Source of the DNA: a virus
DNA: 64,000 nt
Direction: 5' to 3' (one strand)
IMG/VR virus record: IMGVR_UViG_3300045988_180644
How positions within the stretch are numbered: the first letter of the stretch is position 1; the number at the start of each line of letters is the position of its first letter. The translations under genes and the position numbers were made by a program. The notes below the pieces were generated by a model. It was not told the DNA's origin. It searched no databases and worked only from the letters and a program-made list of their open reading frames with translations. Below are positions 1 to 64,000 of this stretch, piece after piece.

Positions 1-238
1 TGCTAATATTCCTCTTAGTTTTATTTTCAAAATCATTGAGCTCTAAGCTAGAAATAAAGAAATAGCATCCTTCATGTATATCCATATATTCCATAGAAAG
101 AATCTCACTCTTAGTCATAAGGCCATAATAATCAATCGAAATTCTTCCTCCATACATATCAGCTAATGTATTTAAAACCTTATCAAAATCATTGCTATAC
201 TTCATTACTTTTTTATCTACAACCAAGAAATAACCCAT
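1..238 (-). CDS. hypothetical protein (partial; start at 238, 3' end beyond window edge)
   Basis: Minus-strand ORF read by hand: ATG at 238 (MGYFLVVDKK...) preceded by GGAGGATACAGAT; runs past position 1. Confidence 0.5.
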   Translation of the reverse strand, partial: MGYFLVVDKKVMKYSNDFDKVLNTLADMYGGRISIDYYGLMTKSEILSMEYMDIHEGCYFFISSLELNDFENKTKRNIS

Positions 239-264
239 ATCTGTATCCTCCTTCTCTTTTTTCC

Positions 265-450
265 TTATGAACATAACAATGCTATCACAATTGTTATTCC
301 TCCCAGCAATAAACATACTAGCCAATAATCTCTAAAAAACTGTTGAGAACCATTCACCTCCTGATGAGGTGTTGGATGACCGTAACGTTTACATCTTATC
401 TCATATAAGGGACAATACTCACAATCTTCTACATGTGTATTATCTCTCAT
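265..450 (-). CDS. small Cys-containing hypothetical protein
   Basis: 61 aa ORF, CEYCPLYEIRC motif; co-oriented with island genes. Confidence 0.4.
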   Translation of the reverse strand: MRDNTHVEDCEYCPLYEIRCKRYGHPTPHQEVNGSQQFFRDYWLVCLLLGGITIVIALLCS

Positions 451-453
451 AAC

Positions 454-828
454 TTATTTTGACTCCTCTTCTTCCAAAATCCTTTCAACAATCTTTACAA
501 CCTCTTCAACTTTTGGAACATATTTTCTATCCCAACTTGTCAATTTCTTATTCTTTTGACATCTTTGAAGATACTTTTTCATGTCCTCTAAAGTGAGACT
601 GCAAGAGCCAAATGTAGCAATCATTATCTCTTTGTAAGCATCTGTCTTATACGCTTTTAAAGTATTTTCATTAACAAAAGGCTGATGGCTGGCCAATTGA
701 CAAAATGGAACATATCCAGGAATAGCATCATATCCAATATTCCAAATCAAGTAATTCTGTGGCCATTTATCAACGAGTTCAAAACGATGATGCATATCAT
801 CTTCTATATAAATTCTTTTCTCTTCCAT
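454..828 (-). CDS. hypothetical protein
   Basis: 124 aa ORF, tight spacing with neighbours. Confidence 0.6.
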   Translation of the reverse strand: MEEKRIYIEDDMHHRFELVDKWPQNYLIWNIGYDAIPGYVPFCQLASHQPFVNENTLKAYKTDAYKEIMIATFGSCSLTLEDMKKYLQRCQKNKKLTSWDRKYVPKVEEVVKIVERILEEEESK

Positions 829-829
829 A

Positions 830-1120
830 CTATTCTCCTTTTTTTAAATATTCTTTCAACCAATTTCTTATGTCACCAATATAGACATATATATTGCTAT
901 GGTAACTACAATGATATTGAGGACATGTTTCAAAAAGCTTATCTGTTAAGAATTTGAACATGTCACTACCACCGAAATAGTCTATGTTAATGAGCAAATG
1001 ACTTTTATAATACAATATTGGAATAGCTAAATTATCATTATTTTCGACTTTCAACATATCCATAATCTCATTTAATATATTTACATCTTCCATAGTGTTT
1101 TCTCCTTTTCTTATTCCCAC
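830..1120 (-). CDS. hypothetical protein
   Basis: 96 aa ORF, abuts upstream gene. Confidence 0.55.
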   Translation of the reverse strand: MGIRKGENTMEDVNILNEIMDMLKVENNDNLAIPILYYKSHLLINIDYFGGSDMFKFLTDKLFETCPQYHCSYHSNIYVYIGDIRNWLKEYLKKGE

Positions 1121-1365
1121 TTTTCTTTTGGAATCATCTGTACAACTCCTTGCAATATTTCAAGCAACAACCATTGTCGATACCCTTCATCATCTTCGAA
1201 TAATGGTATATGCAATTCAATATGTCCACTATCAGGTGAGATGGATAGATAAGCTTCCTCTCCTAGTGTTTCTTCATCAGCCAAATAATTATCAACTAAA
1301 TAACACTTCTGACCAAATTGAATGCTGTTGTCTCGCATATAGTCTTTTATGTAATTATGATACAT
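1111..1365 (-). CDS. hypothetical protein
   Basis: 84 aa ORF overlapping next gene by 10 nt. Confidence 0.55.
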   Translation of the reverse strand: MYHNYIKDYMRDNSIQFGQKCYLVDNYLADEETLGEEAYLSISPDSGHIELHIPLFEDDEGYRQWLLLEILQGVVQMIPKEKWE

Positions 1366-1377
1366 ATAAACCTCCTA

Positions 1378-1884
1378 TCATCCAGCCAGACATCTTGCCC
1401 AAACCTCACCCAATACTTCACAGGCCTCTCTATCCCATAGGATATATTCCTCTTGTGAAGTGAGGTAAGATGTATTGAGAAAGTCCTTATTTAAAGAGGC
1501 AAGATATGCAAGACTCATGCTGGGAATGAATCTCCCATCAACCTTTTCATAATCTATTTTTGTATCCTTTAAGAAGCTGACAGGAATCTCTAAGGCTTCA
1601 TCTGACATACCTTCACATGAGTAATCCTTGAATTCCTCAATCAGTGATTCATCAATGTCAATAGAGAATAAAAAGAGATGGGGAGATTGTGAATGATTTA
1701 ACGCAGCTGTTATCTGAGCGTTTTGAATAGCCAATTCTTTCAAATACTCTTCATCTTCTTCAAAAGAATAATAGAAATAGATACAATCATCCATAGAGGT
1801 ATGCCATGTATGATTTTTTGGATTGAAACCTTCTTCTAAAATTTTCTTTCCAAATTCATAACTTGTTCCATGATAAATACGCAT
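1378..1884 (-). CDS. hypothetical protein
   Basis: 168 aa ORF. Confidence 0.6.
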   Translation of the reverse strand: MRIYHGTSYEFGKKILEEGFNPKNHTWHTSMDDCIYFYYSFEEDEEYLKELAIQNAQITAALNHSQSPHLFLFSIDIDESLIEEFKDYSCEGMSDEALEIPVSFLKDTKIDYEKVDGRFIPSMSLAYLASLNKDFLNTSYLTSQEEYILWDREACEVLGEVWARCLAG

Positions 1885-1899
1885 AATTTCACTCCTTTC

Positions 1900-2112
1900 C
1901 TATTCATTTCCCATCAAAAGGACATATAATTCCTTTGATGTATCACCTTTTTCATGCATTTTCAAGGCTTCTTCAATGATGACAATACGTGTCATAATGG
2001 TAATTGTCGTACCAAAGATGAGTTCCATCTGTCTTAGGGACTTCAACTCCTCTTGAGCTTTTCTTATAGCCTCATTCCAATCTAAAGTCATGATATTTTC
2101 AGTACATTCCAT
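1900..2112 (-). CDS. hypothetical protein
   Basis: 70 aa ORF; ATG at 2112 preceded by GAAAGGAAGG RBS, directly downstream of leader cassette a. Confidence 0.55.
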   Translation of the reverse strand: MECTENIMTLDWNEAIRKAQEELKSLRQMELIFGTTITIMTRIVIIEEALKMHEKGDTSKELYVLLMGNE

Positions 2113-2132
2113 AGTTTATCCTTCCTTTCTCC

Positions 2133-2201
2133 AACAAAAAAAGACATGCGTGTTGCATGTCTCTTTGCTCGTTTATATTGTACATATATATTTTAGCATA
2201 T
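2133..2201 (-). promoter_or_regulatory. leader cassette a: conserved promoter-like block + hairpin + U-tract before RBS of 1900..2112
   Basis: minus strand TATGCTAAAATATATATGTACAATATAAACGAGCAAAG-AGACATGC/GCATGTCT-TTTTTTT. Confidence 0.6.
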
Positions 2202-2399
2202 TTGCAATAGATGAGGGGAGTATGAATGATGAACTTTTGAAATGGAGCGCTCCAACACACGATTGGAACGCAAATGAAACGCAATATATGCAAAATAGGT
2301 ATAATCTTAGGTGCTCTATACTGTTTTTTATATATTTATATATGAATATGTGTTCATATGTGGTATTAAGCAGACTATACTACAGGTATACGTAAAGCT

Positions 2400-3420
2400 A
2401 TAGTGGACATTAAGTATAGTATATATAAATATTTAGTGTAGTATTACTAAACATTAGTATAAAAAATATATAAAAAAAGTATATCTAAGATAAGATATAC
2501 CATGTTTTACTCTATTTTAGGATATAATTATCCTTAAACCAATATAAACTTTATATAAGAGATAATGGTTTTGTGGTTGTTTTTTTATTTGACCCCTGGA
2601 AGTGGATGCTATACCCCCTACAGATTAGACACTAAAAAAATAGTGCTTCTGTAGGAGGTATATAGTTGACAGACCCGTATAGCCTCAACCAGTGGTGTTA
2701 CCGCGTGAATTAAACACAACATATATTTCCTGCTCATCTGAGCTAACGTCTAACAGTCGATTGGCCTACGTTATAGAAATATATCCCTCTTGAACTCTTA
2801 TCTGTCACCAGATAATGAAAGCATTATGCCCGTTTCTCGTTCATGAAACTTATTGACTGTATCCATCCGTGGGATATTCTTTTGCATCATTAGGAGTTCC
2901 CACTTCTCCTTCAGCCTTAGCACTACGCACACCACAGCGTAGGTAACCGGCGTAGACATTTTTGCTCTCTCGAACAGTCGGCTCTACACACCGCTCAACG
3001 GTTTTCCTTTTTTCGAGTAAAACCTAACAAAAACTCTATTCCTCCTTGTTTTCTTAGAATCATGAAAAGTGGTTTTAAAAACGTATCCATGAGGTTTACC
3101 AATTCACCAGTCGCAGTCTCTTACTCCCCAACATCACTTTTCAGCTTATTTGAGGCTTATGGAAATAGGAAGGGTCGGAAAATAGATATTCAATTGTCCG
3201 TTATCATAGATTGATGCCTCTATCATAAGGTTACTGTTTCTTTTTTGAATAATCTACCCTCCGGCCACATTGCCATTATATATTAGAAACAAAAAATGAC
3301 TTCTCACGAAGCCAAGAAAGTACAAGAAATATAAGTTATAGAATTGTGTACTCTCCTTTCTTCTTCGTCTATATTATATCATATTTTCCTAAATTAGGCA
3401 ACAAATCATTTCGTTTTATC
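2400..3420. ncRNA. ORF-free, GC-elevated ~1 kb block: candidate large structured RNA
   Basis: no ORF >60 aa on either strand across ~1 kb in an otherwise gene-dense island; GC visibly higher than flanks. Confidence 0.3.
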
Positions 3421-3457
3421 CAAAATAAAAAGGGTCCTTAGACCCTCTGCTACTATA

Positions 3458-3715
3458 TTACATAGATTCGTGGAATGTACGAGAAATAACATCATCTTGT
3501 TGTTCTTTTGTTAATTTAACAAAGTTAACAGCATATCCAGAAACACGAATAGTTAATTGAGGATATTTTTCAGGATGTTTTTGAGCATCAATTAATGTAT
3601 CTCTGTTTAAAACATTAACATTTAAATGATGTCCTCCTTTTGTAGCATAAGCATCTAACATTCCAACTAAATTTTCAACTTGTTGTTCACTTGCAAGCAT
3701 ATTAAGCACCTCCAT
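3458..3715 (-). CDS. grcA: autonomous glycyl radical cofactor (GrcA/YfiD-like, PFL C-terminal glycyl-radical domain)
   Basis: [55 protein letters not shown] is near-identical to GrcA/pyruvate formate-lyase C-terminus, including the RVSGY glycyl radical motif; no PFL N-terminal body upstream. Confidence 0.85.
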
Positions 3716-3771
3716 AGATTTTACTATTGTAGTATATCATATACTACAAAGAAAGAAGATTGATATGCTCA

Positions 3772-4443
3772 TCAATCTTCTCGTATAGCTTTCTCAGTTT
3801 CAATATCTTCCAAAATCCTTTCCACAATCTTTTCAGCTACTTTCTCAGGTTCTTGGTCTCCATCTATAGTTTCTCTAATCTTCTTACCATCAACATCAGT
3901 AAAATAAAGAGCATCGTAACTCTTCTGAATTTCCCTATGGAATGAGATATCCATCTCATCGAACTTGTTAGTATTACGGTGGTTTTTGGCGATTCTTTCA
4001 AGTCCAACTGACACATCAGAGAGCTGAAGATAAAAGGTTTTAGAAAGTTCTGGTGGGAAGATGAATCCAAACAAATCCTTCATAACTTCTTCAACCCACT
4101 CTCCTTTTGCTATTGAATATCTATATCCCTGATAGACAAGCGTACTATCCACATATCTATCACAAAGCACAATATAGCCTTTTTCAAGATAAGGTTTGAT
4201 AGATTTTTGATAGTTTTCATTTCTTATAGATAACATCAACAATAATTCCGTCGTTTTATCTATATCGCTATATTGGGGATTGAATATGATATTTCTGATA
4301 TCTTCACAGACTTCAAGCCCTCCCGGTTCACGGATGATGACGGATGGTATGTTGAGGATGTCTAGGTGTTGTTTAACAAGCTGGATAGCTGTACTTTTCC
4401 CACATCCTTCTGTTCCTTCTAATGCGTAAATTCTTCCTTTCAT
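3772..4443 (-). CDS. tmk: thymidylate kinase
   Basis: P-loop YALEGTEGCGKST, DR(Y) motif; start moved to internal ATG (MKGRIYALEG) with GGAGG RBS; tracker start at 4482 lies inside leader cassette. Confidence 0.85.
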   Translation of the reverse strand: MKGRIYALEGTEGCGKSTAIQLVKQHLDILNIPSVIIREPGGLEVCEDIRNIIFNPQYSDIDKTTELLLMLSIRNENYQKSIKPYLEKGYIVLCDRYVDSTLVYQGYRYSIAKGEWVEEVMKDLFGFIFPPELSKTFYLQLSDVSVGLERIAKNHRNTNKFDEMDISFHREIQKSYDALYFTDVDGKKIRETIDGDQEPEKVAEKIVERILEDIETEKAIRED

Positions 4444-4456
4444 TTGTTTACCTCCT

Positions 4457-4522
4457 AACAAAAAAGACGTGGACTTACCCACATCTCAATTCGTATATTT
4501 ATCTATTACTATTTTATCATAT
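4457..4522 (-). promoter_or_regulatory. leader cassette b (before tmk)
   Basis: TATGATAAAATAGTAATAGATAAATATACGAATTGAG + hairpin ATGTGGG/CCACGTCT + T6. Confidence 0.6.
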
Positions 4523-4585
4523 TTTCTTGCTTTCTTTGTTATAGGAAAAGGAATCATGTATCAATATTGTATTGATGACTATCCA

Positions 4586-4837
4586 TTATAATTCACCTTT
4601 TTTCTTTTTATCAATCAATGTGTCGAACTGTACACATAATAGGTATAAGGTATCTCCCGTCATGTCTTCAAGTTTATAATTGGAAATGCCGGTTTTTTCT
4701 TTGATATGTTGATAATTTTGTCCTCTTTTGTAAGGTATTTTTAAACTATCCATTTCCTTCATTAATTTTTTCGCTTCCTTGATTAATTCCTTTTTGGATG
4801 CTGATGCTATTGTTTCATAATATGTTATATCAATCAC
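4586..4837 (-). CDS. hypothetical protein
   Basis: 83 aa ORF. Confidence 0.55.
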   Translation of the reverse strand: MIDITYYETIASASKKELIKEAKKLMKEMDSLKIPYKRGQNYQHIKEKTGISNYKLEDMTGDTLYLLCVQFDTLIDKKKKGEL

Positions 4838-4838
4838 C

Positions 4839-5354
4839 TCATTTTTCTATGACTTTGAAGTCCTTACTGCCACATTTTTTACATGTTAGTATCTTCATTC
4901 CTTTTTCAACAGCTCCGACTGCTTGCGTATGTCTTTGAAGATAGCTTTTTGTGTGGCATTTTTGACATTCAATGATGTATTTATATTTCTTGTGCATATC
5001 ATCAGGAATTTGTGAGAGTCGTGAAATATGATAGTTTTTATATCTATTCATCTTCTGGGCATAAACTTTCCACATTCCTCCATGTCCAGCATAAACGCAA
5101 TCGGGTGCACTATGTATTAATTCATGACATATTGTATTTTTCATTAAATTTGCATCACCATAGTCTACCAATTCTTTAGATATGCCAATTTTATAGGCAA
5201 CGCGTTTGTTATCCTTCATCTGATAATAACATTTTCCTAAAGCTCTAGAATATCTTCCATTGATGAAGATTGGAACATCATGATTATAAGGAATCCCTAA
5301 TTCATCCATATCCTTTTTAACATCTTTTATTGCTATTTGAAATAGACTAACCAT
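4839..5354 (-). CDS. SprT-like zinc metalloprotease with C-terminal zinc ribbon
   Basis: HELIHS (HExxH) motif plus CxxC...CxxC (CQKCH...CKKCG). Confidence 0.7.
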   Translation of the reverse strand: MVSLFQIAIKDVKKDMDELGIPYNHDVPIFINGRYSRALGKCYYQMKDNKRVAYKIGISKELVDYGDANLMKNTICHELIHSAPDCVYAGHGGMWKVYAQKMNRYKNYHISRLSQIPDDMHKKYKYIIECQKCHTKSYLQRHTQAVGAVEKGMKILTCKKCGSKDFKVIEK

Positions 5355-5433
5355 TATTATTCCTCCTTTAAAAAAATATCCGTAATTTCTGAATTTTTAC
5401 GGATATTTTGTTTAACATTTCTATGATATTTGT

Positions 5434-5889
5434 TTAAATATTTAATTCTGCTTCACATTTTAGCGTCAAATCTAAATCAGGCTCATCAAAATATACCTGA
5501 CAATCTGTGATGACATCTTCTTTTGCCTTTTCAATATCTTCATCGTTCCATGGATATAACCCAATGACTGTGTCCGTTGAATTTTTGATAATGTTGATGA
5601 TTTTTACGATAGGATATAGCTGAAAAACCTCATCAATAGATAATTTATATAAATCTTTTTCTTCACCATTTTCTAAATCATATTCTGTCCAAGGATTTAA
5701 TGGTGTTTTACAGTGGCAATTGAATTCTATTCCATCTTTAGATGGATATGGCTCTCCAATATTGAATTCGCCTAAAACATCTAGAGTCAATTCAATTGTA
5801 TGTCCTTCTTCATTCTTGTATGTGAGTTGAATCCAATCTAACAAATATGCGATTCCTTGTTTGGTCTTGCCAGTTACACTCATTCTCAT
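5434..5889 (-). CDS. hypothetical protein
   Basis: 151 aa ORF. Confidence 0.6.
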   Translation of the reverse strand: MRMSVTGKTKQGIAYLLDWIQLTYKNEEGHTIELTLDVLGEFNIGEPYPSKDGIEFNCHCKTPLNPWTEYDLENGEEKDLYKLSIDEVFQLYPIVKIINIIKNSTDTVIGLYPWNDEDIEKAKEDVITDCQVYFDEPDLDLTLKCEAELNI

Positions 5890-5906
5890 ATGATTATTCC
5901 TCCTTT

Positions 5907-6233
5907 TTAACGTTGTAAATTTTGCTTTGCAATCTCATCATAATATTTCTTAATAGATTCATATTCAGTATCACCACAATCAGAAAATAGGTCTTCTAAT
6001 GTACTTTTTTCTATGTCATAACACATTTTCTCATTGCTTTTCATTTCCTGAATGATAGCATCATCATTATCGAAGTAATCTTCAACACATTCAATAGAAT
6101 TTTTACCATCCACAGCAATATCTAAATATCTGAATCTATCCATTTCATCACTTGTAAGTGTGATAACCTTGCCATCTCTCTTAATTTTAAAACCTTCTTC
6201 TACGAAAGATTCCATAGTGTTTAATTTTTCCAT
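5907..6233 (-). CDS. hypothetical protein
   Basis: ORF; start set to ATG (MEKLNTMESF) with AAAGGAG RBS rather than upstream TTG. Confidence 0.55.
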   Translation of the reverse strand: MEKLNTMESFVEEGFKIKRDGKVITLTSDEMDRFRYLDIAVDGKNSIECVEDYFDNDDAIIQEMKSNEKMCYDIEKSTLEDLFSDCGDTEYESIKKYYDEIAKQNLQR

Positions 6234-6246
6234 ATTATTGTCTCCT

Positions 6247-6450
6247 TTATATTTCTTTTTCAAAGACTACAAACATATAATCTCTATTTTTCTTATATGG
6301 TTCCTTATACAGAAGTTTCGAACCATGTTTCAATTCACTTTGTATAGTTTCTTCATACAAATCTATTCTAATTATTTTTGCCTCTTGAATAACATTACTA
6401 CCCATTCTCAATATAATTCCAGTTTTCCATAAATCTAATGCATCATTCAT
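6247..6450 (-). CDS. hypothetical protein
   Basis: start at ATG in ATGAATGA overlap with upstream stop, RBS AAAGGGA. Confidence 0.5.
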   Translation of the reverse strand: MNDALDLWKTGIILRMGSNVIQEAKIIRIDLYEETIQSELKHGSKLLYKEPYKKNRDYMFVVFEKEI

Positions 6451-6715
6451 TTGAATCGTCCCTTTCAAATACAATAAATAAATAATCTCCTGGACATAAA
6501 GTAACATATATAATCTTTGCCCCTGCTTCTAATTCCTTGTTAATCACCTCAGCACCAAAGTATGGTGTAAGCATAGCGTACTGCTTTGTTTGTTTTGGAA
6601 CTGTTGCATTTTTTGCAACTCTCTCGTTTTTTGCGACAGTTGGAAGATATTCAATCAAGTTATCTGCTAATTGCTGTCCTTTCACAGTATCCCAAAAACT
6701 ATTCTGATACATCAC
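6443..6715 (-). CDS. hypothetical protein
   Basis: 90 aa ORF, GGAGG RBS. Confidence 0.55.
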   Translation of the reverse strand: MMYQNSFWDTVKGQQLADNLIEYLPTVAKNERVAKNATVPKQTKQYAMLTPYFGAEVINKELEAGAKIIYVTLCPGDYLFIVFERDDSNE

Positions 6716-7283
6716 TCATTCCTCCTTCTTTTGGTTTCATGACCTGACAAATATTCCATTCAATCATATCGTCAGTATCATTATCAAAAATGATTTGTGC
6801 AAAACCATCTTCAATACAAGCCTCTCTTTCATCTGCAAAATCATCATTGTGAATTGCTTTTAACATATCTTTGTATTGACGCTTGATAAAATCATTTGCT
6901 TCCTTTCTTGTATTGAATTTGTATAGAGGTGAAGAGTTTTCAAAACTATAGTAAACACTGACATAAAAGCCTCGACTTTTCTCCACATTATTTGACGTAT
7001 CTTCTTTAAGTTCATTAAAAGTTGATAAAATATATTCTAAATATTCATGCAAGTTTCTGAGCATTGTTAATGCATATTCACCGTTTCTTTTTTCACTAAA
7101 GTAGGGTGAATTAAATTTTTCAGCTTCGTCTATAATTTCCTTAATCATACTACCCAAAACCTCATCAAAAGCCATTAAATTGTCATAGGCTAAGTTATCA
7201 TGATTTGTTTCACCATGAGCATGAATACTTCCAATCATTCTATTTAACATCTCAATAATAATTTTTTCATCTAAATGCATCAT
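6699..7283 (-). CDS. hypothetical protein
   Basis: 194 aa ORF. Confidence 0.6.
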   Translation of the reverse strand: MMHLDEKIIIEMLNRMIGSIHAHGETNHDNLAYDNLMAFDEVLGSMIKEIIDEAEKFNSPYFSEKRNGEYALTMLRNLHEYLEYILSTFNELKEDTSNNVEKSRGFYVSVYYSFENSSPLYKFNTRKEANDFIKRQYKDMLKAIHNDDFADEREACIEDGFAQIIFDNDTDDMIEWNICQVMKPKEGGMSDVSE

Positions 7284-7285
7284 TT

Positions 7286-7501
7286 TTACTTCTCTCCTTT
7301 ACATTTTTCATATTCAACTAAAATATCATTAGCTATTGCAACATTGTGACAATCAAAATATTTTTTACAGTCTTTTTCACACTCGTCAAGAGTTCGTGCA
7401 TAGGGACAGCCGCATATTTTAGTCATATCAATATCTTTTCCATCATCAATGACATACTCAAATTCTTTCATTTCTAAATCACCTTCTTCTTTTAATATCA
7501 A
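7286..7501 (-). CDS. small Cys-rich hypothetical protein
   Basis: 71 aa; CGCPYARTLDECEKDCKKYFDCH; true start may be internal MKEFEYV. Confidence 0.5.
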   Translation of the reverse strand: MILKEEGDLEMKEFEYVIDDGKDIDMTKICGCPYARTLDECEKDCKKYFDCHNVAIANDILVEYEKCKGEK

Positions 7502-7638
7502 TTGTCCATATGAGTCCTTTCAATCCTCTAGTCGCAGGACTATATTTTTTAGCAATATAAATGGGACCAATAATATGAAAAATGCCCCATTCCATTGTAT
7601 ACATTTTTTCAATTGTTTCTTCTTTTAATACAGCCAAA

Positions 7639-7866
7639 CTATATCACCTCAATGGCTTCAAGGATTTCCTTATTAAATCCCGTTTCTTCTGATGCTTCTA
7701 AAATCGCATCCTGTTCATCTGCTCCTTTGAATATTCCAACAAAGTGAGTGGGTGTAAAATCCCTCCAATGGAAATCATCATCATAAGGATTATCAAAATA
7801 ATCACCTGTGTATATCTGTGCATCTAAAATATAATATTTCTTGACCAGAATAATAAATGTTTTCAT
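7639..7866 (-). CDS. hypothetical protein
   Basis: 75 aa ORF. Confidence 0.5.
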   Translation of the reverse strand: MKTFIILVKKYYILDAQIYTGDYFDNPYDDDFHWRDFTPTHFVGIFKGADEQDAILEASEETGFNKEILEAIEVI

Positions 7867-7867
7867 G

Positions 7868-8320
7868 TTATAATTCCTCCTTGAATTCTTTTGTTTTCTG
7901 GATTTGTTCTAAAACATCAACGATTTCATTAAAATTTTTATCTGTTTGACTTGATAAAAAATGGATATATTGATTTATCAGATATAGCAGTTCAGCTTTA
8001 CCAAATTGTCCAATATATTTGACTTTATTGATGACTACCCATTTCCCGTTAATGTTTTCATTTTCGATTTCAGAAATAATAATTCTTTCATCTTCCTGCA
8101 ATTTCAAATCATGATTAATTTGTTCTTTACAACATTCACTTATTTCGATTATTTTTCTCACCGACGGTACATCTTTCTTTTCAGTTTCAACAAAGTTTTC
8201 CAGTAAATCTTCATATAGCTTTAAAATAAAGAGAAGTATCCCTTTTCCTGTTGTTTGCTCATGTTTGATTGTGATACCTTCTTGATTAAAAACTATCGTT
8301 CCTACATATTCCTTTTCCAT
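7868..8320 (-). CDS. hypothetical protein
   Basis: start moved to ATG (MEKEYVG) with GGAGAAAGGAGAG RBS; tracker start 8344 lies in leader hairpin. Confidence 0.6.
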   Translation of the reverse strand: MEKEYVGTIVFNQEGITIKHEQTTGKGILLFILKLYEDLLENFVETEKKDVPSVRKIIEISECCKEQINHDLKLQEDERIIISEIENENINGKWVVINKVKYIGQFGKAELLYLINQYIHFLSSQTDKNFNEIVDVLEQIQKTKEFKEEL

Positions 8321-8340
8321 TTTTCTCTCCTTTCTCCTAA

Positions 8341-8404
8341 ACAAAAAAGGTACGCCATGCGTACCTATCTCTCGTTTATGTTTTACATTATTATTTTACC
8401 ATAA
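8341..8404 (-). promoter_or_regulatory. leader cassette c (before 7868..8320)
   Basis: TATGGTAAAATAATAATGTAAAACATAAACGAGAGATA + GGTACGC/GCGTACC + T6. Confidence 0.6.
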
Positions 8405-8412
8405 TTTACTCT

Positions 8413-9051
8413 TTAATTCTCATTTGGTATAACGATAGATTGAATATTTCCTCCTACAACTCTAAATCTTTCGTCATATAGTTGATTTTCATAGTCAATT
8501 TCCTTTTTTACAGATTCCTTACATTTCTTTAAACCTTCTTTTAATCCTATAAACATATCATTGTACTCAAAATATTCTCTGGCATGATATTTATGTTCCT
8601 CTTCTCCCAGAAAAATAATATCTAACTCAAAAGGTTTTAAATTGTTTATGTAATGACCTCTGGCATGGAGAATATCTATGACAACAACATAATTATCTAT
8701 AACAAAAACTGTTGTATTATCCTTTTCTTCTCTATCACAAGTTATTTGCAACTTTTCAATATATTTTTCGACTATTTCTGACAACTTTTCAATATTGTTT
8801 ACATCCTTAAATAATCCTTTTATATAATCCCATATATCATAAAGCTGGTTATTATCATCATAGATTTGGTTAATTCCTGTACTAGCCACAACAAGCTTAT
8901 CATTAATTTTATATATCTTTTGGTAATTCCCATCTTTCAGTTCTCTGTTTGAGTATGTGCTATAAGAATCGGAGCATATAATAATTCCATTTTTATTTTT
9001 CAATATAACCATATAAGACATAAAATTTCTTCTCCTTTTTACTTTTTTCAT
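8413..9051 (-). CDS. HslV/proteasome-beta-like Ntn hydrolase paralog A (Ser instead of Thr at the nucleophile position)
   Basis: MSYMVILKNKNGIIICSDSYS...KLVVASTG aligns by eye to HslV N-terminus TTIVSVRRNGHVVIAGDG...KVIAGFAG; paralogous to 11803..12399; alternative start at 9021 (MSYM). Confidence 0.55.
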   Translation of the reverse strand: MKKVKRRRNFMSYMVILKNKNGIIICSDSYSTYSNRELKDGNYQKIYKINDKLVVASTGINQIYDDNNQLYDIWDYIKGLFKDVNNIEKLSEIVEKYIEKLQITCDREEKDNTTVFVIDNYVVVIDILHARGHYINNLKPFELDIIFLGEEEHKYHAREYFEYNDMFIGLKEGLKKCKESVKKEIDYENQLYDERFRVVGGNIQSIVIPNEN

Positions 9052-9107
9052 TAATTTCCTCCAGCATAATATTGCTAAGGATATTATAACATTTGATTTG
9101 GTATTAA

Positions 9108-9143
9108 TAAAAAGACTCTATGATGAGTCTTCTATCGTTTACC
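9108..9143 (-). terminator. variant hairpin/U-tract module at end of 9143..9712, followed by TGTTATAAT extended -10
   Basis: AAACGATAGAAGACTC-ATCATA-GAGTCTTTTT; conventional terminator-then-promoter order here. Confidence 0.5.
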
Positions 9144-9712
9144 TATTTTCTTGATGAATTTATTTGCTCTACAGCCAACTGAAATACCAATAAATAAATA
9201 TCTAAGATTCCTGTACTTCTTCTTCCAATCTTATGATAATCAGAATCGTCATGAAGAAGATTGTTTAATAGTTCTATTCCTCTCATACTTAGACCAGTTT
9301 GACTAGAATAATCAGTGAAAATGTCTCCAATGAGTTCTTCCATAGAATAATATCCATTAAGTCTATAATAATCCATAGACTGCTGAGATAATATTTCTAT
9401 AATATCTGCTTTAGCCGCATCCTTATCATAAGTATAAAGAGGTCGTGAACAGCATTTCACTTTCGATTCAAAATAATGCACATCATGACAATAATCTTTT
9501 AAGAAACTTGCATAAGTTAAGCCCGGATTATTAGACGCTATTAACTCTCCTAAATCACCAGTAATATGCAAGATATGTCGGTCTTCTTCAAATATAAATC
9601 TGATTTGATAGAATGATGAATCAGGTCTTTGAAAATCTAAGACTTTTATATTTCCAAAATCTTGAAAGGAAGCTACATGTTCTGCAAAGTTTTTCTTTTG
9701 GTTTTCTAACAT
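9143..9712 (-). CDS. hypothetical protein
   Basis: 189 aa ORF; 3' end overlaps a terminator-like hairpin. Confidence 0.6.
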   Translation of the reverse strand: MLENQKKNFAEHVASFQDFGNIKVLDFQRPDSSFYQIRFIFEEDRHILHITGDLGELIASNNPGLTYASFLKDYCHDVHYFESKVKCCSRPLYTYDKDAAKADIIEILSQQSMDYYRLNGYYSMEELIGDIFTDYSSQTGLSMRGIELLNNLLHDDSDYHKIGRRSTGILDIYLLVFQLAVEQINSSRK

Positions 9713-9769
9713 AAATTTCTCCTTTTTATTTCTTATTTTTATAATATCATAATGATTTTTTTATCAATA

Positions 9770-10264
9770 TTAATCATCCCAAATATCAAACATAAATCTC
9801 TTGATATTTGTCTTGCCTGCTTCTTTGATGAATTTTTTACAGGCTTCTTCTGATGTGAACAATACCTTGTTATGTACAGCTGAATAATAATAGTTAATAG
9901 ATATGCAATCCATCTTAGAGTTATAATATACATAATATTTTATAACGTGTTCATCTTTAATTTCATCCACTGAAAAATCATGGCTACATTTTTTTATTGC
10001 CATAAGATATTTAGCATATTCCATTGCTTCTTTTTCTGTCTGAAATGCATAATCTTTATTTATTAATAATAAATCAAATAAGGAATTATTCTTTGTGTCT
10101 TCTTTTATTGTGAAATCATCAATATTCACATAATAATATGTTTCTCCATATTCAGGAAAGAAGCGTTTATTTGAAATCCTATCTTTCACTATAACTTTTC
10201 CGTCATTATCAAGATATAAATCCTTTCCTTCTAACTCCTCAATACTAATCTTCTTCATCTTCAT
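9770..10264 (-). CDS. hypothetical protein
   Basis: 164 aa ORF. Confidence 0.6.
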   Translation of the reverse strand: MKMKKISIEELEGKDLYLDNDGKVIVKDRISNKRFFPEYGETYYYVNIDDFTIKEDTKNNSLFDLLLINKDYAFQTEKEAMEYAKYLMAIKKCSHDFSVDEIKDEHVIKYYVYYNSKMDCISINYYYSAVHNKVLFTSEEACKKFIKEAGKTNIKRFMFDIWDD

Positions 10265-10290
10265 TCTCCTCTAAGATTAGAATTATGAAT

Positions 10291-10542
10291 TTACTGTTTT
10301 GCTGCCATATCGGATGTATTCAGTGTGAAGACAGACCATACGAAGACGTCTTCGCCGTTGTTGTACAGCATAGCTTCGGTAGCACCACAGTAACTCATCT
10401 CAGCTTCGGATTCCTCTAGAGAGTCCGGCATATGAGCGTTGTAATCATTCTTCATGATGGATGTCGCTTCTTTTACATCGGATGTAAGTCCAAGGGAATC
10501 AATAGAGTATCCATCTGTGCGAACGATGTGATAAAGTTTCAT
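10291..10542 (-). CDS. hypothetical protein
   Basis: 83 aa ORF; locally GC-richer than surroundings. Confidence 0.5.
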   Translation of the reverse strand: MKLYHIVRTDGYSIDSLGLTSDVKEATSIMKNDYNAHMPDSLEESEAEMSYCGATEAMLYNNGEDVFVWSVFTLNTSDMAAKQ

Positions 10543-10560
10543 AATATATTCTCTCCTTTT

Positions 10561-10941
10561 CTACTCATTTTCATAAGGAACAGGCAATGGCTGCCATGCT
10601 TTAACAGGATTGTTTGCATAGAACTCAGCAAACCCTTTTCCACTAAAATACATAAACTTCTTTGTTGAGAAAAAATATGTTGCAGTTAATATACCACCGT
10701 TTTCCAAAGAAACTAATACCTCACTTGATTCGCCTAATTGAGGTACCCTTTCGCTAACAGGTATCCAATTATTGTCTTCTGGCATCACTGTAAGTATATC
10801 CAATACAGCATCTAAAGCATAATTCCATCCACGTTTGAACGCAATATCTTCTTTAGTATCTCCTTCCAAAATTCTATTTTGATACTTTTCTCTAATTTTC
10901 TCTCTTAACTTGATTCTATCAATCATTTTCATCCTCCACAA
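10561..10941 (-). CDS. hypothetical protein
   Basis: 126 aa ORF. Confidence 0.55.
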   Translation of the reverse strand: MWRMKMIDRIKLREKIREKYQNRILEGDTKEDIAFKRGWNYALDAVLDILTVMPEDNNWIPVSERVPQLGESSEVLVSLENGGILTATYFFSTKKFMYFSGKGFAEFYANNPVKAWQPLPVPYENE

Positions 10942-11560
10942 ATTCCTTCATAATTTTAAACTGGGCATCAATCATATCAATTAATGCTTTTCTGAGTTTT
11001 CCAAATTTACCATCAGGTTTTGTAATCATTTCTATAATGTTTTTAATAAGGATAAGTTTCTCATCATTGGAAACTTCTTCATTTTTAATTTGTTCAAACA
11101 AATCTTTCAATGACTTTGTTCCCCATGCGTAACTATAAGCTGAATTTCCACTCAATAAAGAATATTGTTGATTAATAAATTCGGTAATCCAATCATTGCA
11201 CCCTGAATGACTTGAAATAAAGTTATCATATAACCATGAATCATCATTGATATAAAAATAACAGCTAAGATTTCCATTCATATGACTCATCGAGAAATAG
11301 ATATTATCTGTGAGATAGTATTCCTCACCTAAATAGATATTTTCATCTGCTATTTTTTGATATAAATCTAATTGTTTTTCTAGATGTTTAATTTCTTCTT
11401 TTAACTGATATTCATTGACAGATATGTTACTTCTTCTCAAGTCTTCTAAACCTTCTTTATACAAAAACTGCTCATACTCTCTAACTTCTTCAATTTTCTT
11501 ATCCAAAACTTCAATCTCTTTTTCTAGAATTTGGATAATTTTTCTTTTATCTTCGCTCAT
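10919..11560 (-). CDS. hypothetical coiled-coil protein
   Basis: 213 aa ORF, K/E-rich N-terminus; preceded by a ~51 aa overlapping leader ORF (11553..11706). Confidence 0.6.
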   Translation of the reverse strand: MSEDKRKIIQILEKEIEVLDKKIEEVREYEQFLYKEGLEDLRRSNISVNEYQLKEEIKHLEKQLDLYQKIADENIYLGEEYYLTDNIYFSMSHMNGNLSCYFYINDDSWLYDNFISSHSGCNDWITEFINQQYSLLSGNSAYSYAWGTKSLKDLFEQIKNEEVSNDEKLILIKNIIEMITKPDGKFGKLRKALIDMIDAQFKIMKEFVEDEND

Positions 11561-11727
11561 TTTCGTTTTCCTCCTTCAAAAATCTCATACAATCCTCATA
11601 TTCATCTTTTATAAAATTTTGTAATTCTTTGTATTTCTCTTTTAATTCCTTGATTGATTTACATTTAGCAAATTCTTCATAAATCCATATTTTCGTCTCC
11701 TCATACATTTTTTTACTCCTTTCTACG

Positions 11728-11790
11728 AAAAAAAGAGAGACACATTTGTCTCTCTCATCGTTTAATATTTACATATTCATTATAGCATAA
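11728..11790 (-). promoter_or_regulatory. leader cassette d (before small ORF + 10919..11560)
   Basis: TTATGCTATAATGAATATGTAAATATTAAACGATGAG + AGAGACA/TGTCTCT + T7; duplicated with cassette e. Confidence 0.6.
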
Positions 11791-11802
11791 GACAGGGTAC
11801 TG

Positions 11803-12399
11803 TTAGTCAAAAGGTATAACTAAACACTGCACTTTTCCACCTATTGTTCTTTGACCTTCTATATGCAAAGCGTTTTCTGTCATGATGGCATATTCTACTG
11901 ACTCAATGCATCTCTTTTGGGCTTCCTTTAACGATACATTTATTTCTGTATTTCTAAATTGCATAAGCCCATTGACAGCTATAAGTTCATCTCCAGAACA
12001 AAAAATATCGACATCTCCTTTCCTTTTAACGGTTATTGCTGTTGTCTTTGAATGAATAATATCTATAACATATAAAGTATCTTTATAGACAATAATCAAA
12101 CGAATATCCTGTACATATCTATCACAAAATCTTTTAATATAAGATATATATCTGTTGATTTGTTCTTCAATACTATCAAAATTCATGAAATATTCTTTAT
12201 AAGTTTCATTGATATCAATCGCTTTCCCTGTATACTCATCAATAAATCCATTCAATCCAGTGCTTGCAATAACAACATCACCAATCTGATGAATTTTTTT
12301 ATAATTTGAATCTTTAAGTGTCCTGTCTCCATAACAGCTATATGAATCAGAAGCAATGACAATTCCTTCTTTTGTCATATAAGTAATCATGTATGACAT
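11803..12399 (-). CDS. HslV/proteasome-beta-like Ntn hydrolase paralog B (Ser at the nucleophile position)
   Basis: MSYMITYMTKEGIVIASDSYSCYGDRTLKDSNYKKIHQIGDVVIASTG matches HslV N-terminal pattern (x.VVIAxD...K.N.KK...D.VIA..G); RBS AAAGGAG. Confidence 0.55.
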   Translation of the reverse strand: MSYMITYMTKEGIVIASDSYSCYGDRTLKDSNYKKIHQIGDVVIASTGLNGFIDEYTGKAIDINETYKEYFMNFDSIEEQINRYISYIKRFCDRYVQDIRLIIVYKDTLYVIDIIHSKTTAITVKRKGDVDIFCSGDELIAVNGLMQFRNTEINVSLKEAQKRCIESVEYAIMTENALHIEGQRTIGGKVQCLVIPFD

Positions 12400-12529
12400 A
12401 ACATTTCTCCTTTCCTGTTTTTTTTTCTATGTATAACATTAAACAATTCCTCCATGAATAAACTACTCTTATTGTAACACACCAATCATTTCTATTTCAC
12501 TTTATCATGAAGGAATTCATTCTTTAGCA

Positions 12530-13351
12530 TTAATTCCAGTTGACTCCAATATGGCCGTCTGGATGGATAATAACATTTGAATATCCGTCCTCATAATCGT
12601 TATGAATTTGCTGATACATATCTCCTAAAGTGATACGAGCATGTTTCCCATTGTAATTGAATGTGGTATAAACAAAGAAATCTCCTACACGGAATGTATG
12701 CAAGTCAATTTCGTCATTTTCCTGCAATTCATCCAAGATATTGATGTCATAGTCATATTTTTCAAGACTGCTTAAAAACCGAAAAGAAAACGACTGTGCG
12801 TTTGTATTATCCATGTAATCTTTTAAGTGCTTTAAGTTCATATCTTTATCTTGGACAATGGTTTGAACGGTACAATCTGGGAAATCTTCAGGATTTGGCT
12901 TTACGTAATCATTCACTGAAAGGTTGATATGACCCAAACCATTTAATTCTTTGCTGTATCCTGACGTATTAATACTTAAGAAGATATTATCGCTGTATTC
13001 TTTATAGATATCAGATAATTCCTTTACGTATTCAGGATATAATCCTGGCTCTCCACCTGTAATTGTCAATCTCGCTGCAGGATGTTCACGTAATACTTTT
13101 CTAAGAGCTTCCTTTTGTTTTTCAATATCGATTTGCCCTTTCATAGGATTCTTTCTTTCAATACAGAACGGACAATGATAAGGACATTCCTGCGTCATGA
13201 TAATCTGAACATTAATACGATAATACAATGGACGACCTAAAGAAGTCCTTTCATGACGTGTTTCTAATCTATACTTTAAATCTTCTTTCATCTGATTTCT
13301 AATCCACTCATAATTATCAATATGTGGGATAAAGTTCATTTTTCTAGTCAT
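12530..13351 (-). CDS. radical SAM enzyme (family unresolved; activase-like)
   Basis: CPYHCPFC (CxxxCxxC) cluster, LTITGGEP and INTSG motifs; start set to ATG (MTRKMNF) with AGGAG RBS. Confidence 0.75.
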   Translation of the reverse strand: MTRKMNFIPHIDNYEWIRNQMKEDLKYRLETRHERTSLGRPLYYRINVQIIMTQECPYHCPFCIERKNPMKGQIDIEKQKEALRKVLREHPAARLTITGGEPGLYPEYVKELSDIYKEYSDNIFLSINTSGYSKELNGLGHINLSVNDYVKPNPEDFPDCTVQTIVQDKDMNLKHLKDYMDNTNAQSFSFRFLSSLEKYDYDINILDELQENDEIDLHTFRVGDFFVYTTFNYNGKHARITLGDMYQQIHNDYEDGYSNVIIHPDGHIGVNWN

Positions 13352-13383
13352 AATATTCACTCCTAATAAAAAAGCTATAACGA

Positions 13384-13428
13384 TTTAAAAATTTTTCTCG
13401 TTATAGCATGCTCTCTTTTATGTTTCCT
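13384..13428 (-). terminator. hairpin + U-tract between 430-aa gene and radical SAM gene
   Basis: TGCTATAACGA-loop-TCGTTATAGC followed by TTTTTT then AGGAG RBS. Confidence 0.5.
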
Positions 13429-14720
13429 TACTTAGATTCGTCATAGCCAACAACAAAATGATTAGTCTTTGTTACTGTTGTGTATCCTTCTTTAATATCT
13501 AATGTAAACATCACTTTACATGGCAATCCAGCAGTTGCATGTACACCAAATTTATTTGCATTGAGCCAGCCTTTTCCTTTAAAAGGAAATGATGTTTCTT
13601 CAATGAATTTTCTTGGTGTCGTATACCTTCTTCTAGAGAAATTAAAATCACAATATGAAGTTTTTAGCTGGTCTTTGGCGAGGTTTTCTAAGAATTCATC
13701 AAGATTTCCTGATTTGTCAATGATATCCCTTATTTTCTTAGTGATTTTTACATAATGATAGTATTGGATAGGATTGTTGTCAGTATATTCTAAAGCATGT
13801 TGCCAGATTCTATTATTTTCATAAGACACAGCCAGTCTTCCTAAATATAAAAATTCTGCACCATTTTTTTCTTTGTAGATAGCCCCTACATTTAAATCCT
13901 CCTGCTTCAAATATCTTGTTTTCTTTTTGATATCCTGAATATTTAAATCTTTATCTAGTAAAATGTTAGCTTTTTTGACTCCCATGATTAAAGCAATAGC
14001 TAAACGTGCTCTATGTTTATTAACAATTTCAGACATATCATATTCATCTCTGAATTCTACCGTTTCATCCGGTACAATGCATAATGCTATTCTATACCCA
14101 CATTCATAGTCTGTTAATCCGTTTTCAAAAATATATATTCTTCTATTTGCCTGAAATGTTCCGTCCTTTTTCAGTGGAATCAAATCAAAAATATCAGGTA
14201 ACTGCTCCTTATTCATAATCATATGAGCTATATCAATCATTTGCTTTATCTTTTGATAATATTTTTCACCCGTTAAACTTGACTCTGGAATCTTGCCTTT
14301 ACCATATTTAGCCAAATTTTTTTTAGCTTCATTTAAATAATAGTCTAGATTATATTCATCAAGAAATATTGATGCATTTGGACCATAAATTTCTTTTACA
14401 GTTTTAGGCGGATTTAAACAAATCTGTAACAGTTGCTTTTCATCCAAAAACTCATGTTTTAATTTACCAGTTGATGCTTCAAAAGATGAACCTTCAAATT
14501 CTGCTCTAATTTTAAATATCTCTAAAATCACATCTTGTCCATTTCTTGTTTTGACATATACATATGAGCGAGTGCGTGAGCAATTGTGCTTATTGAAAAA
14601 ATTAAGAATATCGCTTTCTGTTGTTGTTTGTGTAACTTCATAATAAATCCCGTATTTCTTTGCCTGTGTTTCAGTTATAGGACTAATATCTTCTTTTTTT
14701 AAAGCGAAAAGTTTTGCCAT
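13428..14720 (-). CDS. hypothetical protein, long paralog (430 aa)
   Basis: shares LPDIFDLIPLKKDGTFQANRRIYIFENG and EHRARLAIALI...IQDIKKKTRYLKQEDL blocks with 14880..15872. Confidence 0.65.
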   Translation of the reverse strand: MAKLFALKKEDISPITETQAKKYGIYYEVTQTTTESDILNFFNKHNCSRTRSYVYVKTRNGQDVILEIFKIRAEFEGSSFEASTGKLKHEFLDEKQLLQICLNPPKTVKEIYGPNASIFLDEYNLDYYLNEAKKNLAKYGKGKIPESSLTGEKYYQKIKQMIDIAHMIMNKEQLPDIFDLIPLKKDGTFQANRRIYIFENGLTDYECGYRIALCIVPDETVEFRDEYDMSEIVNKHRARLAIALIMGVKKANILLDKDLNIQDIKKKTRYLKQEDLNVGAIYKEKNGAEFLYLGRLAVSYENNRIWQHALEYTDNNPIQYYHYVKITKKIRDIIDKSGNLDEFLENLAKDQLKTSYCDFNFSRRRYTTPRKFIEETSFPFKGKGWLNANKFGVHATAGLPCKVMFTLDIKEGYTTVTKTNHFVVGYDESK

Positions 14721-14796
14721 TTTGTTATCCTCCTTATTGAATTTATTTTGTTTTGAAATATAGTTTATTTTCTTCTGTTTTAATCTCCTTTCTACG

Positions 14797-14859
14797 AAAA
14801 AAAAGAGAGACGAATTTGCCTCTCATATCGTTTATATTTACATATTTATTATAGCATAG
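14797..14859 (-). promoter_or_regulatory. leader cassette e (before 13428..14720)
   Basis: near-duplicate of cassette d incl. CGTAGAAAGGAG; stem weakened (GAGAG/CTCTC). Confidence 0.55.
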
Positions 14860-14879
14860 AAATTCATAAATAAAACACA

Positions 14880-15872
14880 TTATTCCGTGTCGTCATATTC
14901 AACATAAACATCATATTGTGATACAACTCCTGTATATTCATCTTTTAAATCCATTGAAAACATCGGAAATTCCGTTTGTCCTGGTGTTGCATTTGGTCCA
15001 TCGATATTGACCTTTACCCATCCTTTAGGACATGCATTTTCAACTTCATCAACAAATTTTCTTAGACTAGTTCGACTGCGTGATGAAAACCCTAACTCAT
15101 CTGTGTTATCTGTTTTTAATTTCACATGAGCCCATTTTTCTAGAAATTCATCAAGTGAATCACAACCATCAAGTATATCCCTCACTTTTTTAGTTACTCT
15201 TAGATATTCACAACCATCTATATGTTTGCATTTAGTTGTTAGGATAGTACGTGGAACATCTCTTAGAACAATACTAATGCCTCCTAAAAACAGGTACTCC
15301 GTTCCAGATTTTTCTTTGTAGATTCTCCCTGGCTTTAAGTCTGATTGCTTGATATACGTAGACCTCGTTTTGATATCCTGTATTTTAAGGCTTCTATTAA
15401 GAAGTGGATAGAGTTTTCTTACACCTGAAACAATGGTTATGGCTAAACGGGCACGATGTTCATCAACTTTTTCATTCATATCCATAAATTCATACCATGG
15501 ATTAATACCATAAGGAACAATAACTAATGCGATTCTCCTTCCTGTTATATATTCTCCAGAACTATCTGTCTCACAGTATGAAATTCCATTATCATAAATA
15601 TAAATACGTCTAGCCTTTTGAAATGTACCGTCTTTTTTCAATGGAATCAAATCAAAAAGATTAGGTACTTTTTCCTGATTCATAATCATGTTTGCTATTT
15701 TTACTAATTCGTAAATTTTACGATAATAATCTTCACCAGTTATATTGGTATCGGGTAATTTACTTTTTCCACAGACGTCTTTTATTTTTTTAGCATGTTC
15801 TAAATAATGATTGAAATTCTCTTCATCATAAAATATTGATAAACCTGCACCATAGATTTCCTTTTTTGCCAT
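14880..15872 (-). CDS. hypothetical protein, short paralog (330 aa) of 13428..14720
   Basis: aligns with residues ~100-430 of neighbour; VPNLFDLIPLKKDGTFQKARRIYIYDNG. Confidence 0.65.
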   Translation of the reverse strand: MAKKEIYGAGLSIFYDEENFNHYLEHAKKIKDVCGKSKLPDTNITGEDYYRKIYELVKIANMIMNQEKVPNLFDLIPLKKDGTFQKARRIYIYDNGISYCETDSSGEYITGRRIALVIVPYGINPWYEFMDMNEKVDEHRARLAITIVSGVRKLYPLLNRSLKIQDIKTRSTYIKQSDLKPGRIYKEKSGTEYLFLGGISIVLRDVPRTILTTKCKHIDGCEYLRVTKKVRDILDGCDSLDEFLEKWAHVKLKTDNTDELGFSSRSRTSLRKFVDEVENACPKGWVKVNIDGPNATPGQTEFPMFSMDLKDEYTGVVSQYDVYVEYDDTE

Positions 15873-15890
15873 AAGATTTATTTCCTCCTA

Positions 15891-16499
15891 CTAAAATCCA
15901 TATAAAATCACATCTTCATTTTCCCAATCCGTATGGTTATATAAATTAATAATCTGAAGAATTGTATATTCCGTAGATATGTTGATATTGTATGGAATTT
16001 CTAATTTATCTTTGTTTGTTCGTTTTGAAAATGACTTAAAAGCATCCATATTAAGACTATCATCTTGTTTCCATAAATTTGCTTTTCGATGGAAATATTC
16101 CTGTGCAAATATAGGCCCACATTCATCTTCAAAATCTTTTAACATGTCAGTATAATATTTATACATGCTTTTATAGATTGCATCGAGATACAACAGAATC
16201 ATTTCCTTAGTCAGTTTTACAATTCTTTCACCATCAATATCCCTTTCACCTTCATAAGGAATATTGACTAAATGACTCTGTTCTTTAGAAAGATATGATT
16301 TCCCCTGTTTACGTATTGTTTCAGCGTCATCATCACTTCCTAAAGGCATCACTTCTTGAAATCCTAAATGCTTGACAACATCGTATTGTGTAAGTTCATC
16401 TGGATTCTCTTTAAACACATCAATGAGTTCTTTTAGCTTTGCATCAATGTCTTGAGAGCATAGCTTTTTTCTTTTACAAATATACAAACGATAGCTCAA
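15891..16499 (-). CDS. hypothetical protein
   Basis: TTG start (LSYRLYICKRKK) 8 nt after GGAGG; tracker start 16541 overlaps leader cassette. Confidence 0.55.
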   Translation of the reverse strand: MSYRLYICKRKKLCSQDIDAKLKELIDVFKENPDELTQYDVVKHLGFQEVMPLGSDDDAETIRKQGKSYLSKEQSHLVNIPYEGERDIDGERIVKLTKEMILLYLDAIYKSMYKYYTDMLKDFEDECGPIFAQEYFHRKANLWKQDDSLNMDAFKSFSKRTNKDKLEIPYNINISTEYTILQIINLYNHTDWENEDVILYGF

Positions 16500-16518
16500 T
16501 TTATTTCCTCCTTTCAAA

Positions 16519-16578
16519 CAAAAAAGACATGCATAAAGCACGTCTCGTCTCGTTTAATATTTACATTTCTATTATACC
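16519..16578 (-). promoter_or_regulatory. leader cassette f (before 15891..16499)
   Basis: TGGTATAATAGAAATGTAAATATTAAACGAGACGAG + ACGTGC/GCATGTCT + T6. Confidence 0.6.
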
Positions 16579-16596
16579 ACATTATACTCTGCAATC

Positions 16597-16830
16597 TTAC
16601 AACAATCCTAGCATTTGTGCCATGGCTCTACCAAAGATTGATTTCATCTCTTCATTGTTCATTATGCTGGATTTTTTAGCGACATATAATCCACCCCATA
16701 GCATCGCAGCTTTCTGTTCAAGAGACAAATCTTTTTTCTCTGATAGGATTAGGTTTTCCAAATCATAATATGCTACATCTGATGACATGTCCTTGATGTG
16801 TTTTTCTTTTTCCATAAGCTTATCCTCCAT
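16597..16830 (-). CDS. hypothetical protein
   Basis: 77 aa ORF. Confidence 0.5.
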   Translation of the reverse strand: MEDKLMEKEKHIKDMSSDVAYYDLENLILSEKKDLSLEQKAAMLWGGLYVAKKSSIMNNEEMKSIFGRAMAQMLGLL

Positions 16831-17200
16831 ACATTTTTCTTATCTTTTTTCCTTCCAAATAATCAAGCAAAAAAGCTTTATGATTATGATATGTTTCACT
16901 TGGACGTTTTCTTAATTTTCCTTTTGTTGTATAAAGATAAACACAAATTCCAAATCCAAGCGAATCTTTTTCAACCATAAGTTTTCCAATTTTCCATTCA
17001 GATTTGTTATTGTATATGTTTTTGTCTTGATACCAAATATCCCCTGTCAATTTGTAATCTATCAACAGTTGCTCTAATGATTTTTTCTTAATTTCCAAAA
17101 ATTCATCTCGCAGTTTATTTAATTCAACTTTTTTTGCGTCTATTTCTTCTGACTTGCGGTTTAATTCTTCTAACAGTATTTCACTCTTTAATTTTGTCAT
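16820..17200 (-). CDS. hypothetical coiled-coil protein
   Basis: 126 aa ORF. Confidence 0.55.
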   Translation of the reverse strand: MTKLKSEILLEELNRKSEEIDAKKVELNKLRDEFLEIKKKSLEQLLIDYKLTGDIWYQDKNIYNNKSEWKIGKLMVEKDSLGFGICVYLYTTKGKLRKRPSETYHNHKAFLLDYLEGKKIRKMYGG

Positions 17201-17229
17201 ACGCTTCTCCTTCTATTCTTTATCTTTTC

Positions 17230-17369
17230 TTTTTATTCCTTCTCATCTTTCTCTTATTTTTGATTCTTTGGTTCCTCTTAGGTTGGAAGTAAGAACCACA
17301 ATTTTCACATCTACCAATGAAATCCATTGATTCTTGCCATTTGTAGTAATCGAACCACATAATTTTTAA
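17230..17369 (-). CDS. small zinc-ribbon protein with basic tail (46 aa, below tracker cutoff)
   Basis: hand translation MWFDYYKWQESMDFIGRCENCGSYFQPKRNQRIKNKRKMRRNKKKR; AAAAGGAG RBS 8 nt upstream. Confidence 0.4.
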
Positions 17370-17477
17370 CTCCTTTTCTTTATATTTTCCTTATTCATTT
17401 CACATATTTACTTTATTATTAATTACCCATCTCAATAATTATTAGCTTGATTTGCTTGATTTACTTATTCAGCATAA

Positions 17478-17726
17478 TCAGCTAATTTCACAATTATCTA
17501 ATATGTCAGTCATAGTCATATTGTTATCTACCAATCTAAAGTATCCACAGCCTTTAAGATTTAGCAAAACACCAACAGTATTTATTGTTTCCCTTGAAAA
17601 TCCGTTGTCTCGAAATGCCCTTAGTATTTCAAAATCCGTCTGTGTTATCACGATTTTCTTGTTTATAATGCTTTTAGGTTGACTTTCTATTGTTTCAGTG
17701 TAATCGTCCTCAAATCCTTCAAACAT
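17478..17726 (-). CDS. hypothetical protein
   Basis: 82 aa ORF. Confidence 0.5.
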   Translation of the reverse strand: MFEGFEDDYTETIESQPKSIINKKIVITQTDFEILRAFRDNGFSRETINTVGVLLNLKGCGYFRLVDNNMTMTDILDNCEIS

Positions 17727-17841
17727 TTAGCTCACTCCTTCTTTGATAATAAATTTAAAACTTAAGTCACCAAATTTGTTAAAATTAATATCTTCAAAAA
17801 ATCCATAATAATCTAATCCATTTATATAATTTTTGATTTCG

Positions 17842-18192
17842 TTAATCATTTTTATACTCCTCCTGATACACTAATGATTTTGTAATCGGGAATAAACGAT
17901 TTTCTTTATACTCTACATACCCAAATCCATAATCAATACACTTTTTATTTTCTTCTTCTAATTCAATAATGCTTCTAATTTTTACACACATTTTTAATTT
18001 ATTCTCCCAGACCCACATGCCAACTTTTAAATCTTCATATTTGTATGGGTTGGGATTAAAGTGCTCTTTTATTAAACTCTCTAAAATATCCAATTCTTTT
18101 GCACAAGATAAAGGATTCCTTAAGATATTCAACCATGCATTATAACACATGTCCTCAGTCAAACATTCACCTTTAGTCAACATCTTTATCAC
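17842..18192 (-). CDS. hypothetical protein
   Basis: 116 aa ORF. Confidence 0.55.
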   Translation of the reverse strand: MIKMLTKGECLTEDMCYNAWLNILRNPLSCAKELDILESLIKEHFNPNPYKYEDLKVGMWVWENKLKMCVKIRSIIELEEENKKCIDYGFGYVEYKENRLFPITKSLVYQEEYKND

Positions 18193-18460
18193 TCCTTTTG
18201 AACATCACTAATCTAACTATTTCGTATTCTTGAATTTCTTTATCTTCAAAAGGAAATTGATGGCAATATGGACATTTAATTGTTTCTAGCTTATCTTCAT
18301 TAGACAATCCATATCCTGTCCATGAAGAATCAATATCTATAACAACTGCATTTTCTTCGCATTCTTCGAAGCTGCAATTATCATAATAATCTCTTCCATC
18401 TCTAGCAAACATATTGATGTTAATATGGTTTAATTCTTTACCGCATTTTTCACATCTCAT
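18173..18460 (-). CDS. zinc-ribbon hypothetical protein
   Basis: CEKCGKEL...CPYCHQ paired CxxC. Confidence 0.55.
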   Translation of the reverse strand: MRCEKCGKELNHININMFARDGRDYYDNCSFEECEENAVVIDIDSSWTGYGLSNEDKLETIKCPYCHQFPFEDKEIQEYEIVRLVMFKRSDKDVD

Positions 18461-18750
18461 TCTTCATCACTCCCATATATTTCTTCCAACATTTCTTTTA
18501 CAGCTTCTATTGGGACCAACTCCTGCTCTCCAATGTGCCATCCTCTTGACTTTTCTTCAATGACCTTAAGATACTTTTCTTTCTCTTTCAGTTTTCTATC
18601 TTTGTATAATTCAAAATGCTCAAGCAAAATAGGAACTACTTCAATTGGTTTATCAGTTTCTTCATCATATCCAAAAGAAGTCAAATCATTATTTTCCAAT
18701 TCTTTGATGTAATTACCTAAAAACATCTGATTCATTGTATCTAGTTTCAT
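18457..18750 (-). CDS. hypothetical protein
   Basis: start set to ATG (MKLDTMNQMF) preceded by AGGAGGATTAAT. Confidence 0.55.
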   Translation of the reverse strand: MKLDTMNQMFLGNYIKELENNDLTSFGYDEETDKPIEVVPILLEHFELYKDRKLKEKEKYLKVIEEKSRGWHIGEQELVPIEAVKEMLEEIYGSDEE

Positions 18751-18760
18751 ATTAATCCTC

Positions 18761-19003
18761 CTAAAATACCAGCAATAATCTTTCTTCATTCAAATCATCT
18801 TGATGTATGACAACTTCTCTTCTTGTTCCATCCAACATCTCCACATACTCTTCATCAAGTGAAGAAATGTTTTCTGGTACCCATACACCCTGAATATCAA
18901 AAACTTCTCTCTTCTGTAAATCAACTTTACATAGTGCTTTGATATCGTGCTGTCCTTTGTTATATATTGAATGAAACCATGCAAAAACTATATTATTCAC
19001 CAT
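18761..19003 (-). CDS. hypothetical protein
   Basis: 80 aa ORF; preferred over overlapping alternate-frame 18790..18984. Confidence 0.5.
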   Translation of the reverse strand: MVNNIVFAWFHSIYNKGQHDIKALCKVDLQKREVFDIQGVWVPENISSLDEEYVEMLDGTRREVVIHQDDLNEERLLLVF

Positions 19004-19122
19004 TCATCCTCCTTACCTTAACTTTACATTTTTTGACTTTAGAACACTTTTTGTACTCAAAGAATGTTCTCCAGGCGATGCAGTATATCTCATTGCCTTT
19101 TGTAAAGCTATATGAGCATTCT

Positions 19123-19338
19123 TTACAACTTCTCATGCCCATTTTCTTCAACAGATACCTTAATTCCTGCTTCTTCTAATGCTGATAACAGTGTTTCAGG
19201 TGACTGTTTTGCCTTTTTCATAATTTTTGTGACCTTTAAAAGTTTCTTTCTCTTGATTCCATCAGTATGAATGATGAAAGTCTTTCCATCATGTTCAAAT
19301 AAGATATCATTACCTCTTCTTTCGTATTTTTTGTCCAT
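19123..19338 (-). CDS. hypothetical protein (first gene of an operon)
   Basis: start ATG (MDKKYERRGN) with GGAAAGGAGG RBS just downstream of leader cassette g. Confidence 0.55.
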   Translation of the reverse strand: MDKKYERRGNDILFEHDGKTFIIHTDGIKRKKLLKVTKIMKKAKQSPETLLSALEEAGIKVSVEENGHEKL

Positions 19339-19355
19339 AAATAACCTCCTTTCCA

Positions 19356-19420
19356 ACAAAAAAGACATGCCAAAGCACGTCTCAATTTCGTTTATAATTA
19401 CATATTTATTTTATCATATA
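19356..19420 (-). promoter_or_regulatory. leader cassette g (before 19123..19338; sits in a divergent intergenic region)
   Basis: TATATGATAAAATAAATATGTAATTATAAACGAAATTGAG + ACGTGC/GCATGTCT + T6; no upstream minus-strand gene to terminate. Confidence 0.65.
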
Positions 19421-19557
19421 TGTGTTTTGTTAAGAAAAAAGTATCCTGATGATGCAGACAGGATACTCCAAAAATATCTCACCAATGAGACAATCTTAGT
19501 TTATTCTATATTACATAAAATTTCAACTCATTCTTATATATAAATTTAAAAAGTTAT

Positions 19558-19586
19558 TTGACAATATGTTGTATACGACATATAAT
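19558..19586 (+). promoter_or_regulatory. consensus sigma-70 promoter of higBA
   Basis: TTGACA-17 nt-TATAAT, ~24 nt upstream of RBS. Confidence 0.7.
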
Positions 19587-19609
19587 ATAATTGAAAGATG
19601 AGGAGTATT

Positions 19610-19978
19610 ATGAATTTTGAAATAGAATTTTATGAAACAGAGAATGGACGTGAGCCAGCAAAAGAATTTATTTTATCATTAGAGCCTAAAATGCAAGCTA
19701 AAATGTTACATGAAATAGATTTATTGAAAGAAAATGGGATTTTTTTACGAGAACCACATACAAAAATGATTGAAAAAGGAATATATGAAATTCGAGCTAA
19801 ACAAGGAAGTAATATAAGTAGAGTTTTATACTTCTTCACTATAGGTCAAAGAATCATTCTTACAAATGGATTTATAAAGAAAACACAAAAAACACCTAAA
19901 AGATATATTAACTATGCAAAACAATGTAAGAAAGATTATGAAGCTAGGCATACTATGAAAAAGGAGGAGATTTTATGA
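19610..19978 (+). CDS. higB: type II toxin, HigB/RelE-ParE (Gp49-like) family
   Basis: MNFEIEFYETENGREPAKEFILSL...IYEIRAK...RVLYFF fits Gp49/HigB-type toxin; GAGGAG RBS; 4-nt ATGA overlap with antitoxin. Confidence 0.7.
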   Translation: MNFEIEFYETENGREPAKEFILSLEPKMQAKMLHEIDLLKENGIFLREPHTKMIEKGIYEIRAKQGSNISRVLYFFTIGQRIILTNGFIKKTQKTPKRYINYAKQCKKDYEARHTMKKEEIL

Positions 19979-20253
19979 GCAGTTATGATGATTTTAGAAA
20001 TAAGTTATTAGAAAATCCTGAAGTTAAAGCTGAGTATGAAGCAATGCAACCTGAATATGATATTATTCAAGCACTTATTGATGCAAGAAAACAACAGGGC
20101 TTAACACAAAAAGATTTATCTCATATTACAGGAATTACACAGGCTGATATTAGTAGAATTGAAAATGGAACACGAAATCCAAGTTTAGCTATGTTGAAAA
20201 GATTAGCTGATGGTATGGGTATGAGATTAAAATTAGAGTTTGTTAAAAAATAA
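19975..20253 (+). CDS. higA: HTH (XRE-family) antitoxin, HigA-like
   Basis: GLTQKDLSHITGITQADISRIENG helix-turn-helix; 92 aa. Confidence 0.75.
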   Translation: MSSYDDFRNKLLENPEVKAEYEAMQPEYDIIQALIDARKQQGLTQKDLSHITGITQADISRIENGTRNPSLAMLKRLADGMGMRLKLEFVKK

Positions 20254-20254
20254 A

Positions 20255-20281
20255 GAGTCTACCATAAGGTAGACTTTTTTC
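20255..20281 (+). terminator. intrinsic terminator between convergent higA and ClpC-like gene
   Basis: AGTCTACC-ATAA-GGTAGACT + TTTTTT; A-run on other side makes it potentially bidirectional. Confidence 0.7.
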
Positions 20282-20289
20282 GTATTCCA

Positions 20290-21528
20290 TTAAGCTATGT
20301 TGACCATATATTCATCGTTCTTGTTGTCTTTTCCTAACAAAGAAGTCACATAATCACTAGCAACCTCCAGATTAAACCTTTCCATATCCTCACATGCACA
20401 CCATGCCATTGTATAGTCGATGATGTCTAGTGCCTTGTCTGGAAAGTATCTATCTGGAATAGTCTTCGCCATAGAAATGACTTTTTCTATATCCTCTAAT
20501 TCAATGCTAACATGATGATACTTACAATATCCCTGCAACTTCTTTTGAATCATTGCAGGAATTTGAGAAGGTTTTGGCTCATGAATATGAATTCTTCTAA
20601 AACGTCTTGCTAAAGCCTTGTTTACCGCTAGATATCTGTCATATTCTTCTTCAGTCGTAGCAATGATGAACTTGTGTTTCCCTTGTGTCAAAATAGGTTT
20701 TAATATTTCTGACAAAGATGTACTCCCTTCACTGCTTCCTGCCTGTGTTAAAGAGTGGGCTTCATCAATGAATACGATAAGTTTTTTACCTTTGACTGCT
20801 TTCAAAAATCTTTGAATCTTCTCTTCAAATTCCCCTCTATATTTAGTACCAGCCACAGTTGCTGTCACATCTAGATTGACAATTTGGTATCCTTTGAGTT
20901 TTTGGGGAGGATTGTATCGAATCAGTCTAGCTAATTCTTCTACAATGGCACTCTTCCCTACCCCAGCCTTACCAAGAAGAGCAATATTAGCCTTATCCTT
21001 GCATGATAAACCAATAATCATCTGTTTAACCTCTTTGTCTCTGCCAAGAATTGTCTTGGTTTTGGCTGGTTTGATGATTTCCGTGAATGATTCACAACCT
21101 TTTATAGCCTTTAATGAACTTTCTTTTTCTCTTAGTTTGTCAACAACTTCATCAATGTCGACTCCCTCTTCCTTAAGGATTTCTACAGAGACAGATTCTG
21201 ACTCTAATAATGCAACGCACAATTCATCAATGTTTACTTTAGCCTTTTTCTTGTTTTCTAAGGCATTATTAAGAATCTTTTTAAAAACATCGCCATATTC
21301 TAAATAGAACGGCTGTACTTCCTTTTCTGGGAAGAAATATTCTACCCTTTTAGCAAAAGATGTATAATCAACTCCATACTTTTTTAGTTCCTTTGTTAAT
21401 AAAACATCCATTTGTAATAGAGCTAATAGTAAATGACATGTGTCAACTCTTTCGTGTCCTTTATCGAAACAGATAGATTCAGCTGTCACAATTGCTTTTT
21501 GACATTTTTCATCAAATTTATCTAACAT
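20290..21528 (-). CDS. ClpA/ClpC-like AAA+ ATPase, truncated: Clp N-domain repeats + D1 module only
   Basis: two Clp_N-like repeats (LLLALL...), Walker A GKAGVGKS, LIVFIDEAHSL Walker B, ARRF sensor; no D2 domain; 412 aa. Confidence 0.75.
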   Translation of the reverse strand: MLDKFDEKCQKAIVTAESICFDKGHERVDTCHLLLALLQMDVLLTKELKKYGVDYTSFAKRVEYFFPEKEVQPFYLEYGDVFKKILNNALENKKKAKVNIDELCVALLESESVSVEILKEEGVDIDEVVDKLREKESSLKAIKGCESFTEIIKPAKTKTILGRDKEVKQMIIGLSCKDKANIALLGKAGVGKSAIVEELARLIRYNPPQKLKGYQIVNLDVTATVAGTKYRGEFEEKIQRFLKAVKGKKLIVFIDEAHSLTQAGSSEGSTSLSEILKPILTQGKHKFIIATTEEEYDRYLAVNKALARRFRRIHIHEPKPSQIPAMIQKKLQGYCKYHHVSIELEDIEKVISMAKTIPDRYFPDKALDIIDYTMAWCACEDMERFNLEVASDYVTSLLGKDNKNDEYMVNIA

Positions 21529-21547
21529 AGTATTCCTCCTTTTGATG

Positions 21548-21610
21548 CAAAAAAGACGTGCTATGCACGTCTTCGTTCGTTTATTTATCTACGTTAATAT
21601 TATATCATAG
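21548..21610 (-). promoter_or_regulatory. leader cassette h (before ClpC-like gene)
   Basis: CTATGATATAAT (perfect extended -10) ...AAACGAACGA + AGACGTGC/GCACGTCT + T6. Confidence 0.65.
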
Positions 21611-21615
21611 AAAAT

Positions 21616-22068
21616 TTAATTCAACACTGTATCGTCTTTAAACATATTCAATGCATTAATGACAATTTCAAGTGCATTGATATCATTATTCGTTAAAATT
21701 GTCAAAATGCAGTATGTGACTACCATGATATCACACAAGAATACATCTCCTTTATACCCTATATCTCTATATCCTGTCTCTTCATTGTTTTGAATGCTTA
21801 TTTCCTCACGGATATATATTTCTCTTTCTTCCTCATGTTTCTGTGCTTCCTGAGCAATGAAGTTCTGTGCTTCAACAACATATCTGATAAAAGTTTCTAT
21901 ATCATAGAAGTCATTCATTTCCTCATCATTCATATTATCAATCTCCTGACAGATAATTTCATGTAAATTGACAATAGCCATTAAACATCCTTCCTGCGTT
22001 ATTGTAGGACAGTTGACATCAATGTTTTCCTTATTCAATTGAAACGTTCCTTCAAATTTTACTTCCAT
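21616..22068 (-). CDS. hypothetical acidic protein
   Basis: 150 aa ORF. Confidence 0.55.
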   Translation of the reverse strand: MEVKFEGTFQLNKENIDVNCPTITQEGCLMAIVNLHEIICQEIDNMNDEEMNDFYDIETFIRYVVEAQNFIAQEAQKHEEEREIYIREEISIQNNEETGYRDIGYKGDVFLCDIMVVTYCILTILTNNDINALEIVINALNMFKDDTVLN

Positions 22069-22082
22069 AAGTTCACCTCCAA

Positions 22083-22150
22083 AATAAAAACTGTAATGTT
22101 TCCATTACAGTCCTTCTAAGAAAAGTATATCATAAATCGCTTATATTTTG
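22083..22150 (-). promoter_or_regulatory. same architecture, different sequence: TGATATACT -10, hairpin CTGTAATG/CATTACAG, U-tract, RBS of 21616..22068
   Basis: read on minus strand from 22150 down to 22083. Confidence 0.45.
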
Positions 22151-22182
22151 CGTTATAGAAGATTTTTGATTCATAGGTAATC

Positions 22183-23001
22183 TTATACCACCTTTAACTT
22201 AAAACTTGCTTCAGCCCCAAATAAAGAAGTTCTGATAGTTGTTTCTCCTTTCTTTTTAGGGTTAATCTTTCCACTTTCATTAATACTGGCTATTTCTTCA
22301 TCATCAATAGCATACTTTATATCATCTGTTTTATCACTACCAATTATATGTGGCTTTAATGTTGTTGTCTGATTAAGTCTTAGGGTTAATGTATCATTCT
22401 GAAACCCAAATACGATTTCTGGATTTTGTATAGAAACCTCAATATCCTTAGACACTTTATTTCCTGATTCATCGTTGGCAGTCACTTCTAATTGGTAAGT
22501 TCCTGCTTTTGTCATATCAACGTCACTGTCATCTATTTCTAACTGACACTTTGACAGGTCCTTGACCCCAAAATATTCGTTCCAGTCGATTGTCTGTCCA
22601 ACATAGACATTTAAATCCTTGTATTGAACAATTTCAGGTTTTACTGTATCTTCAACAGAAACTGTAAATGGAAGTTCAATTGTTTCTGAATCGCTTTTGT
22701 ATGTTATCTTGCATTGATATGTTCCTACTGCTGGATAATTCTTACCTTTTTCCATCTCTACATCAGTTTCTAATGTCGAATCAAATAATGGGCTTCCTTG
22801 TTTTTTAGCCTTGGATTTATTGATGTTGACATATTCAGATATAGACGAAGATATATTTGTTCCATACTCTATAGTGAAGTTATCCTGTTTGAGGGATATG
22901 ATAGGGCCTGTTTCATCCAGAATGAATCTTATCAAAAATACAGTGCCAAAACATGCAATCATTATCATAATCGTAAGAATAATTATTTTTCCTTTTTTCA
23001 T
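22183..23001 (-). CDS. membrane-anchored surface protein with Ig-like repeats
   Basis: N-terminal TM/signal (IIILTIMIMIACFGTVFLI); domain paralogous to N-terminus of 23077..24402 (YPAVG...VEDT.KP). Confidence 0.6.
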   Translation of the reverse strand: MKKGKIIILTIMIMIACFGTVFLIRFILDETGPIISLKQDNFTIEYGTNISSSISEYVNINKSKAKKQGSPLFDSTLETDVEMEKGKNYPAVGTYQCKITYKSDSETIELPFTVSVEDTVKPEIVQYKDLNVYVGQTIDWNEYFGVKDLSKCQLEIDDSDVDMTKAGTYQLEVTANDESGNKVSKDIEVSIQNPEIVFGFQNDTLTLRLNQTTTLKPHIIGSDKTDDIKYAIDDEEIASINESGKINPKKKGETTIRTSLFGAEASFKLKVV

Positions 23002-23076
23002 CTCCTTTCCTCCGATTCAAAAGTTCTTGTATCTTTATTATTTTATCACACATATAAAAAAAGAGGCATTTTGCCC

Positions 23077-24402
23077 CTAATATTTCGTAATATTCTTTTC
23101 CAAGTCAATGATAAACACTGTGTTGCTGTCAATAGCCTGCATAACTTTCTTCATCTGAGAAGTCGGAATTGCTACACATCCTCCTGTATAATGGATACTA
23201 TTAGCACAATGCAGGAAAAAAGCAAAGCCTTTTCCTTTTACATTAGATGTATTATAGCTGAAGGCTGCAGCATACTTATATTGAGTAGGATAATCAATTA
23301 AATGCTCATCATTTTTTTTACTGCAAGAATGTTCTGTTACATCCTCATCTACAAATTGATTGTATAATGTTTCTCCACACCAGTAATCATTGTTATCAAT
23401 TCTATGATACGGAAGCTGAGTACCAGGATTTGATGATATTCCCATTAATTTTGTAAAAGTATATTGTCCAATAGGCGTTCTCGTACTGTTTTCACTTCCT
23501 GTTCCTACTCCAGCCTTACCAAAATCAGCTGTTGTCTCTAGAACTTCTTTCCATTTTCCATTCACTTTCTGATAATAAGTAAATGTTCCTTGTCTTGATG
23601 AACTTGATGGAGCTGATGCAATCATAATTTTTGAATAGCTTTTAGCAACATCTAATTTAGAAACCCATAAATCATTTGACGATGCGCTGGATGAACCAGA
23701 TGTTCCAGTTGATGTTCCGGTATTCTTATTTGAAGTGCTTGAAGAATTGCTACTTGCTGTTTTGTTACTCGTAGAACTCCCCTTCTGTGATGAGCTTGAG
23801 TTGTTTGTCTTGTTTGATGATTGACTTGTAGTGCTTCCCTTTGAAGAACTCTTAGAAGTAGTATTCTTTGATGCCGTTATAGCTTTTTCTTTGACTGTCA
23901 AATCAATTTCCTTTTGAGCCTTGTTCTGATATTCATCAGTAGCTGTGACCTTCACCTTATAATTTCCTGATTTTGTATAGTCAATTTGAGCATCTTCTAC
24001 TGTAATGGTTACATCAGATAAATCTGTTGCTGTAAATTTCTTTTTATCAATCTTTTCACCATTATCAACAGTGACCTTTGTTATTCCATCGGTAAAGGTT
24101 GGAGCCTTTGTGTCTTCAACTTTTATTGTCACTTCCTGATTCGTATTTCCGTGACTAATCTTTAATGTATACTCCCCAACGGCAGGGTATTCTTTACCTT
24201 CTTCATTTTCTGGAATCCCTGTCATTGTTGAATTTTTCATATATTCATCACTGTTTTCTAGATACGTTTTTAAATCCGAAGAAACGATTTCTCCATATTC
24301 TACTGTTAATTCTTTATTCTTTAATTTCATTTGTTCCTGCTGGCATCCACTAATCATTAATGACACTAACAGTACCAAAAAAACTTGTAAACATTTTCTC
24401 AT
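23077..24402 (-). CDS. lipoprotein with Ig-like domains, S/T-rich linker and C-terminal L,D-transpeptidase (YkuD-like) domain
   Basis: lipobox LMISGC; LHCANSIHYTGGCVAIP matches LD-transpeptidase catalytic motif; start moved to ATG (MRKCLQV) with GGAGG RBS. Confidence 0.65.
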   Translation of the reverse strand: MRKCLQVFLVLLVSLMISGCQQEQMKLKNKELTVEYGEIVSSDLKTYLENSDEYMKNSTMTGIPENEEGKEYPAVGEYTLKISHGNTNQEVTIKVEDTKAPTFTDGITKVTVDNGEKIDKKKFTATDLSDVTITVEDAQIDYTKSGNYKVKVTATDEYQNKAQKEIDLTVKEKAITASKNTTSKSSSKGSTTSQSSNKTNNSSSSQKGSSTSNKTASSNSSSTSNKNTGTSTGTSGSSSASSNDLWVSKLDVAKSYSKIMIASAPSSSSRQGTFTYYQKVNGKWKEVLETTADFGKAGVGTGSENSTRTPIGQYTFTKLMGISSNPGTQLPYHRIDNNDYWCGETLYNQFVDEDVTEHSCSKKNDEHLIDYPTQYKYAAAFSYNTSNVKGKGFAFFLHCANSIHYTGGCVAIPTSQMKKVMQAIDSNTVFIIDLEKNITKY

Positions 24403-24417
24403 TTTATTCCTCCTTAC

Positions 24418-24486
24418 AACAAAAAAAAGATGTGTAGCTTTGTACACATCTCCTTCGTATATATTTACATGATTATTTTATCATAA
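24418..24486 (-). promoter_or_regulatory. leader cassette i (before LD-transpeptidase lipoprotein)
   Basis: TATGATAAAATAATCATGTAAATATATACGAAGGAG + ATGTGTACA/TGTACACATCT + T8. Confidence 0.6.
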
Positions 24487-24506
24487 GTTAACATTCTATG
24501 GAAAAT

Positions 24507-26321
24507 CTACGCCTTGTCTACTTCCAATACATTGTATCTTGGTCCAACCCCATTAAAATCAGTATATCCGACTTCAATCAGATAATTGACATTGGCCTTT
24601 TTATCCTTCTTTCTTTGATATGTTTCGGCACGGATTTCTCTAGCTTCATTTTCTGTGACATTATCTCTTTCCATGATTCGCTGAACATTATCACTCATTG
24701 TAAATGACTCTTCATTACAAATCGGTTTTACATTTTTTAATCCTCCAAACAACCACAATTCCAAAGCTGGGAAGGATTTCTTTCCATGGTCAAAGACCAT
24801 TTCATATTGCGTCATCTTAGCGTGATTAGACTTGTAATAGAGGTCAATTCTTGATACATTGAAACTCATTTTTGCTATAGGCAAAGGTAATCCATTTCCA
24901 AATGGCTTCAATTTCTTAATCTCTTCTACAAAAGCCAATCTTTCCTTGCGATTATGGATTTGAACATAAGTCTTTTCAATAACCTTACCTTGTTCTTGCT
25001 TTTCCACACTCTCGCAAAACTCTTGTTTAAACTCTTCCAAATTTTCATCCAGCACGGTCAACCCTGCTGCATCGGCATGTCCTCCATATGCATATAACAA
25101 ATGTTTTCTGTCATCAATGTCCTGAAGAGTATCATACAAGTTGATAAGCGAGTTGCCTCTTGCTGAACCTTTCCAGGCTTTTTGACCATCCACCATACAG
25201 TCTGTCATGACTAGAGTTGTCTTATTATTTTCATTCATGTAAGCACCAGCCAAAATCCCAATAATTCCCTCATGGATTCCTTCTTGAGCAATAAAATTGA
25301 CTGATGTTGATTCATCAAGATGGATTCCTTCCATAGTCTGTTTTTTGATGTCCTTTCTTTCTTCATTTAAAAAGACAATAAATGAACAGGCTCTTCTGGC
25401 ATCTTCTTTATTATCAGTTGTTAAGAAATCAACTGCCAACTTAGCATCATGTAAACGTCCAACAGCATTGATGGCCGGCGCAATGGAAAATCCAATGGAC
25501 TGCTCATCAAATGTTTCCTGATTCACTTCCTGATAATCCATAAGCATTTTAAGATGCCAGTCGGGCTCAGTCTGGATAGACTTGATTCCATCCTTTAACC
25601 ATTTTCTATTCTCATTGACCTGAGATAAAGCATCATCTGCTGATGCAATAGGCATGACGTCTGAAACAATGGTCAAAGCTGAAAGCTGTAATAGGTATTT
25701 TCGAAGATTGTCTTTTTTCTTCTTTAACGCCTTGCTATTATCCAATAATAAGCTTGCAACCTTATATGCAACCTGTGCTCCACTGATGTATGGGAATGGA
25801 TATGCTCCAATTTGAGGATGCACGATGAGATTGGCATTTGGCAAGACTGATGATGGTGTATGATGGTCGGTAACGTATACGTACAATCCTTTCTCTCTTG
25901 CATAGTCAATAACCTCATGACAGGCAATTCCATTATCACAGGTTAAGATGGCCTTGATATTATCATCTAAAGCCTTATCTATCATCTCCTTGCATAATCC
26001 ATATCCATTTCTGATACGATGAGGGATATCATAATCCACTCTGGCATGAATGAATGTTAAAGCAAGGTATAAGATAGAAGTTGCTCCTACACCATCCATA
26101 TCATAATCTCCCATAATTCTGATTTTTTCATTGTTTTTGATGTGAGTTTGAAGAGCTTCGCATAACTCTACACAATTATCCAATAACTTTGGCGAATGCA
26201 ACTCACAGGGGTTGTAGAGAGTTTGGATGGATTTTTGGGAGAATCCTAAATGTGTTAACCACTCATCCATCTGCACATTGTCTACAAGTCCGCTTGTTTT
26301 ATCTAATTCCTTCCAGTTCAT
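24507..26321 (-). CDS. recJ: single-stranded-DNA-specific exonuclease RecJ (DHH family)
   Basis: DHH motifs GDYDMDG, TCDNG, VTDHH; 604 aa. Confidence 0.8.
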   Translation of the reverse strand: MNWKELDKTSGLVDNVQMDEWLTHLGFSQKSIQTLYNPCELHSPKLLDNCVELCEALQTHIKNNEKIRIMGDYDMDGVGATSILYLALTFIHARVDYDIPHRIRNGYGLCKEMIDKALDDNIKAILTCDNGIACHEVIDYAREKGLYVYVTDHHTPSSVLPNANLIVHPQIGAYPFPYISGAQVAYKVASLLLDNSKALKKKKDNLRKYLLQLSALTIVSDVMPIASADDALSQVNENRKWLKDGIKSIQTEPDWHLKMLMDYQEVNQETFDEQSIGFSIAPAINAVGRLHDAKLAVDFLTTDNKEDARRACSFIVFLNEERKDIKKQTMEGIHLDESTSVNFIAQEGIHEGIIGILAGAYMNENNKTTLVMTDCMVDGQKAWKGSARGNSLINLYDTLQDIDDRKHLLYAYGGHADAAGLTVLDENLEEFKQEFCESVEKQEQGKVIEKTYVQIHNRKERLAFVEEIKKLKPFGNGLPLPIAKMSFNVSRIDLYYKSNHAKMTQYEMVFDHGKKSFPALELWLFGGLKNVKPICNEESFTMSDNVQRIMERDNVTENEAREIRAETYQRKKDKKANVNYLIEVGYTDFNGVGPRYNVLEVDKA

Positions 26322-26830
26322 CTTGACTCCTCCTTTATGATTCTTTTAAGTTCTGAAGCGAATATCCAGTCAGGAAGTTCATAGTGGACAGTATGTCCTT
26401 TCCATGTTCCCTTTGTAAAGTTAATATTGTTGACAAGTTTAATTCCTGTCATGTTATGTAAAGCAACATCTTCTAGATTCTTTGTATAGTCATCAAGCAA
26501 GTATAACTCATGAGAATTATCACTTGAATTCATGTAATGGCTTTTTTGCTTGCCATAGGGAACATAGATTCTATCTTTTTTATCAATAAATGGTAGATAT
26601 TTATCTACAAGCTGATTCTTTTCTTCTAGAATATAATCTCTGTCCAGACATGATGACAATATCTTGAGTTTCACATCTGGATTCTCTTTGTGGAAAGTCT
26701 TAATCCCTCTAATGACATTATCGAATGGATAAAGTGATGAGAAAAAGCCTCTTTCCAGTATTTCATCCAGTGATGCATCCTTTTTAAATTCAAAGCATGT
26801 TCCATCTAAATCTATATATAATGTTTTCAT
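26318..26830 (-). CDS. 5'(3')-deoxyribonucleotidase (HAD superfamily, NT5C-like)
   Basis: LYIDLDGT HAD motif I; start set to ATG (MKTLYIDLDG) with AAAGGAGAG RBS. Confidence 0.65.
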   Translation of the reverse strand: MKTLYIDLDGTCFEFKKDASLDEILERGFFSSLYPFDNVIRGIKTFHKENPDVKLKILSSCLDRDYILEEKNQLVDKYLPFIDKKDRIYVPYGKQKSHYMNSSDNSHELYLLDDYTKNLEDVALHNMTGIKLVNNINFTKGTWKGHTVHYELPDWIFASELKRIIKEESR

Positions 26831-26929
26831 ATCTTCTCTCCTTTCTTTAGTGACATTATTTTCATTTATACATGACATTTTTTTCTTTTCGTCTTGTATC
26901 TGATGACAACATTTTCTTTTGGTCTTGTA

Positions 26930-29176
26930 TTAGATATCATATTGCTCCAGCAGTTCAGTCAGCATGGTATTTCTCTTTCTTTCCTTGTTGTCCAATGCAT
27001 GTTGCATCATATTCTTTTGACCAACAATAAAAAGTTCGTTTTTGTTTCTTGTCATTCCTGTATAGACAAGACGTTTCTTTATCATGAATCGGTGTAATCC
27101 ATCCATAAGCATAATAGAGCACTTGTATTCAGACCCTTGCGTTTTATGAATGGTCATAGCATAAGCCAAGCGCAATTCATCAAACTCTTCTCTTAGGTAT
27201 GTATGTTCCATTCCATCATAATCCACAACGATTCTATCTTCATTGCTGTTCTTTGTATCTGAGTAAATACAATCAATCACATTTCCGACCATACCATTGA
27301 ACAGATTAAATTCCGGATGGTTCTTCAACTGAAGAACTCTATCCCCTACCCTAATGATTTTCTTGAATCCAACTTTCATTTCAGGCTTGTCTTCATCATA
27401 GGGATTTAATATAGCCTGTATTTCTACGTTCATGACATCACAGCCGATATCTCCCTTATTCTGTGGCTCCAACAAGCAGACATTTTCAACACCCCACTGT
27501 GTCACTTTCTTGAGATAAAGCTGTAACACTTCATCTTTAGTTGCCTGAATATCACTTTCTGGTGTTTCAATGAATGCAAAATCTTGAGCATCTGTTAAAT
27601 CTGGTACTCTTTCCTGAAAGTTGAAATCAAGAGCTCTAGGCAAAGTTGTACTACCATCAACAGCTCGATAGATTTTTTCAAGGATTGTTTTTGGAATATA
27701 ATCTACATCAATCAAATCCTCCAAGACTTGTCCTGGGTCAACAGATGGCAACTGGTCCTTATCACCTGTCAAGATGACAACAGTATCTGAAGAGATGGCT
27801 TTCATCAGTCGTTCAAACAAAACAATATCAACCATTGAAAACTCGTCGACAATCAGCAAATCAACCTGCAAAGGATTATGTTCATTATATTTCCATCCCG
27901 TTTCAGGATTATATCCAAGTAATCTATGGATTGTGCTTGCTTCCATTCCAGTGGCTTCTGACATTCTTGTAGCAGCCTTTCCTGCTAGCGCACATAACTT
28001 AATGTTGACTCGTTTCTTGCTGTTTTGGAATATATAGCAGATACAATCAATCAATGTTGTCTTTCCACTTCCTGGTGGACCAGAAATAATGGAAAACTGA
28101 TTAATAGATGAACGCTTGATTCCTTCTCTTTGCTTGTCAGCCAACTGAAAACCTTTCATTGCCTCATATTGTGCAATCATTTCATCTACTTTGCTCTCTG
28201 CAACTATTCTGTTTTTGCGTACTGCTGTAGCAACCATTTGAGCAACATTGTTTTCTGCTTTGTAGATATATGGCAGGTAAATGACAATATCTGTTTTCTT
28301 TAGTCTCTTATATATCTTTCTAGAATCCAGCATTTTAATGATTGCCTCTCTGATAAGCGATTCATCTACATTTAACCCTCTCTCTGCCTGAACTATCAAT
28401 TCTTCTAGAATCATGTAACAGTCGCCAGTATATAGTTTTGCTTTTAGCAATGATATGATATATGCCTCTATTCTTCTTAAATCCTCTTTTGAATAGTTAT
28501 AATATCTTAAACCAATCCCATCAACGGTTTCAAAAGAAAATCCATCAACATTAATTAATTGATATGGATTATCATCTATGATACTTGAGGCATTTGTTCC
28601 CCAGAGTTTTAAGAGTTTGAGTGCTGAGTTTAATGAAACACCAAAACGAACAAATTTATAATAAAGAGAATCTATCGCCTGGTATTTTTTCTGTTTTTCA
28701 AGAGCTTTGTCAATAGTTTTCTGTCCAATCCCACTTACATCCTTCATATCCACTCTAAACTCCTCAATGTTTTGTTTGAAGGTGTTGATGGCATTTAGTG
28801 GGTTGCTATCATAATACTCAATCAGTCTTTCTGCTCTTTTAGGGCCGAATAGAAATGCCAGCATTGACGTTGCTCCTACGATGTCATCATCAGCTCTGAT
28901 AGCATAAGTGAAATGAAATTCATCTTTCCCGTTCTTTCCTTTCTTCCATTCTCCAATAAATTCCAGATAATCACCTACAGAATGATGATTTGTTGTACCG
29001 ACAGCTTTGAACTTCTTGTTTGTCAATGGGTCTCTAACGTTTAAAACACACCATAATAGTTCATCTGCTTCTAGAAATCCTTTAGGTACTATCACATAAT
29101 CAATCCATCCTCTGATTCTTTCTAAATTTTCCTGACTCTCCATCTTCTTTTTTATAATTCTTTCTTTGAGTCCCAT
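26930..29176 (-). CDS. recD2: RecD2-like ATP-dependent DNA helicase
   Basis: GPPGSGKTT Walker A, LIVDEFSMVD, ILTGDKDQLPSV, TIHKTQGSEY motifs; 748 aa. Confidence 0.8.
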   Translation of the reverse strand: MGLKERIIKKKMESQENLERIRGWIDYVIVPKGFLEADELLWCVLNVRDPLTNKKFKAVGTTNHHSVGDYLEFIGEWKKGKNGKDEFHFTYAIRADDDIVGATSMLAFLFGPKRAERLIEYYDSNPLNAINTFKQNIEEFRVDMKDVSGIGQKTIDKALEKQKKYQAIDSLYYKFVRFGVSLNSALKLLKLWGTNASSIIDDNPYQLINVDGFSFETVDGIGLRYYNYSKEDLRRIEAYIISLLKAKLYTGDCYMILEELIVQAERGLNVDESLIREAIIKMLDSRKIYKRLKKTDIVIYLPYIYKAENNVAQMVATAVRKNRIVAESKVDEMIAQYEAMKGFQLADKQREGIKRSSINQFSIISGPPGSGKTTLIDCICYIFQNSKKRVNIKLCALAGKAATRMSEATGMEASTIHRLLGYNPETGWKYNEHNPLQVDLLIVDEFSMVDIVLFERLMKAISSDTVVILTGDKDQLPSVDPGQVLEDLIDVDYIPKTILEKIYRAVDGSTTLPRALDFNFQERVPDLTDAQDFAFIETPESDIQATKDEVLQLYLKKVTQWGVENVCLLEPQNKGDIGCDVMNVEIQAILNPYDEDKPEMKVGFKKIIRVGDRVLQLKNHPEFNLFNGMVGNVIDCIYSDTKNSNEDRIVVDYDGMEHTYLREEFDELRLAYAMTIHKTQGSEYKCSIMLMDGLHRFMIKKRLVYTGMTRNKNELFIVGQKNMMQHALDNKERKRNTMLTELLEQYDI

Positions 29177-29216
29177 TATAATCCTCCTTTTAAAGAAAGA
29201 GGCCTAATAGCCTCTT

Positions 29217-29849
29217 CTAATGATTCTTGATATATGCTAGGTAAATGAATTCCAACATGGCTACGAGTCTTTCTGTTCTGACAGGAACTGATACTCTAGC
29301 TGTTTTACCATCTCTTGTTTCTGAAACACCAATCATCCAGTTTCCTTCACGATTTCCTGGAGTGACTGTAAATGTTCTTTGGAATGCCTTCCCTTCAAAT
29401 TCGGGTTGTTTAAATTCACTAAAGACTGCCGAAGCAAATTTCTTCTTTCCATCTCTCATGGCTTCTCTTTCTGTTGCTTCTAAATCAAAGATATAGCCTG
29501 ACGTAAAGGCCCATCTTAAATATAGTAAATTCTTAAAGTCCAAATAGTAAGGGATGAACGCCTTTTGTTTATTGGATTCGTCCAATTCGACGAAGTTCAT
29601 ATGAACCTTACAGTCCATACCAGCATCATCATCAATCAAATTAAATCCATCCTGTAAAACTTCTAAGAATACATCTCCGCCTGTTTTTCTTTGAGCATAT
29701 ACTTTATCAATTTTCTTAGCATATTCTTTCTTCACTTCTTTTTCTTTGACTTCAGTTTTAACTTCTGAATTCATAGTTTTAGGAGTATATGTTTTCATTT
29801 CTACTCCCTTGTTTTCTTTATTTGCTTTTGCTTTGTCTTTTAATCCCAT
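29217..29849 (-). CDS. hypothetical protein
   Basis: 210 aa ORF, AAAGGAGG RBS after leader cassette j. Confidence 0.6.
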   Translation of the reverse strand: MGLKDKAKANKENKGVEMKTYTPKTMNSEVKTEVKEKEVKKEYAKKIDKVYAQRKTGGDVFLEVLQDGFNLIDDDAGMDCKVHMNFVELDESNKQKAFIPYYLDFKNLLYLRWAFTSGYIFDLEATEREAMRDGKKKFASAVFSEFKQPEFEGKAFQRTFTVTPGNREGNWMIGVSETRDGKTARVSVPVRTERLVAMLEFIYLAYIKNH

Positions 29850-29865
29850 AGTTTTCCTCCTTTAA

Positions 29866-29934
29866 ACAAAAAAGACACACCTTATGTGCGTCTTTTCTTT
29901 CGTATATGATTTACATATATATTTTATCATATAT
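29866..29934 (-). promoter_or_regulatory. leader cassette j (before 29217..29849)
   Basis: TATATGATAAAATATATATGTAAATCATATACGAAAGAAAAG + ACGCAC/GTGTGTCT + T6. Confidence 0.6.
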
Positions 29935-29959
29935 TTCAGTTATGTGTTTATGTTTTATA

Positions 29960-29981
29960 AAAAAGAACTCAGGTTCATATG
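29960..29981. repeat. perfect 22-bp palindrome CTCAGGTTCATATGAACCTGAG (parS-like) just downstream of parB
   Basis: exact inverted repeat; 6 further copies of core GGTTCATATGAAC in 32.3-34.5 kb. Confidence 0.7.
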
Positions 29982-29991
29982 AACCTGAGAA

Positions 29992-31014
29992 TTATTTTAA
30001 ACTTTGTCTTAGTTTTTTTATATCAGCCTCTAAGGATAGTAAATAATTTTTAAATTCCTTTTTTTCATCATTATCAGCAAAGATGATTTTATCAGGTGTT
30101 AAATTTGTAGTTATTGTCTTAAATGTTCTCACTTTTTTTATGATTTCATTGCCAGTGTAATTTTTATCCTTATTCCCTTCAATTTCCATTTGTAAATCAA
30201 AAAGATATTTTGAGAATCCTTTTCTATCCATTTTGCTAAGAGCCTTCATGACTCTATCTTGTTCTGCATCAGTTAGCGAAGATATTAAATAAGCTTGATT
30301 AAAATTAATGAGTTCTTTTCTGAAGTATTCCTTAATGAGAGTATTATGTGCAAAGTATATTGCGTTAACTTTTTTGGCTTTTGCTAGTGAATATGAAAAA
30401 CCAAATCTTTTCATTTTATTAACAACATATTCAGCTTTATTAACTACACCTTCAAGTTTTGTGTAAACTCCATTTTCATATCCAAAAATATAGTCGTAAT
30501 GTATCATGAGCTTTTCAGCACTTAAGTTTCTAGACAGAAGGTTTGTATCATGATATACCTTTTCTATTTCCTTTTGTGTTGCCCCGCGTGGTACTACAAT
30601 GGCTGGTATCTTCGAAAACTTTCTTCTCTTGGCTTCATTTCTTTCTTCAATAGCTCTTTTATATAGATTATGAACAGCTCTAAATCTCTGAGACCCAGCT
30701 CTTATCTCGTATTTTCCCGTTTCATTTCCTTCTTCATCTACTTCTCTTATGACATTGATTGGCTGTAACACCCCTACTAACCAAATAGATTCCTGAAACT
30801 CCTCCATTTCTTCTGGGGTCTTATTTGGATATTCATTCTTTTTATTATCAACAATTTTATCTAAGGGGATGTATTGCATCTCATATTCTTCAAGTTCATC
30901 TAAAGTTTTTTTATCATTAGCTTCAAATGGTGTTTCAAATGAGTTCCCAAAAAAATCAATTGATTCAACTGGCTCCATGTCACCAACACTTAAACTTCTT
31001 TTATTCCTTGCCAT
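29992..31014 (-). CDS. parB: ParB/Spo0J-like partition protein
   Basis: LQPINVIRE...YEIRAGSQRFRAV resembles ParB N-terminal box; downstream of parA; perfect palindrome parS-like site just 3' of it. Confidence 0.65.
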   Translation of the reverse strand: MARNKRSLSVGDMEPVESIDFFGNSFETPFEANDKKTLDELEEYEMQYIPLDKIVDNKKNEYPNKTPEEMEEFQESIWLVGVLQPINVIREVDEEGNETGKYEIRAGSQRFRAVHNLYKRAIEERNEAKRRKFSKIPAIVVPRGATQKEIEKVYHDTNLLSRNLSAEKLMIHYDYIFGYENGVYTKLEGVVNKAEYVVNKMKRFGFSYSLAKAKKVNAIYFAHNTLIKEYFRKELINFNQAYLISSLTDAEQDRVMKALSKMDRKGFSKYLFDLQMEIEGNKDKNYTGNEIIKKVRTFKTITTNLTPDKIIFADNDEKKEFKNYLLSLEADIKKLRQSLK

Positions 31015-31017
31015 TTT

Positions 31018-32160
31018 CTATGCCTCCTTTTTCCCTTGCAAGAGCTTTGACACATATTCATCAACCATTAATAATTCTTCGGTAGATAAACCATCCATTT
31101 TATCTTCTACATGTCTCTGAGCTCTAATTCTTTCAGCCGCTTTTTGATTTTCCTCTGTTCTCTTATTAGCACTTACTATTCCTGCTAATAAATCCATTTC
31201 ATACTCAATTTTTTCTGCATCAAAATATTCTTTAACAAAATTTATGATACTTGTTCTATAATCATCTTTAACTTGTGAAGCTAAATAATCCCAAGTATTT
31301 GAATCAACAACTAATTGTTTATCTACAATTTTAGTATCAAAAACTTTAATACCTGCTACATCAGAAATACTATTATTAATTTCTTCAAGGACTATTCTAT
31401 CGTTACTTCTTACTCTTTTATATTTATTACATAAAATACCTTTAATCTCAAAATCTGGTATATACTTCTTTACACTTTCTACATTTCTTAAAACGGTATT
31501 TATTCCTTCAGCTGAATTCATATCCATAAAGGTAGGAATAATTAATTCTCTAGACGCAGCAATTCCATTAAGCGATAATACTCCTAAAGATGGAGGGCAG
31601 TCTATAAAGATAAAGTCATAATCGAAATACTCTTCAATTTGTTTTACAACTAATTGCAACATGATACGATTGTACTTTTTCCCTTCATCTGTTAGTATAT
31701 AATGTCTTTCTACATGATTGTCAGGAGTTTGACTCATAAAGGCTAGTTCAATAAAAGATGTATCTTGTCCGACTCCAGGAATGATATCACATCCAAAAGG
31801 AATATCATTATATATCCACTTCATTCCATTTCTTTCAGCTTTTGTATATGTTGGAGTTCTTTTTGAATTGCTTATATATTGTATAGGAGGTAACTTTCCC
31901 CATCTTTCGAAATAAGACACAAGATATGCCATCGTTGGAATTCCATGTTCTTTCCCAAATTCCAATGCACCCATTCGATTCGTGTTAATATTAAACATAC
32001 TCGTTAAAGAGTTCTGAGGGTCCCAATCTATCAGGAGAACCTTCTTATGAAAAACTGTCCCCATAATATTAGCAATATTTGCTGTCAATGTCGTTTTACC
32101 TATTCCACCTTTATTATTATAAATGAGTATGACATGTGTTTTATTTTTATTTGTTGACAT
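31018..32160 (-). CDS. parA: ParA/Soj-family partition ATPase (long C-terminal extension)
   Basis: deviant Walker A NNKGGIGKTT; start set to ATG (MSTNKNKTHVIL) with AAAGGAG RBS rather than tracker start 32292. Confidence 0.8.
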   Translation of the reverse strand: MSTNKNKTHVILIYNNKGGIGKTTLTANIANIMGTVFHKKVLLIDWDPQNSLTSMFNINTNRMGALEFGKEHGIPTMAYLVSYFERWGKLPPIQYISNSKRTPTYTKAERNGMKWIYNDIPFGCDIIPGVGQDTSFIELAFMSQTPDNHVERHYILTDEGKKYNRIMLQLVVKQIEEYFDYDFIFIDCPPSLGVLSLNGIAASRELIIPTFMDMNSAEGINTVLRNVESVKKYIPDFEIKGILCNKYKRVRSNDRIVLEEINNSISDVAGIKVFDTKIVDKQLVVDSNTWDYLASQVKDDYRTSIINFVKEYFDAEKIEYEMDLLAGIVSANKRTEENQKAAERIRAQRHVEDKMDGLSTEELLMVDEYVSKLLQGKKEA

Positions 32161-32308
32161 CCTGATTCTCCTTTCATATTCACACTTTATTATATTAAAA
32201 TTATATATTTTTTTCAACTTGTATTTACATTCCCTTGAATTTGTGCGTATCGTTTTCGCGGCCCCAAAATCTTTTGATTTTGCCAGGTTCACTTTTCATT
32301 TTAGATAA

Positions 32309-32326
32309 AGTTCATATGAACCTGGT
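32309..32326. repeat. parS-like palindrome copy
   Basis: AAGTTCATATGAACCTGG. Confidence 0.6.
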
Positions 32327-32540
32327 CATCATGTCATGTATCTTAAAAATATGACTTTTAGATTTCTTTAATAAATTTAAGATATTTTTTAAAAACATAG
32401 CAATTTCTTAAATACGACTGACTTATGACAATTGTTTCTAACAAATTTATAAAAGACCTTATTGTTGGTATATAAAACTCTTAACCTTCTTCTCAATACT
32501 TTGTTTTCTATATAAACTCTATCATTAAACTTAATATCTT

Positions 32541-32558
32541 TTGAGTTCATATGAACCT
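32541..32558. repeat. parS-like palindrome copy
   Basis: TGAGTTCATATGAACCTC. Confidence 0.6.
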
Positions 32559-33218
32559 CTATACAAACTCATCATATTCTTTTATCTAATGATATGAATT
32601 GTGATTGACTTTTAAAGGACTTCTTCCTTATGTCATATAAATTATAACTTTATATTCTAAGATAATTTTTTCTTGTTTTATAAGGTTTTTTGATAGGTTT
32701 TTTATAGTATTTTGAGTCCATCATGTTTTTATTGTTTTTTAATAGAATTTTTCTCATTTCTATTTAGTTTTCTATAATTATCTATCAGAGTCCCACTCCT
32801 ACAATCCCCACCAAACTCTCTCCATCATCCTACAACCACCTCATGTATTTGGATAGGTTATTAATAGGATTTTTATAATTTATCAGACATATCAAGTCCC
32901 CTATTCAAAATCTATCCTCTTCCTTACACTCTCGCTTTCATTTCATATACTCATACCTTACTTTCCACCCACCTCCCTCAAATTAATCCATTATCAGAGC
33001 ATAACAAAAATTAGTGGTTTATAGATAGATTGTTAATAGGATTGTAAATAGAATCGAGTCATATGTTGTTCATGAGTAAGACAGGATTCAATTCTATCCA
33101 TCCCCTATTCACTTCCATTAAAACTCAAGCATAACTTTAGTTAATAGGACAGTATTACTTTAAGTTCTTAATAGATAATTGATAGAATCAATATTACACT
33201 TCTATAAAAGTTATGACT

Positions 33219-33236
33219 GAGGTTCATATGAACTTC
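33219..33236. repeat. parS-like palindrome copy
   Basis: GAGGTTCATATGAACTTC. Confidence 0.6.
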
Positions 33237-33525
33237 AAGCTTATATATTAAAAAAAGTATAGACGTACTATTAACAATCTATCCACAATCATAAACTAAA
33301 GCTATACTTGAGAATAGAAGCAAGATAGAATATTAATAGAATTGTATAAAACGAATCATAGATAAGTTTCCTGATGTCTTTTGTGAATATAACAATCCTA
33401 TTCAAAATCTATCATAACTCAAACTTATTTCATAATACTGAAATTAGATTTGTGAGAGGATTTACAATAGAAATGTGTATCCTTTCAAACTCTTCCAACA
33501 TCTAAATAAACACTTTTATATATTC

Positions 33526-33542
33526 GGGTTCATATGAACTTC
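33526..33542. repeat. parS-like palindrome copy
   Basis: GGGTTCATATGAACTTC. Confidence 0.6.
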
Positions 33543-33760
33543 TATATAGATTTGCAAGAGCTATGTCTATATTTTGATTTTAGAAAGATATATTTAGATT
33601 CCTATGATGAATAGATGCTCGATAGAAGCTAAAGTATAACTTGAGTCGTTGTAAAATTCTATCAACAACCTTTCATAAATCAATTCATGTAAACGAAGAA
33701 AAAATTTGAAGAGTTAATAATGGGGTTTTGATAGAGGGTTAATAGGATTTATTTATATAT

Positions 33761-33777
33761 AGGTTCATATGAACTTC
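33761..33777. repeat. parS-like palindrome copy
   Basis: AGGTTCATATGAACTTC. Confidence 0.6.
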
Positions 33778-34456
33778 ATGAATTAAAAAGCACAGAATAC
33801 TAATTTATATCTAATCACTCTATCAATAACCTATCAAAGCTCCATTCATAAGAGTAAAAATACTTTCTACTTAAATAAAGTATAACTTAAGTTATAAAAA
33901 AAATCTATCAATAATCTTTCAATCAACCTTCATATTATTTTTGTGTAAGATGAGCTTAGAACAGGTGGAGGATTTAGATAGATGATGGATAATGTTAGTG
34001 ACATAAATAAATCATTTCTATTTCAATAAAGAAAATCCTATCAACTCTCTATCAAAATTCCTTCAATCTCAATTCATATAAACTATAGCTTGAGTTATAA
34101 AAAGAACAACTCCTCATAAATTCCATTCATCTCCATTCTGAATATAAAAATCTTATTGCATAGAAATAGTTTCAATAGAAGATAAAAAGAATATGAGAAG
34201 ATTATATGTAATAGGTACAATATTATCAAATACCAATGTGACACAATCCAAACTCTTATCAAAACAAAAAAAGGATAACGATATTATATGAATGAGATTA
34301 TGATAGGAGTAGGAAGGTGATAAAACGAATCATAATACATCATCAAAACTCTATCAAAAAGCCTAATGATATTGAGTTGTAAAAGTTTGGATGATGATAG
34401 ACTTTAGATGGGATTGAATGGGTTAAATAAATGGGAGGGTTTGGAAAGAATGTGGG

Positions 34457-34476
34457 GAGGTTCATATGAACCTGAG
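34457..34476. repeat. parS-like palindrome copy
   Basis: GAGGTTCATATGAACCTGAG. Confidence 0.6.
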
Positions 34477-34798
34477 AATAGGATAATAAGGGATATAGAT
34501 AGACTTGTATTGGAAAAACATTAAAAAAATACGATAAATCGCATATTTATCAAGAAAATAGTATTTTTAAGGAAAAAGAGGGAAAACCAATTAAAAACTA
34601 TCAAAAACCCAATAAGAAATAGGATAAAACTTAAAGTTATTATTCTTATTGTCTAAGGAAGAAGTCCTCTTAAAGTCAGCCCAATCATTTTATTTCACTC
34701 ATCCCATAATATGATACAATAGTAATGTAAATTAATACGAATAGAGACATGTAGCACTATACATGTCTCTTTTTTTATGAACTAAAAGGAGGATTAAA

Positions 34799-35455
34799 AT
34801 GAAGAAAAAGAAATGTCCTATATGTGGTTCATTTTTAGATGAAGAAAATGAATTGCGTTGCAGTAAGTTTCCAATATGTACGTATCAGGAGACAACTGAC
34901 AAGGAGCTGAATAGATTTGTTATGTATGACTTAGAAACATCAGGATTTAAGGATAGCGACCATATCATAGAGATAGGAGCAATTTATGTGGAAGATGGAA
35001 AGATTATGGATAGGTTCGACAAACTATGCAATCCAGGAATTTTCATCAACCAGAGAATCACACAAGTTACAAATATTACTAATGATATGTTGAAGGACAA
35101 AGAATCTGAAGAGAATATTTTGAAGGAATTTATAGAATGGGTCAATACGAAAGGTATAGATGTCTGTGTCGGTCATAATATCGATGCATTCGATAACAGA
35201 ATGTTAAACGCAGCGTGTAAGAAATACAAACAGCAGATGCCATTCCATAGAACACTAGATACCCTCAAAATGGCAAGAAATCTAAAATTAAAGGAAAGGG
35301 GGTTAGTCCTAGATTATAAACAGGAAACATTAGCAAGTGAATATTGTCATTTCACATATACAGCCCATAGAGCAATCCAAGACGTAGAAGCATTATTTAG
35401 AATTTTTGAAGTATTAAGAAAGGAATATAAACAACTTCCAATTATCAATATCTGA
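34799..35455 (+). CDS. DEDDh 3'-5' exonuclease (DnaQ/Pol III epsilon-like) with N-terminal zinc finger
   Basis: MYDLETSGF...HIIEIGAIYV exo I motif, GHNIDAFD exo II; N-terminal CPICG...CTY. Confidence 0.75.
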   Translation: MKKKKCPICGSFLDEENELRCSKFPICTYQETTDKELNRFVMYDLETSGFKDSDHIIEIGAIYVEDGKIMDRFDKLCNPGIFINQRITQVTNITNDMLKDKESEENILKEFIEWVNTKGIDVCVGHNIDAFDNRMLNAACKKYKQQMPFHRTLDTLKMARNLKLKERGLVLDYKQETLASEYCHFTYTAHRAIQDVEALFRIFEVLRKEYKQLPIINI

Positions 35456-35458
35456 TAA

Positions 35459-36169
35459 ATGGGATTAAAACAGAAGTGTCTAAATAATGCAAAGAAATCT
35501 AACTATCTTGGAGATAAATGTTTTGAAGAAACGTCTATGCACTACCTTGAAAATACTCAGATATTCAAAGATATGAATATTAGAGAAGTCGTTCATGATA
35601 GAGCGAGACAGTTAAAAGGTATTGATGCTATAGGAAGCATAGGTAATGTTAGTATCAATGTCGATGTCAAGGCTATCGCATCTCAATTAAATACATTCTG
35701 CTTTGAAATAAGTGGTAATGTATCAACAAATCAGGTGGGATGGCTGATTAATCCAAAACTAGAAACAACACATTATCTGATTGTCTATCACACAGTGAAA
35801 GGAGCTGAAAGAAATTACAGATTAGGAAAAAGAATTATGACAGTCAATAACGTGATAGAAACAGAAGCGTTGTTAATAGAAAAAGAAAAACTGAAGTCAT
35901 TCATTCAAAAAGAGTTAGGACAGAATCTTGATAGTGTTGTCAAGGAAATAAGAAAACAGGATTTAGAGGGTAGGGGAGTTGTAAGATTCAATAAAGAAAT
36001 GAACGCAGTCAAAGGTACAGTGAATCAGAAAGCCTATCCTACAATTTCTCTAGGTTTAAAAGAACAGCCTATCAATGTGGTTGTCAGAAAAGAAAGCTTA
36101 AAAGAATTAGCTGACAAGCATTGGATTATAGAAGATGAAAAGAATTTGGTCACTAGTGACCAAATCTAA
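35459..36169 (+). CDS. hypothetical protein
   Basis: 236 aa ORF directly after exonuclease. Confidence 0.6.
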   Translation: MGLKQKCLNNAKKSNYLGDKCFEETSMHYLENTQIFKDMNIREVVHDRARQLKGIDAIGSIGNVSINVDVKAIASQLNTFCFEISGNVSTNQVGWLINPKLETTHYLIVYHTVKGAERNYRLGKRIMTVNNVIETEALLIEKEKLKSFIQKELGQNLDSVVKEIRKQDLEGRGVVRFNKEMNAVKGTVNQKAYPTISLGLKEQPINVVVRKESLKELADKHWIIEDEKNLVTSDQI

Positions 36170-36312
36170 AATTTACCTATTATCTTGCTAAATAAACATG
36201 ATTAACTTTCACACATCAAAGAAAATATATGATATACTTTATGTGTAAATATTATACGAGAAGAGATTCATGTAGCTATGAATCTCTTTTTTATTTGAAG
36301 GAGGAAAATTTA

Positions 36313-36939
36313 ATGCCAAGTTTAAAAGGTAGAGCAAAAGCTAAAACAGAATCACAAGAAACAAAAGGAACTAAAACAGTAGAAGTAAGAATGAGAAAAG
36401 TAGAATTTGAAAAGAATCCATCACTTAAAGCATTCTTTAATGCAACAGTAACGGGTTATCCTGTATCTACAAAAGTAACATTTACTGAAAAAGAAGATGG
36501 TGACGATTCTATTTATGGAATTCTATTCCAATCTCAAAAAGGTAAAGATGGTAAATATTATGACCATATTCATCCTATTGACAAAGAAACAAGAACAGTC
36601 ATTGTCAATAACTTGTTATCAGCTTTTACAAAGTTTTTTGAAGGAGACGAAGATGTCACTATTGATGAAAATGATGTAAAGGTATCACAAGTTGTAGAAA
36701 AAGGCAACTTTAAAGGTCAGCTTGGAGACGCTATTATTGAAACATCAAGACCTATGGCTCTTCAAAATTTAGAATTACATCAAAGTAAAGATGGTAATTA
36801 CTATTTAGCATATCCAGGTCGTAATTATAAAAATTCTAATGGTGAGTGGCAAAAAATGCCATATTACTGGCCACAAAAAGACAGTGATACAACACAAGCT
36901 ATCTTAGAGGCTGCCATCAAAGAATATGAAAAGGCTTAA
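36313..36939 (+). CDS. hypothetical protein (possible DNA-binding/recombination accessory)
   Basis: start at ATG (MPSLKGRAK) after GAAGGAGG RBS; K-rich N-terminus. Confidence 0.55.
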   Translation: MPSLKGRAKAKTESQETKGTKTVEVRMRKVEFEKNPSLKAFFNATVTGYPVSTKVTFTEKEDGDDSIYGILFQSQKGKDGKYYDHIHPIDKETRTVIVNNLLSAFTKFFEGDEDVTIDENDVKVSQVVEKGNFKGQLGDAIIETSRPMALQNLELHQSKDGNYYLAYPGRNYKNSNGEWQKMPYYWPQKDSDTTQAILEAAIKEYEKA

Positions 36940-37003
36940 AGTTTAGAGCTAAATAAACGATAGAAAAGGGATGCTCTAGCATCTCTTTTTTCTTCAATCG
37001 GAG

Positions 37004-37576
37004 GTGTTTCGTATAAGCCTAAAAAAAGTTTCACGTGAAACGAAATCCATCAAAAAACTCCCATCAATCCAACTCTTTTTAGACGTCTCCTCTACAAACA
37101 CAGGAGTTGCTATCTTGTTGGAAGATGGAAGGGTGATGATGGACTCAATCAACCTCAAAAGATTCCAAAGACCACCCTGTATGTCTTTGACGGATTATGA
37201 AAAGGTTAAAATAGGAGTCATCAAGGCATATCTAGATAAGCTCGAAGAGGAATACAGGATTGATTTGGTATGTGTTGAGGGTATATTCATTCGCCCTGGA
37301 TATAATCAATCTTCTCAAATCCTTCTCAAACTCCATGGATTTTTGATGGGATATTTTCTGGATACACCATTCATATCAATACCACCATCAAACATTAAAA
37401 AAGCTATAGCAGACAAGGGTAATGCAAAAAAGGAAGAAGTGAGAGGAAGATTAGAAGAGGTTTACCAATTTCATTTTCGAAGTGATGATGAAAGTGATGC
37501 AATGGCTCTGCTCGTCACTTACAGAGGCCATAGTCAATATCAAATAGAACAGAAGGAGGATACTTATGGAATATGA
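37004..37576 (+). CDS. RuvC-like Holliday junction resolvase
   Basis: LFLDVSSTNTGVAIL (RuvC motif I-like), CVEG, ESDAMAL; apparent GTG start. Confidence 0.6.
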   Translation: MFRISLKKVSRETKSIKKLPSIQLFLDVSSTNTGVAILLEDGRVMMDSINLKRFQRPPCMSLTDYEKVKIGVIKAYLDKLEEEYRIDLVCVEGIFIRPGYNQSSQILLKLHGFLMGYFLDTPFISIPPSNIKKAIADKGNAKKEEVRGRLEEVYQFHFRSDDESDAMALLVTYRGHSQYQIEQKEDTYGI

Positions 37577-38153
37577 TACATTATATAAAGAAGTGCTAGG
37601 TAGACTGGATGCTTATAAGGACAATGAAAAGAAGATAAAAGACACAGATGTCAATAAAAAAGCTTTTAATAAGATGTTATATAAGTATGAGGTTAATAAG
37701 CAGACAGAAGAATTATCTGATGAGTTCAAGGAAAGTATTCAGTTGTTAAAGGATTCTGGATTAAGCTTGAATGATATCTTAACTGTGCTTACTGTTTCCA
37801 GCAAAGAGATGAAACCATTTTTAACCGAGGCTAAAAATGAGTTAAAAACTTTAGCAGAAACGAATGAAGAATTATATCAGGAAATTGGAAAGGTGATGCT
37901 TGAAGATGAGAAGATGACTGAAAGAAGTATGCACTTCCCGCACATTGGAACAGTCAAAGTTGTAAGAGAAAAAGAGGTCACAATCACAGACGAAGACAAA
38001 CTGATTGTTGAATTAGCAAATATTAAAGAATGGCGAGATAAATATTTAAAGATATCAAAGACTGTCACAAAATTACCAGAGGCAAAAGATGGATTGATTG
38101 ATGGAATCTCAATTGAAGAGAAATTCAAAGTCACAGTGAAGTCAGATAAATAA
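37566..38153 (+). CDS. hypothetical coiled-coil protein
   Basis: 195 aa ORF, overlaps upstream gene by 11 nt. Confidence 0.6.
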   Translation: MEYDTLYKEVLGRLDAYKDNEKKIKDTDVNKKAFNKMLYKYEVNKQTEELSDEFKESIQLLKDSGLSLNDILTVLTVSSKEMKPFLTEAKNELKTLAETNEELYQEIGKVMLEDEKMTERSMHFPHIGTVKVVREKEVTITDEDKLIVELANIKEWRDKYLKISKTVTKLPEAKDGLIDGISIEEKFKVTVKSDK

Positions 38154-38512
38154 TGGGATTAAAAGAACGAGTCAAAAAACAACAAAAACAAAAGACTGAA
38201 CAGTCTCCATCAAAAACCCAACAAAACTCCCCAATAGGAAATGAACTTGCTGGATATGTGCAATCATATCTTGCCTGGTTAAAGGTTCAAAATCCTAACT
38301 TTGCCGAAAACCTAACAACAGAAGAATTAGCCAATTATTTTTATGGTAAGGTCAAATTACCAGAGGAAATAATGATATACATGGAAAGCAATCCTCTCCA
38401 GACTCTTTCTAAAGTCTATGAATATATAGACCGTTACAAGGATAAGACTGATATGTTTGCAATCAATAAGAAAATCATTCCCAAAGATAAAGGAAACTAC
38501 AAGGAGGTTTAA
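38153..38512 (+). CDS. hypothetical protein
   Basis: 119 aa ORF, ATGA-type coupling. Confidence 0.6.
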   Translation: MGLKERVKKQQKQKTEQSPSKTQQNSPIGNELAGYVQSYLAWLKVQNPNFAENLTTEELANYFYGKVKLPEEIMIYMESNPLQTLSKVYEYIDRYKDKTDMFAINKKIIPKDKGNYKEV

Positions 38513-39499
38513 ATGTATAAGAAGAAAGATTTCCAGTTCCTAGAGAAATATGAAAAGATATCTTATAAGACAGGAATTATCCTTTGTACAGGAGACTGGA
38601 TTCATATTATCATCAACAGCTTTCAAGAATCTCACAAGATTCAAACAGAATGTAGTCAGGATGTCTATTTCGACCTCAGAGATTTTCTAGGTAAGTATAA
38701 AAAGATACATGGAAGTAGACATGTGTTTACAATTGGAGATGATGGATTACATATTCAAACAAAAAAGACAGGAGTAGAAGAAATTATTGAAGTAGAGGAG
38801 GGGATAAAAGTATCTCCTCTGATTCCAAAAGAAAAGAGATGTTACTTCACTGATTGCAACTTTAAACAGTTTGATATTCTTAGCTCCATTAACATGGATT
38901 TGAGTTATATCAGTTTTTTAAAGGATGCCTCGTTGGTGATAGATGAAGATAAATCCTATATCTGGAAAACAAATGGAATTACTGATATCTATATACAGTT
39001 GCCTTCATTGTCTAAACCAATGGGATATATTCCTCATAGCTTAATTTCATTATTTGCCAATTGGCAAGGTGAAGAAGCGTATATCAGCATTGAAAAGAAT
39101 GTACCAGGTATTGGGGTGGATAATCTTGTTTTACATGATGATGAAAACATCTTAGCTGTAGCAATGAATAGAAATCAGGAATACAACACCTATGAACTTC
39201 CATCATCTTCTCAACAATACACTTTAACCAGTGAAGAATTGAAAAACCTTCAAAGTATCAAGTTTAAGAAGTTATTAGCTCAGATAAAGAAGGAAAAGAA
39301 TCTGAAAACAAGTTATGAAGTATATGTTGAGATTGTTGATGGGATTTGGTATATGAATGGAGAGAAATTCTTTGAAACAGAAGAAAAGATAACGACACGA
39401 CGCTACGAAGGCTATAAGCTTGCCACATTCATTAACAACGCCAAACACTTAACAGTTCATGATACTTATCTACAAGATGAAAATATTTATTTCATATAA
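38513..39499 (+). CDS. hypothetical protein
   Basis: 328 aa ORF; followed by a hairpin terminator (AAAAGGTCCC...GGGGACCTCTTTTTTT) at 39503..39530. Confidence 0.6.
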   Translation: MYKKKDFQFLEKYEKISYKTGIILCTGDWIHIIINSFQESHKIQTECSQDVYFDLRDFLGKYKKIHGSRHVFTIGDDGLHIQTKKTGVEEIIEVEEGIKVSPLIPKEKRCYFTDCNFKQFDILSSINMDLSYISFLKDASLVIDEDKSYIWKTNGITDIYIQLPSLSKPMGYIPHSLISLFANWQGEEAYISIEKNVPGIGVDNLVLHDDENILAVAMNRNQEYNTYELPSSSQQYTLTSEELKNLQSIKFKKLLAQIKKEKNLKTSYEVYVEIVDGIWYMNGEKFFETEEKITTRRYEGYKLATFINNAKHLTVHDTYLQDENIYFI

Positions 39500-39531
39500 A
39501 CGAAAAGGTCCCTTTTTGGGGACCTCTTTTT

Positions 39532-40002
39532 TTATTTACTGAAAGTTTTGACTGTTCCTTGTAATACCTCTAGCATCTTTCCAGAATCTGTATCTTTGGC
39601 GGCCGAAATAGAGGTTAGTTTGCTATTGCTAACTAATTCATTTCTTTCTTCAAGATAGACTTCTGAATATGCCTGCATTGTTGCCACATAATCCATATAC
39701 TTATCAGAAAAGGCATCTAATATTTCTAAATCAAGATTAACTCGATTTGATGCAATCTGATAAACATCATCCAAATACTTAACAGTCACAACCTGCTTCT
39801 GAGTATTCGTATCTGCTTTTTTCATATTTGTTTCATAAATATCTTCTGCCTTTTGAATCAATTCATAATCGTTTTGAACATTACTTAATTCGACTTCACT
39901 ATAATCCATTGTTTTGCTGGAATCTATACTTTGCTTACATCCAAGAAGAGAAAAACAAAGAAGTAAGCAAATCACAGCCTTGAATAATCTTGATATTTTC
40001 AT
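39532..40002 (-). CDS. lipoprotein
   Basis: signal + lipobox LLGCKQ. Confidence 0.6.
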   Translation of the reverse strand: MKISRLFKAVICLLLCFSLLGCKQSIDSSKTMDYSEVELSNVQNDYELIQKAEDIYETNMKKADTNTQKQVVTVKYLDDVYQIASNRVNLDLEILDAFSDKYMDYVATMQAYSEVYLEERNELVSNSKLTSISAAKDTDSGKMLEVLQGTVKTFSK

Positions 40003-40004
40003 AA

Positions 40005-40982
40005 CTATTTCACTGACTTAATAATATTCTTGACTTTATTCTGATAGCTTTTAGATGTACTGGCTGAATTACCAGCGGAACTAATAGCTTTCTGTGCTGA
40101 AATTATCTGTTTTCTTAATGTATTATAGTTCTTTTGAATTGTTGTATTTTGATTTGCTGCAGCAGAGCCAAAGGCAGAATTATTTTGTTTGCTATTAGCA
40201 ATATTACTGTTATTTTGTGCTGTTGATGAATTTTTATCATTCTTTATCTCATTATTCTTTTTATCTATTGCTTGTTGATTCGCTTGTTGCTTTGAAGCTG
40301 TATCGGATGCATTGTTTTGCGCATTTTCCTCACTTTTGGATAGACTCCCTCCAAATTCTTTTGATTGACTTTCCTTATCTGTTAATGATTGTTGTTTCTG
40401 TTGGTCTTTGATGGCATTATAATCATCTTTACTGGCTAAGCTTTCATCACCAAAAGCCTCAGCAAATGTCTCATTACCATCCTCGATTTTCAGTATGCTG
40501 TCTTCTTCCTCTTTTTGACTAGCTTCCTGTTGTTCTAGTTCTTTAGCTTTTTCTTCATCACTGACTCCTCCAACTGCATCAGCAAGACTATTCATAGTAC
40601 TCGTATTTGCGTTAACTGTATAATAGCCTTGAGCTATCTGATTGATTTCATTTTGTAAAGCCTGATTTTCTTTATCTGCCTGAATACTTTTCAAATACGC
40701 TTGAAATCCTTTGCCAGCATTTGTTTCTTCATCTAAAGACCCGTATTGTGCCTGAAGATTTTGAAAATTCTGTTTAGCTTCTCCAAATAGAGAATAAGCT
40801 TCTTCTTGTATATCAAAAGGTTGTTCCTTTCTTGCCTCATTGCTATTATCTTCTGACTTGAATCTTTCCTCGGCAGATTGTGTTGCATTTGTCTGCGAAC
40901 TTTCTAGGGGGTTTGTAGCAAAGACAGGGGTAGGGGCTATCATGAATAGAGATAAAGCACCTGCAAAAAACTTTTTATTCAC
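40005..40982 (-). CDS. secreted low-complexity (Q/N/S-rich) protein
   Basis: signal peptide NKKFFAGALSLFMIAPTPVFA; probable GTG start after GGAGGTG. Confidence 0.55.
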   Translation of the reverse strand: MNKKFFAGALSLFMIAPTPVFATNPLESSQTNATQSAEERFKSEDNSNEARKEQPFDIQEEAYSLFGEAKQNFQNLQAQYGSLDEETNAGKGFQAYLKSIQADKENQALQNEINQIAQGYYTVNANTSTMNSLADAVGGVSDEEKAKELEQQEASQKEEEDSILKIEDGNETFAEAFGDESLASKDDYNAIKDQQKQQSLTDKESQSKEFGGSLSKSEENAQNNASDTASKQQANQQAIDKKNNEIKNDKNSSTAQNNSNIANSKQNNSAFGSAAANQNTTIQKNYNTLRKQIISAQKAISSAGNSASTSKSYQNKVKNIIKSVK

Positions 40983-41138
40983 CTGTATCACCTCCACACT
41001 TTATTTTATCATACATAGGCTTCAATTCGATTTTCCTCAGATTGATGAATAGTTGATACAATAGTGTAAGGATAAAAACTTGAGAAAGTCATGGAAATGA
41101 GTTTTTGTCACTACACCAATAACAAAAGAGGTGATGAA

Positions 41139-41891
41139 ATGAAACAGATTTATTTTTATGGAAATACAGCACAATGCCAATGTGATAAACAGGAAGATGC
41201 TATCTTTATGAGTGAATTAGAAGATTATTACATACTGATGATTGCTGATGGTAATGGAGGACAGGCAGGGGACATCAATACTGGTCAGCTTGCCATAAAC
41301 ATCATGTTCAACTATCTACAAAAAATCATTACACCTTATTCCTCTTTACAGGATATTAGAGATTCGATGGATTTTGGCATGTTTATAGTATCGCAGTCAT
41401 TTCTGTCAATTAATGCTATCTCTGAAAAATATAGAAACATCTATGCATCATTGGCAGTTGTTATCATTTCTAAGACAACACAAAAAATGATGTTTGCCAG
41501 TACAGGGAATACTGAATTGCAATTGATACGCAATGGTAAACTTCAAAGAATCAACAGAATCTATTCAGATGCCTATGAAGCTCTGCAAAGAGGAGAGATA
41601 GAAGAAAGGGATTTCTATATTCATCCTGGCAGAAGTATGTTAACAAGTGCAATAGGAGTCTTTCCAGATGTCTCAGCTGATATCATGCTGTTTGGAGAAT
41701 TACAGGAAAAAGATATCTTTATTTTAAGTACAGACGGTGTCTATCGTTATCTAAATCCTGATGAAGTCATTTCTATCCTTGGAGAAGCATCCAATATTCA
41801 GGAAGGAGTGAATCAAATCTTAACAGAAATAAATGATAAAGGTGGCGAAGACAATGCCTCTTTAATAGTGGGACATCTGTTCAATCAGTAA
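41139..41891 (+). CDS. PP2C-family Ser/Thr protein phosphatase
   Basis: IADGNGG and LSTDGV metal-binding motifs; start at ATG (MKQIYFY) after AAGAGGTGA. Confidence 0.65.
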   Translation: MKQIYFYGNTAQCQCDKQEDAIFMSELEDYYILMIADGNGGQAGDINTGQLAINIMFNYLQKIITPYSSLQDIRDSMDFGMFIVSQSFLSINAISEKYRNIYASLAVVIISKTTQKMMFASTGNTELQLIRNGKLQRINRIYSDAYEALQRGEIEERDFYIHPGRSMLTSAIGVFPDVSADIMLFGELQEKDIFILSTDGVYRYLNPDEVISILGEASNIQEGVNQILTEINDKGGEDNASLIVGHLFNQ

Positions 41892-42012
41892 AAATACGAT
41901 TTTACACAACTTGAAAATGAAATGATATAATGATTGAGATGTCAGATTTGTTTTAGGCAAATACAGATACATCAAAATTATTTATGTAGCAAAGGCTACG
42001 GAGGATTTACAA

Positions 42013-42300
42013 ATGAATAAAATTATGAAGATTGGAAGTGGTATTGAAAGAGTAGACGGAGAAGCAAGAGAAGTGACAGCTTATGTAAGTAAATGTAGCA
42101 CTTCATTAACAAGATTGTTAGAAGGAAACGACCCGGTAACAATCAAAGCTATGGGAAATAGAGCCATTGCTAACACAATGAAAGTTATTGCTAGAGTTCA
42201 CAAAACTGTCCCTTTAAAATTAGATGCTCCAGTGTTCTTAGATGAACAGGTTGGCGAATCTGAATTAGCAGTATTCAACATCACAGTAGAAAAAGCATAG
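42013..42300 (+). CDS. SpoVS-like (Alba-fold) protein
   Basis: IKAMGNRAIANTMKVIARV resembles SpoVS IQAIGAGALNQAVKAVAIAR; 95 aa. Confidence 0.5.
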   Translation: MNKIMKIGSGIERVDGEAREVTAYVSKCSTSLTRLLEGNDPVTIKAMGNRAIANTMKVIARVHKTVPLKLDAPVFLDEQVGESELAVFNITVEKA

Positions 42301-42304
42301 TTCA

Positions 42305-42682
42305 ATGGATAATGGACAGTTAGAAGACTGGGGACAAATCATTCTTATTTGCCCTTGTCATATAAAAGAAGCGAAGGAATGTGAAGATATTAGAAAAATG
42401 AAAGATATGACCATGAAGATGGTCAATGGATATAGAAATGTCAATTTTCAATGTCCTTACTGCACAAACAGCTTTGATTATGAAGTGAAAATTAAACTCT
42501 TTGAACTTCTTAACAAATACTTTCAAAACAACCAGACATATGTGGGATTTAACAAGTATGTAAGTAGGAAAGGGGAAAGGATTCGTTTAAGATATATCAA
42601 AGAAATGAAAACTAACACAGGAAAAGCAATCATTATCGAAGCGGCTAATCTCACACAACATCCAAGCTTTAAAAATGCTTAG
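42305..42682 (+). CDS. zinc-finger hypothetical protein
   Basis: CPCH...CED and CPYCTNSF. Confidence 0.55.
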   Translation: MDNGQLEDWGQIILICPCHIKEAKECEDIRKMKDMTMKMVNGYRNVNFQCPYCTNSFDYEVKIKLFELLNKYFQNNQTYVGFNKYVSRKGERIRLRYIKEMKTNTGKAIIIEAANLTQHPSFKNA

Positions 42683-43001
42683 GACTCTGATGAGTCCTTT
42701 TTTTGTTGAAAAATGAAAAGAAGTCGTTTATAATAGTTATTGGGTAAATAAAAAACAAAACACAGCAAAATTTTCAATGAAAACAAGCTAAAACATCTTG
42801 ATTTTTACATATCAAAGATGTATTATAGTTATGCATTGATAATGCTTTTGCGTACAAATTAAAAATTATGAAAAGTGCATGTATGAAGGCATGACCATTA
42901 TTCAATGGTGATGCTGTGTATCGCCTTATTTACCCAACAAATAGGTCGTGACTTCGTACATGCATTTTTATTTTAAAAAAAAGAAAGGAGGATAAATATT
43001 C

Positions 43002-44624
43002 ATGGACAAATATTATAAATATGAAGACAAAATAGTCAATTCCTTTCTTTTTGTACCAAAGTTCTTGTTTTCTGACGAACGCTTTATGAAGTTAAGTGTC
43101 ACAGAGAAACTGATTTATTCCTTATATCTACACAGATATACAATAAGCCAATATCATGACGAGATAGGACGATATATCATTTTTACTGATGATGATGTTG
43201 TTGACAAACTTTACATCACTTCAAGGACTTGTATCAGAGCTAGAAAAAAACTCGAAGAAGCAAATCTCATCAAAATCCAAAAAACTCTAACATATAACAA
43301 AATCTATCTTGTGAATGTACTGAAAGCTTCTGAAAGTGAACATTTCTTTAACGAAAATGATTTAGAGGGATTAAAATTTTATCAGTTCCCAAGAGAATTC
43401 TTTGAAAATACTTATAAAAACTTAACACTGAATGCCAAGATGGTCTATACAGTTTTTCTAGATACTTTAACTCTTAGTCAAATGAATTACTTTGTAGATT
43501 CTAACAAAAGGATTTATTTTCAGGAGAACATGGACATACAGATAAAAAAACTAAATCTAACAAAGCCGACAATACGTGAGGCAAGATACCTCTTGATGGT
43601 ATGTGGATTGTTGTTAGAGTATAAAACTTTCACTGAAGATATCAGATATTATCCATTAAAGCTGTCTCATTATACAGATAGAACTGCTGAATATAAGAAA
43701 TGTAAGACAGCGAAAGAGAAAAAAGCATTTATAGAGAAGACAACAAAACAAGACAAAGATGAGTTAATACTGAATCCATTAAAAATAGGTGTAAAACTTC
43801 AGGACTATAGAAAAGACGCAGGACTTACACAGACAAGACTAATCTCTTTATTAAGAGAAAGAAATGTAGATATTACTCAGCAGACTTATTCTGCGTATGA
43901 AAATGGAAAGTTACATATCAAAAAAGAACTATATGATATCTGTTTAGAGTGTATACAAGACGAAAAGAAAAAAATGTCTGAGTATACAATACCAAAAGAA
44001 AATATTGTCATAAATGACAACCCTAAAGAAAAAAATTGTCATGACATACAAGATAAAAACAAAGAAATGTCAGTAGAGGAAGAAAAATTAGTCACGAATG
44101 AAAAGAAAGAATTGACATCTCCTGAAAGAAAAGAAAGTCATATAAATTATACTTATACAAACAAAACAGAAAATAATTATAATGAAAAATTAATAGAATT
44201 AATTAATTATATTAATAACATTATAAATACTTCACATATTCTTTTAGAAGAAAAAGATTACTTAACTGCATGCTTTGATAAACTTCGTATATATAAACGA
44301 TTCTATCTCAATACTTCACAAGAACTATTCACAACAGAAAGATTATATGAAATCTTACAGAAGATGAATGAAAAAAATAAAGTTGAAGAAGTGTGTTTGA
44401 AGATTTTAGATAGAATTGAAACAAGTCACTATCAATTTAAAACACCAGATGCAGCCATCAATTGTTTTATTACTTTCTTGCTTAATGAACTAAAAGTAGA
44501 GGAAAAACAAGCTGATGATGTCCCAGAATGGTTTTCTAAAAAGAAATTTCAGTTTAATAGATTACCTGAACGAAAAATAGAAGTGTCAGATGAAATAAAA
44601 GACTATAAATGGTGGGAGGAATAA
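43002..44624 (+). CDS. rep: RepA_N-family replication initiator with duplicated N-domain and internal HTH
   Basis: YYKYEDKIVNSFLFVPKFLF...LSVTEKLIYSLYLHRY...IGRYIIFT matches Firmicutes RepA_N signature; second copy FYQFPREFF...LTLNAKMVYTVFLD; XRE-like HTH GLTQTRLISLL. Confidence 0.7.
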   Translation: MDKYYKYEDKIVNSFLFVPKFLFSDERFMKLSVTEKLIYSLYLHRYTISQYHDEIGRYIIFTDDDVVDKLYITSRTCIRARKKLEEANLIKIQKTLTYNKIYLVNVLKASESEHFFNENDLEGLKFYQFPREFFENTYKNLTLNAKMVYTVFLDTLTLSQMNYFVDSNKRIYFQENMDIQIKKLNLTKPTIREARYLLMVCGLLLEYKTFTEDIRYYPLKLSHYTDRTAEYKKCKTAKEKKAFIEKTTKQDKDELILNPLKIGVKLQDYRKDAGLTQTRLISLLRERNVDITQQTYSAYENGKLHIKKELYDICLECIQDEKKKMSEYTIPKENIVINDNPKEKNCHDIQDKNKEMSVEEEKLVTNEKKELTSPERKESHINYTYTNKTENNYNEKLIELINYINNIINTSHILLEEKDYLTACFDKLRIYKRFYLNTSQELFTTERLYEILQKMNEKNKVEEVCLKILDRIETSHYQFKTPDAAINCFITFLLNELKVEEKQADDVPEWFSKKKFQFNRLPERKIEVSDEIKDYKWWEE

Positions 44625-44781
44625 ACCCACCTTTTCTTATATTTCAAAATTTAGGATTTTACTAAATGCACTTAGTTTATGTTATAATACATTTGTATAG
44701 ATAAACGATTTCCGGAGATTACATTGAAGTAATCTCTTTTTTCTTTTTGGAGGGAAAAGGAAAACGTGGAAAGGAGAAAAG

Positions 44782-44985
44782 ATGAAAACATTAAAAAAAA
44801 TCAAATGGAATCATGTTGCTTTGACTTTCATGACTCCAATGTTCATTGGAGTAAACTTCTATTGTATCTGGAAATTAATGTTAGCTTTTTTAACAGCTAA
44901 CGTAAACACTGGATATAGTGCTTCTTGTTTTCTATTGATTGAAGCAATTATTCTATTTCTTATTATTACAATTAGATTTAAATAA
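44782..44985 (+). CDS. small membrane protein
   Basis: 67 aa, two predicted TM helices. Confidence 0.5.
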   Translation: MKTLKKIKWNHVALTFMTPMFIGVNFYCIWKLMLAFLTANVNTGYSASCFLLIEAIILFLIITIRFK

Positions 44986-45012
44986 TGACCTATCTTGAAA
45001 GGAGGGATTGAG

Positions 45013-45369
45013 ATGATGGTCATAAAGAAAAACCGTGTTTATGTGGATTTGAGTAGCATATCATACTCAATCCACTCACAGGAAAAAGGTAGAGAGAAAA
45101 GAATGTCTTATGTTGGAGACATTGCTTCCATGCATGTTCTCAAATCATTTAGTGTTGACAGAGGTCATTTTGACGGACCAGAAATCCATCTCATTACAAC
45201 AGATGGATATATCATCATTGTCAATGCATGGACATTTAAGTTATGTACGGTCTTGATAGCAAGACCAGGACAGATTGATAGATATTATAAAGCTATCAAT
45301 CAAAAAGCACCAGTCTGGTTGCTTGATAAGGCTTTTTACAATCAAAAAAGAAAATTAAACAAACTCTAG
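45013..45369 (+). CDS. hypothetical protein
   Basis: start at ATGATG after AAAGGAGGG. Confidence 0.55.
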   Translation: MMVIKKNRVYVDLSSISYSIHSQEKGREKRMSYVGDIASMHVLKSFSVDRGHFDGPEIHLITTDGYIIIVNAWTFKLCTVLIARPGQIDRYYKAINQKAPVWLLDKAFYNQKRKLNKL

Positions 45370-45404
45370 TCTGGCCAACTGGAGCAAGAAAGGAAGAAAG
45401 AATT

Positions 45405-45629
45405 ATGAGTTATATTGGTGAATCAAAATTAATGAGAGCAATTAGAAAAAAATTAGAAAGATATGGATATGGTGATATGGAAACGGCATGTGCTGCTGAG
45501 CATATCATCGATGACAGATATGCGATTGAAGCTATCATTGCTGATGTCTTGGATGAAGATATGACCATCAATGAAGCTGTAAAGAAAGCAGTGAATGCGG
45601 AAGTTGAAAGAATGGAGTGTATGGAATAG
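45405..45629 (+). CDS. hypothetical acidic protein
   Basis: 74 aa ORF. Confidence 0.5.
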   Translation: MSYIGESKLMRAIRKKLERYGYGDMETACAAEHIIDDRYAIEAIIADVLDEDMTINEAVKKAVNAEVERMECME

Positions 45630-45681
45630 AGTGATAAGAATCACTCTATTTTATCTTAAAACAAATAATATGATATAATTA

Positions 45682-45710
45682 TTGACACAATATCATTTAT
45701 ATGATATAAT
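45682..45710 (+). promoter_or_regulatory. consensus sigma-70 promoter for the tRNA array
   Basis: TTGACA-17 nt-TATAAT ~110 nt upstream of first tRNA. Confidence 0.7.
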
Positions 45711-45820
45711 GTGTGTACAGTGATGAAAGGAGAGAACATATTAAGACGATTTGTGATAGACTTTTCAATATTTCTTAATTTGTTGCTTCTTGGTCACAAG
45801 AAGTTTTTATTTTGAAAAAC

Positions 45821-45903
45821 GTCCTCGTGATGGAACAGGTAGACATGCATGGCTTAGACCCATGTGCTTATGCGTAAGGGTTCGAATCCCTTCGAGGACA
45901 CCA
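45821..45903 (+). tRNA. tRNA-Leu (anticodon TAG), class II long variable arm
   Basis: hand-folded cloverleaf: acceptor GTCCTCG/CGAGGAC, anticodon stem CATGG/CCATG loop CTTAGAC, GGTTCGAATCC T-arm, CCA encoded. Confidence 0.7.
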
Positions 45904-45947
45904 ATATCACTCCAATGCTTGTAAAGAGTGAATATATGAAATTATAT

Positions 45948-46020
45948 GAACATCTAGCATAATGGAAATGCGTAGGGTTCAGCGCCCTTCATGATACTGG
46001 TTCAAGTCCAGTGGTGTTCA
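45948..46020 (+). tRNA. atypical tRNA-like gene (anticodon loop TTCAGCG; no encoded CCA)
   Basis: acceptor GAACATC/GATGTTC, D-arm TAGCATAATGGAAATGC, T-arm ACTGG-TTCAAGT-CCAGT; paralog of 46396..46468. Confidence 0.45.
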
Positions 46021-46070
46021 AATGCCAGATAAGAAATAAAGCTAAAACAGGGATAATCATATCCCTACAT

Positions 46071-46208
46071 GGTCCTTTAGCTCAGTAGGTAGAGTAGATG
46101 ACTGTTATACATCACTACATCAAATAAAGAAAGTTAAGTACGTGATGTATGTCAACACTTTGTGTTGATAAATCATGGTTACAGGTTCGAATCCTGTAGG
46201 GACCACCA
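46071..46208 (+). tRNA. tRNA-Asn-like (GTT) gene carrying ~62-nt insertion in variable region
   Basis: acceptor GGTCCTT/AGGGACC+A+CCA pairs across 138 nt; D-arm TAGCTCAGTAGGTAGAG; anticodon loop CTGTTAT; insert forms 9-bp hairpin ATACATCAC/GTGATGTAT. Confidence 0.45.
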
Positions 46209-46236
46209 AATATACATTTTTTGTGACAAACAATAT

Positions 46237-46313
46237 TGGTGAGTAGCGTAGTTGGTTAGCGCAATCGGCTGTTAACCGATGGGTCGTGGGTTCAAGTCCC
46301 ACCTCGCCAGCCA
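46237..46313 (+). tRNA. tRNA-Asn (GTT)
   Basis: acceptor TGGTGAG/CTCGCCA, anticodon stem ATCGG/CCGAT loop CTGTTAA, CCA encoded. Confidence 0.7.
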
Positions 46314-46314
46314 T

Positions 46315-46390
46315 GGCCTGTTCGTCTAAAGGTTAGGACACAACCCTTTCACGGTTGCAATGTTGAGTTCAAGTCTCACACAGGTCACCA
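46315..46390 (+). tRNA. tRNA-Glu (TTC)
   Basis: anticodon stem CAACC/GGTTG loop CTTTCAC; GTCTAAAGG D-loop. Confidence 0.65.
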
Positions 46391-46395
46391 AAAAT

Positions 46396-46468
46396 AGACA
46401 TCTAGCATGATGGTAATGCAAAGGGTTAATTACCCTTTATGATATCGGTTCAAGTCCGATGATGTTCA
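46396..46468 (+). tRNA. atypical tRNA-like gene (anticodon loop TTAATTA; A1-C72 mismatch; no CCA)
   Basis: paralog of 45948..46020: same acceptor/D-arm, T-arm ATCGG-TTCAAGT-CCGAT. Confidence 0.45.
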
Positions 46469-46528
46469 GAATCTAATAATTATATAGACTATGTATTATG
46501 TATTGTTATTAGGGCTTAGCCCTAAAGT

Positions 46529-46605
46529 GGACATTTAGCTCAGGTGGTTAGAGCCATCGCCTCATAAGCGATTGGTCGGAGGTTCAAGTCCTTCAATGTC
46601 CACCA
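46529..46605 (+). tRNA. tRNA-Met (CAT), elongator-type
   Basis: acceptor GGACATT/AATGTCC, anticodon stem ATCGC/GCGAT loop CTCATAA. Confidence 0.7.
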
Positions 46606-46615
46606 TATAAAGATG

Positions 46616-46689
46616 GTGAGGTTAGCTTAATGGTAAAGCACTGGACTGTGGCCCCAGTTATACGAGTTCGATTCTCGTACTTCACACCA
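46616..46689 (+). tRNA. tRNA-His (GTG)
   Basis: anticodon loop CTGTGGC; extra 5' G at 46615 (His G-1). Confidence 0.65.
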
Positions 46690-46694
46690 TATAT

Positions 46695-46771
46695 TGGAAA
46701 GTAGCTCAGTTTGGTAGGGCGCACGCTTTGGGAGCGTGAGGGCATGGGTTCAAATCCCGTCTTTCCAGCCA
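46695..46771 (+). tRNA. tRNA-Pro (TGG)
   Basis: acceptor TGGAAAG/CTTTCCA, anticodon stem CACGC/GCGTG loop TTTGGGA. Confidence 0.7.
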
Positions 46772-46776
46772 TATAT

Positions 46777-46853
46777 GCCACCATAGCACAACTGGCAGTG
46801 CAACTGACTTGTAATCAGGAGGTTGGAGGTTCGATTCCTTCTGGTGGCACCAT
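46777..46853 (+). tRNA. tRNA-Thr (TGT)
   Basis: acceptor GCCACCA/TGGTGGC, anticodon loop CTTGTAA. Confidence 0.7.
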
Positions 46854-46857
46854 ATTT

Positions 46858-46944
46858 GGAGAGGTATGCCTAGTGGCGATGGCACCTGACTGTAAATCAG
46901 GCACGTTAGAAACACCGTAGGTTCGACTCCTACTCTCTCCACCA
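46858..46944 (+). tRNA. tRNA-Tyr (GTA), long variable arm
   Basis: anticodon stem CCTGA/TCAGG loop CTGTAAA. Confidence 0.7.
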
Positions 46945-46952
46945 TTTCAAAT

Positions 46953-47041
46953 GCCCAAATGGTGAAATCAGGTAGACACACTGGACTTAAAATCCAGAGG
47001 AAAATAATTCCGTGCCAGTTCGAGTCTGGCTTTGGGTACCA
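46953..47041 (+). tRNA. tRNA-Leu (TAA), long variable arm
   Basis: anticodon stem CTGGA/TCCAG loop CTTAAAA. Confidence 0.7.
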
Positions 47042-47047
47042 TATTTT

Positions 47048-47122
47048 GCGGGTGTGATTCAACGGCTAGAATGTCAGCCTTCCAAGCTGAATACGTGGGT
47101 TCGATTCCCATCACCCGCTCCA
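47048..47122 (+). tRNA. tRNA-Gly (TCC)
   Basis: acceptor GCGGGTG/CACCCGC, anticodon stem TCAGC/GCTGA loop CTTCCAA. Confidence 0.7.
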
Positions 47123-47127
47123 TAAAT

Positions 47128-47217
47128 GGAAAGTAAATCCAAGAGGTTTTGGAACACGCCTGCTAAGCGTTGTGTGGGTATGACACCCATGAGTTTCGAT
47201 TACTCTGCTTTCCGCCA
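47128..47217 (+). tRNA. tRNA-Ser (GCT), long variable arm
   Basis: anticodon loop CTGCTAA; 90 nt. Confidence 0.65.
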
Positions 47218-47220
47218 TAT

Positions 47221-47296
47221 ACGTCCTTAGCTCAGAGGAAAGAGCACGCGCCTTCTAAGCGTGATGTCAAAGGTTCGACTCCTTTAGGGCGTACCA
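47221..47296 (+). tRNA. tRNA-Arg (TCT)
   Basis: anticodon stem CGCGC/GCGTG loop CTTCTAA. Confidence 0.65.
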
Positions 47297-47305
47297 ATTC
47301 AATAT

Positions 47306-47382
47306 CGCGGGGTAGAGCAGTTTGGTAGCTCGTCGGGCTCATTCCCCGAAGGTCGCAAGTTCAAATCTTGCCCCCGCAACCA
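47306..47382 (+). tRNA. initiator tRNA-fMet (CAT)
   Basis: C1xA72 mismatch, three G-C pairs in anticodon stem (TCGGG/CCCGA), loop CTCATTC. Confidence 0.7.
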
Positions 47383-47384
47383 AT

Positions 47385-47459
47385 GGTGCATTCGTATAAT
47401 GGTTAGTATGCTTGACTGTCTATCATGAGATAGGGGTTCGATTCCCCTATGCACCGCCA
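47385..47459 (+). tRNA. tRNA, probably Asp (GTC); anticodon arm imperfect
   Basis: acceptor GGTGCAT/ATGCACC, T-arm AGGGG-TTCGATT-CCCCT; loop CTGTCTA. Confidence 0.5.
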
Positions 47460-47465
47460 AAAAAC

Positions 47466-47550
47466 GCCGAATGTCCGGGTGGTGAGGAAGGAATCTTGAA
47501 AACTCTGGGCGGGCAACCGCTTGCAGGTTCGAATCCTGTGTTCGGCGCCA
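47466..47550 (+). tRNA. tRNA-Ser (TGA), long variable arm
   Basis: loop CTTGAAA; 85 nt. Confidence 0.55.
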
Positions 47551-47551
47551 C

Positions 47552-47627
47552 GGTTTCGTAGCTCAATAGGTAGAGCGCGTGGCCGAAGACCACGGCAGTA
47601 TTGGTTCAATTCCAGTCGAAACCACCA
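47552..47627 (+). tRNA. tRNA-Phe (GAA)
   Basis: anticodon stem CGTGG/CCACG loop CCGAAGA. Confidence 0.7.
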
Positions 47628-47632
47628 TAAAT

Positions 47633-47711
47633 GGGAAATGGGACTGCTTGGAGTGGTCATCTGTTTTGCACACAGAACATCAGATGGATTCGAATCCCAT
47701 ATTTTCCACCA
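47633..47711 (+). tRNA. tRNA-Ala (TGC)
   Basis: anticodon stem TCTGT/ACAGA loop TTTGCAC. Confidence 0.6.
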
Positions 47712-47718
47712 AAAATCT

Positions 47719-47793
47719 AGGAGCGTAGCACAAAGGTGAGTGTACACGACCGATAATCGTGCGATGTAAGTTCGAGTCTTGCCGTTCCTACCA
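47719..47793 (+). tRNA. tRNA-Ile (GAT)
   Basis: anticodon stem CACGA/TCGTG loop CCGATAA. Confidence 0.7.
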
Positions 47794-47800
47794 TTTATAT

Positions 47801-47874
47801 CATCTGTAGCTTATATGGTAAAGCCACAGCCGTTAGTGCTGGGGAAGTTTGGTTCGACTCCAGACCGGATGCCA
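47801..47874 (+). tRNA. atypical tRNA-like gene; anticodon loop CGTTAGT (would read TTA = ochre UAA if functional)
   Basis: T-arm TTTGG-TTCGACT-CCAGA, acceptor CATCTGT/CCGGATG with one mismatch; position-33 G. Confidence 0.35.
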
Positions 47875-48283
47875 GAGTTAAGGATTCTCTGAGAAAAATC
47901 TATATTGGAAAGGACCACGGTGAGGAACTGTAAGCTTTTTTGCGACACTATTCCAAAACCGAAAGCATCTAGCTAATGCCTTGTTGGTCTGAGTTTCAAG
48001 TGCGAGGTTTGGGGCGACTTGAATAAAAATAGTATGGGAATAAAAAATCTGACGACAGCCGGATTGACAATATATTTCCGTCCTGTATAGGTAAAAGTGG
48101 TTTGATGTGAACCGTCAAAAGAAAAAACATCGCTGTCAAATACCGAACAAAGGATAAGAGTAGGTAAAAGACAAACCAGAATTCTTGAGGCTATTAACCT
48201 CTATTTGAATATCATTGAATAAGTTAATGGTCAACAGTCCATTGGGTAACTCCATAGGAGCGCTGTTAGGTCTTTTCTTTTAT

Positions 48284-48360
48284 AGCAGAATGGCGAAATT
48301 GGTAGACGCACAGGACTTTGACTCCTGCATTTGAAGGTTCGAATCCTTCTTCTGCTGCCA
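48284..48360 (+). tRNA. tRNA-Gln (TTG)
   Basis: acceptor AGCAGAA/TTCTGCT, anticodon stem CAGGA/TCCTG loop CTTTGAC, CCA encoded. Confidence 0.7.
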
Positions 48361-48375
48361 AAATACTCAAATAGG

Positions 48376-48969
48376 GTGATAGATTTGTCAACTTATTATG
48401 ATTATTATGTTTTTATTAAAAAGGATAATGAGTTTAAGTATGCTGGATACTATGATATCTCTGGCAAACCCCTTCCCATATATTATCATACCCGTAGCTT
48501 CTCATACGGTTTCTTAGATTATGGACAATACGTTAATGACCTAGATAAATATGGTATCCATTTACCAAACGAAGGTGATGAGGAAGATGAAGCCAGATTT
48601 GGTTACCTTTTCCAATTACCAGACATAGATTCCATTCCAGACAGAAGCCATAAAGAAGCTTATATATATCAAACTCTACAAAGAGATATGGAAATTAATC
48701 ATTTCGAATATGACATAGAAGAATATTTGGAAAATGATGAAGAATCTGTCGATGGGCATCCACTTGTTATCTGCAAGAGCGAATTTGATAGATTGTCATT
48801 AGATAAACAAAGGGAATATTTTTACTATCACTGGACTGATTATGAAGATATGTCCTACCATAGAAATATTCTATGTACCATCATCAATAACTGGATTAAT
48901 ATAAGACAATTCAAGGAATTCAGTGATGTAGATAGAAAAGACATTTATATTGTTGCCTTTGGAGGGTAG
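48376..48969 (+). CDS. hypothetical protein (start uncertain)
   Basis: tracker ORF begins inside tRNA-Gln; candidate GTG start VIDLSTYYDYY just after it. Confidence 0.4.
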   Translation: MIDLSTYYDYYVFIKKDNEFKYAGYYDISGKPLPIYYHTRSFSYGFLDYGQYVNDLDKYGIHLPNEGDEEDEARFGYLFQLPDIDSIPDRSHKEAYIYQTLQRDMEINHFEYDIEEYLENDEESVDGHPLVICKSEFDRLSLDKQREYFYYHWTDYEDMSYHRNILCTIINNWINIRQFKEFSDVDRKDIYIVAFGG

Positions 48970-48983
48970 GGGGGGTGATGTAA

Positions 48984-49712
48984 GTGCAATGTAAAATATA
49001 TAAACGCACTTGGTCGTTGAAAAGGAAGTATCAATCAGAAGCGAGTTGTTATTATCTTTTTGATATTGATTATCCTTTTCCTTATAAACCATCCTATTTA
49101 AAAGCTCACAATTATCCTCGATTTTGGTGGACAACAGAATGGAATCTTATCTGTGATGAATTCAATCCTGAAAAGTATGAAGATATGGAATGGTTTAGGA
49201 AGAATGTTGCAGGATGCTTTGTGTCTCCTAAAGCGCTTAAATATATTCCATTTGCCAAATCAGATGATGATTTCCCTGTCCATGAAATATATGAAATAGA
49301 AGTTGTACAATATAAGGTAGTCAATGAAATGAGCTATCCTATAGATATGAATAACTATATCAGTGATTATATTGAGGAAAATATTAGAAGGCGTAAGGAA
49401 ACAGCACAACATTTCGATATTGGTCGTTATTATCCATCTCTACGCTACTATTGGCGAAATCCTCAAACAACAAATGAAAAAAGACAGCAGTTATCTAAAG
49501 AGGAGAAAAGATACTATCAGGAAAACGGATGGCCTATCCAAGAACGTTCTAAAAGAAATGCAAGGAATTTGCCAGACCTGTTTGACGATAAATTCATCCA
49601 TGTTGATAAATGCTGGAAATCTCAGACTCGTCAGTCTCGACAATATTTTAGAAATAAAAGAGCCAAAAGAAAAAGAATTCATGGAGAGGAATATAGGAAT
49701 TTTGTGGGGTGA
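48984..49712 (+). CDS. hypothetical protein with basic C-terminus
   Basis: 242 aa; GTG start; RNKRAKRKRIH tail. Confidence 0.5.
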   Translation: MQCKIYKRTWSLKRKYQSEASCYYLFDIDYPFPYKPSYLKAHNYPRFWWTTEWNLICDEFNPEKYEDMEWFRKNVAGCFVSPKALKYIPFAKSDDDFPVHEIYEIEVVQYKVVNEMSYPIDMNNYISDYIEENIRRRKETAQHFDIGRYYPSLRYYWRNPQTTNEKRQQLSKEEKRYYQENGWPIQERSKRNARNLPDLFDDKFIHVDKCWKSQTRQSRQYFRNKRAKRKRIHGEEYRNFVG

Positions 49713-50011
49713 TATTCTTGTCATATACTCAAAAACGTCATTCAAAAGAAGATATTCGACATGAAGCATGTGTTCATATCAAAAGAAAAGAAAAAATATT
49801 AAAGAATGTTTATGATGCGGGCAATGGTGAATGTAAAAACAATGAAAAACTTGGCTCTTACTACGGATACACGAAAGGAAAGTCGCACCGTCTTTCAAAA
49901 GGCAAAATTCATTGCTCCTGTCCAATGTGTAGAGAAAAGACGAAGGAAAGAGGATGGAAACACGCTGATGAAGTCAATATGATGAAAGGACTTGAAGATG
50001 AGAGAGAATAG
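49709..50011 (+). CDS. small basic CxC...CxxC protein (paralog of 51856..52113)
   Basis: SHRLSKGKIHCSCPMCREKTKERGW vs THRLSDAKIHKSCPLLQRKTNKLGY. Confidence 0.5.
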   Translation: MIFLSYTQKRHSKEDIRHEACVHIKRKEKILKNVYDAGNGECKNNEKLGSYYGYTKGKSHRLSKGKIHCSCPMCREKTKERGWKHADEVNMMKGLEDERE

Positions 50012-50134
50012 CCAATGTGAATGATGGATAATTCTAGAAAAAATCCGTCAAGACTCTACTCCTATTGAGGATGGGAAAAACTCAAGCTGAAAGATGCACC
50101 AATAACCAAGTATAAGAGGAAGGCTGTTTTATAT

Positions 50135-50209
50135 CTGTCTGTGGTCCAAAGGATACGATACAGAGCTACGGACTCTGTGATGATGGTTCGATTCCATCCA
50201 GACAGGCCA
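50135..50209 (+). tRNA. tRNA-Arg (ACG)
   Basis: acceptor CTGTCTG/CAGACAG, anticodon stem CAGAG/CTCTG loop CTACGGA. Confidence 0.65.
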
Positions 50210-50221
50210 AGAGGTAGAAAG

Positions 50222-50833
50222 ATGATAAGAGATTTTGTTTATCAGAGACTTGAATCTATGATAAACACTGTACCAACAGAACATTCTCAATCTCTTAATC
50301 AATATGCGAAAGATTTTATAAAAGGAATACAAGAGAAATGTGATGTCACAATGTCACATGTGTTTATCGAAAATTTCCCTATGATAGTTACTATTCATGA
50401 TATAGGGAAAAAGCATATTCCAGATTATATTTTAGAAAAAACAACTCAGTTGACGGATGATGAATATGAATGTGTGAAACATCATTGCATTTTAGGATAT
50501 GAAGACTTGCAAAAAGCTTTCAACAACATACCTCTGAATGAAGAAGAAAGGGAGTTGATAGAATTATGCAAGGAATCATGTTTATATCATCACGAAAGAC
50601 TTGATGGGAGCGGATATCCTTATGGTTATAAGCAAATCCCTCTTATCGCTCAGATGGTAGGAATTCTTGATAGTTTTGATGCTATGACTGTAAACAGATG
50701 CTATAAGAAAGCCATGAGCAAAGAAGAAGCTATCAAAAAACTTATTCAATCAGACAAATATAATGAGGAATTTATTTATGTATTATCGGAGGTGATAGAA
50801 AATGAAAATGAAATTAGAAATTCAGACAAATGA
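50222..50833 (+). CDS. HD-GYP domain phosphohydrolase (cyclic-dinucleotide phosphodiesterase family)
   Basis: HDIGK...HHCILGYED...HHERLDGSGYPYGY signature; start moved past tRNA-Arg to ATG (MIRDFVYQ) with AGAGGTAGAAAG RBS. Confidence 0.75.
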   Translation: MIRDFVYQRLESMINTVPTEHSQSLNQYAKDFIKGIQEKCDVTMSHVFIENFPMIVTIHDIGKKHIPDYILEKTTQLTDDEYECVKHHCILGYEDLQKAFNNIPLNEEERELIELCKESCLYHHERLDGSGYPYGYKQIPLIAQMVGILDSFDAMTVNRCYKKAMSKEEAIKKLIQSDKYNEEFIYVLSEVIENENEIRNSDK

Positions 50834-51008
50834 ATTGAATGTAACATATGAAGAATTAGTCAATCATGTTAAAGACTCTTTAAAAATGAAGAATGTCCCT
50901 TTAACAAAAGTGAAAGATGTAAAAGCATATTATGTTCCTAACACAAAAGTTTTGTATTACACAGCCATGTATAATGGTGAAGAAATCAAAGGAGAAAAAT
51001 ACTTGTAG
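50802..51008 (+). CDS. hypothetical protein
   Basis: 68 aa ORF overlapping HD-GYP 3' end. Confidence 0.4.
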   Translation: MKMKLEIQTNELNVTYEELVNHVKDSLKMKNVPLTKVKDVKAYYVPNTKVLYYTAMYNGEEIKGEKYL

Positions 51009-51009
51009 T

Positions 51010-51450
51010 TTTATACTTACAGTTTTCTCTTTATGCCAGCATTGCGATGAAACCTCCTCGTGGTTGCTGGTGGGTCGCGCTAATATCATCACAAGAAACA
51101 GACATATGGCTGAAAATCCTTTCAACGGGATAAGGCACACTTGCTTCATGGTGGGTGGAATTCCCATTACAGAAACTCGATTGAGATATAACATAAAGTG
51201 GTTCCAAGATGAACAATGCCGTTTGTAAATTGGCTGTGCGGACAAGGCTTTCCTATCCGGGTAACAAGGAAAGGGAAATCCTTCTGGTGATGCAAAGGTC
51301 GAGGCACAGGCTCCATGGTAGAAAAATCCAGAGAAGAAAAACATATGGTGATATATTCTGTAGTTGATACCATGGTTGAAGGTTACAGAGTCCTTTTTTA
51401 ATGCAATGAAAGCAAACGAGGAGCAGCATGTTGAGGTATGTACGTCTGTT
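51010..51450. ncRNA. ORF-free, GC-elevated ~440 nt block immediately upstream of tRNA-Gln: candidate structured RNA
   Basis: only overlapping low-complexity ORFs on both strands (50901..51539 etc.); GC-rich relative to flanks. Confidence 0.3.
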
Positions 51451-51453
51451 TGT

Positions 51454-51528
51454 ATCGGGATAGCATAATGGTAATGCGCATGGCTCTGAACCATGTCAGT
51501 GGAGGTTCGAATCCTTCTCCCGATGCCA
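51454..51528 (+). tRNA. tRNA-Gln (CTG)
   Basis: acceptor ATCGGGA/TCCCGAT, anticodon stem CATGG/CCATG loop CTCTGAA. Confidence 0.65.
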
Positions 51529-51683
51529 AAATAATGCAAATGACCTAAATCATGATAAAATGATAGTGGTAATCCTAATATCAGGAGCCACTATAATAGA
51601 AGATGGTAGCAGGGAACTATCATCTTCACTATTACATTAAAAAAAAGGAGAAAGATGATAGAAAACCACTATCATCTTCAAAT

Positions 51684-51758
51684 ATCTCCATAGTTTAGTT
51701 GGTAGAACGTCGGTCTCCAAAACCGAAAGCAGATGTTCGAGTCGTCTTGGAGGTGCCA
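51684..51758 (+). tRNA. tRNA-Trp (CCA)
   Basis: acceptor ATCTCCA/TGGAGGT, anticodon stem TCGGT/ACCGA loop CTCCAAA. Confidence 0.65.
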
Positions 51759-51759
51759 T

Positions 51760-51833
51760 GGTTTCTTGGCAGATTGGTTATGCGCAGGACTGCAACTCCT
51801 GTCAAGCTGGTTCGATTCCAGCAGAAATCTCCA
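51760..51833 (+). tRNA. tRNA-Cys (GCA)
   Basis: anticodon stem CAGGA/TCCTG loop CTGCAAC, T-arm GCTGG-TTCGATT-CCAGC. Confidence 0.65.
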
Positions 51834-51855
51834 TAAATTCTATTGAGGTGATTTT

Positions 51856-52113
51856 ATGTCTTATATGAGAAAAAGACACGACAGAGCTACAAAGCTTCGT
51901 AATGATTACAAGCACATGGCTCGCAAGAAAGAAATCATCCGTAATACATATACGGATAGCTTTTGGAGGGATGAAAGAGCAAAGAAAAGACTCTTTACGC
52001 ATCGTCTAAGCGATGCCAAGATACACAAAAGCTGTCCTTTGCTTCAAAGGAAAACAAATAAACTTGGATATTCATATTCAGACAAGAAAAGAATGAAGCC
52101 TATTGAAGCGTAA
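51856..52113 (+). CDS. small basic protein (paralog of 49709..50011)
   Basis: 85 aa; shared KIHxSCP block. Confidence 0.5.
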   Translation: MSYMRKRHDRATKLRNDYKHMARKKEIIRNTYTDSFWRDERAKKRLFTHRLSDAKIHKSCPLLQRKTNKLGYSYSDKKRMKPIEA

Positions 52114-52390
52114 AGAAAATTTCAAGCGTGAAGGGTATCTCTTGCAGATAGCATCCTTTTAAAAAGTAAGTCATATTATAAAGTATATAAGGATACTCTT
52201 TTACTCGCTATCAGATAGCTTGAAATTTGTGAACGTACTTTTCTGTTGTGTGCTTTCCTTGGAAAGCATTTGATGTAGCATCCTTTTAATTCTAAAAAAC
52301 GGAAGATTGGGGAAGCAGAAAAGCTTATCGCTACAAGATAGTTCGCATGGGGCTTTATGCCCCTTTTCTTTGTATATAAGGAGGTCAAAC

Positions 52391-54352
52391 ATGGAATTAA
52401 AGAACAATTATCAGTATTTATTACTTTCACAATATAGAATGGCTGTTTATGATGATACAGAATTGCCATTAACTCATGAAAATCTCATTAAAGCCATCAC
52501 ATTGAATGAGAATCTACTATCTCTCGGTTATACTTTAACAGCTAAGGATATCATCACTTTAGCATCTTCTCCATCATTAGACACCTTTTACTCCTCAATC
52601 AAATCCATCATCCCAAATATCAAAGCCAAGCCAATGTATCCAAACTTTCCAAGTCAGGTCATGAAGATGGATGAGGCAACATATCGCTTCCATCAGATGG
52701 TTCATTATTTTTCAACATATGGTCTTGAATCTATGTTGCCAATTGAGATTTGTAAAGGATGGTTGCCTAGCGTTGAAGACACAGAAAAGAATAAGGAGGA
52801 TGATACGTTATTAGAAGCCAAGGTACTAAGACTTTTACCTTGTAAACTCCAATATCAAACTCCTTACATATTATCTGTATCAAAGACGGAAAGAATGACT
52901 GCCATGGAAAGAGAAATTGTCAGACATGCGTGTACAGAAATTCCTTTAAAAATCCTTCAGGAAACACCTATCCCATTTAAGGAGAATCTATTGGAATTAT
53001 CATGGATTCTTTTCAATACATTAGAAAAGAAGTCTTTCCAGGATACACTTTCAAAAATCTGCAAACATACTGGAGATGTTTTAAGAGTCATCGCATACAT
53101 TTATAAAAGAAATCATTACCATTTCAAGACAAGTCAGAAAAGAATGTTTGTGCAGGTTCTGGAAAGATATTCCCCTGCAGACCTTGAAACAAACCTGATG
53201 CTTTCTTGGAAGAAAAGAGAGGGAAATATCAAGGTTTTACAGGGGATTGATTATCAGAACTACTCTCGCTCATTACCTCATATAAATGCTGTCAAAAAGC
53301 TAAGAAACAAGGAGTTGCGTTCATGGAATGGACAGGTTGATGCTATGCTTAAGATAAAGGATGAAAATGCTGTCTCTTTCATTGGTCAAAGACCAGGAAT
53401 GCTACTGAGAATGATGGCATGGTTGATGAGACTAGGATATGATAAAGAGTCAATCAAGAAGGAGTTGATAAATCATTGTGAAGACTTATCTATGTCAACT
53501 CTTATAACAGTCTTGACGTATTTCGGGGGACATGAGGAAAGAGAAGAGGCTGAAGGAATTTATGAAGTCTTAAGCGAGGTTCTTTTTGAAAAGATGAAAC
53601 ATCTCAAAACACCTCTACAGAACAAGAAAGTCTATGTGGATGAAGGAAACTTCTCTATGATAGATTCCATTGTTGAGTGTTCATCAAAATCTGATGAGGG
53701 AGGATACATCAGAAGTGGACTTGCCATCAAGATTCCAGAGAATGTAAAGAGATTACGTTTCTTTGTCTACTGGAATGATAAGCATCGTGTAGACATTGAC
53801 CTACACGCTAATGCCTTTGATAAGGAAGGAAATGCATTTCATGTCGGATGGTATGAAGAATATCATAAAAATGGTATCGTGACGTCAGGAGATATCACAC
53901 ATAGCAACGCTGCAGAATATATTGATATTGATATGACAAAGAATGTAGCTCGTGTCGATGCTCAAATTGATATCTACGATGGAAAGAGAAGTTTCAAGGA
54001 AATAGAAGAGTGTTTTGTTGGAATGATGGCTGTCAATCAATTAGGAGAAGACGTGAAGCTATATAATCCAAAGAACTGCTTCTTTTCACATTATCTAAGA
54101 AGTCAGCTGGACTATATGAACTATGGATTTATTGATGTAGACAAAAGACTTCTAATCTTTGGAGGAAAGAATAGAATAGAAGACTTGTACTCATCAAAGT
54201 TCAATCTTAAAGTCTATGTAGATTTGCTTTGCTTGGCACAAGGGGCAACAATGGTTTCCAATAGAGAGGAAGCTGAAATCATCTTAAGTGTAGATAAGAG
54301 AGAAGAAAAGAATAGCGTTTCTCTATTGGATAATAACTTTTTTGTTGAATAG
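52391..54352 (+). CDS. large protein with C-terminal TerD-like domain
   Basis: C-terminus VDIDLHANAFDKEGN...SGDITHSNAAEYIDIDMTK...IDIYDGKRSFKEIEECFVGM parallels TerD DLDASAF...TGDNRTGEGDGDDE...TIHDAQARRQSFGQV; start at ATG (MELKNNY) after AAGGAGG. Confidence 0.55.
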   Translation: MELKNNYQYLLLSQYRMAVYDDTELPLTHENLIKAITLNENLLSLGYTLTAKDIITLASSPSLDTFYSSIKSIIPNIKAKPMYPNFPSQVMKMDEATYRFHQMVHYFSTYGLESMLPIEICKGWLPSVEDTEKNKEDDTLLEAKVLRLLPCKLQYQTPYILSVSKTERMTAMEREIVRHACTEIPLKILQETPIPFKENLLELSWILFNTLEKKSFQDTLSKICKHTGDVLRVIAYIYKRNHYHFKTSQKRMFVQVLERYSPADLETNLMLSWKKREGNIKVLQGIDYQNYSRSLPHINAVKKLRNKELRSWNGQVDAMLKIKDENAVSFIGQRPGMLLRMMAWLMRLGYDKESIKKELINHCEDLSMSTLITVLTYFGGHEEREEAEGIYEVLSEVLFEKMKHLKTPLQNKKVYVDEGNFSMIDSIVECSSKSDEGGYIRSGLAIKIPENVKRLRFFVYWNDKHRVDIDLHANAFDKEGNAFHVGWYEEYHKNGIVTSGDITHSNAAEYIDIDMTKNVARVDAQIDIYDGKRSFKEIEECFVGMMAVNQLGEDVKLYNPKNCFFSHYLRSQLDYMNYGFIDVDKRLLIFGGKNRIEDLYSSKFNLKVYVDLLCLAQGATMVSNREEAEIILSVDKREEKNSVSLLDNNFFVE

Positions 54353-54501
54353 ACTGCTCATATAGGGTAGTCTATTTTTTACAAAGAAACGGATATGTTA
54401 ATATTAGGAAAAACATAAACATATTTAGAAAAATAACAAATATATATGAAAATATGTTATTATAGAGAAGTCAAAAATAGTAAAGAAAGGAGGTTGGATG
54501 A

Positions 54502-55965
54502 ATGTTAAATACTATTTTATCGCCAGGAATTATTATAGGAGCCATCGTTATTATCATTATTGTTTTGATTATGTTGACTGGTTATGTCAAGGCATCGCCA
54601 GATACGGCGTATATTATATCTGGATTGAGAAAAGAACCAAAAGTTTTGATTGGTAAAGCAGGAATTAAAATACCTTTCCTAGAAAAGAAAGATGAATTGA
54701 ATTTACAATTAATTCCTATTGATGTACAAACTTCTAACGCTGTACCAACAGCCGATTATATCAATATCAATGTCGATGCTACAGTGAATGTAAAAATCAG
54801 TGACAAAACAGAATTATTGAATTTAGCTGCACAAAACTTTTTAAATAAATCGACAGAATATATTGCAAGAGTAGCACGAGAAGTCCTTGAGGGAAACGTT
54901 CGTGAAATTGTCGGCCGAATGAATTTGGAAGAAATGGTTTCTGATAGACAAAAATTTGCTGAATTGGTTAAGGAAAATGCAGAACCAGATTTGGCAAAAA
55001 TGGGATTAGATATCGTTTCTTTTAATGTTCAGAATTTCATGGATGACCAACAAGTTATTGAAAACCTTGGTGTTGATAATATTGTAAAAATTCAAAAGAA
55101 TGCAGCCATTTCTAGAGCAGTGAGCGAACGAGACATTGCAGAAGCCCAATCAAAAGCTTCACAAGAAGCCAATGATGCTAGAATTGAAGCGGAAACAAAA
55201 ATTGCAGAAAGAAATAATGAATTAGCCATTAAACAGGCAGAATTAAAGAAGGTTTCTGATGCAAAGAAAGCAGAAGCAGATGCTGCTTATAAGATTCAAG
55301 AAGAACAATCTCGTAAGTCTATTGAAATTGCCACTGCAGATGCTAACATTATGCGCCAAGAAAAGGAAATTGAATTAAGAAGAAAAGATGTAGAAGTCAC
55401 TGAACAAGAATTAGAAGCCAAAATCAAAAAACAAGCAGAAGCTGAAAAATTTGCTGCTCAACAAAAAGCTGATGCTGAATTGTATAAGCGTCAAAAAGAA
55501 GCTGAAGCAAGATATTTTGAGACTCAAAAAGAAGCCGAAGCTCAAAAGGCTCAAGCAGAAGCTATCAAATATCAAATGGAACAGGAAGCTGCAGGTATTG
55601 CAGCCAAAGGTGAGGCTGAAGCCAAAGCCATTGAAGCAAAAGGTATTGCTGAAGCTCAAGCTCTTGACAGAAAAGCAGAAGCTATGAAAAAATATGGAGA
55701 AGCTGCCATTGCTGAAATGTATTTCAATGCTTGGCCAAAAGCTGTTGAAGCCGCTGCAAAGCCACTTGAAAAGGTTGGTAATATTACTATGTATGGTGAA
55801 GGAAACAGTGCAAAGCTTATTGAGGACGTTATGAAAAGTACAACTCAAGTCAATTCAGGTTTAGAAGGAAGTATCGGCATGGGATTAAATCCAATGTTAT
55901 CTAGTTTGCTTGGAATCAAAGCAATGTCAACTTTATCTGATAATCAGCTTAATGAAGGAGAGTAA
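54502..55965 (+). CDS. floT: flotillin-like SPFH/band-7 protein
   Basis: N-terminal TM, SPFH domain, long AEAKA/EAEA coiled-coil repeats; 487 aa. Confidence 0.8.
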   Translation: MLNTILSPGIIIGAIVIIIIVLIMLTGYVKASPDTAYIISGLRKEPKVLIGKAGIKIPFLEKKDELNLQLIPIDVQTSNAVPTADYININVDATVNVKISDKTELLNLAAQNFLNKSTEYIARVAREVLEGNVREIVGRMNLEEMVSDRQKFAELVKENAEPDLAKMGLDIVSFNVQNFMDDQQVIENLGVDNIVKIQKNAAISRAVSERDIAEAQSKASQEANDARIEAETKIAERNNELAIKQAELKKVSDAKKAEADAAYKIQEEQSRKSIEIATADANIMRQEKEIELRRKDVEVTEQELEAKIKKQAEAEKFAAQQKADAELYKRQKEAEARYFETQKEAEAQKAQAEAIKYQMEQEAAGIAAKGEAEAKAIEAKGIAEAQALDRKAEAMKKYGEAAIAEMYFNAWPKAVEAAAKPLEKVGNITMYGEGNSAKLIEDVMKSTTQVNSGLEGSIGMGLNPMLSSLLGIKAMSTLSDNQLNEGE

Positions 55966-56112
55966 TCCCCTTCATTTTTTTCTGTATTTTTCGCACAAAG
56001 CAACATTTATATGATAAAATATAGACAATTTGAAATAGGTGTAGACACCTGGAGGGCAGAGAAGATACATATTTACTTATGTGTTTTCTCTGTCTTTTTT
56101 ATGGAGGTAGAA

Positions 56113-56412
56113 ATGATAAGAGTTAATTACGATTTTACTATCAAATCTTATTCACAGGGATATAAGGTTTATCGTGAGTTACATAAAATTGATAAAAAGG
56201 GAAACCCATTATATGATTTTTTAGGATATGCTACTGATATTCCACATGCTCTGGGAATGATTCAAAAACGCATGGAAAGAGAAAAAGTAGATGAAGGTGA
56301 TTGGACATTAAAAGAAGCAATTGAACAATTCAAGGCAATTCATGATGATTTATATAAGGATTTTTTAAGTATTGAACAAACTATCAAAAACCATGAAAAC
56401 ACTCACTCATAA
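56113..56412 (+). CDS. hypothetical protein
   Basis: start at ATG (MIRVNYDF) after GGAGG. Confidence 0.55.
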   Translation: MIRVNYDFTIKSYSQGYKVYRELHKIDKKGNPLYDFLGYATDIPHALGMIQKRMEREKVDEGDWTLKEAIEQFKAIHDDLYKDFLSIEQTIKNHENTHS

Positions 56413-56632
56413 TTGGATAAGATTTTGGATTGGCTACATAGCCATGTTTATGATTTTATGCATGGCTGATGTAAAAACTGGATTGTTCTTTTATGGACCA
56501 ATAGGGATTATGCATGGAATGTTGATAGGATATATCATATATCCAAATATGAATGATAAGAAGTTATATATTCCATACTATTTGTATTATATTTGGACAT
56601 TTGCTAACTGTTTATTGTTTATATACTTGTAA
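56372..56632 (+). CDS. small membrane protein (start uncertain)
   Basis: two TM helices; alternative start ATG 56393. Confidence 0.45.
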   Translation: MNKLSKTMKTLTHNWIRFWIGYIAMFMILCMADVKTGLFFYGPIGIMHGMLIGYIIYPNMNDKKLYIPYYLYYIWTFANCLLFIYL

Positions 56633-56727
56633 AATAAAAACAACAAAAACTAGATAATAGCATATCTATATTGACTGAAAACAGTTAATATGATATAATA
56701 TGTATACATTTGAAGGAGGTATGATAG

Positions 56728-57621
56728 ATGGCCAATAAAAGCTTTATTATTAATAAATTAAAAGAAAGATTAGCATGGATGAAGGAAAATACTGACTATA
56801 ATGTGGCATTTATCTGTCTTCAGGGAAGCCAAAATTATGCTATGGATACAAAAAAAAGTGATGTTGACGTTAAGTGCTTTATTGTTCCTACGCTAAAGGA
56901 CATGGTAAGCAATAAACAACCAATCAGCAAAATTTATACTATGGATGATAACAGCATCATTGATGTTAAAGATATAAGACTGTTACCTTCATTGCTACAT
57001 AAATGCAATCCATCTTATCTTGAACTTTTATATTCTGATTATTTTTTAACAAACAATTCTTATCATCGCGTACCGACTTTAAGATTGAAAAAACAGTTAA
57101 AGAAAGTTCGTCATGATATTTGCAATAGAGATGTGATGCGTTTTATGAAATGTTTAAAAGGGAATATTCATGATAGGCGTAAACATATGGAAAAAGAAAC
57201 AGAAACGACAGCTAAGGACATTGAAATCTATGGATATGTTCCTAAAGACTTTCATCATTTATTGAGATATACTTACATGATTGAAGAAATCAATAGACTT
57301 GGTAAAATCAAGTTTGAGTCATTAATGTCTCTTGATTTTTTAACAAAGCCGAAATTCAATGAATTAAAGCTCTACAAGACAAATCCAGTTTCAAAAGTGG
57401 AAGCCATGAGATTAGCAGATATGTATGTCAATAAAGCGGATAGAATTGTAGAAGAATTTGAAGCAAACTATAGTGGCAATATTAATGATGAAATTGATGA
57501 AAAAGTGAAACATTATGTCAATGAGTATGTAGAGTTCTGTATTGAACGTGATGTGATTACAGAATTCGTTGACAAGGTTCAACAAAAGAAATTAAAAGAA
57601 GTAGAAAGAGAAAGGAGCTAA
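56728..57621 (+). CDS. nucleotidyltransferase-domain protein (Pol-beta superfamily, ANT(6)/Lnu-like size)
   Basis: FICLQGSQNYAMDTKKSDVDVKCFIV = GS...D.D NTase motif; GGAGG RBS. Confidence 0.6.
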   Translation: MANKSFIINKLKERLAWMKENTDYNVAFICLQGSQNYAMDTKKSDVDVKCFIVPTLKDMVSNKQPISKIYTMDDNSIIDVKDIRLLPSLLHKCNPSYLELLYSDYFLTNNSYHRVPTLRLKKQLKKVRHDICNRDVMRFMKCLKGNIHDRRKHMEKETETTAKDIEIYGYVPKDFHHLLRYTYMIEEINRLGKIKFESLMSLDFLTKPKFNELKLYKTNPVSKVEAMRLADMYVNKADRIVEEFEANYSGNINDEIDEKVKHYVNEYVEFCIERDVITEFVDKVQQKKLKEVERERS

Positions 57622-57690
57622 GTTATAATTTTATAGAATCTGAAAAGCTACCTTTTATGGTGGCTTTTTTTTCTTAGGAGGGATACAAGC

Positions 57691-58191
57691 ATGACTTTAG
57701 AAGAATTAAAAAATATTAGTAATGAAATCAAGATAAGAAATAGTACAGGTACTCATATGATAAAGCATGTTTTTATTTATAAACCTTCAAAGAAAACATT
57801 TAAGACCTTTCAAAAATTAAATTTACCTTATATAAGTGACTTAATTCTTTCAATAGATGAGGACAAAAAATCATGCTTTCAGTTCTACTATGAGTCTCAT
57901 CTAGAGAATGAGTTTCATGGTGTTATAGATATAGAATGCAATGAAAATGGTTTTTGTTCCTATGTCTGTTTTAAAACAAGATACTTGAGAAAGAAATCTC
58001 CAAATAAGTATAGAGATTTATGCAATTTTGAAATATATGGCGTCATAAGGGGTGGGAAGTTATTTCAATATCAGGTTTATACATCGATAGCTTTTTATAA
58101 AGATGCTGATATTTGTCCGGGTTGTGGAAATATTAATTATTTAAGCTATCAAGAAGCGTTAAAAAAAAGAAATAGCTATTTACATGAATAA
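57691..58191 (+). CDS. hypothetical protein, paralog 1
   Basis: MTLEELKNISNEIKIRN... paralogous to next gene. Confidence 0.6.
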   Translation: MTLEELKNISNEIKIRNSTGTHMIKHVFIYKPSKKTFKTFQKLNLPYISDLILSIDEDKKSCFQFYYESHLENEFHGVIDIECNENGFCSYVCFKTRYLRKKSPNKYRDLCNFEIYGVIRGGKLFQYQVYTSIAFYKDADICPGCGNINYLSYQEALKKRNSYLHE

Positions 58192-58237
58192 CCCAGATTT
58201 TGGGCTAAGAAGAATGTATACACTGAAATAAAAGGAG

Positions 58238-58726
58238 TTGAAAAATATGACTTTAGAAGAATTCAAAAGTGTCAGCAATGAAATTAAATTAAGAAATATG
58301 ACATCTCAAAATATGATTCGACATTGCTTTATTTATAATCCAACAGAGGAAGATATTCAAAATCTTGTTAAGATGAAACTCATATATCATGAGCATAAGG
58401 ATTCAGATTTCTTTACATTTGGAAAGTGGAAGCGTCCAAACAATGAAATGATTTCCTTTTTGAATGTAAAGATAGATATTCAATGCAATGAAGAAGGATG
58501 TGTAGCTTATACATGCTTCTTTGCTACTGAAGGAGGAAATAATAATAATCGAGGATATCTGAATTTAAAAGAAAACGAAATCATAGGAGTTATTCATAAT
58601 CATCAATTTGGTTATTCAAAGTATGAGTCACTTAATTTTTATTTAGATATGTTATGTAGAGATAGAGAAACAAGACCTGATTTCTCTATATATCAAGAAA
58701 TTCAAAAAGCAACAGCTTTATGTTAG
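58238..58726 (+). CDS. hypothetical protein, paralog 2
   Basis: MTLEEFKSVSNEIKLRN... Confidence 0.6.
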   Translation: MKNMTLEEFKSVSNEIKLRNMTSQNMIRHCFIYNPTEEDIQNLVKMKLIYHEHKDSDFFTFGKWKRPNNEMISFLNVKIDIQCNEEGCVAYTCFFATEGGNNNNRGYLNLKENEIIGVIHNHQFGYSKYESLNFYLDMLCRDRETRPDFSIYQEIQKATALC

Positions 58727-58762
58727 AAAATTTATTGGGATTTTACCCAGGAGTGAAAGGAG

Positions 58763-59257
58763 TTGGAATTAAGAAATCTATTCCCTAATGAAGCTTTGGA
58801 TTTTACACCATGGCTAGCAAAAAACAATTTAATACCAGATATCATTCATACCCTCAACCTCTTTGATAATCCTATCCATCTCTATAAGACTGAAGTTTCA
58901 GTAGGAGACTATCGTTTAGATATGATTTACAAAGAATCTGGAGGGAAGGGGAGTCTGATAGTAGAAAATCAATATGGCGACAGCGACTCCCGACATCTCG
59001 GACAAATCATCGTTTATTCCAAGCTGACTCATATACCTAAAATACTGTGGATATGTGACAAGGTGTGCTTGGAGCATCGAAGAATATCCGAGAGTTTGAA
59101 TGGTATCGAGATAATCCCAGTGTCTATGGAGATTGTTCCTAGAGCAGAGGGAGGATACTTCCTTAAATCTCACATATATGGCAACTATAACCGAGTTTTG
59201 ACTTATCGACTTGGGGAAGATTGTGAGGTTTTGGGAAGGATTATAAATGGAGTGTAG
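58763..59257 (+). CDS. hypothetical protein
   Basis: 164 aa ORF. Confidence 0.55.
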   Translation: MELRNLFPNEALDFTPWLAKNNLIPDIIHTLNLFDNPIHLYKTEVSVGDYRLDMIYKESGGKGSLIVENQYGDSDSRHLGQIIVYSKLTHIPKILWICDKVCLEHRRISESLNGIEIIPVSMEIVPRAEGGYFLKSHIYGNYNRVLTYRLGEDCEVLGRIINGV

Positions 59258-59296
59258 ATATAATTTCTTTTGAAAAAAGCATGAGGAGGTAGGAGA

Positions 59297-59737
59297 ATGG
59301 AAATCACAATAAACTCAAATATATTAATTGGAAGTATTATTGCAATTATAGTCATTGTTTTTAGTCTAATAGGACTATTTTGTGATGAAGATGAAAAACT
59401 TCTGTCTCATATGGGATATTTTGCTTGTTTCTTTTTTGGAACATCAGCGTTAGCGTTAGTCCTTTTTGGAAACAGTGTATTATATTCTGAAAATACGGTA
59501 TTTCTAACAGAAATTCCTAATACTCATGAATATTATATTTATCATCAAGGAGATGAACAAAGTTCATTGCAGTATATGGAAGGAAATAAATTGATAACTG
59601 ACAAAGTCAATGATTTAGAGATTATCTATGATGCCAAAGATGAACCTTATATGGAAATAGAGGAAGGGAAAAGCATCATCAATCAGACAATAGAAAAAAA
59701 TGTAACTATTCATATGACTGTTGAGGGAAATGAATAG
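59297..59737 (+). CDS. small membrane protein, tandem paralog 1 of 5
   Basis: N-terminal TM helices + conserved C-terminal YxxxxxPYMEIEE...V.IH module. Confidence 0.6.
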   Translation: MEITINSNILIGSIIAIIVIVFSLIGLFCDEDEKLLSHMGYFACFFFGTSALALVLFGNSVLYSENTVFLTEIPNTHEYYIYHQGDEQSSLQYMEGNKLITDKVNDLEIIYDAKDEPYMEIEEGKSIINQTIEKNVTIHMTVEGNE

Positions 59738-59782
59738 ACTTGAGATGCCAAAATGGCATTTCAAGATGTGAGGAGGTAATAG

Positions 59783-60244
59783 ATGGCAAATGTAATTATT
59801 ATACTCGGAATAATTTTTTTAATCATTGGATGCGTTTATGCTATATATTGTTTCATAAATGAAATGGGCTTATATATGACGATATTCTTTTCTGTGTTTT
59901 GTTTGGTCATAGGTGGGATACTCATAAAAGATGGAATAGATAGGAAGAACGCTAAAGAACAAGAACAAATGAGAAACGAGATTGTTGATATTGATGAAAG
60001 AACTGTTGTTCTCAAAGAATTACCAGAGCAATCATCGTATTATGAGGTTCAGAATTTGTCTGGTGGTACAAAGATAAAATATTTGGATGGCAAAGAATTA
60101 GTGACCTTAAATATTGATAATTATAGAGAATTCTATGATGCTAAGAATCAACCATATATTGAAATCAAAGAGAGCAAAAATACATACGGTGACGTGCTAG
60201 AAACAAATGTTGTTATTCATTTGAAGGAGCTAGAAGATGAGTAA
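59783..60244 (+). CDS. small membrane protein, tandem paralog 2 of 5
   Basis: KYLDGKELVTL...QPYIEIKE...VVIHLKELE. Confidence 0.6.
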   Translation: MANVIIILGIIFLIIGCVYAIYCFINEMGLYMTIFFSVFCLVIGGILIKDGIDRKNAKEQEQMRNEIVDIDERTVVLKELPEQSSYYEVQNLSGGTKIKYLDGKELVTLNIDNYREFYDAKNQPYIEIKESKNTYGDVLETNVVIHLKELEDE

Positions 60245-60668
60245 TAATGAACTTTTCCTTTATATAGGATTCGCATGTTTCTTCTTTGCGTTTATAGCTT
60301 TCTTGCAATTTCTTCGGGATGATTATGATATTGTTATGAAGGAGTTTAGAGAAAGAGTATCCTTTTTCATCATTTCTATAATCGTAGGATTCTTATGTTT
60401 GATTCCTGTGACGACATCTACTCAGGAAAATACTATCAAACTCAAGCCTATACCTGAACAAGGAACTTATTACACGTATCAAGAGATTGATAAAACAATA
60501 CGATATTTAGATGGGAGCGAATTAAAGAGCATGAAAGCAAATAGCTGTAAGGTTCTTTTTGATATTAATGATGATAGGCAGCCATATATGGTGAAAACTG
60601 ATAATTATAATATTTATGGTAATAAAATTAAAACAGAAGTCATTGTTCATCTTAAATATAATTCTTAA
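60237..60668 (+). CDS. small membrane protein, tandem paralog 3 of 5
   Basis: RYLDGSELKSM...QPYMVKTD...VIVHLKY. Confidence 0.6.
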   Translation: MSNNELFLYIGFACFFFAFIAFLQFLRDDYDIVMKEFRERVSFFIISIIVGFLCLIPVTTSTQENTIKLKPIPEQGTYYTYQEIDKTIRYLDGSELKSMKANSCKVLFDINDDRQPYMVKTDNYNIYGNKIKTEVIVHLKYNS

Positions 60669-60676
60669 TAGAAGAG

Positions 60677-61102
60677 GTGATGATTTTGATAAGATTTAAT
60701 ATAGTCATGATTTTATGTCTTACAGGAATTTTGACTCTTTCTATTTATATGCATAAAAAAACTGAAGATAATTACTTTTTTCCTATTTTTACCTGTGTAA
60801 TAACGATTTTAGTTCTTGGATGTGCTTTAATAGAAAGTTGCATCACGTCTACCGAAGAAAGCATTGTTTATCTGGAACAAATGCCAGACGAATCCAAATG
60901 CTATTATCACTATACAAACAAAGAAGATAATAGAACAATAAAGTATTTAGATGGAGCAGAAATGGTTACATTGCCCGTTGACGAATACAGGTTATATTAT
61001 GACTCGGATGATAAACCATACATGAAAATTGAAGAAAATAAGAATCTTTTTGGTAGAACCGTTCAAACGAAAGTGGTTGTCCATCTGGAAAAATTAGAGT
61101 AA
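60677..61102 (+). CDS. small membrane protein, tandem paralog 4 of 5
   Basis: KYLDGAEMVTL...KPYMKIEE...VVVHLEKLE. Confidence 0.6.
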   Translation: MMILIRFNIVMILCLTGILTLSIYMHKKTEDNYFFPIFTCVITILVLGCALIESCITSTEESIVYLEQMPDESKCYYHYTNKEDNRTIKYLDGAEMVTLPVDEYRLYYDSDDKPYMKIEENKNLFGRTVQTKVVVHLEKLE

Positions 61103-61122
61103 TAAGAGTAACGGAGGTATAT

Positions 61123-61548
61123 ATGATAATAGCTGTAAGTCTAATATTAATGGGGATATTCTTATTTTGTTTATGTATTTATTTTATGTCCGAATTTTGT
61201 GATATGCTTGGGTTTATATGTGTTATTTTAGCCTCGATTTCTTTTGCTGTTGGGATTTTTTATCCAATAAATGAGAAAACAACAAAATACTATATCGTTT
61301 ATGAAATGAAAAATAATGAAAATGTAGCCTTGCTAGATAGCAACAGCGACGAATATATAATGAAGTATATAGAAGATAATGAATTGAAGACAATAGATGA
61401 AGACAAGTCTGATACCAAAATTTATTTTGATGCTGAAAAGCCATTTATCGAGGTGGAAAGAATACAAACTCTATTCTTTAGTGGGACGTCTATGAGCTTG
61501 CATTTTCAAACACAAAAACAGATGGAAAAATTGATAGAAAATGAATAA
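61123..61548 (+). CDS. small membrane protein, tandem paralog 5 of 5 (most divergent)
   Basis: same TM + C-terminal architecture. Confidence 0.55.
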   Translation: MIIAVSLILMGIFLFCLCIYFMSEFCDMLGFICVILASISFAVGIFYPINEKTTKYYIVYEMKNNENVALLDSNSDEYIMKYIEDNELKTIDEDKSDTKIYFDAEKPFIEVERIQTLFFSGTSMSLHFQTQKQMEKLIENE

Positions 61549-61575
61549 CCTTATCCTAAATAGGAGGAGTAATAT

Positions 61576-62277
61576 ATGGATAAAACAAATCAAAGTATCG
61601 AACAGATATTTACAGACCCAAAAAATCTTGATAACTTCTTAGAAAATCCCAAGGAGTTAGAATATATATTATACGAACTTCTGACTCAAGGTGATAATAT
61701 ACGTTTCATTCAAATACTGACATTATTAAAAAGAAGGTTAAATCAAATAACTAGAACGTCTGAAGAAAATAATGAAAAAGCATATAAAATTGGATGTGCT
61801 GAAGGAATGTTAAATCTCTGCATGAAAATTGTCACTTTTAATTCTGAAAAAGAAATGAAAGAAATGAATTCCTCTGAGAATTTAGTAGAGAATATAGAAA
61901 ACAATTGCTGGCATAGCACATTGGTAGACAATCCAGATGAAGATGGCCAATATTATGTTTTCATATCTAATTGTATGGATAACTCTAATGAAGTGCGCAA
62001 ACTTGAATATAAAAACAAGCAATGGGATATATCAGATAATGATTATGATAGAATTTTGGCATGGAAGCCTATAGCAAGAAAAATCATATTTGATGAAGAA
62101 GCATGGTTAAAAAATCATATTAATGAAATACAAACAGCTTTTCATAATGATAAAATACAATATAATGATTGCTTTATTGCAGAGACTTTAGAAGAGTGTA
62201 TAAGTGAATATGAATATTTCTTATGGGCAGGATATGTACGATTTATCGACGATATATTTGTAATAATAGTTATTTGA
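61576..62277 (+). CDS. hypothetical protein
   Basis: 233 aa ORF with GGAGG RBS. Confidence 0.55.
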   Translation: MDKTNQSIEQIFTDPKNLDNFLENPKELEYILYELLTQGDNIRFIQILTLLKRRLNQITRTSEENNEKAYKIGCAEGMLNLCMKIVTFNSEKEMKEMNSSENLVENIENNCWHSTLVDNPDEDGQYYVFISNCMDNSNEVRKLEYKNKQWDISDNDYDRILAWKPIARKIIFDEEAWLKNHINEIQTAFHNDKIQYNDCFIAETLEECISEYEYFLWAGYVRFIDDIFVIIVI

Positions 62278-62336
62278 TTCGCTTTTTGCTAATGTAAATT
62301 ATCCAAAGAAAGATAAAAAAGGGGAAAAGAAGACAG

Positions 62337-62720
62337 ATGAATAACAAAAAAAATTATGAAATCAAAACGGATGAAGATTACAATATCTATATATTGGCTA
62401 CATCCTATGAAATAGATGACCTTATTAAAATGAAAGAAGGGTTATTGTCTAATCCACGTGGATATTCTAAAAAGGAGTTATCTAAGGCAATAGAACTTTA
62501 TAATACAGAGGAGTTTATAAATATAAGAGAAGACCTTTTGAAAGATAATATTGTGGCATCCTATGAAGTAACACTTATTATTGATGATTTTGGTAAAGAC
62601 TTTTATTCGATTTATGATGAACCAGAGATAGATGAGTATTTAAAAGGATTTTCAAATGAAAGATTTCGTATAAAGAATATAAAACATTTAAAGGCTTTGA
62701 AAAGATATAAAAATTACTAA
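62337..62720 (+). CDS. hypothetical protein
   Basis: 127 aa ORF. Confidence 0.55.
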   Translation: MNNKKNYEIKTDEDYNIYILATSYEIDDLIKMKEGLLSNPRGYSKKELSKAIELYNTEEFINIREDLLKDNIVASYEVTLIIDDFGKDFYSIYDEPEIDEYLKGFSNERFRIKNIKHLKALKRYKNY

Positions 62721-63130
62721 TTGGTTTCAATCAAAAATAAGTATTAACAAAAACAAAAAAAACAAAATATCAGAGGTGATACAATGACTATAGGAGATAT
62801 AATACCTTTATTTCTTAAGCTATTTGCTCAATCGTGGGGACTCTGCTTTTTGGCTATTTTTGCATGTATGAGCCTAAGTTTCTTGTTTTTGATTATGATG
62901 GAACCAGTATTTAGAAAGTTAGATAAGAATACCTAACCAAAAGTAGATAGAATTTTTGAAAGGTGATGAAATGAATTATGTTTTGATGATGATAGTTTGT
63001 GGAATGATTGTTAATGGGTTTAGATTAACCATCAATAAAAAAATGGCTAAGGGCATGATAATGTACGCCTTAGCTATTGTTCTAACTGTATATAGTATTT
63101 CATGGCTTGGATAAAAAAAGAGATGGCAAG

Positions 63131-63622
63131 CTATTTGCCATCTTCTTCACCTGTAAAGAAACCATCTAATAAACTATCAATTTCTTTATCAAGTTTAGCA
63201 TCGTCTTCAACTATAGGAGTATAGTTAGAAGTTGATACTTTTTGCTGAGTGTCTTTATTGACATCATTCAACATTGCCAAAAGCTCCTCTTTAGAGAAGT
63301 TTGACATGAGTGCTCTAAGTAATGGAGCATTTTGTTGGTCAGCAGCCTTAATATGTGCTTCCAACATATCTGCATTTGCAGAAATTTTGGCTTGTTCAAC
63401 TTTAGCTCTTTCAACCTTAACTTTTTCTCTGTGAGCAAGTAAGTTAAGAACTGCACTTCCAATAATAGCAAAGATAGCCATTATGAATAAGATAATTAGT
63501 GCAATTTGTACCAAGTTAAACATTCCTTCAACATTGTTCATGGCAGCAGTATTTTCTGCGTATGCCTGTTCATACTGTGATGCTAAATCTGCATATGAAG
63601 ATAAAGTTATAAAGTTTGCCAT
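63131..63622 (-). CDS. membrane protein (single TM, coiled-coil)
   Basis: 163 aa; TM IALIILFIMAIFAIIGSAVL. Confidence 0.55.
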   Translation of the reverse strand: MANFITLSSYADLASQYEQAYAENTAAMNNVEGMFNLVQIALIILFIMAIFAIIGSAVLNLLAHREKVKVERAKVEQAKISANADMLEAHIKAADQQNAPLLRALMSNFSKEELLAMLNDVNKDTQQKVSTSNYTPIVEDDAKLDKEIDSLLDGFFTGEEDGK

Positions 63623-64000
63623 AATATTCTCCCTTCCGATACATTCAAATGAATATACCTCACCCTGGCAAAGAATATATATTTTATAGTTTATATATTC
63701 AGGTGGCCTAAATTTATTAGGACTTGAAATGAATAGTTGATATTTAATCCATAAATGATGTGAAGTGAAGAAAGATAAATATCAGACTCCCAAAACACAA
63801 AAAAGAGACTTTGAAATAAAGTCTCAAGTCGGAATAAATATACATATATATTATAGCATCAACATTGCTATTTGTAATAAAACGAAATATTTTAAATATA
63901 TATTTAGAAAATAACTAAAGTCATGCTTGATATGATAAAATAAAGATGTGGAGGTGGAACATGACAGTAAATAAAATCATAAAAAAAATCATTATTTATA

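Follow-up and report, generated by a model that had tools for sequence, protein, structure and literature searches.

The window, by which we mean the whole analysed stretch of 64,000 nucleotides, is part of a large, uncultured gut mobile element that carries the plasmid-type maintenance genes ParA, ParB and RepA_N. Within the window at least 14 operons are opened by the same compact cassette, a promoter followed by a tagged terminator. Eleven of these cassettes lie on the minus strand and three on the plus strand, and the orientation is always that of the gene served. With coordinates measured from the TRTG of the promoter to the end of the T-run, the cassettes are:

2136-2200, minus strand: cassette a, with extended -10 element, ATGTACAAT start region, AAACGA tag, 10-bp hairpin and T7; ATG at 2112
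4460-4521, minus strand: cassette b, tag ATACGA; ATG at 4443; precedes a thymidylate-kinase-like gene, then a GrcA-like gene
8343-8403, minus strand: cassette c, the upstream gene stopping 9 nt before TRTG; ATG at 8320
11728-11789, minus strand: cassette d, the upstream gene stopping 13 nt before TRTG; ATG at 11708
14797-14858, minus strand: cassette e, the sole copy with a distant start codon (ATG at 14720, 76 nt off)
16520-16581, minus strand: cassette f; TTG start at 16499
19358-19418, minus strand: cassette g, without adjacent upstream minus-strand gene; separate hairpin terminator at 19435-19468
21549-21609, minus strand: cassette h, before a Clp-N/AAA gene (21528-20290); the L370/L304 ortholog has another stem
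24421-24485, minus strand: cassette i, immediately 3' of a RecJ-like gene
29868-29931, minus strand: cassette j, between ParB and the 210-aa/RecD2/RecJ operon; the L364-L367 ortholog has another stem
34710-34776, plus strand: cassette k, before the RNase_T exonuclease gene that opens the plus-strand arm; the 2.4 kb upstream hold no co-directional gene
36228-36292, plus strand: cassette n, with -10 TATACT, before a SpoVG-domain gene (36313-36939)
44678-44742, plus strand: cassette l, downstream of RepA_N; four relatives keep it
63799-63860, minus strand: cassette m, degenerate, tag TCCGA, before a lone minus-strand gene (63622-63131)

The full pattern matches the window 12 times, compared with 0.32 +/- 0.56 matches (maximum 3) in 200 dinucleotide shuffles. 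Searched with a profile built on the 32-nt block, the window gives exactly 14 matches (E <= 0.0013), and 80 unrelated viral loci (1.4 Mb) give none at E <= 0.1; together these controls exclude chance as the origin of the cassettes. The ten minus-strand copies described in the initial annotation are all present where it had placed them; its figure of at least 10 operons holds, but is too low, as a search of the remaining sequence adds cassettes k, n, l and m, and longer contigs of the same element contain further cassettes past both window ends. No cassette is found at the maintenance genes ParA and RepA or at the tRNA-array promoters.

The first module reads as an extended -10 promoter without -35 element (TRTGnTAnAAT), of the host primary-sigma type and textbook Gram-positive in appearance. 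Among the 26 copies compared, TG, TA and the final T are invariant, which bears out the extended -10 element proposed earlier for the block, and a TGT follows 4 nt past the hexamer in at least 90%; a conserved -35 element was looked for in the cassettes and none was found. Transcription is predicted to start at the G of ATGTAAAT, which is the G of the near-invariant TGT and the 7th base past the hexamer.

The second module begins about 11 nt past the predicted start and consists of AWACGA, hereafter the tag, a purine-rich spacer of 0-6 nt, a GAGAY stem and U5-8. The predicted transcript contains both the hairpin and the U-run, with the stem-loop 16-19 nt past the predicted start, and the leader folds into one hairpin in all 14 copies (-8.8 to -16.7 kcal/mol, z-scores -2.1 to -5.9); a terminator scan flags the cassette leaders as well. 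In 30 of 30 copies a stem of 7-15 bp is followed by at least five T, so that the 6-9 bp and the U-tract of 6-8 originally given have to be corrected, the latter to T-runs of 5-8. The GAGA, formerly taken as a flank, is instead the 5' base of the stem, paired with UCUY at the start of the U-run. The two base pairs adjoining the U-run are fixed (G-C, A-U) and the upper part of the stem is free, with four to six pair types per position and pairing retained across the 30 copies, and the covariation claimed for the stem is thus strong. A strong SD sequence and a start codon follow 16-23 nt past the U-run (76 nt in cassette e), which places the hairpin just beyond the ribosome footprint.

The two modules are separable. 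The ATGTAA start motif is present without any terminator in the distant relative L368, and the tag recurs at terminators that are not preceded by a cassette promoter:

36951-36997, plus strand: promoter-less tagged terminator, AAATAAACGA-TAGA-hairpin-T6, between SpoVG-like and RuvC-like genes, with SD and start immediately after
39494-39533, plus strand: promoter-less tagged terminator where two genes converge, ATATAAACGA-AAAG-hairpin-T7
9104-9141, minus strand: promoter-less tagged terminator, TAAACGA-TA-hairpin-T5, then an ordinary promoter at about 9091
23055-23091, minus strand: tagged terminator, ATTACGA ... hairpin-T7, then an ordinary promoter at about 23048

At least 20 terminators carry their own tag, promoter-less ones included. 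Intergenic terminators have it in 13 of 28 cases versus a background of 5.2% (p = 4e-10); for promoter-less terminators only, under a strict filter and in the window alone, the count is 2 of 14, which is not significant (p = 0.16). However, the AACGA at 36951-36997 is kept in 5 of 5 lineages and so is the tag at 39494-39533, there with four different stems, and the motif has thus persisted at two promoter-less sites across five lineages despite changing stems. It is because of this orthologous conservation, and not of enrichment in the window, that we regard the tag as a selected feature at promoter-less terminators. The ACGA/GAGA sequence is part of the terminator and not of the promoter, and its pattern of conservation indicates selection on the tag as a terminator feature. 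The ACGA...GAGA conservation noted in the initial annotation is therefore not specific to promoter or leader, the same tag being present and conserved where there is no promoter.

In 10 of the 14 copies the upstream ORF stops 6-64 nt before TRTG without any other clear terminator, so the hairpin would also perform the ordinary terminator job, and this dual use is compatible with a purely structural, constitutive design. The gap upstream of cassette j holds a parS-like palindrome and then TTCTTTTTT, a possible terminator. Cassettes a, g, k and m lack a neighbouring gene of their own direction upstream and still retain the U-run, and the T-run of cassette k is retained in five lineages (47-72% RepA identity); the structure is therefore a leader element and not merely another gene's terminator. 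The earlier statement that the hairpin is a leader element rather than the terminator of the preceding gene is therefore supported by these four copies, but its exclusive form does not agree with the dual use in the ten. For cassette g, an adjacent minus-strand gene is absent, as had been said, but a separate hairpin terminator (19435-19468) and an inserted plus-strand two-gene module lie upstream.

Relatives at only 47-72% RepA identity keep cassettes at orthologous sites, and the promoter-first order is kept there though the intergenic DNA is otherwise unalignable across lineages. Cassette k is found in L118, L121, L122 and L123 with four different stems, and L122 and L123 have a separate terminator after RepA and still keep cassette l. 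Since ordinary boundaries with the terminator before the promoter are also present in this genome, the promoter-first order is a choice. Two other leaders have the same architecture:

22081-22134, minus strand: promoter, hairpin, then SD, with an unrelated leader (TATGATATACT, 11 nt, 10-bp hairpin, T5) and no block
56010-56106, plus strand: promoter, 42-nt perfect hairpin (-24.4 kcal/mol), T6, SD/ATG; the leader differs from that of the cassettes

Each copy can be understood as a two-module operon-boundary cassette with a double role, which would follow from the terminator sitting downstream of the start site. As an insulator, the terminator would halt polymerases coming from the upstream operon; as an attenuator or "valve", it would truncate most transcripts of its own promoter to leader RNAs of 44-50 nt. 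Downstream genes would be expressed through read-through alone, and such mRNAs would bear the hairpin near their 5' end. A trans-acting factor, encoded by the host or by the element, may set read-through at each tagged terminator via the tag, and antitermination would then be local and not processive. We favour this combination of insulator and attenuator with read-through set via the tag, tentatively and with not quite even confidence. That polymerases would have to read through is suggested by the 36951-36997 terminator, behind which SD and start follow directly, with no promoter, in 5 of 5 lineages, and by the DnaE-like gene of the relatives, which is located behind a cassette of -15 kcal/mol. 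Weakened U-runs in some diverged orthologs (TTTTCTTATTT, TTTTGG) are compatible with simple leaky attenuation, for which no factor would be needed, and the leader of 16-19 nt is too short for an alternative antiterminator structure. The conditional override of termination that had initially been deduced is not supported, as read-through that is partial and constitutive, or RNA processing, would be just as good a fit.

RNA processing is the most serious alternative, though we consider it a good deal less probable. Here two mRNAs would share one hairpin, which protects the 3' end of the upstream one and stabilises the downstream one at its 5' end; read-through would be constitutive and partial, and no antiterminator would take part. 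The tag would be an endonuclease determinant of the RNase Y type, and the cut, falling between G and A of ACG|A and 1-6 nt short of the stem, would trim the 16-19-nt 5' tail and split read-through transcripts, in the manner of cggR-gapA and saePQRS. RNase Y cleaves a few nt before a stem; a G immediately 5' of the cleavage site sets the position, and the 3 nt on the other side alter efficiency more than 20-fold (PMC11321564). When cleavage occurs 6 nt ahead of a duplex, the fragment downstream is stabilised (PMC5449607). Tag, spacer and stem are arranged in accordance with these rules, the tag is also present at intra-operon and 3'-end terminators, and the hairpin just outside the ribosome footprint is in line with such a role. 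Like the known sites in cggR-gapA / gapR-gapA and saePQRS, the cassettes have a G before the putative cut and, beyond a short spacer, a stem that contains G-C pairs, and the downstream mRNA would be left with a stabilising 5' hairpin. However, the known sites do not terminate transcription and have no U-run, whereas the U-run is invariant here, which points to selection on termination itself and not just on a stem. RNase Y in B. subtilis has a "surprisingly weak consensus" and its sequence requirements are loose, and the near-invariant AWACGA is more specific than that would require. Moreover, other promoters of this genome, as at 22081-22134, put the hairpin near the predicted start, so that no cut would be needed.

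It is improbable that the hairpins are upstream genes' terminators only and that the promoter-first order has no function, either because the promoter-like block is not a real start or because the cassette was spread by recombination like the T4 PeSLs. The 10 of 14 copies that lack another clear upstream terminator would agree with this, as would the variable modules of relatives, which adjoin cassettes or terminators; but the sole mapped insertion breakpoint (window 19513-20253 versus L370) falls outside any cassette, the U-run is kept where no upstream gene exists, the genome uses terminator-then-promoter boundaries elsewhere, and the order is conserved amid unalignable DNA.

In lambda (PR'-tR' with Q, and N/nut) and in HK022 (put), promoter-proximal terminators are overridden by phage antiterminators, which act processively from one or two loading sites per genome. 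The cassettes resemble these systems in that a strong promoter is directly followed by an intrinsic terminator, so that a short RNA would be the default and downstream genes would need read-through, and the initial annotation had thought, among other things, of Q/N-type processive antitermination. In a promoter-anchored form of this (Q, or N/put), the promoter or leader would be where a factor joins the polymerase, perhaps while a -10-like TGTAAATAT early in the transcribed region holds it in a sigma-dependent pause, and the polymerase could then pass the leader terminator as well as those that follow. TGT+AAATAT indeed resembles a second extended -10 element at -1 to +8, and by the inferred geometry the C-G of ACGA occupies +11 to +14 in the predicted transcript, a possible pause. 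Yet the -10-like element is inconsistent between copies, L368 has the start motif without a terminator, and processivity would call for a single loading site in each transcription unit, not for a tag at each of at least 20 terminators; the tag conserved at promoter-less ones argues against a Q-type anchoring to the promoter. The co-encoded Q/N-type antiterminator that had been postulated was not detected among about 40 scanned proteins, nor were NusG/LoaP-, BglG- or ANTAR-like genes, most proteins here being without annotation, and no put-like two-hairpin RNA was found. We consider this mechanism very unlikely.

Similarly doubtful is a DNA operator, in which a global repressor of the element binds ATGTAAAT..AWACGA over the start site and silences the promoters in a carrier state, comparable to C1 of P1, whose asymmetric operators are numerous and dispersed, the hairpins being ordinary terminators. 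The maintenance genes recall a phage-plasmid, the block is absent from them, and it is asymmetric and spans -2 to +16, where repressors classically bind; however, its halves occur apart (the tag at promoter-less terminators, the start motif without tag in L368), their spacing varies by up to 3 nt, and why a terminator must be downstream of the promoter is left without an account. Least credible of all is that the 44-50-nt leader RNAs are the product, an abundant sRNA family titrating or decoying a host RNA-binding protein or defence system, since, although strong promoters and terminators would yield many short RNAs sharing 5' GUAAAU..AWACGA, the cassettes are locked 16-23 nt before SD/start, which an sRNA gene would not need, the tag also lies where no short RNA would arise, and the leader matches no Rfam family.

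The cassette is related to known attenuators and to the PeSLs of T4-type phages, which are promoter-early stem-loop cassettes (Arbiol et al., 2010, PMC2839356; Comeau et al., 2014, PMC4122927). Both are dispersed, intergenic cassettes of roughly 60-100 bp, numerous and situated between the small genes that a large mobile genome carries, and both combine a strong host-sigma promoter, a stem-loop terminator or attenuator and the SD/start of the next gene, with transcriptional insulation. The PeSL stem-loop, however, is placed between -35 and -10, over a box, in the AT-rich region further upstream or immediately ahead of the start site, and is therefore absent from the PeSL's own transcript, whereas here it follows 16-19 nt past the predicted start. 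PeSLs also have -35 boxes, which the cassettes lack, and G/C-tract stems; in the cassettes the stems are variable and come with a U-run and the AWACGA tag. A role in recombination is putative for the cassettes, the one mapped breakpoint not being inside one. Terminator-local antitermination by RNA-binding proteins is known from BglG/SacY/LicT at RAT sites and from ANTAR proteins, whose targets form structures of their own, either a stem-loop or two hexaloop hairpins, which compete with the terminator. As would hold for the tag, the recognition sequence lies directly 5' of or overlaps the terminator stem and is repeated per terminator, but the tag is a short single-stranded motif without alternative fold, and CAT/PRD and ANTAR domains were not found in the scanned proteins. 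Returning to the combined insulator and attenuator, gene expression at the cassettes probably depends on how often polymerase passes its own stop signal, and we infer that a factor regulates this passage.

Each cassette is composed of a promoter, whose upstream edge reads TRTG, and a tagged terminator, i.e., the tag AWACGA, a stem beginning with GAGAY and a run of five to eight U, behind which a Shine-Dalgarno (SD) sequence and a start codon follow. The ten copies reported in the initial annotation are all present in the window; a simple pattern picked up two more, both on the plus strand (34710 and 44678), and a scan for hairpins with a T-run revealed further copies at 36228 (plus strand) and 63860 (minus strand, degenerate). 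R1, a sequence-only profile of the block with 32 positions, has exactly 14 matches in the window (E-values of 2e-7 to 1e-3; next-best E-value 0.06) and none in a control set of 80 unrelated viral loci (1.4 Mb) with Clp-like genes, and the full pattern occurs 12 times compared to 0.32 +/- 0.56 times in 200 dinucleotide shuffles. The proposal to search for the block outside the window proved fruitful, as longer contigs of the same element carry additional copies past both ends, four in the adjacent 10 kb on the left and two in those on the right. A cassette always has the orientation of the gene behind it. The promoters of ParA, RepA and the tRNAs are free of cassettes, and a split into “maintenance” and “gated” genes would fit this correlation. 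Rfam 15 contains no family matching at the cassettes; the tRNAs alone match, at gathering scores and E ≤ 0.05. One relative has a tandem pair of promoter blocks (L304:995-1065), of which the first carries a tag but no hairpin and the second forms a complete cassette, which suggests a local duplication of the block. A recurrent human-gut promoter sharing the start ATGTAAAT, seen at locus L311 among others, was set aside, as it belongs to an unrelated organism and has no Rfam gene behind it. ATGTAAAT also resembles the 3' end of some clostridial type I-B CRISPR repeats; reading it as such a repeat was dropped, as what remains of the “spacer” is conserved, a transcript from the predicted start would lack the first two bases and the host is uncertain.

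The layout of the cassettes is based on an alignment of 26 distinct copies. The promoter reads T(A/G)TGnTAnAAT, with T3, G4, T6, A7 and T11 invariant in the 26 copies, and the TG one base upstream of the TAnnnT hexamer represents the TRTG -16 motif of extended -10 promoters; a conserved -35 element was not found upstream of the blocks. Four free bases follow the hexamer, and then a near-invariant A-T-G-T-A, whose G, the seventh base after the hexamer, is the predicted start and is preceded by a pyrimidine (T, the sixth base). A purine 6-8 nt after the hexamer is the standard start position. An AT-rich stretch of slightly variable length leads to the tag A-x-A-C-G-A, which is invariant and has its C at +11 to +14 of the predicted transcript. 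By these features the first module is a predicted primary-sigma, Gram-positive extended -10 promoter of the TRTGnTATAAT type. In a more distant relative (L368) this promoter, with its start motif ATGTAA, carries neither tag nor hairpin. Three further readings were discarded on inspection as inconsistent between copies, namely TATAAACGA as a sigma -10-like element, a mini-hairpin of GUA and UAC at the 5' end, and an extended pairing of AAAC with the G behind the U-run.

The second module, the tagged RNA unit GUAAAUAUAAACGA-hairpin, continues behind ACGA with 0-6 mostly purine bases, a hairpin of 7-15 bp and 5-8 T. A stable hairpin with T5-8 is present in 30/30 copies (-8.8 to -16.7 kcal/mol), and the terminator prediction that had been recommended, performed as a consensus scan, flags the cassette hairpins, which have the features of intrinsic terminators as far as can be predicted. 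The GAGA formerly described as a flank actually belongs to the stem, as the lower part of its 5' arm; the pair adjoining the U-run is G-C in 29/30 copies and the next pair A-U in 27/30. The stem covariation noted earlier is seen at the upper positions, each of which has four to six pair types with the pairing kept. As the variable stems are misaligned when whole cassettes are aligned with MAFFT, these pairs were counted from individual folds and not with a covariation tool, and R1 was built from sequence only. The predicted leaders measure 44-50 nt, with the terminator hairpin as the sole fold and 16-19 unpaired nt at the 5' end. Among 13 copies, all but cassette m, 12 have a strong SD and a start codon 16-23 nt past the U-run. 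Behind cassette l a conserved double SD-like stretch, GGAGGGAAAAGGAAAACGTGGAAAGGAGAA, precedes a 67-aa gene (44742-44790 and the orthologs in L118, L121, L122, and L123); this stretch may represent a very short leader ORF or serve ribosomes as a standby site.

The conservation of ACGA had been regarded as a feature of promoter and leader. This does not hold, as the tag is also present, and conserved, directly 5' of terminators without a promoter, which in the window are the following:

36951-36997, plus strand, promoter-less tagged terminator
39494-39533, plus strand, promoter-less tagged terminator
9104-9141, minus strand, promoter-less tagged terminator
23055-23091, minus strand, promoter-less tagged terminator
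about 20286, minus strand, promoter-less tagged terminator 3' of the Clp-like gene

Several further ones are found in the relatives. Together with the untagged promoter of L368 this makes promoter and tagged terminator separable modules, which is the chief revision of the initial annotation. At the two plus-strand sites of the list AACGA is kept in 5/5 lineages with varying stems, one site having GGGATGC/GCATCTC, GAGGTGC/GCATCTC and GAGGGTCATC/GACTCTC and the other GGTCCC, GAGCCC, GACCCC and GAGACC. Altogether, 13 of the 28 intergenic terminators in the window are tagged, against a background of 5.2% (p = 4e-10). With the strict filter of this count just 2 of 14 promoter-less terminators in the window are tagged (p = 0.16), and therefore the case for the promoter-less tag rests on conservation and not on window statistics. 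The order promoter, hairpin and SD also occurs with unrelated leaders, at 22081-22134 (minus strand), 56010-56106 (plus strand), 3383 (minus strand) and L370:1205 in a close relative. Two promoters, 56010-56106 (plus strand) and 3285-3383 (minus strand), have the start TATGATAnAATATAGAC in common, followed by a different hairpin and T-run each and then by a gene; at 56054-56100 the hairpin forms a perfect stem-loop of 42 nt (-24.4 kcal/mol). Hardly any ORFs are present in the region 2200-3300.

At cassettes b, c, d, e, f, h, i, j, l, and n a co-directional upstream ORF ends 6-64 nt before TRTG. As there is no other clear terminator for this ORF at these ten cassettes, the hairpin would also have to end the upstream operon, although in the gap of cassette j a parS-like palindrome followed by TTCTTTTTT could act as a terminator. 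Cassettes a, g, k, and m have no adjacent upstream gene. Among them, cassette k heads the whole plus-strand arm behind 2.4 kb of non-coding DNA, and it has a hairpin and a 5-8-T run in 5/5 lineages with four different stems. In the relatives L122 and L123 a separate terminator has been gained by the RepA gene, and cassette l is still present behind it. Hence, the initial annotation was right in describing the hairpin as a leader element, as cassettes a, g, k, and m show, and wrong in denying that it terminates preceding genes, as it would at ten copies. Taking both groups of cassettes together, the predicted terminator would therefore be an insulator as well as a part of the leader of its own promoter. 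Since ordinary junctions with the terminator first and then the promoter coexist in the same genome (9139 then 9091; 23089 then 23048; 3447 then 3381), lack of space does not impose the promoter-first order of the cassettes, which is apparently under selection. Polymerases would have to read through tagged terminators, because the terminator 36951-36997 adjoins the SD and start codon of a RuvC-like gene with no promoter between them in every lineage, and in the relatives of the L364 group a cassette of -15 kcal/mol stands in front of a DnaE-like gene. The gene content beside the cassettes differs between relatives; one breakpoint was examined and is located outside any cassette. A plus-strand two-gene module of the window (19513-20253) is absent from L370 (L370:16471-16510), which has a type I restriction-modification system beside its Clp-like gene and a 5-kb insert splitting that gene (L370:1867-9904, 10894-16072).

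We regard the cassette as a putative composite of a promoter and an attenuator. The hairpin would stop incoming polymerases, and polymerases starting at the cassette's own promoter would mostly stop there too, giving leader RNAs of ~45 nt, so that expression would be the product of promoter strength and read-through. As the CG-containing tag and the stem base are strictly conserved in an AT-rich genome, the sequences point to a trans-acting factor that recognizes the tag at each terminator, and in our preferred reading this factor would control read-through locally. After initiation, sigma is exchanged for NusA and NusG. At terminators only ~45 nt behind the start this exchange may still be pending, and polymerase might partly ignore them for that reason.

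The main rival explanation takes the tag as a determinant for an RNase Y-type endonuclease. The published rules, i.e., a G before the cut, a short spacer that tunes the efficiency, a downstream stem and a stabilized downstream fragment (PMC11321564, PMC5449607), agree with a putative cut between ACG and A, 1-6 nt from a base-paired, G-C-containing stem, and the hairpin would become a true 5'-terminal stabilizer. However, the sequence need of such an enzyme is far below the conservation seen at the tag, and the invariant U-run implies that termination itself matters. A promoter-anchored processive antitermination of the Q type, suggested initially as a Q/N-type system, is unlikely, because the tag travels with terminators and not with promoters and no Q/N/NusG-like protein was detected among the proteins scanned. 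In this search for a co-encoded antiterminator no Q or antiterminator family was recognized with Pfam or PHROGs among about 40 proteins, a part of the proteome. The signal of lambda Q (QBE and a -10-like pause element) is promoter-bound, whereas here the tag is also found at promoter-less terminators. A single DNA operator of the P1 C1 type, an asymmetric site of fixed length over each promoter, would fit the block position of -2 to +16, but is unlikely because the block halves occur separately and with a spacing that varies by up to 3 nt.

The composite of promoter and attenuator also differs from described elements. BglG/SacY (RAT) and ANTAR proteins act on a structured target competing with the terminator stem, whereas here the terminator hairpin is the sole fold, and no CAT/PRD or ANTAR-domain protein was found among the scanned proteins. 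The closest described elements are the T4-type PeSLs, which are likewise dispersed cassettes of promoter, stem-loop and SD (definition in PMC2839356). However, their stem-loop is located within or upstream of the promoter, and because it precedes the transcription start they insulate without attenuating their own transcript. In PeSLs, indels of the flanked genes arise by recombination between cassettes. Here the hairpin is located 16-19 nt past the predicted start, and by the defining stem-loop position the cassette as predicted is not a PeSL. Functionally, it resembles the promoter-proximal terminators of antitermination systems and leader attenuators, but without their recognized proteins and RNA structures. 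From its sequence we class it as a cassette type specific to an uncharacterized, widespread family of human-gut elements.

The window has a G+C content of ~31% and consists of two gene arms, the minus strand running leftwards from 32.3 kb and the plus strand rightwards from 34.8 kb, with the sign of the GC skew flipping near 33-34 kb. Between the arms, 2.4 kb of non-coding DNA contain parS-like palindromes as well as iteron-like repeats and are flanked by genes for ParA, ParB, RecD2-like, RecJ-like, Clp-N/AAA, RNase_T, SpoVG-domain, RuvC-like, and RepA_N proteins. A 16-bp palindrome, AGGTTCATATGAACCT, has six copies in 32300-34700 and a seventh directly 3' of the ParB gene (29968-29989), and 32300-34700 further contains about five iteron-like repeats, GATAGnTTnTTAATAGGATT, some in one orientation and some in the other; this region at the GC-skew switch is probably a centromere (parS) and origin. 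Inside the RepA_N gene there is a 31-bp tandem repeat (43951-44071; 3.9 copies, 70% matches), which may be an internal iteron or origin, as is known from other RepA_N replicons. The window includes a further feature:

45821-51833, tRNA array of 25 genes

At 47801-47873 lies a tRNA with the anticodon UUA, which would read the UAA stop codon, and an Rfam tRNA match of 135 nt without an ARAGORN call (46071-46205) may be an intron-containing tRNA. The sole near match of the window to any catalogued phage is a GrcA-like small glycyl-radical gene (3458-3715, minus strand) with ~84% DNA identity to genes of Salmonella jumbo phages; near-identity searches with 24 kb against phage and plasmid collections returned just a fragment of this gene and tRNAs, and pattern and protein scans of IMG/VR returned no relatives. 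Identical proteins are encoded on many contigs from human-gut metagenomes, the longest of 167 kb (ENA ERZ24773328 NODE_100, or ERZ21563861 k87_5737097), and diverged relatives, with RepA identities of 38-94% and Clp-like identities of about 50%, are found on contigs of up to 256 kb. When genome and metagenome contigs were searched with an AT-rich 17-base pattern, L304 was the only true relative among the matches listed, the rest being single chance matches. The nearest cellular homologs of the Clp-like protein come from Erysipelotrichaceae, which suggests a host in this family. About 84 kb of the element showed no structural genes, and it may be a phage-plasmid or a megaplasmid. A Clp-like homolog with 44% identity is located in a cultured Erysipelotrichaceae isolate, Thomasclavelia cocleata (GCA_002803405.1), amid the phage-like genes Bro-N, ANT, ORF6N, and RadC on the 358-kb contig PHNQ01000039.1 (142831-164099). 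This locus, L375, has no cassettes; it may point to the hosts used by the wider family.

A first, weak candidate for the factor is a SpoVG-domain protein (gene 36313-36939; Pfam E = 2e-9), whose gene lies between cassette n and a tagged terminator. It is conserved in all relatives examined, and SpoVG proteins bind RNA as well as DNA (PMC4959528, PMC11086051). A second candidate is an Alba-like 95-aa protein (gene 42013-42300; E = 0.0012, below the family cut-off), and a conserved 210-aa gene (29217-29849) is a third. Sequence searches against the PDB were uninformative, and the assignment to either protein is weak. More far-reaching, and in our view rather improbable, is a genome-wide “valve” regulon, in which one element-encoded RNA-binding protein would locally open all tagged terminators of a gut Bacillota phage-plasmid or megaplasmid of 167 kb or more, which would set it apart from the processive Q/N/put/ConAn systems and from antitermination of the RAT/ANTAR type. 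For this role the SpoVG-domain protein would be the obvious candidate on account of the position of its gene. The tag of the regulon would be the short single-stranded AWACGA adjoining a fixed GA/UC stem base, and its intrinsic terminators would cap at least 20 strong promoters without a -35 element as well as several junctions inside operons.

If the tagged leader terminators gate expression, most operons of the element would be controlled after initiation via one short RNA motif. Promoter, tag and terminator would then form a simple, portable switch and a new example of how large mobile elements of gut Firmicutes stay quiet or turn on. The cassettes offer a concrete, testable case for two questions, namely whether terminators ~45 nt past the start behave like distal ones and whether the sequence just 5' of a terminator hairpin can be a specific recognition signal. 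Even as a constitutive attenuator and insulator, the motif would be a precise marker for the annotation of transcription units in this element family.

What the first reader, a model, noticed from the sequence alone, without database searches (positions are those of the whole stretch)
2400..3420. 1 kb ORF-free GC-elevated block inside a gene-dense phage island: possible large structured RNA
Between leader cassette a and grcA there is ~1 kb with no ORF longer than 60 aa on either strand. Its GC content is clearly above the flanking ~28–30%, and it contains many short GC-rich inverted repeats (e.g. GGGCATAATGC..., CCGGCGTAGAC, GCCTCAACCAGTGGTGTTACCGCG). In Firmicutes phages, very large ornate ncRNAs (GOLLD/ROOL classes) and self-splicing introns occupy this kind of space. 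I could not match it to a specific consensus by eye.
Basis: inference. Interest (0 to 1): 0.55.

Follow-up and report, generated by a model that had tools for sequence, protein, structure and literature searches.

The report
New ~0.9 kb structured RNA gene
The gene-free block is most likely a self-contained gene for a roughly 900-nucleotide non-coding RNA, carried by a widespread ~256-kb phage-like element of the gut bacterium Massilimicrobiota; it matches no known RNA family and is more conserved than the protein genes beside it.

Summary
In detail: window 2113-3457 has no ORF above 53 aa, and GC reaches 0.40-0.47 at 2600-3100 against 0.33 overall. On the minus strand (the strand of all neighbouring genes) the block looks like a complete transcription unit. 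It has an extended -10 promoter (3401-3373) of the type found before eight operons here, a 5' three-way-junction leader (P0/P1/T1, 3370-3287), a ~700-nt core, and a terminator hairpin with U-run (2501-2471). Twelve distinct copies were recovered, on contigs up to 256.5 kb and in an NCBI Massilimicrobiota timonensis assembly. The unit moves independently of grcA, which three lineages lack. The core is 99% identical where tmk is 85%, grcA 95% and the next ORF 73%. Indels of 19, 11, 5, 2 and 1 nt fall in loops or junctions and break every small ORF. Thirteen base pairs in eight helices keep pairing through two-sided changes; wobble changes favour the minus strand. Rfam 15 gives nothing (GOLLD, ROOL, OLE, introns, RNase P, tmRNA), and six-frame translations hit no Pfam or PHROG family. 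Caveats: folding energy is no better than shuffles, diversity is shallow, long-range structure is unsupported, expression is untested, function is unknown. Verdict: probable new class of large RNA.

The parts
3429..3448 (-). Intrinsic terminator of the upstream gene grcA. It marks the end of the preceding transcription unit and is not part of the RNA gene.
   Evidence: Terminator scan: 8-bp stem followed by TTATTTTGGA. It is identical in all copies that carry grcA.
3373..3401 (-). Promoter of the RNA gene: TTGCCT, 17 nt, then TG-n-TATAAT (extended -10). The string AATTTAGGAAAATATGATATAAT is invariant except for one G-to-A change in L044 and L051, while the -35 hexamer varies.
   Evidence: Best promoter match in the region, 10/12 with a TG motif. 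In L018 homology begins exactly here, directly after tmk. The promoter is conserved in 11 sequences. It is the same extended -10 type as eight promoter cassettes in the window. The transcription start near 3366 is inferred.
3287..3370 (-). 5' leader domain, a three-way junction. P0 is the 5' purine run 3370-3361 paired with the U-run 3296-3287. P1 is the long hairpin 3357-3347/3324-3314 with a variable loop. T1 is the hairpin 3313-3308/3303-3298 with a GUGA loop followed by UUUUUUGUUU, which looks like a terminator.
   Evidence: T1 appears in the terminator scan. All four leader types fold to the same P0/P1/T1 layout, although for the window only P1 and T1 appear in its individual fold and P0 comes from the alignment fold. 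P1 keeps pairing in L044/L051 through three two-sided changes (A-U to G-C, C-G to U-A, A-U to C-G). T1 is kept through G.U to A-U.
2590..3286 (-). GC-rich core of the RNA, about 700 nt and about 25 predicted helices. Four hairpins carry GNRA tetraloops: GAAA 3142-3139, GAGA 2971-2968, GUGA/GUAA 2808-2805, plus GUGA in T1.
   Evidence: GC 0.40-0.47. Positions 3288-2840 are 99% identical between the window and L019, where tmk is 85%, grcA 95% and the 70-aa ORF 73%. Against L018 they are 90-95% identical, where tmk is 81% and the ORF 72.5%.
3060..3092 (-). Helix 3092-3086/3066-3060 with a terminal loop of variable length.
   Evidence: C-G becomes U-A in L051. U-A becomes U.G and G.U becomes G-C in L018. 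L018's 19-nt insertion lies in its loop.
2944..2997 (-). Helix 2997-2983/2956-2944 enclosing the GAGA-capped hairpin 2976-2972/2967-2963.
   Evidence: U-A becomes C-G at 2986/2953 in L018 and L051, with no broken cell in 11 sequences.
2798..2831 (-). Two adjacent covarying hairpins: 2831-2828/2822-2819, and 2815-2809/2804-2798, which is GNRA-capped.
   Evidence: UUAUCUG-GUGA-CAGAUAA (window), UUACUUG-GUAA-CAAGUAA (L019) and UUACUUG-GUGA-CAGGUAA (L018) give two pairs with two-sided changes. The neighbouring hairpin shows G-C to A-U.
2704..2786 (-). Variable domain. Helix 2786-2775/2731-2719 encloses hairpin 2774-2763/2755-2743 and a small hairpin that is present or absent, followed by hairpin 2718-2715/2708-2704. 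Two alleles recombine among lineages.
   Evidence: U-A becomes C-G at 2777/2728 in 4 of 11 sequences. The pair 2718/2704 shows U.G, A-U and U-A. An 11-nt insertion and a 5-nt deletion lie in a junction and a peripheral hairpin.
2610..2664 (-). Long 3' hairpin, 2664-2648/2624-2610 with 2646-2641/2634-2629.
   Evidence: Inverted repeat I7. All variation is C-to-U opposite G, which is a wobble on the minus strand and a C.A mismatch on the plus strand.
2471..2589 (-). AT-rich 3' tail ending in terminator T2: hairpin 2501-2493/2486-2478 followed by a U-run at 2477-2471.
   Evidence: T2 keeps pairing in L018 through three two-sided changes (G-C to A-U, U-A to C-G, A-U to U.G). The tail is 100% identical between the window and L019, while the spacer beyond it is 86%.
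2205..2470 (.). AT-rich spacer between the RNA gene and the next promoter cassette. It is probably not part of the RNA.
   Evidence: Only 44% aligned identity with L018 and 86-89% with L019/L001, with 1-nt indels.
2113..2204 (-). Next transcription unit's promoter cassette ('leader cassette a'): extended -10, conserved ATGTAAATATAAACGA, hairpin plus U-run, then SD and start of the 70-aa ORF (1900-2112).
   Evidence: Alignment of eight cassette copies and repeat hits.

Best explanation
Window 3401-2471 (minus strand) is an independent gene for a non-coding RNA of about 900 nt, carried by a ~256-kb phage-like element of Massilimicrobiota (Erysipelotrichaceae). Shown here: there is no reading frame; a conserved extended -10 promoter of the element's usual type lies at one end; a covarying terminator hairpin lies at the other; the core is more conserved than the adjacent protein genes; eight helices keep pairing through compensatory changes; indels are confined to loops and junctions. 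Inferred: host RNA polymerase transcribes it from about position 3366. The 5' three-way junction (P0/P1/T1) and the 3' hairpins cap the ends and make the RNA stable. The GC-rich core, with four GNRA tetraloops, folds into a compact multi-domain particle. My best guess at mechanism, which is speculative, is that the RNA acts in trans as a scaffold or decoy. It would bind or sequester a host or element-encoded partner, or assemble with copies of itself as ROOL and GOLLD do. It does not appear to act as an mRNA, intron, riboswitch or guide RNA. The hairpin plus U-run T1, only about 70 nt after the start, may also gate how much full-length RNA is made, as the similar promoter-proximal hairpins before the element's operons may do.
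For: No ORF above 53 aa. Suppressing any single stop codon opens no long frame, and long ORFs use all three stops. Six-frame translations hit no Pfam or PHROG family at E<=1. Indels of 19, 11, 5, 2 and 1 nt among relatives break every small ORF. The promoter is the best match in the region, is of the same type as eight cassettes, is conserved in 11 copies, and is the exact start of homology in L018. The unit is found with grcA (window, L001, L019, L041-43, L045-47) and without it (L018, L044, L051), and is absent in L023. Conservation: core 99% against tmk 84.5%, grcA 95% and ORF70 73% (L019); core 90-95% against 81% and 72.5% (L018). Covariation: 9 pairs and 17 cells with two-sided changes in the body, against 3.3+-1.2 pairs and 4.2+-1.7 cells in shuffles (0 of 500 reach it) and 0-2 pairs in slid controls (for 5 sequences). 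In addition, 3 pairs in P1 and 1 in helix 3092/3060. The only column pairs with perfect covariation and a 6-pair stack lie in predicted helices. Strand: consensus energy is -217.9 on the minus strand against -173.5 on the plus strand; wobble-compatible one-sided changes number 17 against 6; broken cells number 23 against 34 (11 sequences).
Against: Folding energy is not better than dinucleotide shuffles on 300-nt pieces (z -0.31 and -0.92), and a coding control scores better. Diversity is shallow: 12 distinct copies in about 5 lineages, and most of the core is invariant and therefore uninformative. About 30 predicted pairs are broken in at least one sequence, and no long-range helix has covariation support, so an 'ornate' global fold is not established. 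The structure was derived from the same alignment used to count pairs, which inflates agreement. Mosaic recombination is evident (two alleles of 2839-2664) and could contribute to the high identity. T1 could terminate most transcripts. No expression data exist. No homologue was found outside this element.
Confidence: 0.72

Rival explanations
1. The block holds several separate small elements and not one large RNA. These would be a short RNA of about 80 nt ending at T1, plus one or more independent small RNAs or regulatory hairpins further on.
For: T1 is a good hairpin plus U-run only about 70 nt after the predicted start, and it is conserved. Covariation supports only local hairpins and no domain-closing helix. 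Folding energy of the core is unremarkable.
Against: No second conserved promoter was found inside the block. The whole 3288-2590 stretch is conserved as one piece and moves as one module. Hairpin plus U-run elements stand directly after eight promoters whose downstream genes must still be expressed, so such hairpins are evidently read through here. In alignment-based or individual folds of all leader types, the U-run pairs with the 5' purine run.
Confidence: 0.13
2. The block is a cis-acting DNA or RNA element of replication or packaging, for example an origin whose transcript primes replication (ColE1/T4-type) next to an AT-rich unwinding region.
For: A strong promoter reads through a GC-rich structured stretch into a very AT-rich region (GC 0.22 at 2300-2600). 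G-runs occur near the 3' hairpin.
Against: The strand switch, a 2.5-kb AT-rich gap and ParA/ParB-like genes lie at 30-35 kb, and a DnaD-like loader lies at 43 kb, which are more usual origin surroundings. The AT-rich spacer after T2 is the least conserved part, 44% against L018. No iterons or direct repeats were found in the block. A conserved terminator precedes the AT-rich spacer. L023 appears to lack the block altogether.
Confidence: 0.05
3. The block is a very long regulatory leader for the downstream operon (70-aa ORF and following genes), with T1 and T2 acting as attenuators.
For: It has the same orientation as the downstream genes. Terminator-like hairpins in this element are apparently leaky or regulated.
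Against: The downstream operon has its own promoter cassette at 2204-2113. In the L001 lineage the downstream genes are entirely different while the block is kept. A poorly conserved 260-nt spacer separates the two. The P1 loop varies from 22 to about 60 nt, so no conserved ligand pocket is evident in the leader.
Confidence: 0.05
4. The block is a decayed or recoded protein-coding gene, either a pseudogene or a gene read with a suppressor tRNA.
For: ARAGORN calls a tRNA with anticodon UUA in the window. The plus strand has a 97-codon open stretch at 2921-3211.
Against: There are 19-26 stops in every frame of 2396-3457 (20-31 over 2113-3457), and reading through any one stop opens at most 131 codons. 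No Pfam or PHROG similarity was found in any frame. The 19-, 11-, 5-, 2- and 1-nt indels break the frames. A pseudogene would not be more conserved than its functional neighbours. No gene caller called a gene here on any of more than 20 contigs.
Confidence: 0.02

Closest known systems
GOLLD RNA (Rfam RF01998)
   Same: A large RNA (about 800 nt or more) encoded by phages and prophages of Bacillota and others. It has many helices, is a stand-alone gene, and its function is unknown (PMC12286853). The element here also carries a large tRNA array.
   Different: No covariance-model match even at E<=10 on two divergent copies. The RNA is 43 kb from the tRNA array and not beside it. GOLLD's conserved 3' half and pseudoknots were not seen. 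RNA-only cage formation is untested.
ROOL RNA (Rfam RF03087)
   Same: A large (about 580-660 nt) RNA of phages and prophages in gut, rumen and Lactobacillales, with GNRA-rich multi-stem architecture and unknown function. It is very abundant in one host (PMC12286853).
   Different: No model match. This RNA is longer. It is restricted, as far as found, to one element of Massilimicrobiota. Its global fold is not established.
OLE RNA (Rfam RF01071)
   Same: A large (about 610 nt), highly conserved structured RNA of anaerobic Bacillota that works with protein partners.
   Different: OLE is chromosomal, sits in a conserved operon with oapA and other genes, and has known protein partners. No model match was found here and the gene neighbourhood is different.
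Promoter-proximal terminator units regulated by antitermination (for example lambda PR'-qut-tR' with its short 6S transcript)
   Same: A strong promoter is followed within about 70 nt by a hairpin plus U-run. The element repeats this layout before eight operons.
   Different: This concerns only the leader (T1) and not the 700-nt core. No antiterminator protein or Q-binding element was identified. The comparison rests on recalled knowledge and was not tested.

Membership tests
GOLLD RNA (RF01998) | Match to the family covariance model (conserved 3' domain with its helices and pseudoknots) | tested here: not met
   cmscan against Rfam 15 gave no hit at gathering score on the whole window and none at E<=10 on window 2000-3800, window 2560-3300 and L018 10650-11950.
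GOLLD RNA (RF01998) | Usual location next to or around tRNA genes in a phage or prophage | tested here: not met
   The nearest tRNA is at 45821, about 42 kb from the block.
ROOL RNA (RF03087) | Match to the family covariance model | tested here: not met
   No hit at gathering score or at E<=10.
ROOL/GOLLD-like RNA-only assemblies | Homo-oligomeric cage formation by the RNA alone | not testable with these tools
   This needs in vitro transcription followed by native gel, SEC-MALS or cryo-EM.
OLE RNA (RF01071) | Model match and a neighbourhood containing oapA/oapB/oapC | tested here: not met
   No Rfam hit. The neighbours are tmk, grcA and small unknown ORFs.
Group I / group II self-splicing introns | Catalytic core match (for example group II domain V) and insertion within a host gene whose exons join in frame | tested here: not met
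   No intron family at E<=10. grcA and tmk are complete and each ends in its own terminator. The block starts with a promoter.
RNase P RNA, tmRNA, 6S RNA, rRNA fragments | Match to the respective Rfam models; ARAGORN for tmRNA | tested here: not met
   None reported.
Riboswitch or cis-regulatory leader | A conserved ligand-binding pocket followed by an expression platform and a regulated coding gene | tested here: not met
   No SD or start codon follows T1. The P1 loop varies in length and sequence. There is no Rfam cis-regulatory hit.
Retron / DGR / guide RNAs of TnpB-IscB | An adjacent reverse transcriptase or nuclease gene, with a template/variable repeat or a guide at one end | tested here: not met
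   No RT or nuclease lies next to the block in any locus. TnpB-like genes lie 2-10 kb away and only in some lineages. The block has no paralogue in the window.
Generic structured non-coding RNA gene | Own promoter and terminator, no conserved ORF, conservation above neutral, compensatory base changes | tested here: met
   Folding-energy support is absent and expression is untested.

The most novel reading that the evidence does not exclude
This is the founding member of a new class of giant (about 0.9 kb) trans-acting RNA made early by a ~256-kb jumbo phage or phage-plasmid of gut Erysipelotrichaceae. It would have its own multi-domain tertiary fold and would either self-assemble into an RNA-only particle, as ROOL and GOLLD do, or sequester a host factor during takeover.
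Probability: 0.4. Interest if true: 0.75.

Novelty: new variant of a known kind. Interest (0 to 1): 0.62.

Why it matters
Only a handful of bacterial or phage RNAs longer than 500 nt with unknown function are known (GOLLD, ROOL, OLE and a few others). Each has turned out to be structurally remarkable (PMC12286853). A further, unrelated class would widen that set. This one is attractive to test for several reasons. It is a clean transcription unit. It occurs in more than 300 gut assemblies from humans and chickens. It also appears in an NCBI assembly named Massilimicrobiota timonensis, so Northern blots, RNA-seq, deletion analysis and cryo-EM of the in vitro transcript may all be feasible.

Tried and rejected
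1. Known RNA families were rejected. Rfam 15 gave only tRNAs at gathering score on the whole window, and only noise at E<=10 on three sub-regions or copies.

2. A recoded gene was rejected from stop-codon statistics.

3. A pseudogene was rejected. Six frames gave 0 hits against Pfam and PHROGs, and the indels break every frame.

4. Thermodynamic evidence failed. The first z-scores of about -4 on both strands did not hold up with 200 shuffles on shorter pieces and a coding control, so I do not use folding energy as support.

5. Searches for distant homologues mostly failed. INPHARED blastn found nothing. IMG/VR found nothing through tmk, the 168-aa ORF, three DNA strings and a Tmk clade profile. 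The GTDB genome scan found one near-identical MAG contig. The JGI scan found only the window's own source contig plus chance 20-mer hits. GrcA homologues led to bacterial PFL operons or relaxase contexts. Tmk relatives at about 60% identity (L025, L026) have no block within +-10 kb.

6. A leader antiterminator pairing seen in the window's fold (5' ACGAAG with the 5' arm of T1) is not conserved in other leader types and was dropped.

7. SD-like motifs acting as a ribosome sponge were dropped. The best motif, AAGGAGG at 3029-3023, is changed to AAGCCGG in L051.

8. Phage versus plasmid could not be settled. The RecD-like helicase is about 30% identical to proteins in both collections, and no hallmark genes lie in the window.

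9. Literature and supplement searches found no prior description. Only 200 of the 408 supplement files of PMC8040213 could be searched.

Full report
**Observation.** Between the 70-aa ORF (1900-2112, minus strand) and grcA (3458-3715, minus strand) there is no ORF longer than 53 aa on either strand. GC in 200-nt windows rises to 0.40-0.47 between 2600 and 3100, against 0.326 for the whole window. It falls to 0.22 at 2300-2600. The block is therefore real. It is a GC-rich core (about 2590-3290) with an AT-rich tail. All neighbouring genes from 1 to 32.3 kb are on the minus strand.

**Known families and coding rivals.**
- Rfam 15 reports only tRNAs at gathering score. At E<=10 it gives nothing but noise on window 2000-3800, window 2560-3300 and the most divergent copy, L018, and no family is shared between copies.
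- Every frame has 19-26 stops across 2396-3457. Reading through any single stop opens at most 131 codons, and long ORFs in the window use all three stop codons.
- Six-frame translations with stops masked hit no Pfam or PHROG family at E<=1.
- No gene caller placed a gene in the gap on more than 20 independent contigs.

**Transcription signals (minus strand).**
- The best promoter match in the region is TTGCCT-17-TG-n-TATAAT at 3401-3373. It lies just after the grcA terminator at 3448-3429.
- Eight intergenic cassettes in the window share an extended -10 (TATGnTAaAAT), a conserved ATGTAAATATAAACGA, a hairpin whose sequence varies but always pairs, a U-run, and then an SD plus start codon.
- The block begins with the same promoter type (TATGATATAAT). 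It has its own leader and no SD or start codon.
- About 70 nt downstream lies hairpin T1 (3313-3298) followed by UUUUUUGUUU.
- At the far end, hairpin T2 (2501-2478) plus a U-run closes the unit.

**Relatives.** DNA and protein-anchored searches in INPHARED and IMG/VR found nothing, and GTDB genomes gave only one near-identical MAG contig. The JGI scan returned only the window's own source contig, OBYM01000043.1. Exact-protein look-ups through GrcA, Tmk homologues and the 70-aa ORF gave the useful material.

| Lineage (loci) | Identity to window over the shared region | grcA |
|---|---|---|
| L001-5, L017 | ~95% | present |
| L019-21 | ~90% | present |
| L018 | ~84% | absent |
| L044 | not measured | absent |
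| L051 | not measured | absent |

The 70-aa ORF occurs in 302 index blocks. These include contigs of 256,509 and 256,567 bp from two assemblies and an NCBI assembly named Massilimicrobiota timonensis (L044). Altogether there are 12 distinct copies of the block.

**The block is a module.** In L018 homology starts exactly at the -35 hexamer (3401), directly after tmk. L044 and L051 also lack grcA. The element's GrcA is 95-98% identical to bacterial GrcA in PFL operons, so grcA looks like a recent insertion. In the L001 lineage the downstream genes are unrelated, and homology ends at 2134. L023 has tmk and grcA but loses homology at 3414.

**Conservation**. Excluding the 19-nt insertion, the core 3075-2840 is 95% identical to L018.

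| Segment | vs L019 | vs L018 |
|---|---|---|
| tmk | 84.5% | 81% |
| grcA | 95.0% | absent |
| Leader | 100% | 81.7% |
| Core 3288-2840 | 99% (4 mismatches in 449 nt) | 88-90% |
| Variable segment 2839-2664 | 74.5% | 87% |
| Tail to T2 | 100% | 65% |
| Spacer | 86% | 44% |
| 70-aa ORF | 73% | 72.5% |

The non-coding core is thus more conserved than the coding neighbours in two independent comparisons. Mosaic recombination is also visible: the window, L018, L044 and L051 share one allele of the variable segment, and L001, L019 and L041 share another.

**Indels.** The indels are a 19-nt insertion in L018 in a terminal loop, an 11-nt insertion and a 5-nt deletion in a junction or peripheral hairpin, a 2-nt deletion and several 1-nt indels. 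Read from the alignments, they break the 53-aa minus-strand ORF, the 97-codon plus-strand open stretch and the small ORFs that follow SD-like motifs.

**Secondary structure.**
- RNAalifold on 5 and then 11 sequences predicts about 250 pairs.
- On the 11-sequence alignment, 98.6% of cells pair. Nine pairs (17 cells) keep pairing through two-sided changes. Shuffles give 3.3+-1.2 pairs and 4.2+-1.7 cells (0 of 500 reach the observed values). Slid controls give 0-2 pairs (the 5-sequence result is).
- The leader hairpin P1 adds three two-sided changes in L044/L051.
- Helix 3092-3086/3066-3060 adds one more.
- An energy-independent scan found that the only perfectly covarying column pairs with a full 6-pair stack lie inside predicted helices.
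- Supported helices: P1; 3092/3060; 2997-2983/2956-2944; 2831-2819; 2815-2798 (GNRA-capped; UC/GA, CU/AG and CU/GG states); 2786-2775/2731-2719; 2718-2704; and T2.
- Four hairpins carry GNRA loops.
- All four leader types fold as a three-way junction in which a 5' purine run pairs with the U-run after T1. For the window itself, P0 comes from the alignment fold.

**Strand.** The minus strand is favoured on three measures.

| Measure | Minus strand | Plus strand |
|---|---|---|
| Consensus energy (kcal/mol) | -217.9 | -173.5 |
| Wobble-compatible one-sided changes | 17 | 6 |
| Broken cells | 23 | 34 |

The 11-sequence alignment confirms this. The promoter and both terminators agree.

**Weaknesses.**
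- Folding energy gives no support. On 300-nt pieces with 200 shuffles the z-scores are -0.31 and -0.92, while a tmk control gives -1.93. The early z of about -4 used 20 shuffles.
- Most of the core is invariant and therefore uninformative.
- About 30 predicted pairs are broken in at least one sequence, partly because of misalignment and partly in AT-rich tail helices.
- No long-range helix is supported.
- The structure was predicted from the same alignment on which it was scored.
- Expression is untested.

**Context.** The window carries RecD/Dda-like, RecJ-like and DnaD-like genes, ParA/ParB-like genes beside a 2.5-kb AT-rich gap at the strand switch, and a 25-tRNA array. No capsid, portal or terminase gene was found in the window, and a helicase comparison did not separate phage from plasmid. 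'Phage' therefore remains an inference. The host assignment rests on the NCBI name of the identical 70-aa protein and on a MAG contig.

**Interpretation.** The block is best explained as a stand-alone gene for a structured non-coding RNA of about 900 nt, of a class not in Rfam 15 and not found in the held literature. It resembles GOLLD and ROOL in kind: a large RNA of unknown function borne on a mobile element (PMC12286853). It fails their membership tests. A trans-acting scaffold or decoy role is my best guess and is inference only.

Noticed in passing
window 32293-34798: A 2.5-kb AT-rich (GC 0.27) ORF-free region lies exactly where gene orientation switches from minus to plus. It is next to ParA-like (31018-32292) and ParB-like (29992-31014) genes. 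Only weak short tandem repeats were found. It is a candidate origin or partition region, or another non-coding feature.
   Followed up: partly
window 2113-2204, ~8335-8475, ~11715-11855, ~14790-14930, ~16485-16625, ~19320-19460, ~24350-24520, ~29830-29970 (minus strand): Eight copies of a promoter cassette. Each has an extended -10 (TATGnTAaAAT), a conserved ATGTAAATATAAACGA, a hairpin of variable but always complementary sequence plus a U-run, and then an SD and start codon. A terminator-like hairpin right after the promoter of many operons suggests an antitermination-type or RNA-stability control system.
   Followed up: partly
window 45821-51833: An array of about 25 tRNA genes. ARAGORN calls one with anticodon UUA (47801-47873, reading the UAA stop), which the Rfam tRNA model does not report at gathering score. 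Rfam reports a 135-nt tRNA match at 46071-46205 (possibly bearing an insert) that ARAGORN does not list. Long ORFs use all three stop codons, so there is no sign of genome-wide recoding.
   Followed up: partly
window 3458-3715; L039, L040; L018, L044, L051: The element's grcA (glycyl-radical cofactor) is 95-98% identical at the protein level to bacterial GrcA genes sitting in PFL operons. It is absent from three lineages of the element. This indicates a recent capture of a host gene between tmk and the RNA gene.
   Followed up: yes
L001 2327-2665; L018 18414-18707; L041-L050: A small protein with a clear Pfam Cas_VVA1548 domain (E 9.5e-17; recalled, not tested here, as Csx16-like and type III CRISPR-associated) is encoded by the element. 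It lies directly after the RNA gene in one lineage and about 6.5 kb away in others. No CRISPR array was seen nearby.
   Followed up: no
L042 and L049 (contigs of 256,509 and 256,567 bp); L044 (GCA_900624845.1, 128.6-kb contig): Two independent assemblies give contigs of almost the same length, about 256.5 kb, which suggests a complete jumbo-sized element. It also occurs in an NCBI assembly named Massilimicrobiota timonensis. No structural or conjugation genes were found in the 64-kb window, so phage, phage-plasmid and megaplasmid all remain possible.
   Followed up: partly
L001 4182-6050; L050 9725-11601; L018 20017-20660: IS200/IS605-type TnpA (Y1 transposase) with a 488-aa TnpB-like gene, or OrfB_IS605 alone, is inserted in some lineages a few kb from the RNA gene. 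This shows ongoing mobile-element traffic in this region.
   Followed up: no
window 54502-55965, 36229-36939, 23077-24447: Unusual cargo for a phage-like element: an SPFH/Band-7 flotillin-like protein (487 aa), a SpoVG-domain protein and a protein with a YkuD L,D-transpeptidase domain.
   Followed up: no

What the first reader, a model, noticed from the sequence alone, without database searches (positions are those of the whole stretch)
3458..3715. Standalone 85-aa GrcA-like glycyl-radical 'spare part' protein in a phage-like island
The ORF matches the C-terminal ~60 residues of GrcA/pyruvate formate-lyase almost residue for residue (…[42 protein letters not shown]…). It is shorter than E. coli GrcA (127 aa), and no PFL body lies upstream; the upstream minus-strand neighbour is tmk.
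Basis: partly seen in the sequence, partly recalled or inferred. Interest (0 to 1): 0.5.

Follow-up and report, generated by a model that had tools for sequence, protein, structure and literature searches.

The report
Mobile-element copy of PFL's detachable radical subunit
A large gut mobile element (phage or plasmid, not resolved) carries a small, recently acquired bacterial gene for the radical-bearing tail of pyruvate formate-lyase; genes of this general kind are already well known in phages, but in the likely host this tail is normally made as a separate protein, so the element probably supplies a working enzyme subunit and not only a repair part.

Summary
The ORF is real: 3458..3715 on the minus strand. 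The true start is most likely the ATG at 3700, giving 80 aa rather than 85. It is a glycyl-radical domain protein that passes NCBIfam's curated cut-off for GrcA3 and fails the cut-offs for GrcA/YfiD, GrcA2 and full-length PFL. The window holds no PFL body, no PflA and no glycyl-radical activase.

The gene has its own promoter-like motif, Shine-Dalgarno site and terminator. It sits in a large AT-rich mobile element found in human-gut assemblies, on contigs up to 187 kb. Whether the element is a phage or a plasmid is unresolved.

The new point concerns the family. In 73 of 85 bacterial GrcA3 loci (Lachnospiraceae, Ruminococcus, Oscillospiraceae, Erysipelotrichaceae) GrcA3 follows a PFL gene that stops just before the glycyl-radical domain. 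PflA usually follows. Body and GrcA3 cover the PFL profile end to end (positions 1-666 and 663-744).

The closest chromosomal copy is 98% identical in protein. Its body protein is identical to one named from Massilimicrobiota timonensis.

So the element most likely supplies the radical subunit of the host's two-piece PFL, activated by host PflA. GrcA-like genes in phages are long known (T4 Y06I; 1,586 phage records here). This is a new member of a known kind with an interesting twist.

The parts
3458..3700 (-). grcA3 coding sequence, 80 aa plus TAA (preferred start). The mechanical ORF extends to the ATG at 3715 (85 aa).
   Evidence: ORF list. NCBIfam GrcA3 164.6 bits against cut-off 158. Homologues are 79-80 aa. 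Nucleotide homology to bacterial grcA3 starts at 3701. Called as 80 aa in L160 and L161.
3536..3538 (-). GGA codon of the predicted radical glycine. It is Gly55 of the 80-aa protein and corresponds to PflB Gly734 and GrcA Gly102, within RVSGY.
   Evidence: Sequence. Alignment to PflB and GrcA. The position is invariant in 28 homologues.
3709..3713 (-). Shine-Dalgarno GGAGG, 8 nt upstream of the ATG at 3700.
   Evidence: Read from the sequence.
3731..3741 (-). Promoter-like extended -10 motif TATGATATACT (TRTGnTATAAT type).
   Evidence: The motif TATGATATAMT occurs 8 times in the window against 0.31 expected. Every copy is in gene orientation upstream of a gene, the tRNA array or the noncoding unit. 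Function is inferred.
3727..3749 (.). Palindrome TTGTAGTATAT-C-ATATACTACAA (perfect 11-nt arms around a central base) overlapping the -10 motif. Possible operator.
   Evidence: Unique in the window; 0 expected by chance. Function unknown.
3429..3448 (-). Intrinsic-terminator-like hairpin followed by a T-run, directly after the grcA3 stop.
   Evidence: BLASTN homology to the bacterial locus L155 (91.7% over 288 nt) runs through the stop codon to 3414, so it spans this terminator region.
3772..4482 (-). tmk (dTMP kinase), the upstream neighbour. The likely true start is the ATG at 4443 (223 aa). A terminator-like hairpin at 3782-3753 separates it from grcA3.
   Evidence: Pfam and TIGR00041. Hairpin. 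Called as 223 aa in L160.

Best explanation
The gene encodes an 80-aa GrcA3-type glycyl-radical domain that a large gut mobile element acquired recently from an Erysipelotrichaceae host of the Massilimicrobiota/Coprobacillus group.

In that host lineage PFL is made in two pieces. The first is a body of about 690 aa that carries the catalytic Cys-Cys but no radical glycine. The second is GrcA3, which carries the glycine. PflA is encoded next to them.

Proposed mechanism:
- The element transcribes its own grcA3 from a strong sigma-A-type promoter.
- Host PflA, with S-adenosylmethionine, abstracts a hydrogen from Gly55 of the element's protein.
- The protein docks on the host PFL body in place of, or in addition to, the host subunit.
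- The glycyl radical is passed to the body's active-site cysteine, and pyruvate + CoA is converted to acetyl-CoA + formate.

The small subunit is the oxygen-labile, sacrificial part of the enzyme, so extra copies would raise or maintain PFL activity while the element replicates. That activity gives ATP through acetyl phosphate and formate for one-carbon and nucleotide synthesis.

What is shown: family membership, conservation of all family-conserved residues, absence of a body or activase in the window, the split architecture in bacteria, near-identity to a host copy, and purifying selection.

What is inferred: activation by host PflA, docking on the body, and the benefit to the element.
For: Family and fold:
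- NCBIfam GrcA3 scores above its cut-off.
- All columns that are at least 95% conserved among the bacterial GrcA3 copies compared here are retained.
- RVSGY and 52 other positions are invariant in 28 homologues.
- An AlphaFold model of moderate confidence (pLDDT 68) best matches the YfiD structure 6OWR and the PflB C-terminus.

Split PFL in bacteria:
- In 73 of 85 bacterial loci (which include five redundant Erysipelotrichaceae loci, L001-L004 and L155) the upstream PFL ORF stops after ...ALGK(D/E)DQVF.GD... and has no RVSGY-type motif.
- GrcA3 follows as a separate ORF 15-982 nt downstream, usually with PflA after it.
- The gap length and reading frame vary, and each cistron has its own ribosome-binding site.
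- On TIGR01255 (744 positions) the body covers 1-666 at 1116 bits, above the cut-off of 994. The window protein covers 663-744.
- The body keeps the ACCVS active-site motif.

Recent capture from a host:
- The protein is 98% identical to P0004, which lies in a split-PFL operon (L155).
- Across the 80 codons there are about 6 synonymous and 3 non-synonymous differences by Nei-Gojobori counting (dS 0.13, omega 0.12).
- BLASTN homology (91.7% over 288 nt) starts at the ATG and continues past the stop codon through the terminator region.
- The L155 body protein is identical to one named from Massilimicrobiota timonensis.

Dependence on host partners:
- The window has no PFL body, PflA or NrdG.
- Its one radical-SAM ORF is not a glycyl-radical activase.

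Expression signals and recurrence:
- The gene has its own promoter-like motif, ribosome-binding site and terminator.
- Other mobile or viral contigs carry GrcA3 copies whose nearest chromosomal relatives belong to different lineages. This suggests repeated capture.

Precedent: E. coli YfiD and T4 Y06I, activated by PflA, restore PFL (PMC8683613). An engineered PFL(1-695) with YfiD(61-127) can be activated to a glycyl radical, although poorly (PMC8683613).
Against: - No experiment shows that the two-piece PFL works or that GrcA3 is its only radical source.
- I could not test whether the host genomes also encode a full-length PFL elsewhere.
- The host of this element is inferred only from gene identity and similar G+C content.
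- In 9 loci with at least 2.5 kb of upstream sequence, GrcA3 has no PFL body upstream and sits among housekeeping genes. Three further loci lack a body hit but have too little upstream sequence to judge. GrcA3 can therefore also exist unlinked, possibly as a true spare.
- The dN/dS estimate rests on 9 substitutions.
- In E. coli, removing PflB residues 696-733 weakened YfiD binding and activation (PMC8683613). The natural split system must therefore differ in ways not examined here.
Confidence: 0.6

Rival explanations
1. It is a classical spare part, as for E. coli YfiD and T4 Y06I. The protein repairs a full-length host PFL whose own radical domain was cleaved by oxygen.
For: This is the validated role of the only two characterised relatives (PMC8683613, PMC13450708). 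The protein is 73% identical to the YfiD C-terminal domain. Unlinked chromosomal GrcA3 copies exist. One metagenome-assembled genome has both an operon copy (L075) and a second, unlinked copy (L073).
Against: It fails the GrcA cut-off (101.7 against 170) and lacks the N-terminal region that YfiD needs for efficient activation (PMC8683613). Its nearest relatives sit behind PFL genes that have no radical domain to lose. In such hosts 'repair' and 'normal assembly' are the same event.
Confidence: 0.2
2. It is a passenger gene with no role for the element, picked up by illegitimate recombination and not yet lost.
For: The capture is recent (dS 0.13) and the gene is small. It lies in a region of small unknown ORFs.
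Against: Non-synonymous change is low (omega 0.12, from few sites). The gene differs by only 1 nt among variants of the element whose tmk differs by about 3%. It has acquired the element's own promoter motif and a strong ribosome-binding site. GrcA-type genes recur in 1,586 phage records and in about 20 viral contigs of the GrcA3 type.
Confidence: 0.08
3. It acts on something other than normal PFL catalysis. It could compete with the host subunit to down-regulate PFL, or serve another glycyl-radical enzyme such as the class III ribonucleotide reductase.
For: In other mobile and viral contigs the GrcA3 gene lies next to nrdG (TIGR02491, 191 bits). In large enterobacterial phages GrcA-like genes lie next to nrdD/nrdG.
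Against: The radical glycine and every conserved position are intact, and the protein is 98% identical to the host subunit. The sequence is PFL-type (RVSGY; it matches TIGR01255 positions 663-744). No NrdD or NrdG is present in the window. The nrdG adjacency fits equally well with PFL-derived formate serving as reductant for class III reductase. That last link is drawn from my own knowledge of E. coli and T4 and was not tested here.
Confidence: 0.05

Closest known systems
NCBIfam NF038360, autonomous glycyl radical cofactor GrcA3
   Same: Scores above the curated cut-off over the whole 78-position profile. Same length (79-80 aa) and the same invariant residues. 84-98% identical to many members.
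   Different: This copy is on a mobile element, away from any PFL body or PflA. Most bacterial members lie between a body-only PFL gene and pflA. No paper in the searchable library uses the name GrcA3 or describes the split arrangement.
E. coli GrcA/YfiD (TIGR04365; PDB 6OWR)
   Same: The C-terminal 63 residues are 73% identical, including the radical glycine. It is the best structural match. The shared expected chemistry is activation by PflA followed by radical transfer to the PFL cysteine.
   Different: YfiD is 127 aa, with a disordered N-terminal half that is important for activation (PMC8683613). This protein lacks that half. Instead it has about 20 residues homologous to PflB 679-697. 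It scores below the family cut-off (101.7 against 170).
Phage T4 Y06I and the GrcA-like genes of T4-, T5- and jumbo-type enterobacterial phages (phrog_1209)
   Same: A virus-borne PFL radical domain that relies on the host PFL and PflA. Y06I is experimentally validated (Wagner et al. 2001, as cited in PMC8683613). 1,586 phage records hold such a gene, and the window protein matches phrog_1209 at E 2e-34.
   Different: Only the C-terminal 60-64 residues align with those proteins (the phrog profile is 121 positions). Those phages infect hosts with a one-piece PFL. Here the donor lineage has a two-piece PFL.
C-terminal glycyl-radical domain of pyruvate formate-lyase PflB (TIGR01255; PDB 1H16)
   Same: Aligns with PflB 679-759 at 66% identity and with TIGR01255 positions 663-744.
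   Different: It is a free-standing polypeptide. The remaining 666 profile positions are absent from the window.

Membership tests
GrcA3 (NCBIfam NF038360) | Whole-protein score at or above the curated cut-off (158 bits), matching the full profile | tested here: met
   164.6 bits. Residues 9-85 of the 85-aa ORF match profile positions 2-78 of 78.
GrcA3 (NCBIfam NF038360) | Short protein of about 80 aa without the long N-terminal extension, carrying the RVSGY radical-glycine motif | tested here: met
   80 aa from the ATG at 3700. RVSGY at residues 52-56. Invariant in 28 homologues.
GrcA3 (NCBIfam NF038360) | Usual genomic setting between a body-only PFL gene and pflA. This is my observation, not a curated criterion. 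| tested here: not met
   No PFL body or PflA in the window or in the flanks of the same element. Met in 73 of 85 bacterial loci, including the closest relative L155.
GrcA3 (NCBIfam NF038360) | Glycyl radical installed by PflA, and PFL activity conferred on a PFL body | not testable with these tools
   Needs EPR and enzyme assays.
GrcA/YfiD spare-part protein (TIGR04365) | Score at or above 170 bits. About 127 aa, with the N-terminal 60-residue region. | tested here: not met
   101.7 bits. Only profile positions 62-126 are matched, and there is no N-terminal region.
GrcA2 (NF008341) | Score at or above 145 bits | tested here: not met
   112.3 bits.
Pyruvate formate-lyase (TIGR01255) | Full-length enzyme with the Cys-Cys active site and the glycyl-radical domain in one chain (cut-off 994 bits) | tested here: not met
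   101.5 bits, covering only positions 663-744. No body is present in the window.
Glycyl-radical domain fold (Pfam PF01228) | Sequence match above the gathering score, and a fold resembling solved glycyl-radical domains | tested here: met
   86.5 bits against 22.2. The model (pLDDT 68) matches 6OWR and 1CM5. About 45 core residues superpose on many glycyl-radical enzymes at 1.1-1.7 A.
Phage auxiliary metabolic gene | Carried on a demonstrable virus genome | tested here: inconclusive
   The window has a tRNA array and phage-family replication and regulator hits. It also has ParAB and RepA_N, and no terminase, portal or capsid was detected. The element was not found in IMG/VR.

The most novel reading that the evidence does not exclude
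In many gut Clostridia and Erysipelotrichia, PFL is naturally a two-polypeptide enzyme whose radical-bearing domain is a separate, replaceable 9-kDa subunit. Mobile elements and phages of these hosts exploit this by carrying their own copy of that subunit. They would then contribute a catalytic subunit to a central host enzyme, not just a repair part. I found no description of a natural split PFL in the papers I could search. Recent papers state that YfiD and Y06I are the only two validated spare-part proteins (PMC8683613) and that such proteins are known only for formate lyases (PMC13450708).
Probability: 0.55. Interest if true: 0.6.

Novelty: new member of a known kind. Interest (0 to 1): 0.42.

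Why it matters
On its own the gene is one more example of a well-known theme: phages and other mobile elements that carry a PFL radical domain.

The context makes it more useful. It points to a widespread natural PFL that is split exactly where enzymologists have cut the E. coli enzyme to study repair. That natural system could show how a detached radical domain is recognised, activated and exchanged, and how spare parts might be engineered for other oxygen-sensitive glycyl-radical enzymes.

For gut ecology, it suggests that mobile elements of Erysipelotrichaceae and Clostridia tune formate and acetyl-CoA production by supplying the limiting, sacrificial subunit.

Tried and rejected
- Split-gene or exon reading for this copy: tblastn of a 689-aa PFL body, the 68-aa operon ORF, PflA and NrdG against the window gave nothing except the grcA3 locus itself, which the GrcA3 query matched and the 68-aa ORF matched weakly (E 8e-4, its N-terminus resembles that of GrcA3).
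- An activase encoded by the element: the only radical-SAM ORF (12530-13360) gives weak, sub-threshold hits to viperin, MoaA and NrdG2 and is not a glycyl-radical activase.
- Intron, frameshift or read-through joining body and GrcA3 in bacteria: rejected. The gaps are 15-982 nt in varying frames, and each cistron has its own stop codon and ribosome-binding site.
- Relatives of the element: megablast of the first 20 kb against GenBank phages hit only grcA. The helicase gave no IMG/VR relative. The RepA_N protein gave only weak hits to staphylococcal plasmids and streptococcal prophages.
- Phage or plasmid: PHROG and Pfam scans of 76 window ORFs found no terminase, portal or capsid, so the question stays open.
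- Literature: no paper contains 'GrcA3', and none was found that describes a split PFL.
- The noncoding stretch downstream of grcA3: no Rfam hit even at E of 10 or less. No BLASTN hit in GenBank phages. Of two 20- and 21-mer scans of IMG/VR, one found nothing and the other gave a single match in a contig that shares no other similarity with the window.

Full report
**1. The observation**

The window has an ATG-to-TAA ORF of 85 aa at 3458..3715 on the minus strand.
- It matches Pfam Gly_radical (E 2e-24).
- It matches the C-terminus of E. coli PflB, residues 679-759, with 50 of 76 aligned residues identical.
- It matches residues 65-127 of E. coli GrcA, with 46 of 63 identical.
- The radical motif RVSGY is intact. 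The glycine codon is at 3536-3538.
- The gene just upstream on the same strand is dTMP kinase.

One refinement concerns the start codon. Four lines of evidence favour the ATG at 3700, giving 80 aa.
- The homologues are almost all 79-80 aa.
- Nucleotide similarity to the bacterial gene starts exactly at the second ATG, at 3700.
- A GGAGG lies 8 nt upstream of that ATG.
- Other assemblies of the same element call the gene at 80 aa.

**2. Which family**

Against NCBIfam the protein passes the curated cut-off of one family only, GrcA3 (NF038360): 164.6 bits against 158, over the whole profile.

It fails three others:

| Family | Score (bits) | Cut-off (bits) |
|---|---|---|
| GrcA/YfiD | 101.7 | 170 |
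| GrcA2 | 112.3 | 145 |
| Full-length PFL | 101.5 | 994 |

The full-length PFL match covers only profile positions 663-744.

It keeps every column that is at least 95% conserved among the bacterial GrcA3 copies compared. An AlphaFold model of moderate confidence (pLDDT 68) best matches the YfiD NMR structure and the PflB C-terminus. Its core of about 45 residues superposes on many glycyl-radical enzymes at 1.1-1.7 A.

**3. What the window lacks**

tblastn with a PFL body, PflA, NrdG and the small operon ORF found no PFL body, PflA or NrdG anywhere in the 64 kb. The only other hits were at grcA3 itself. The single radical-SAM ORF (12530-13360) is not a glycyl-radical activase. Any activity must therefore use host partners.

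**4. The gene as a transcription unit**

- A terminator-like hairpin (3782-3753) follows tmk.
- Next comes a unique palindrome (3727-3749) that overlaps the motif TATGATATACT (3741-3731).
- That motif (TATGATATAMT, an extended -10 of the TRTGnTATAAT type) occurs 8 times in the window against 0.31 expected.
- Every copy is in gene orientation and upstream of a gene, the tRNA array or the noncoding unit described in section 9.
- After the motif come the ribosome-binding site, the ORF and a terminator-like hairpin at 3448-3429.

The promoter function is inferred from the motif pattern and was not shown.

**5. What GrcA3 is in bacteria**

This changes the interpretation. The closest relatives lie in bacterial chromosomes in the order PFL gene, a 60-68-aa ORF, GrcA3, PflA.

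The PFL gene there encodes only about 690 aa.
- It ends ...ALGKDDQVFAGDLDIDSIKEGNI and then a stop codon.
- It retains the ACCVS active-site cysteines.
- It has no RVSGY motif.

On the PFL profile TIGR01255 (744 positions) the body covers 1-666, at 1116 bits, above the cut-off. GrcA3 covers 663-744. The two proteins together make one complete PFL with no gap.

I examined 85 bacterial loci. Eighty come from a scan of one genome per species. Five are redundant Erysipelotrichaceae loci found by exact-protein look-ups (L001-L004 and L155).
- 73 loci have this split arrangement, and PflA was detected within the fetched flank in most of them.
- The gap between the two ORFs is 15-982 nt, in varying frames, and each cistron has its own stop codon and ribosome-binding site. 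An intron, frameshift or read-through is therefore excluded.
- The taxa are Lachnospiraceae, Ruminococcus (including R. albus), Oscillospiraceae, Acutalibacteraceae and Erysipelotrichaceae.
- Nine loci with at least 2.5 kb of upstream sequence have GrcA3 without a body, among ordinary housekeeping genes.
- Three further loci lack a body hit but have too little upstream sequence to judge.
- One metagenome-assembled genome has both an operon copy and an unlinked copy (L075 and L073).

I could not test whether these genomes also encode a one-piece PFL elsewhere.

**6. Origin of the copy in the window**

- The protein is 98% identical to P0004, which lies in a split operon (L155).
- Across the 80 codons there are about 6 synonymous and 3 non-synonymous differences by Nei-Gojobori counting (dS 0.13, omega 0.12). 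These are small numbers.
- BLASTN similarity (91.7% over 288 nt) begins at the start codon and continues past the stop codon to 3414, spanning the terminator region. The 5' leader is unrelated.
- The PFL body of L155 is identical to a protein named from Massilimicrobiota timonensis (Erysipelotrichaceae). Cluster mates come from Coprobacillus and Allocoprobacillus.
- G+C content is similar: 32.6% in the window and 30-32% in the host loci.

From this I infer a recent capture from this host group. I take that group as the likely host.

**7. The element**

The whole window looks like a mobile element.
- Genes for ParA, ParB, a RepA_N initiator, a RecD2-type helicase, RecJ, a polymerase exonuclease, a RuvC-like resolvase, a Gp49/HTH pair and many ORFs of unknown function.
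- A block of 25 tRNA genes.

Identical proteins occur on human-gut contigs of up to 187 kb. No terminase, portal or capsid family was detected in the window. The element was not found in IMG/VR. Whether it is a phage, a phage-plasmid or a megaplasmid stays open.

A second element type (L005-L008) carries a GrcA3 of the same host type next to NrdG and a relaxase. About 20 IMG/VR contigs of 100-330 kb carry GrcA3 copies. Their nearest chromosomal relatives belong to other lineages. This suggests repeated, independent capture.

**8. Mechanism and comparison with what is known**

E. coli YfiD and T4 Y06I are the only validated spare-part proteins. PflA installs the radical on them, and they replace the oxygen-cleaved domain of PFL (PMC8683613, PMC13450708, PMC12338860).

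An engineered PFL(1-695) with YfiD(61-127) has the architecture of intact PFL. It can be activated to a glycyl radical, although poorly (PMC8683613). The natural body plus GrcA3 pair is the same design, cut about 15 residues earlier.

The most likely reading (confidence about 0.6) is as follows. The element's GrcA3 is activated by host PflA and serves as the radical subunit on the host body. This adds to or replaces the host subunit, which is the oxygen-labile part. PFL output would then be sustained.

A link to nucleotide supply is speculation only.
- tmk lies next door in this element.
- nrdG lies next to GrcA3 in other elements.
- Formate feeds one-carbon metabolism and, in E. coli and T4, the class III reductase. 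This last point is from my own knowledge.

The rival readings are a classical spare part for a one-piece PFL (0.2), a neutral passenger (0.08), and an inhibitor or a partner of another enzyme (0.05).

**9. Seen in passing**

- A conserved noncoding stretch of about 780 nt follows grcA3 and has its own promoter-like motif.
- The tRNA block contains a tRNA with anticodon UUA and a tRNA-like gene with a 64-nt insertion.
- A small Cys-rich ORF sits inside the bacterial split operons.

Details are in the separate list.

**10. Verdict**

GrcA-type genes on phages have been known since 2001 and are very common (1,586 phage records). GrcA3 is a curated family. This is therefore a new member of a known kind.

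Its value is as a pointer to a natural two-piece PFL. I found no description of that in the searchable literature.

Noticed in passing
window 2590-3366 (minus strand), directly downstream of the grcA3 terminator: A stretch of about 780 nt with no ORF longer than 53 aa. G+C reaches 44% against about 30% around it. It has a sigma-70-like promoter (TTGCCT, 17 nt, TATAAT with an upstream TG, 3401-3373). Its folding energy is below that of shuffles (z = -3.6) and it ends in a strong hairpin. Among variants of the element it has 2 differences in about 600 nt, while tmk has about 21 in 700 nt. A hypervariable patch lies at about 2640-2790. No Rfam family matches and no GenBank phage matches. It is a candidate large structured RNA of unknown kind.
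   Followed up: partly
window 45821-51833: A block of 25 tRNA genes. One has anticodon UUA (47801-47873) and would read the UAA stop codon. UAA is nevertheless the commonest stop among 89 ORFs (49 TAA, 24 TAG, 16 TGA) and ORFs look normal under the standard code.
   Followed up: no
window 46071-46205: A 135-nt sequence matches the full tRNA model (51 bits). The anticodon loop reads GUU (Asn) and there is an insertion of about 64 nt at the variable-arm position. ARAGORN did not call it. A normal tRNA-Asn(GUU) lies just downstream.
   Followed up: partly
L003 7772-7978 and equivalent positions in many bacterial loci (for example L155 2493-2699): Many split-PFL operons have a 60-68-aa ORF between the body and GrcA3. 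tblastn detected one in roughly half of them. Its N-terminus resembles that of GrcA3. It ends in an acidic Cys-containing tail (...CDSGDTACKIPNLPMDDDEEF). In some other genomes a similar tail (...CPSCANIPNISDTDRD...LDQGCCEETVM) is fused to the end of the PFL body. No family matches. It may be an assembly or activation factor of the two-piece enzyme.
   Followed up: partly
L005-L008 (contigs up to 95 kb); IMG/VR loci L091, L096, L099, L100, L101: Other mobile or viral contigs carry GrcA3 next to a class III ribonucleotide reductase activase (NrdG, 191 bits). In L005, L006 and L008 a relaxase (Pfam) follows GrcA3, and tblastn shows its homologue in L007 as well. The pairing of a PFL radical domain with anaerobic nucleotide-reduction genes recurs.
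   Followed up: partly
window 3373-3383, 3731-3741, 21599-21609, 22124-22134, 36228-36238, 45669-45679, 45700-45710, 56689-56699: Eight copies of TATGATATAMT against 0.31 expected. All are in gene orientation in intergenic positions, including two in front of the tRNA block. This is probably the element's strong extended -10 promoter.
   Followed up: partly
L094 (IMG/VR contig of 110 kb), positions 3953-6222: A contig classed as viral carries both a body-only PFL gene and GrcA3. The pair lies about 3 kb from one contig end, so it may be host DNA beside a prophage and not viral cargo.
   Followed up: no
P0002 (89 aa, metagenome homologue): One homologue has a tandem duplication of the radical motif ([18 protein letters not shown]). 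This could be an assembly artefact or a real variant.
   Followed up: no
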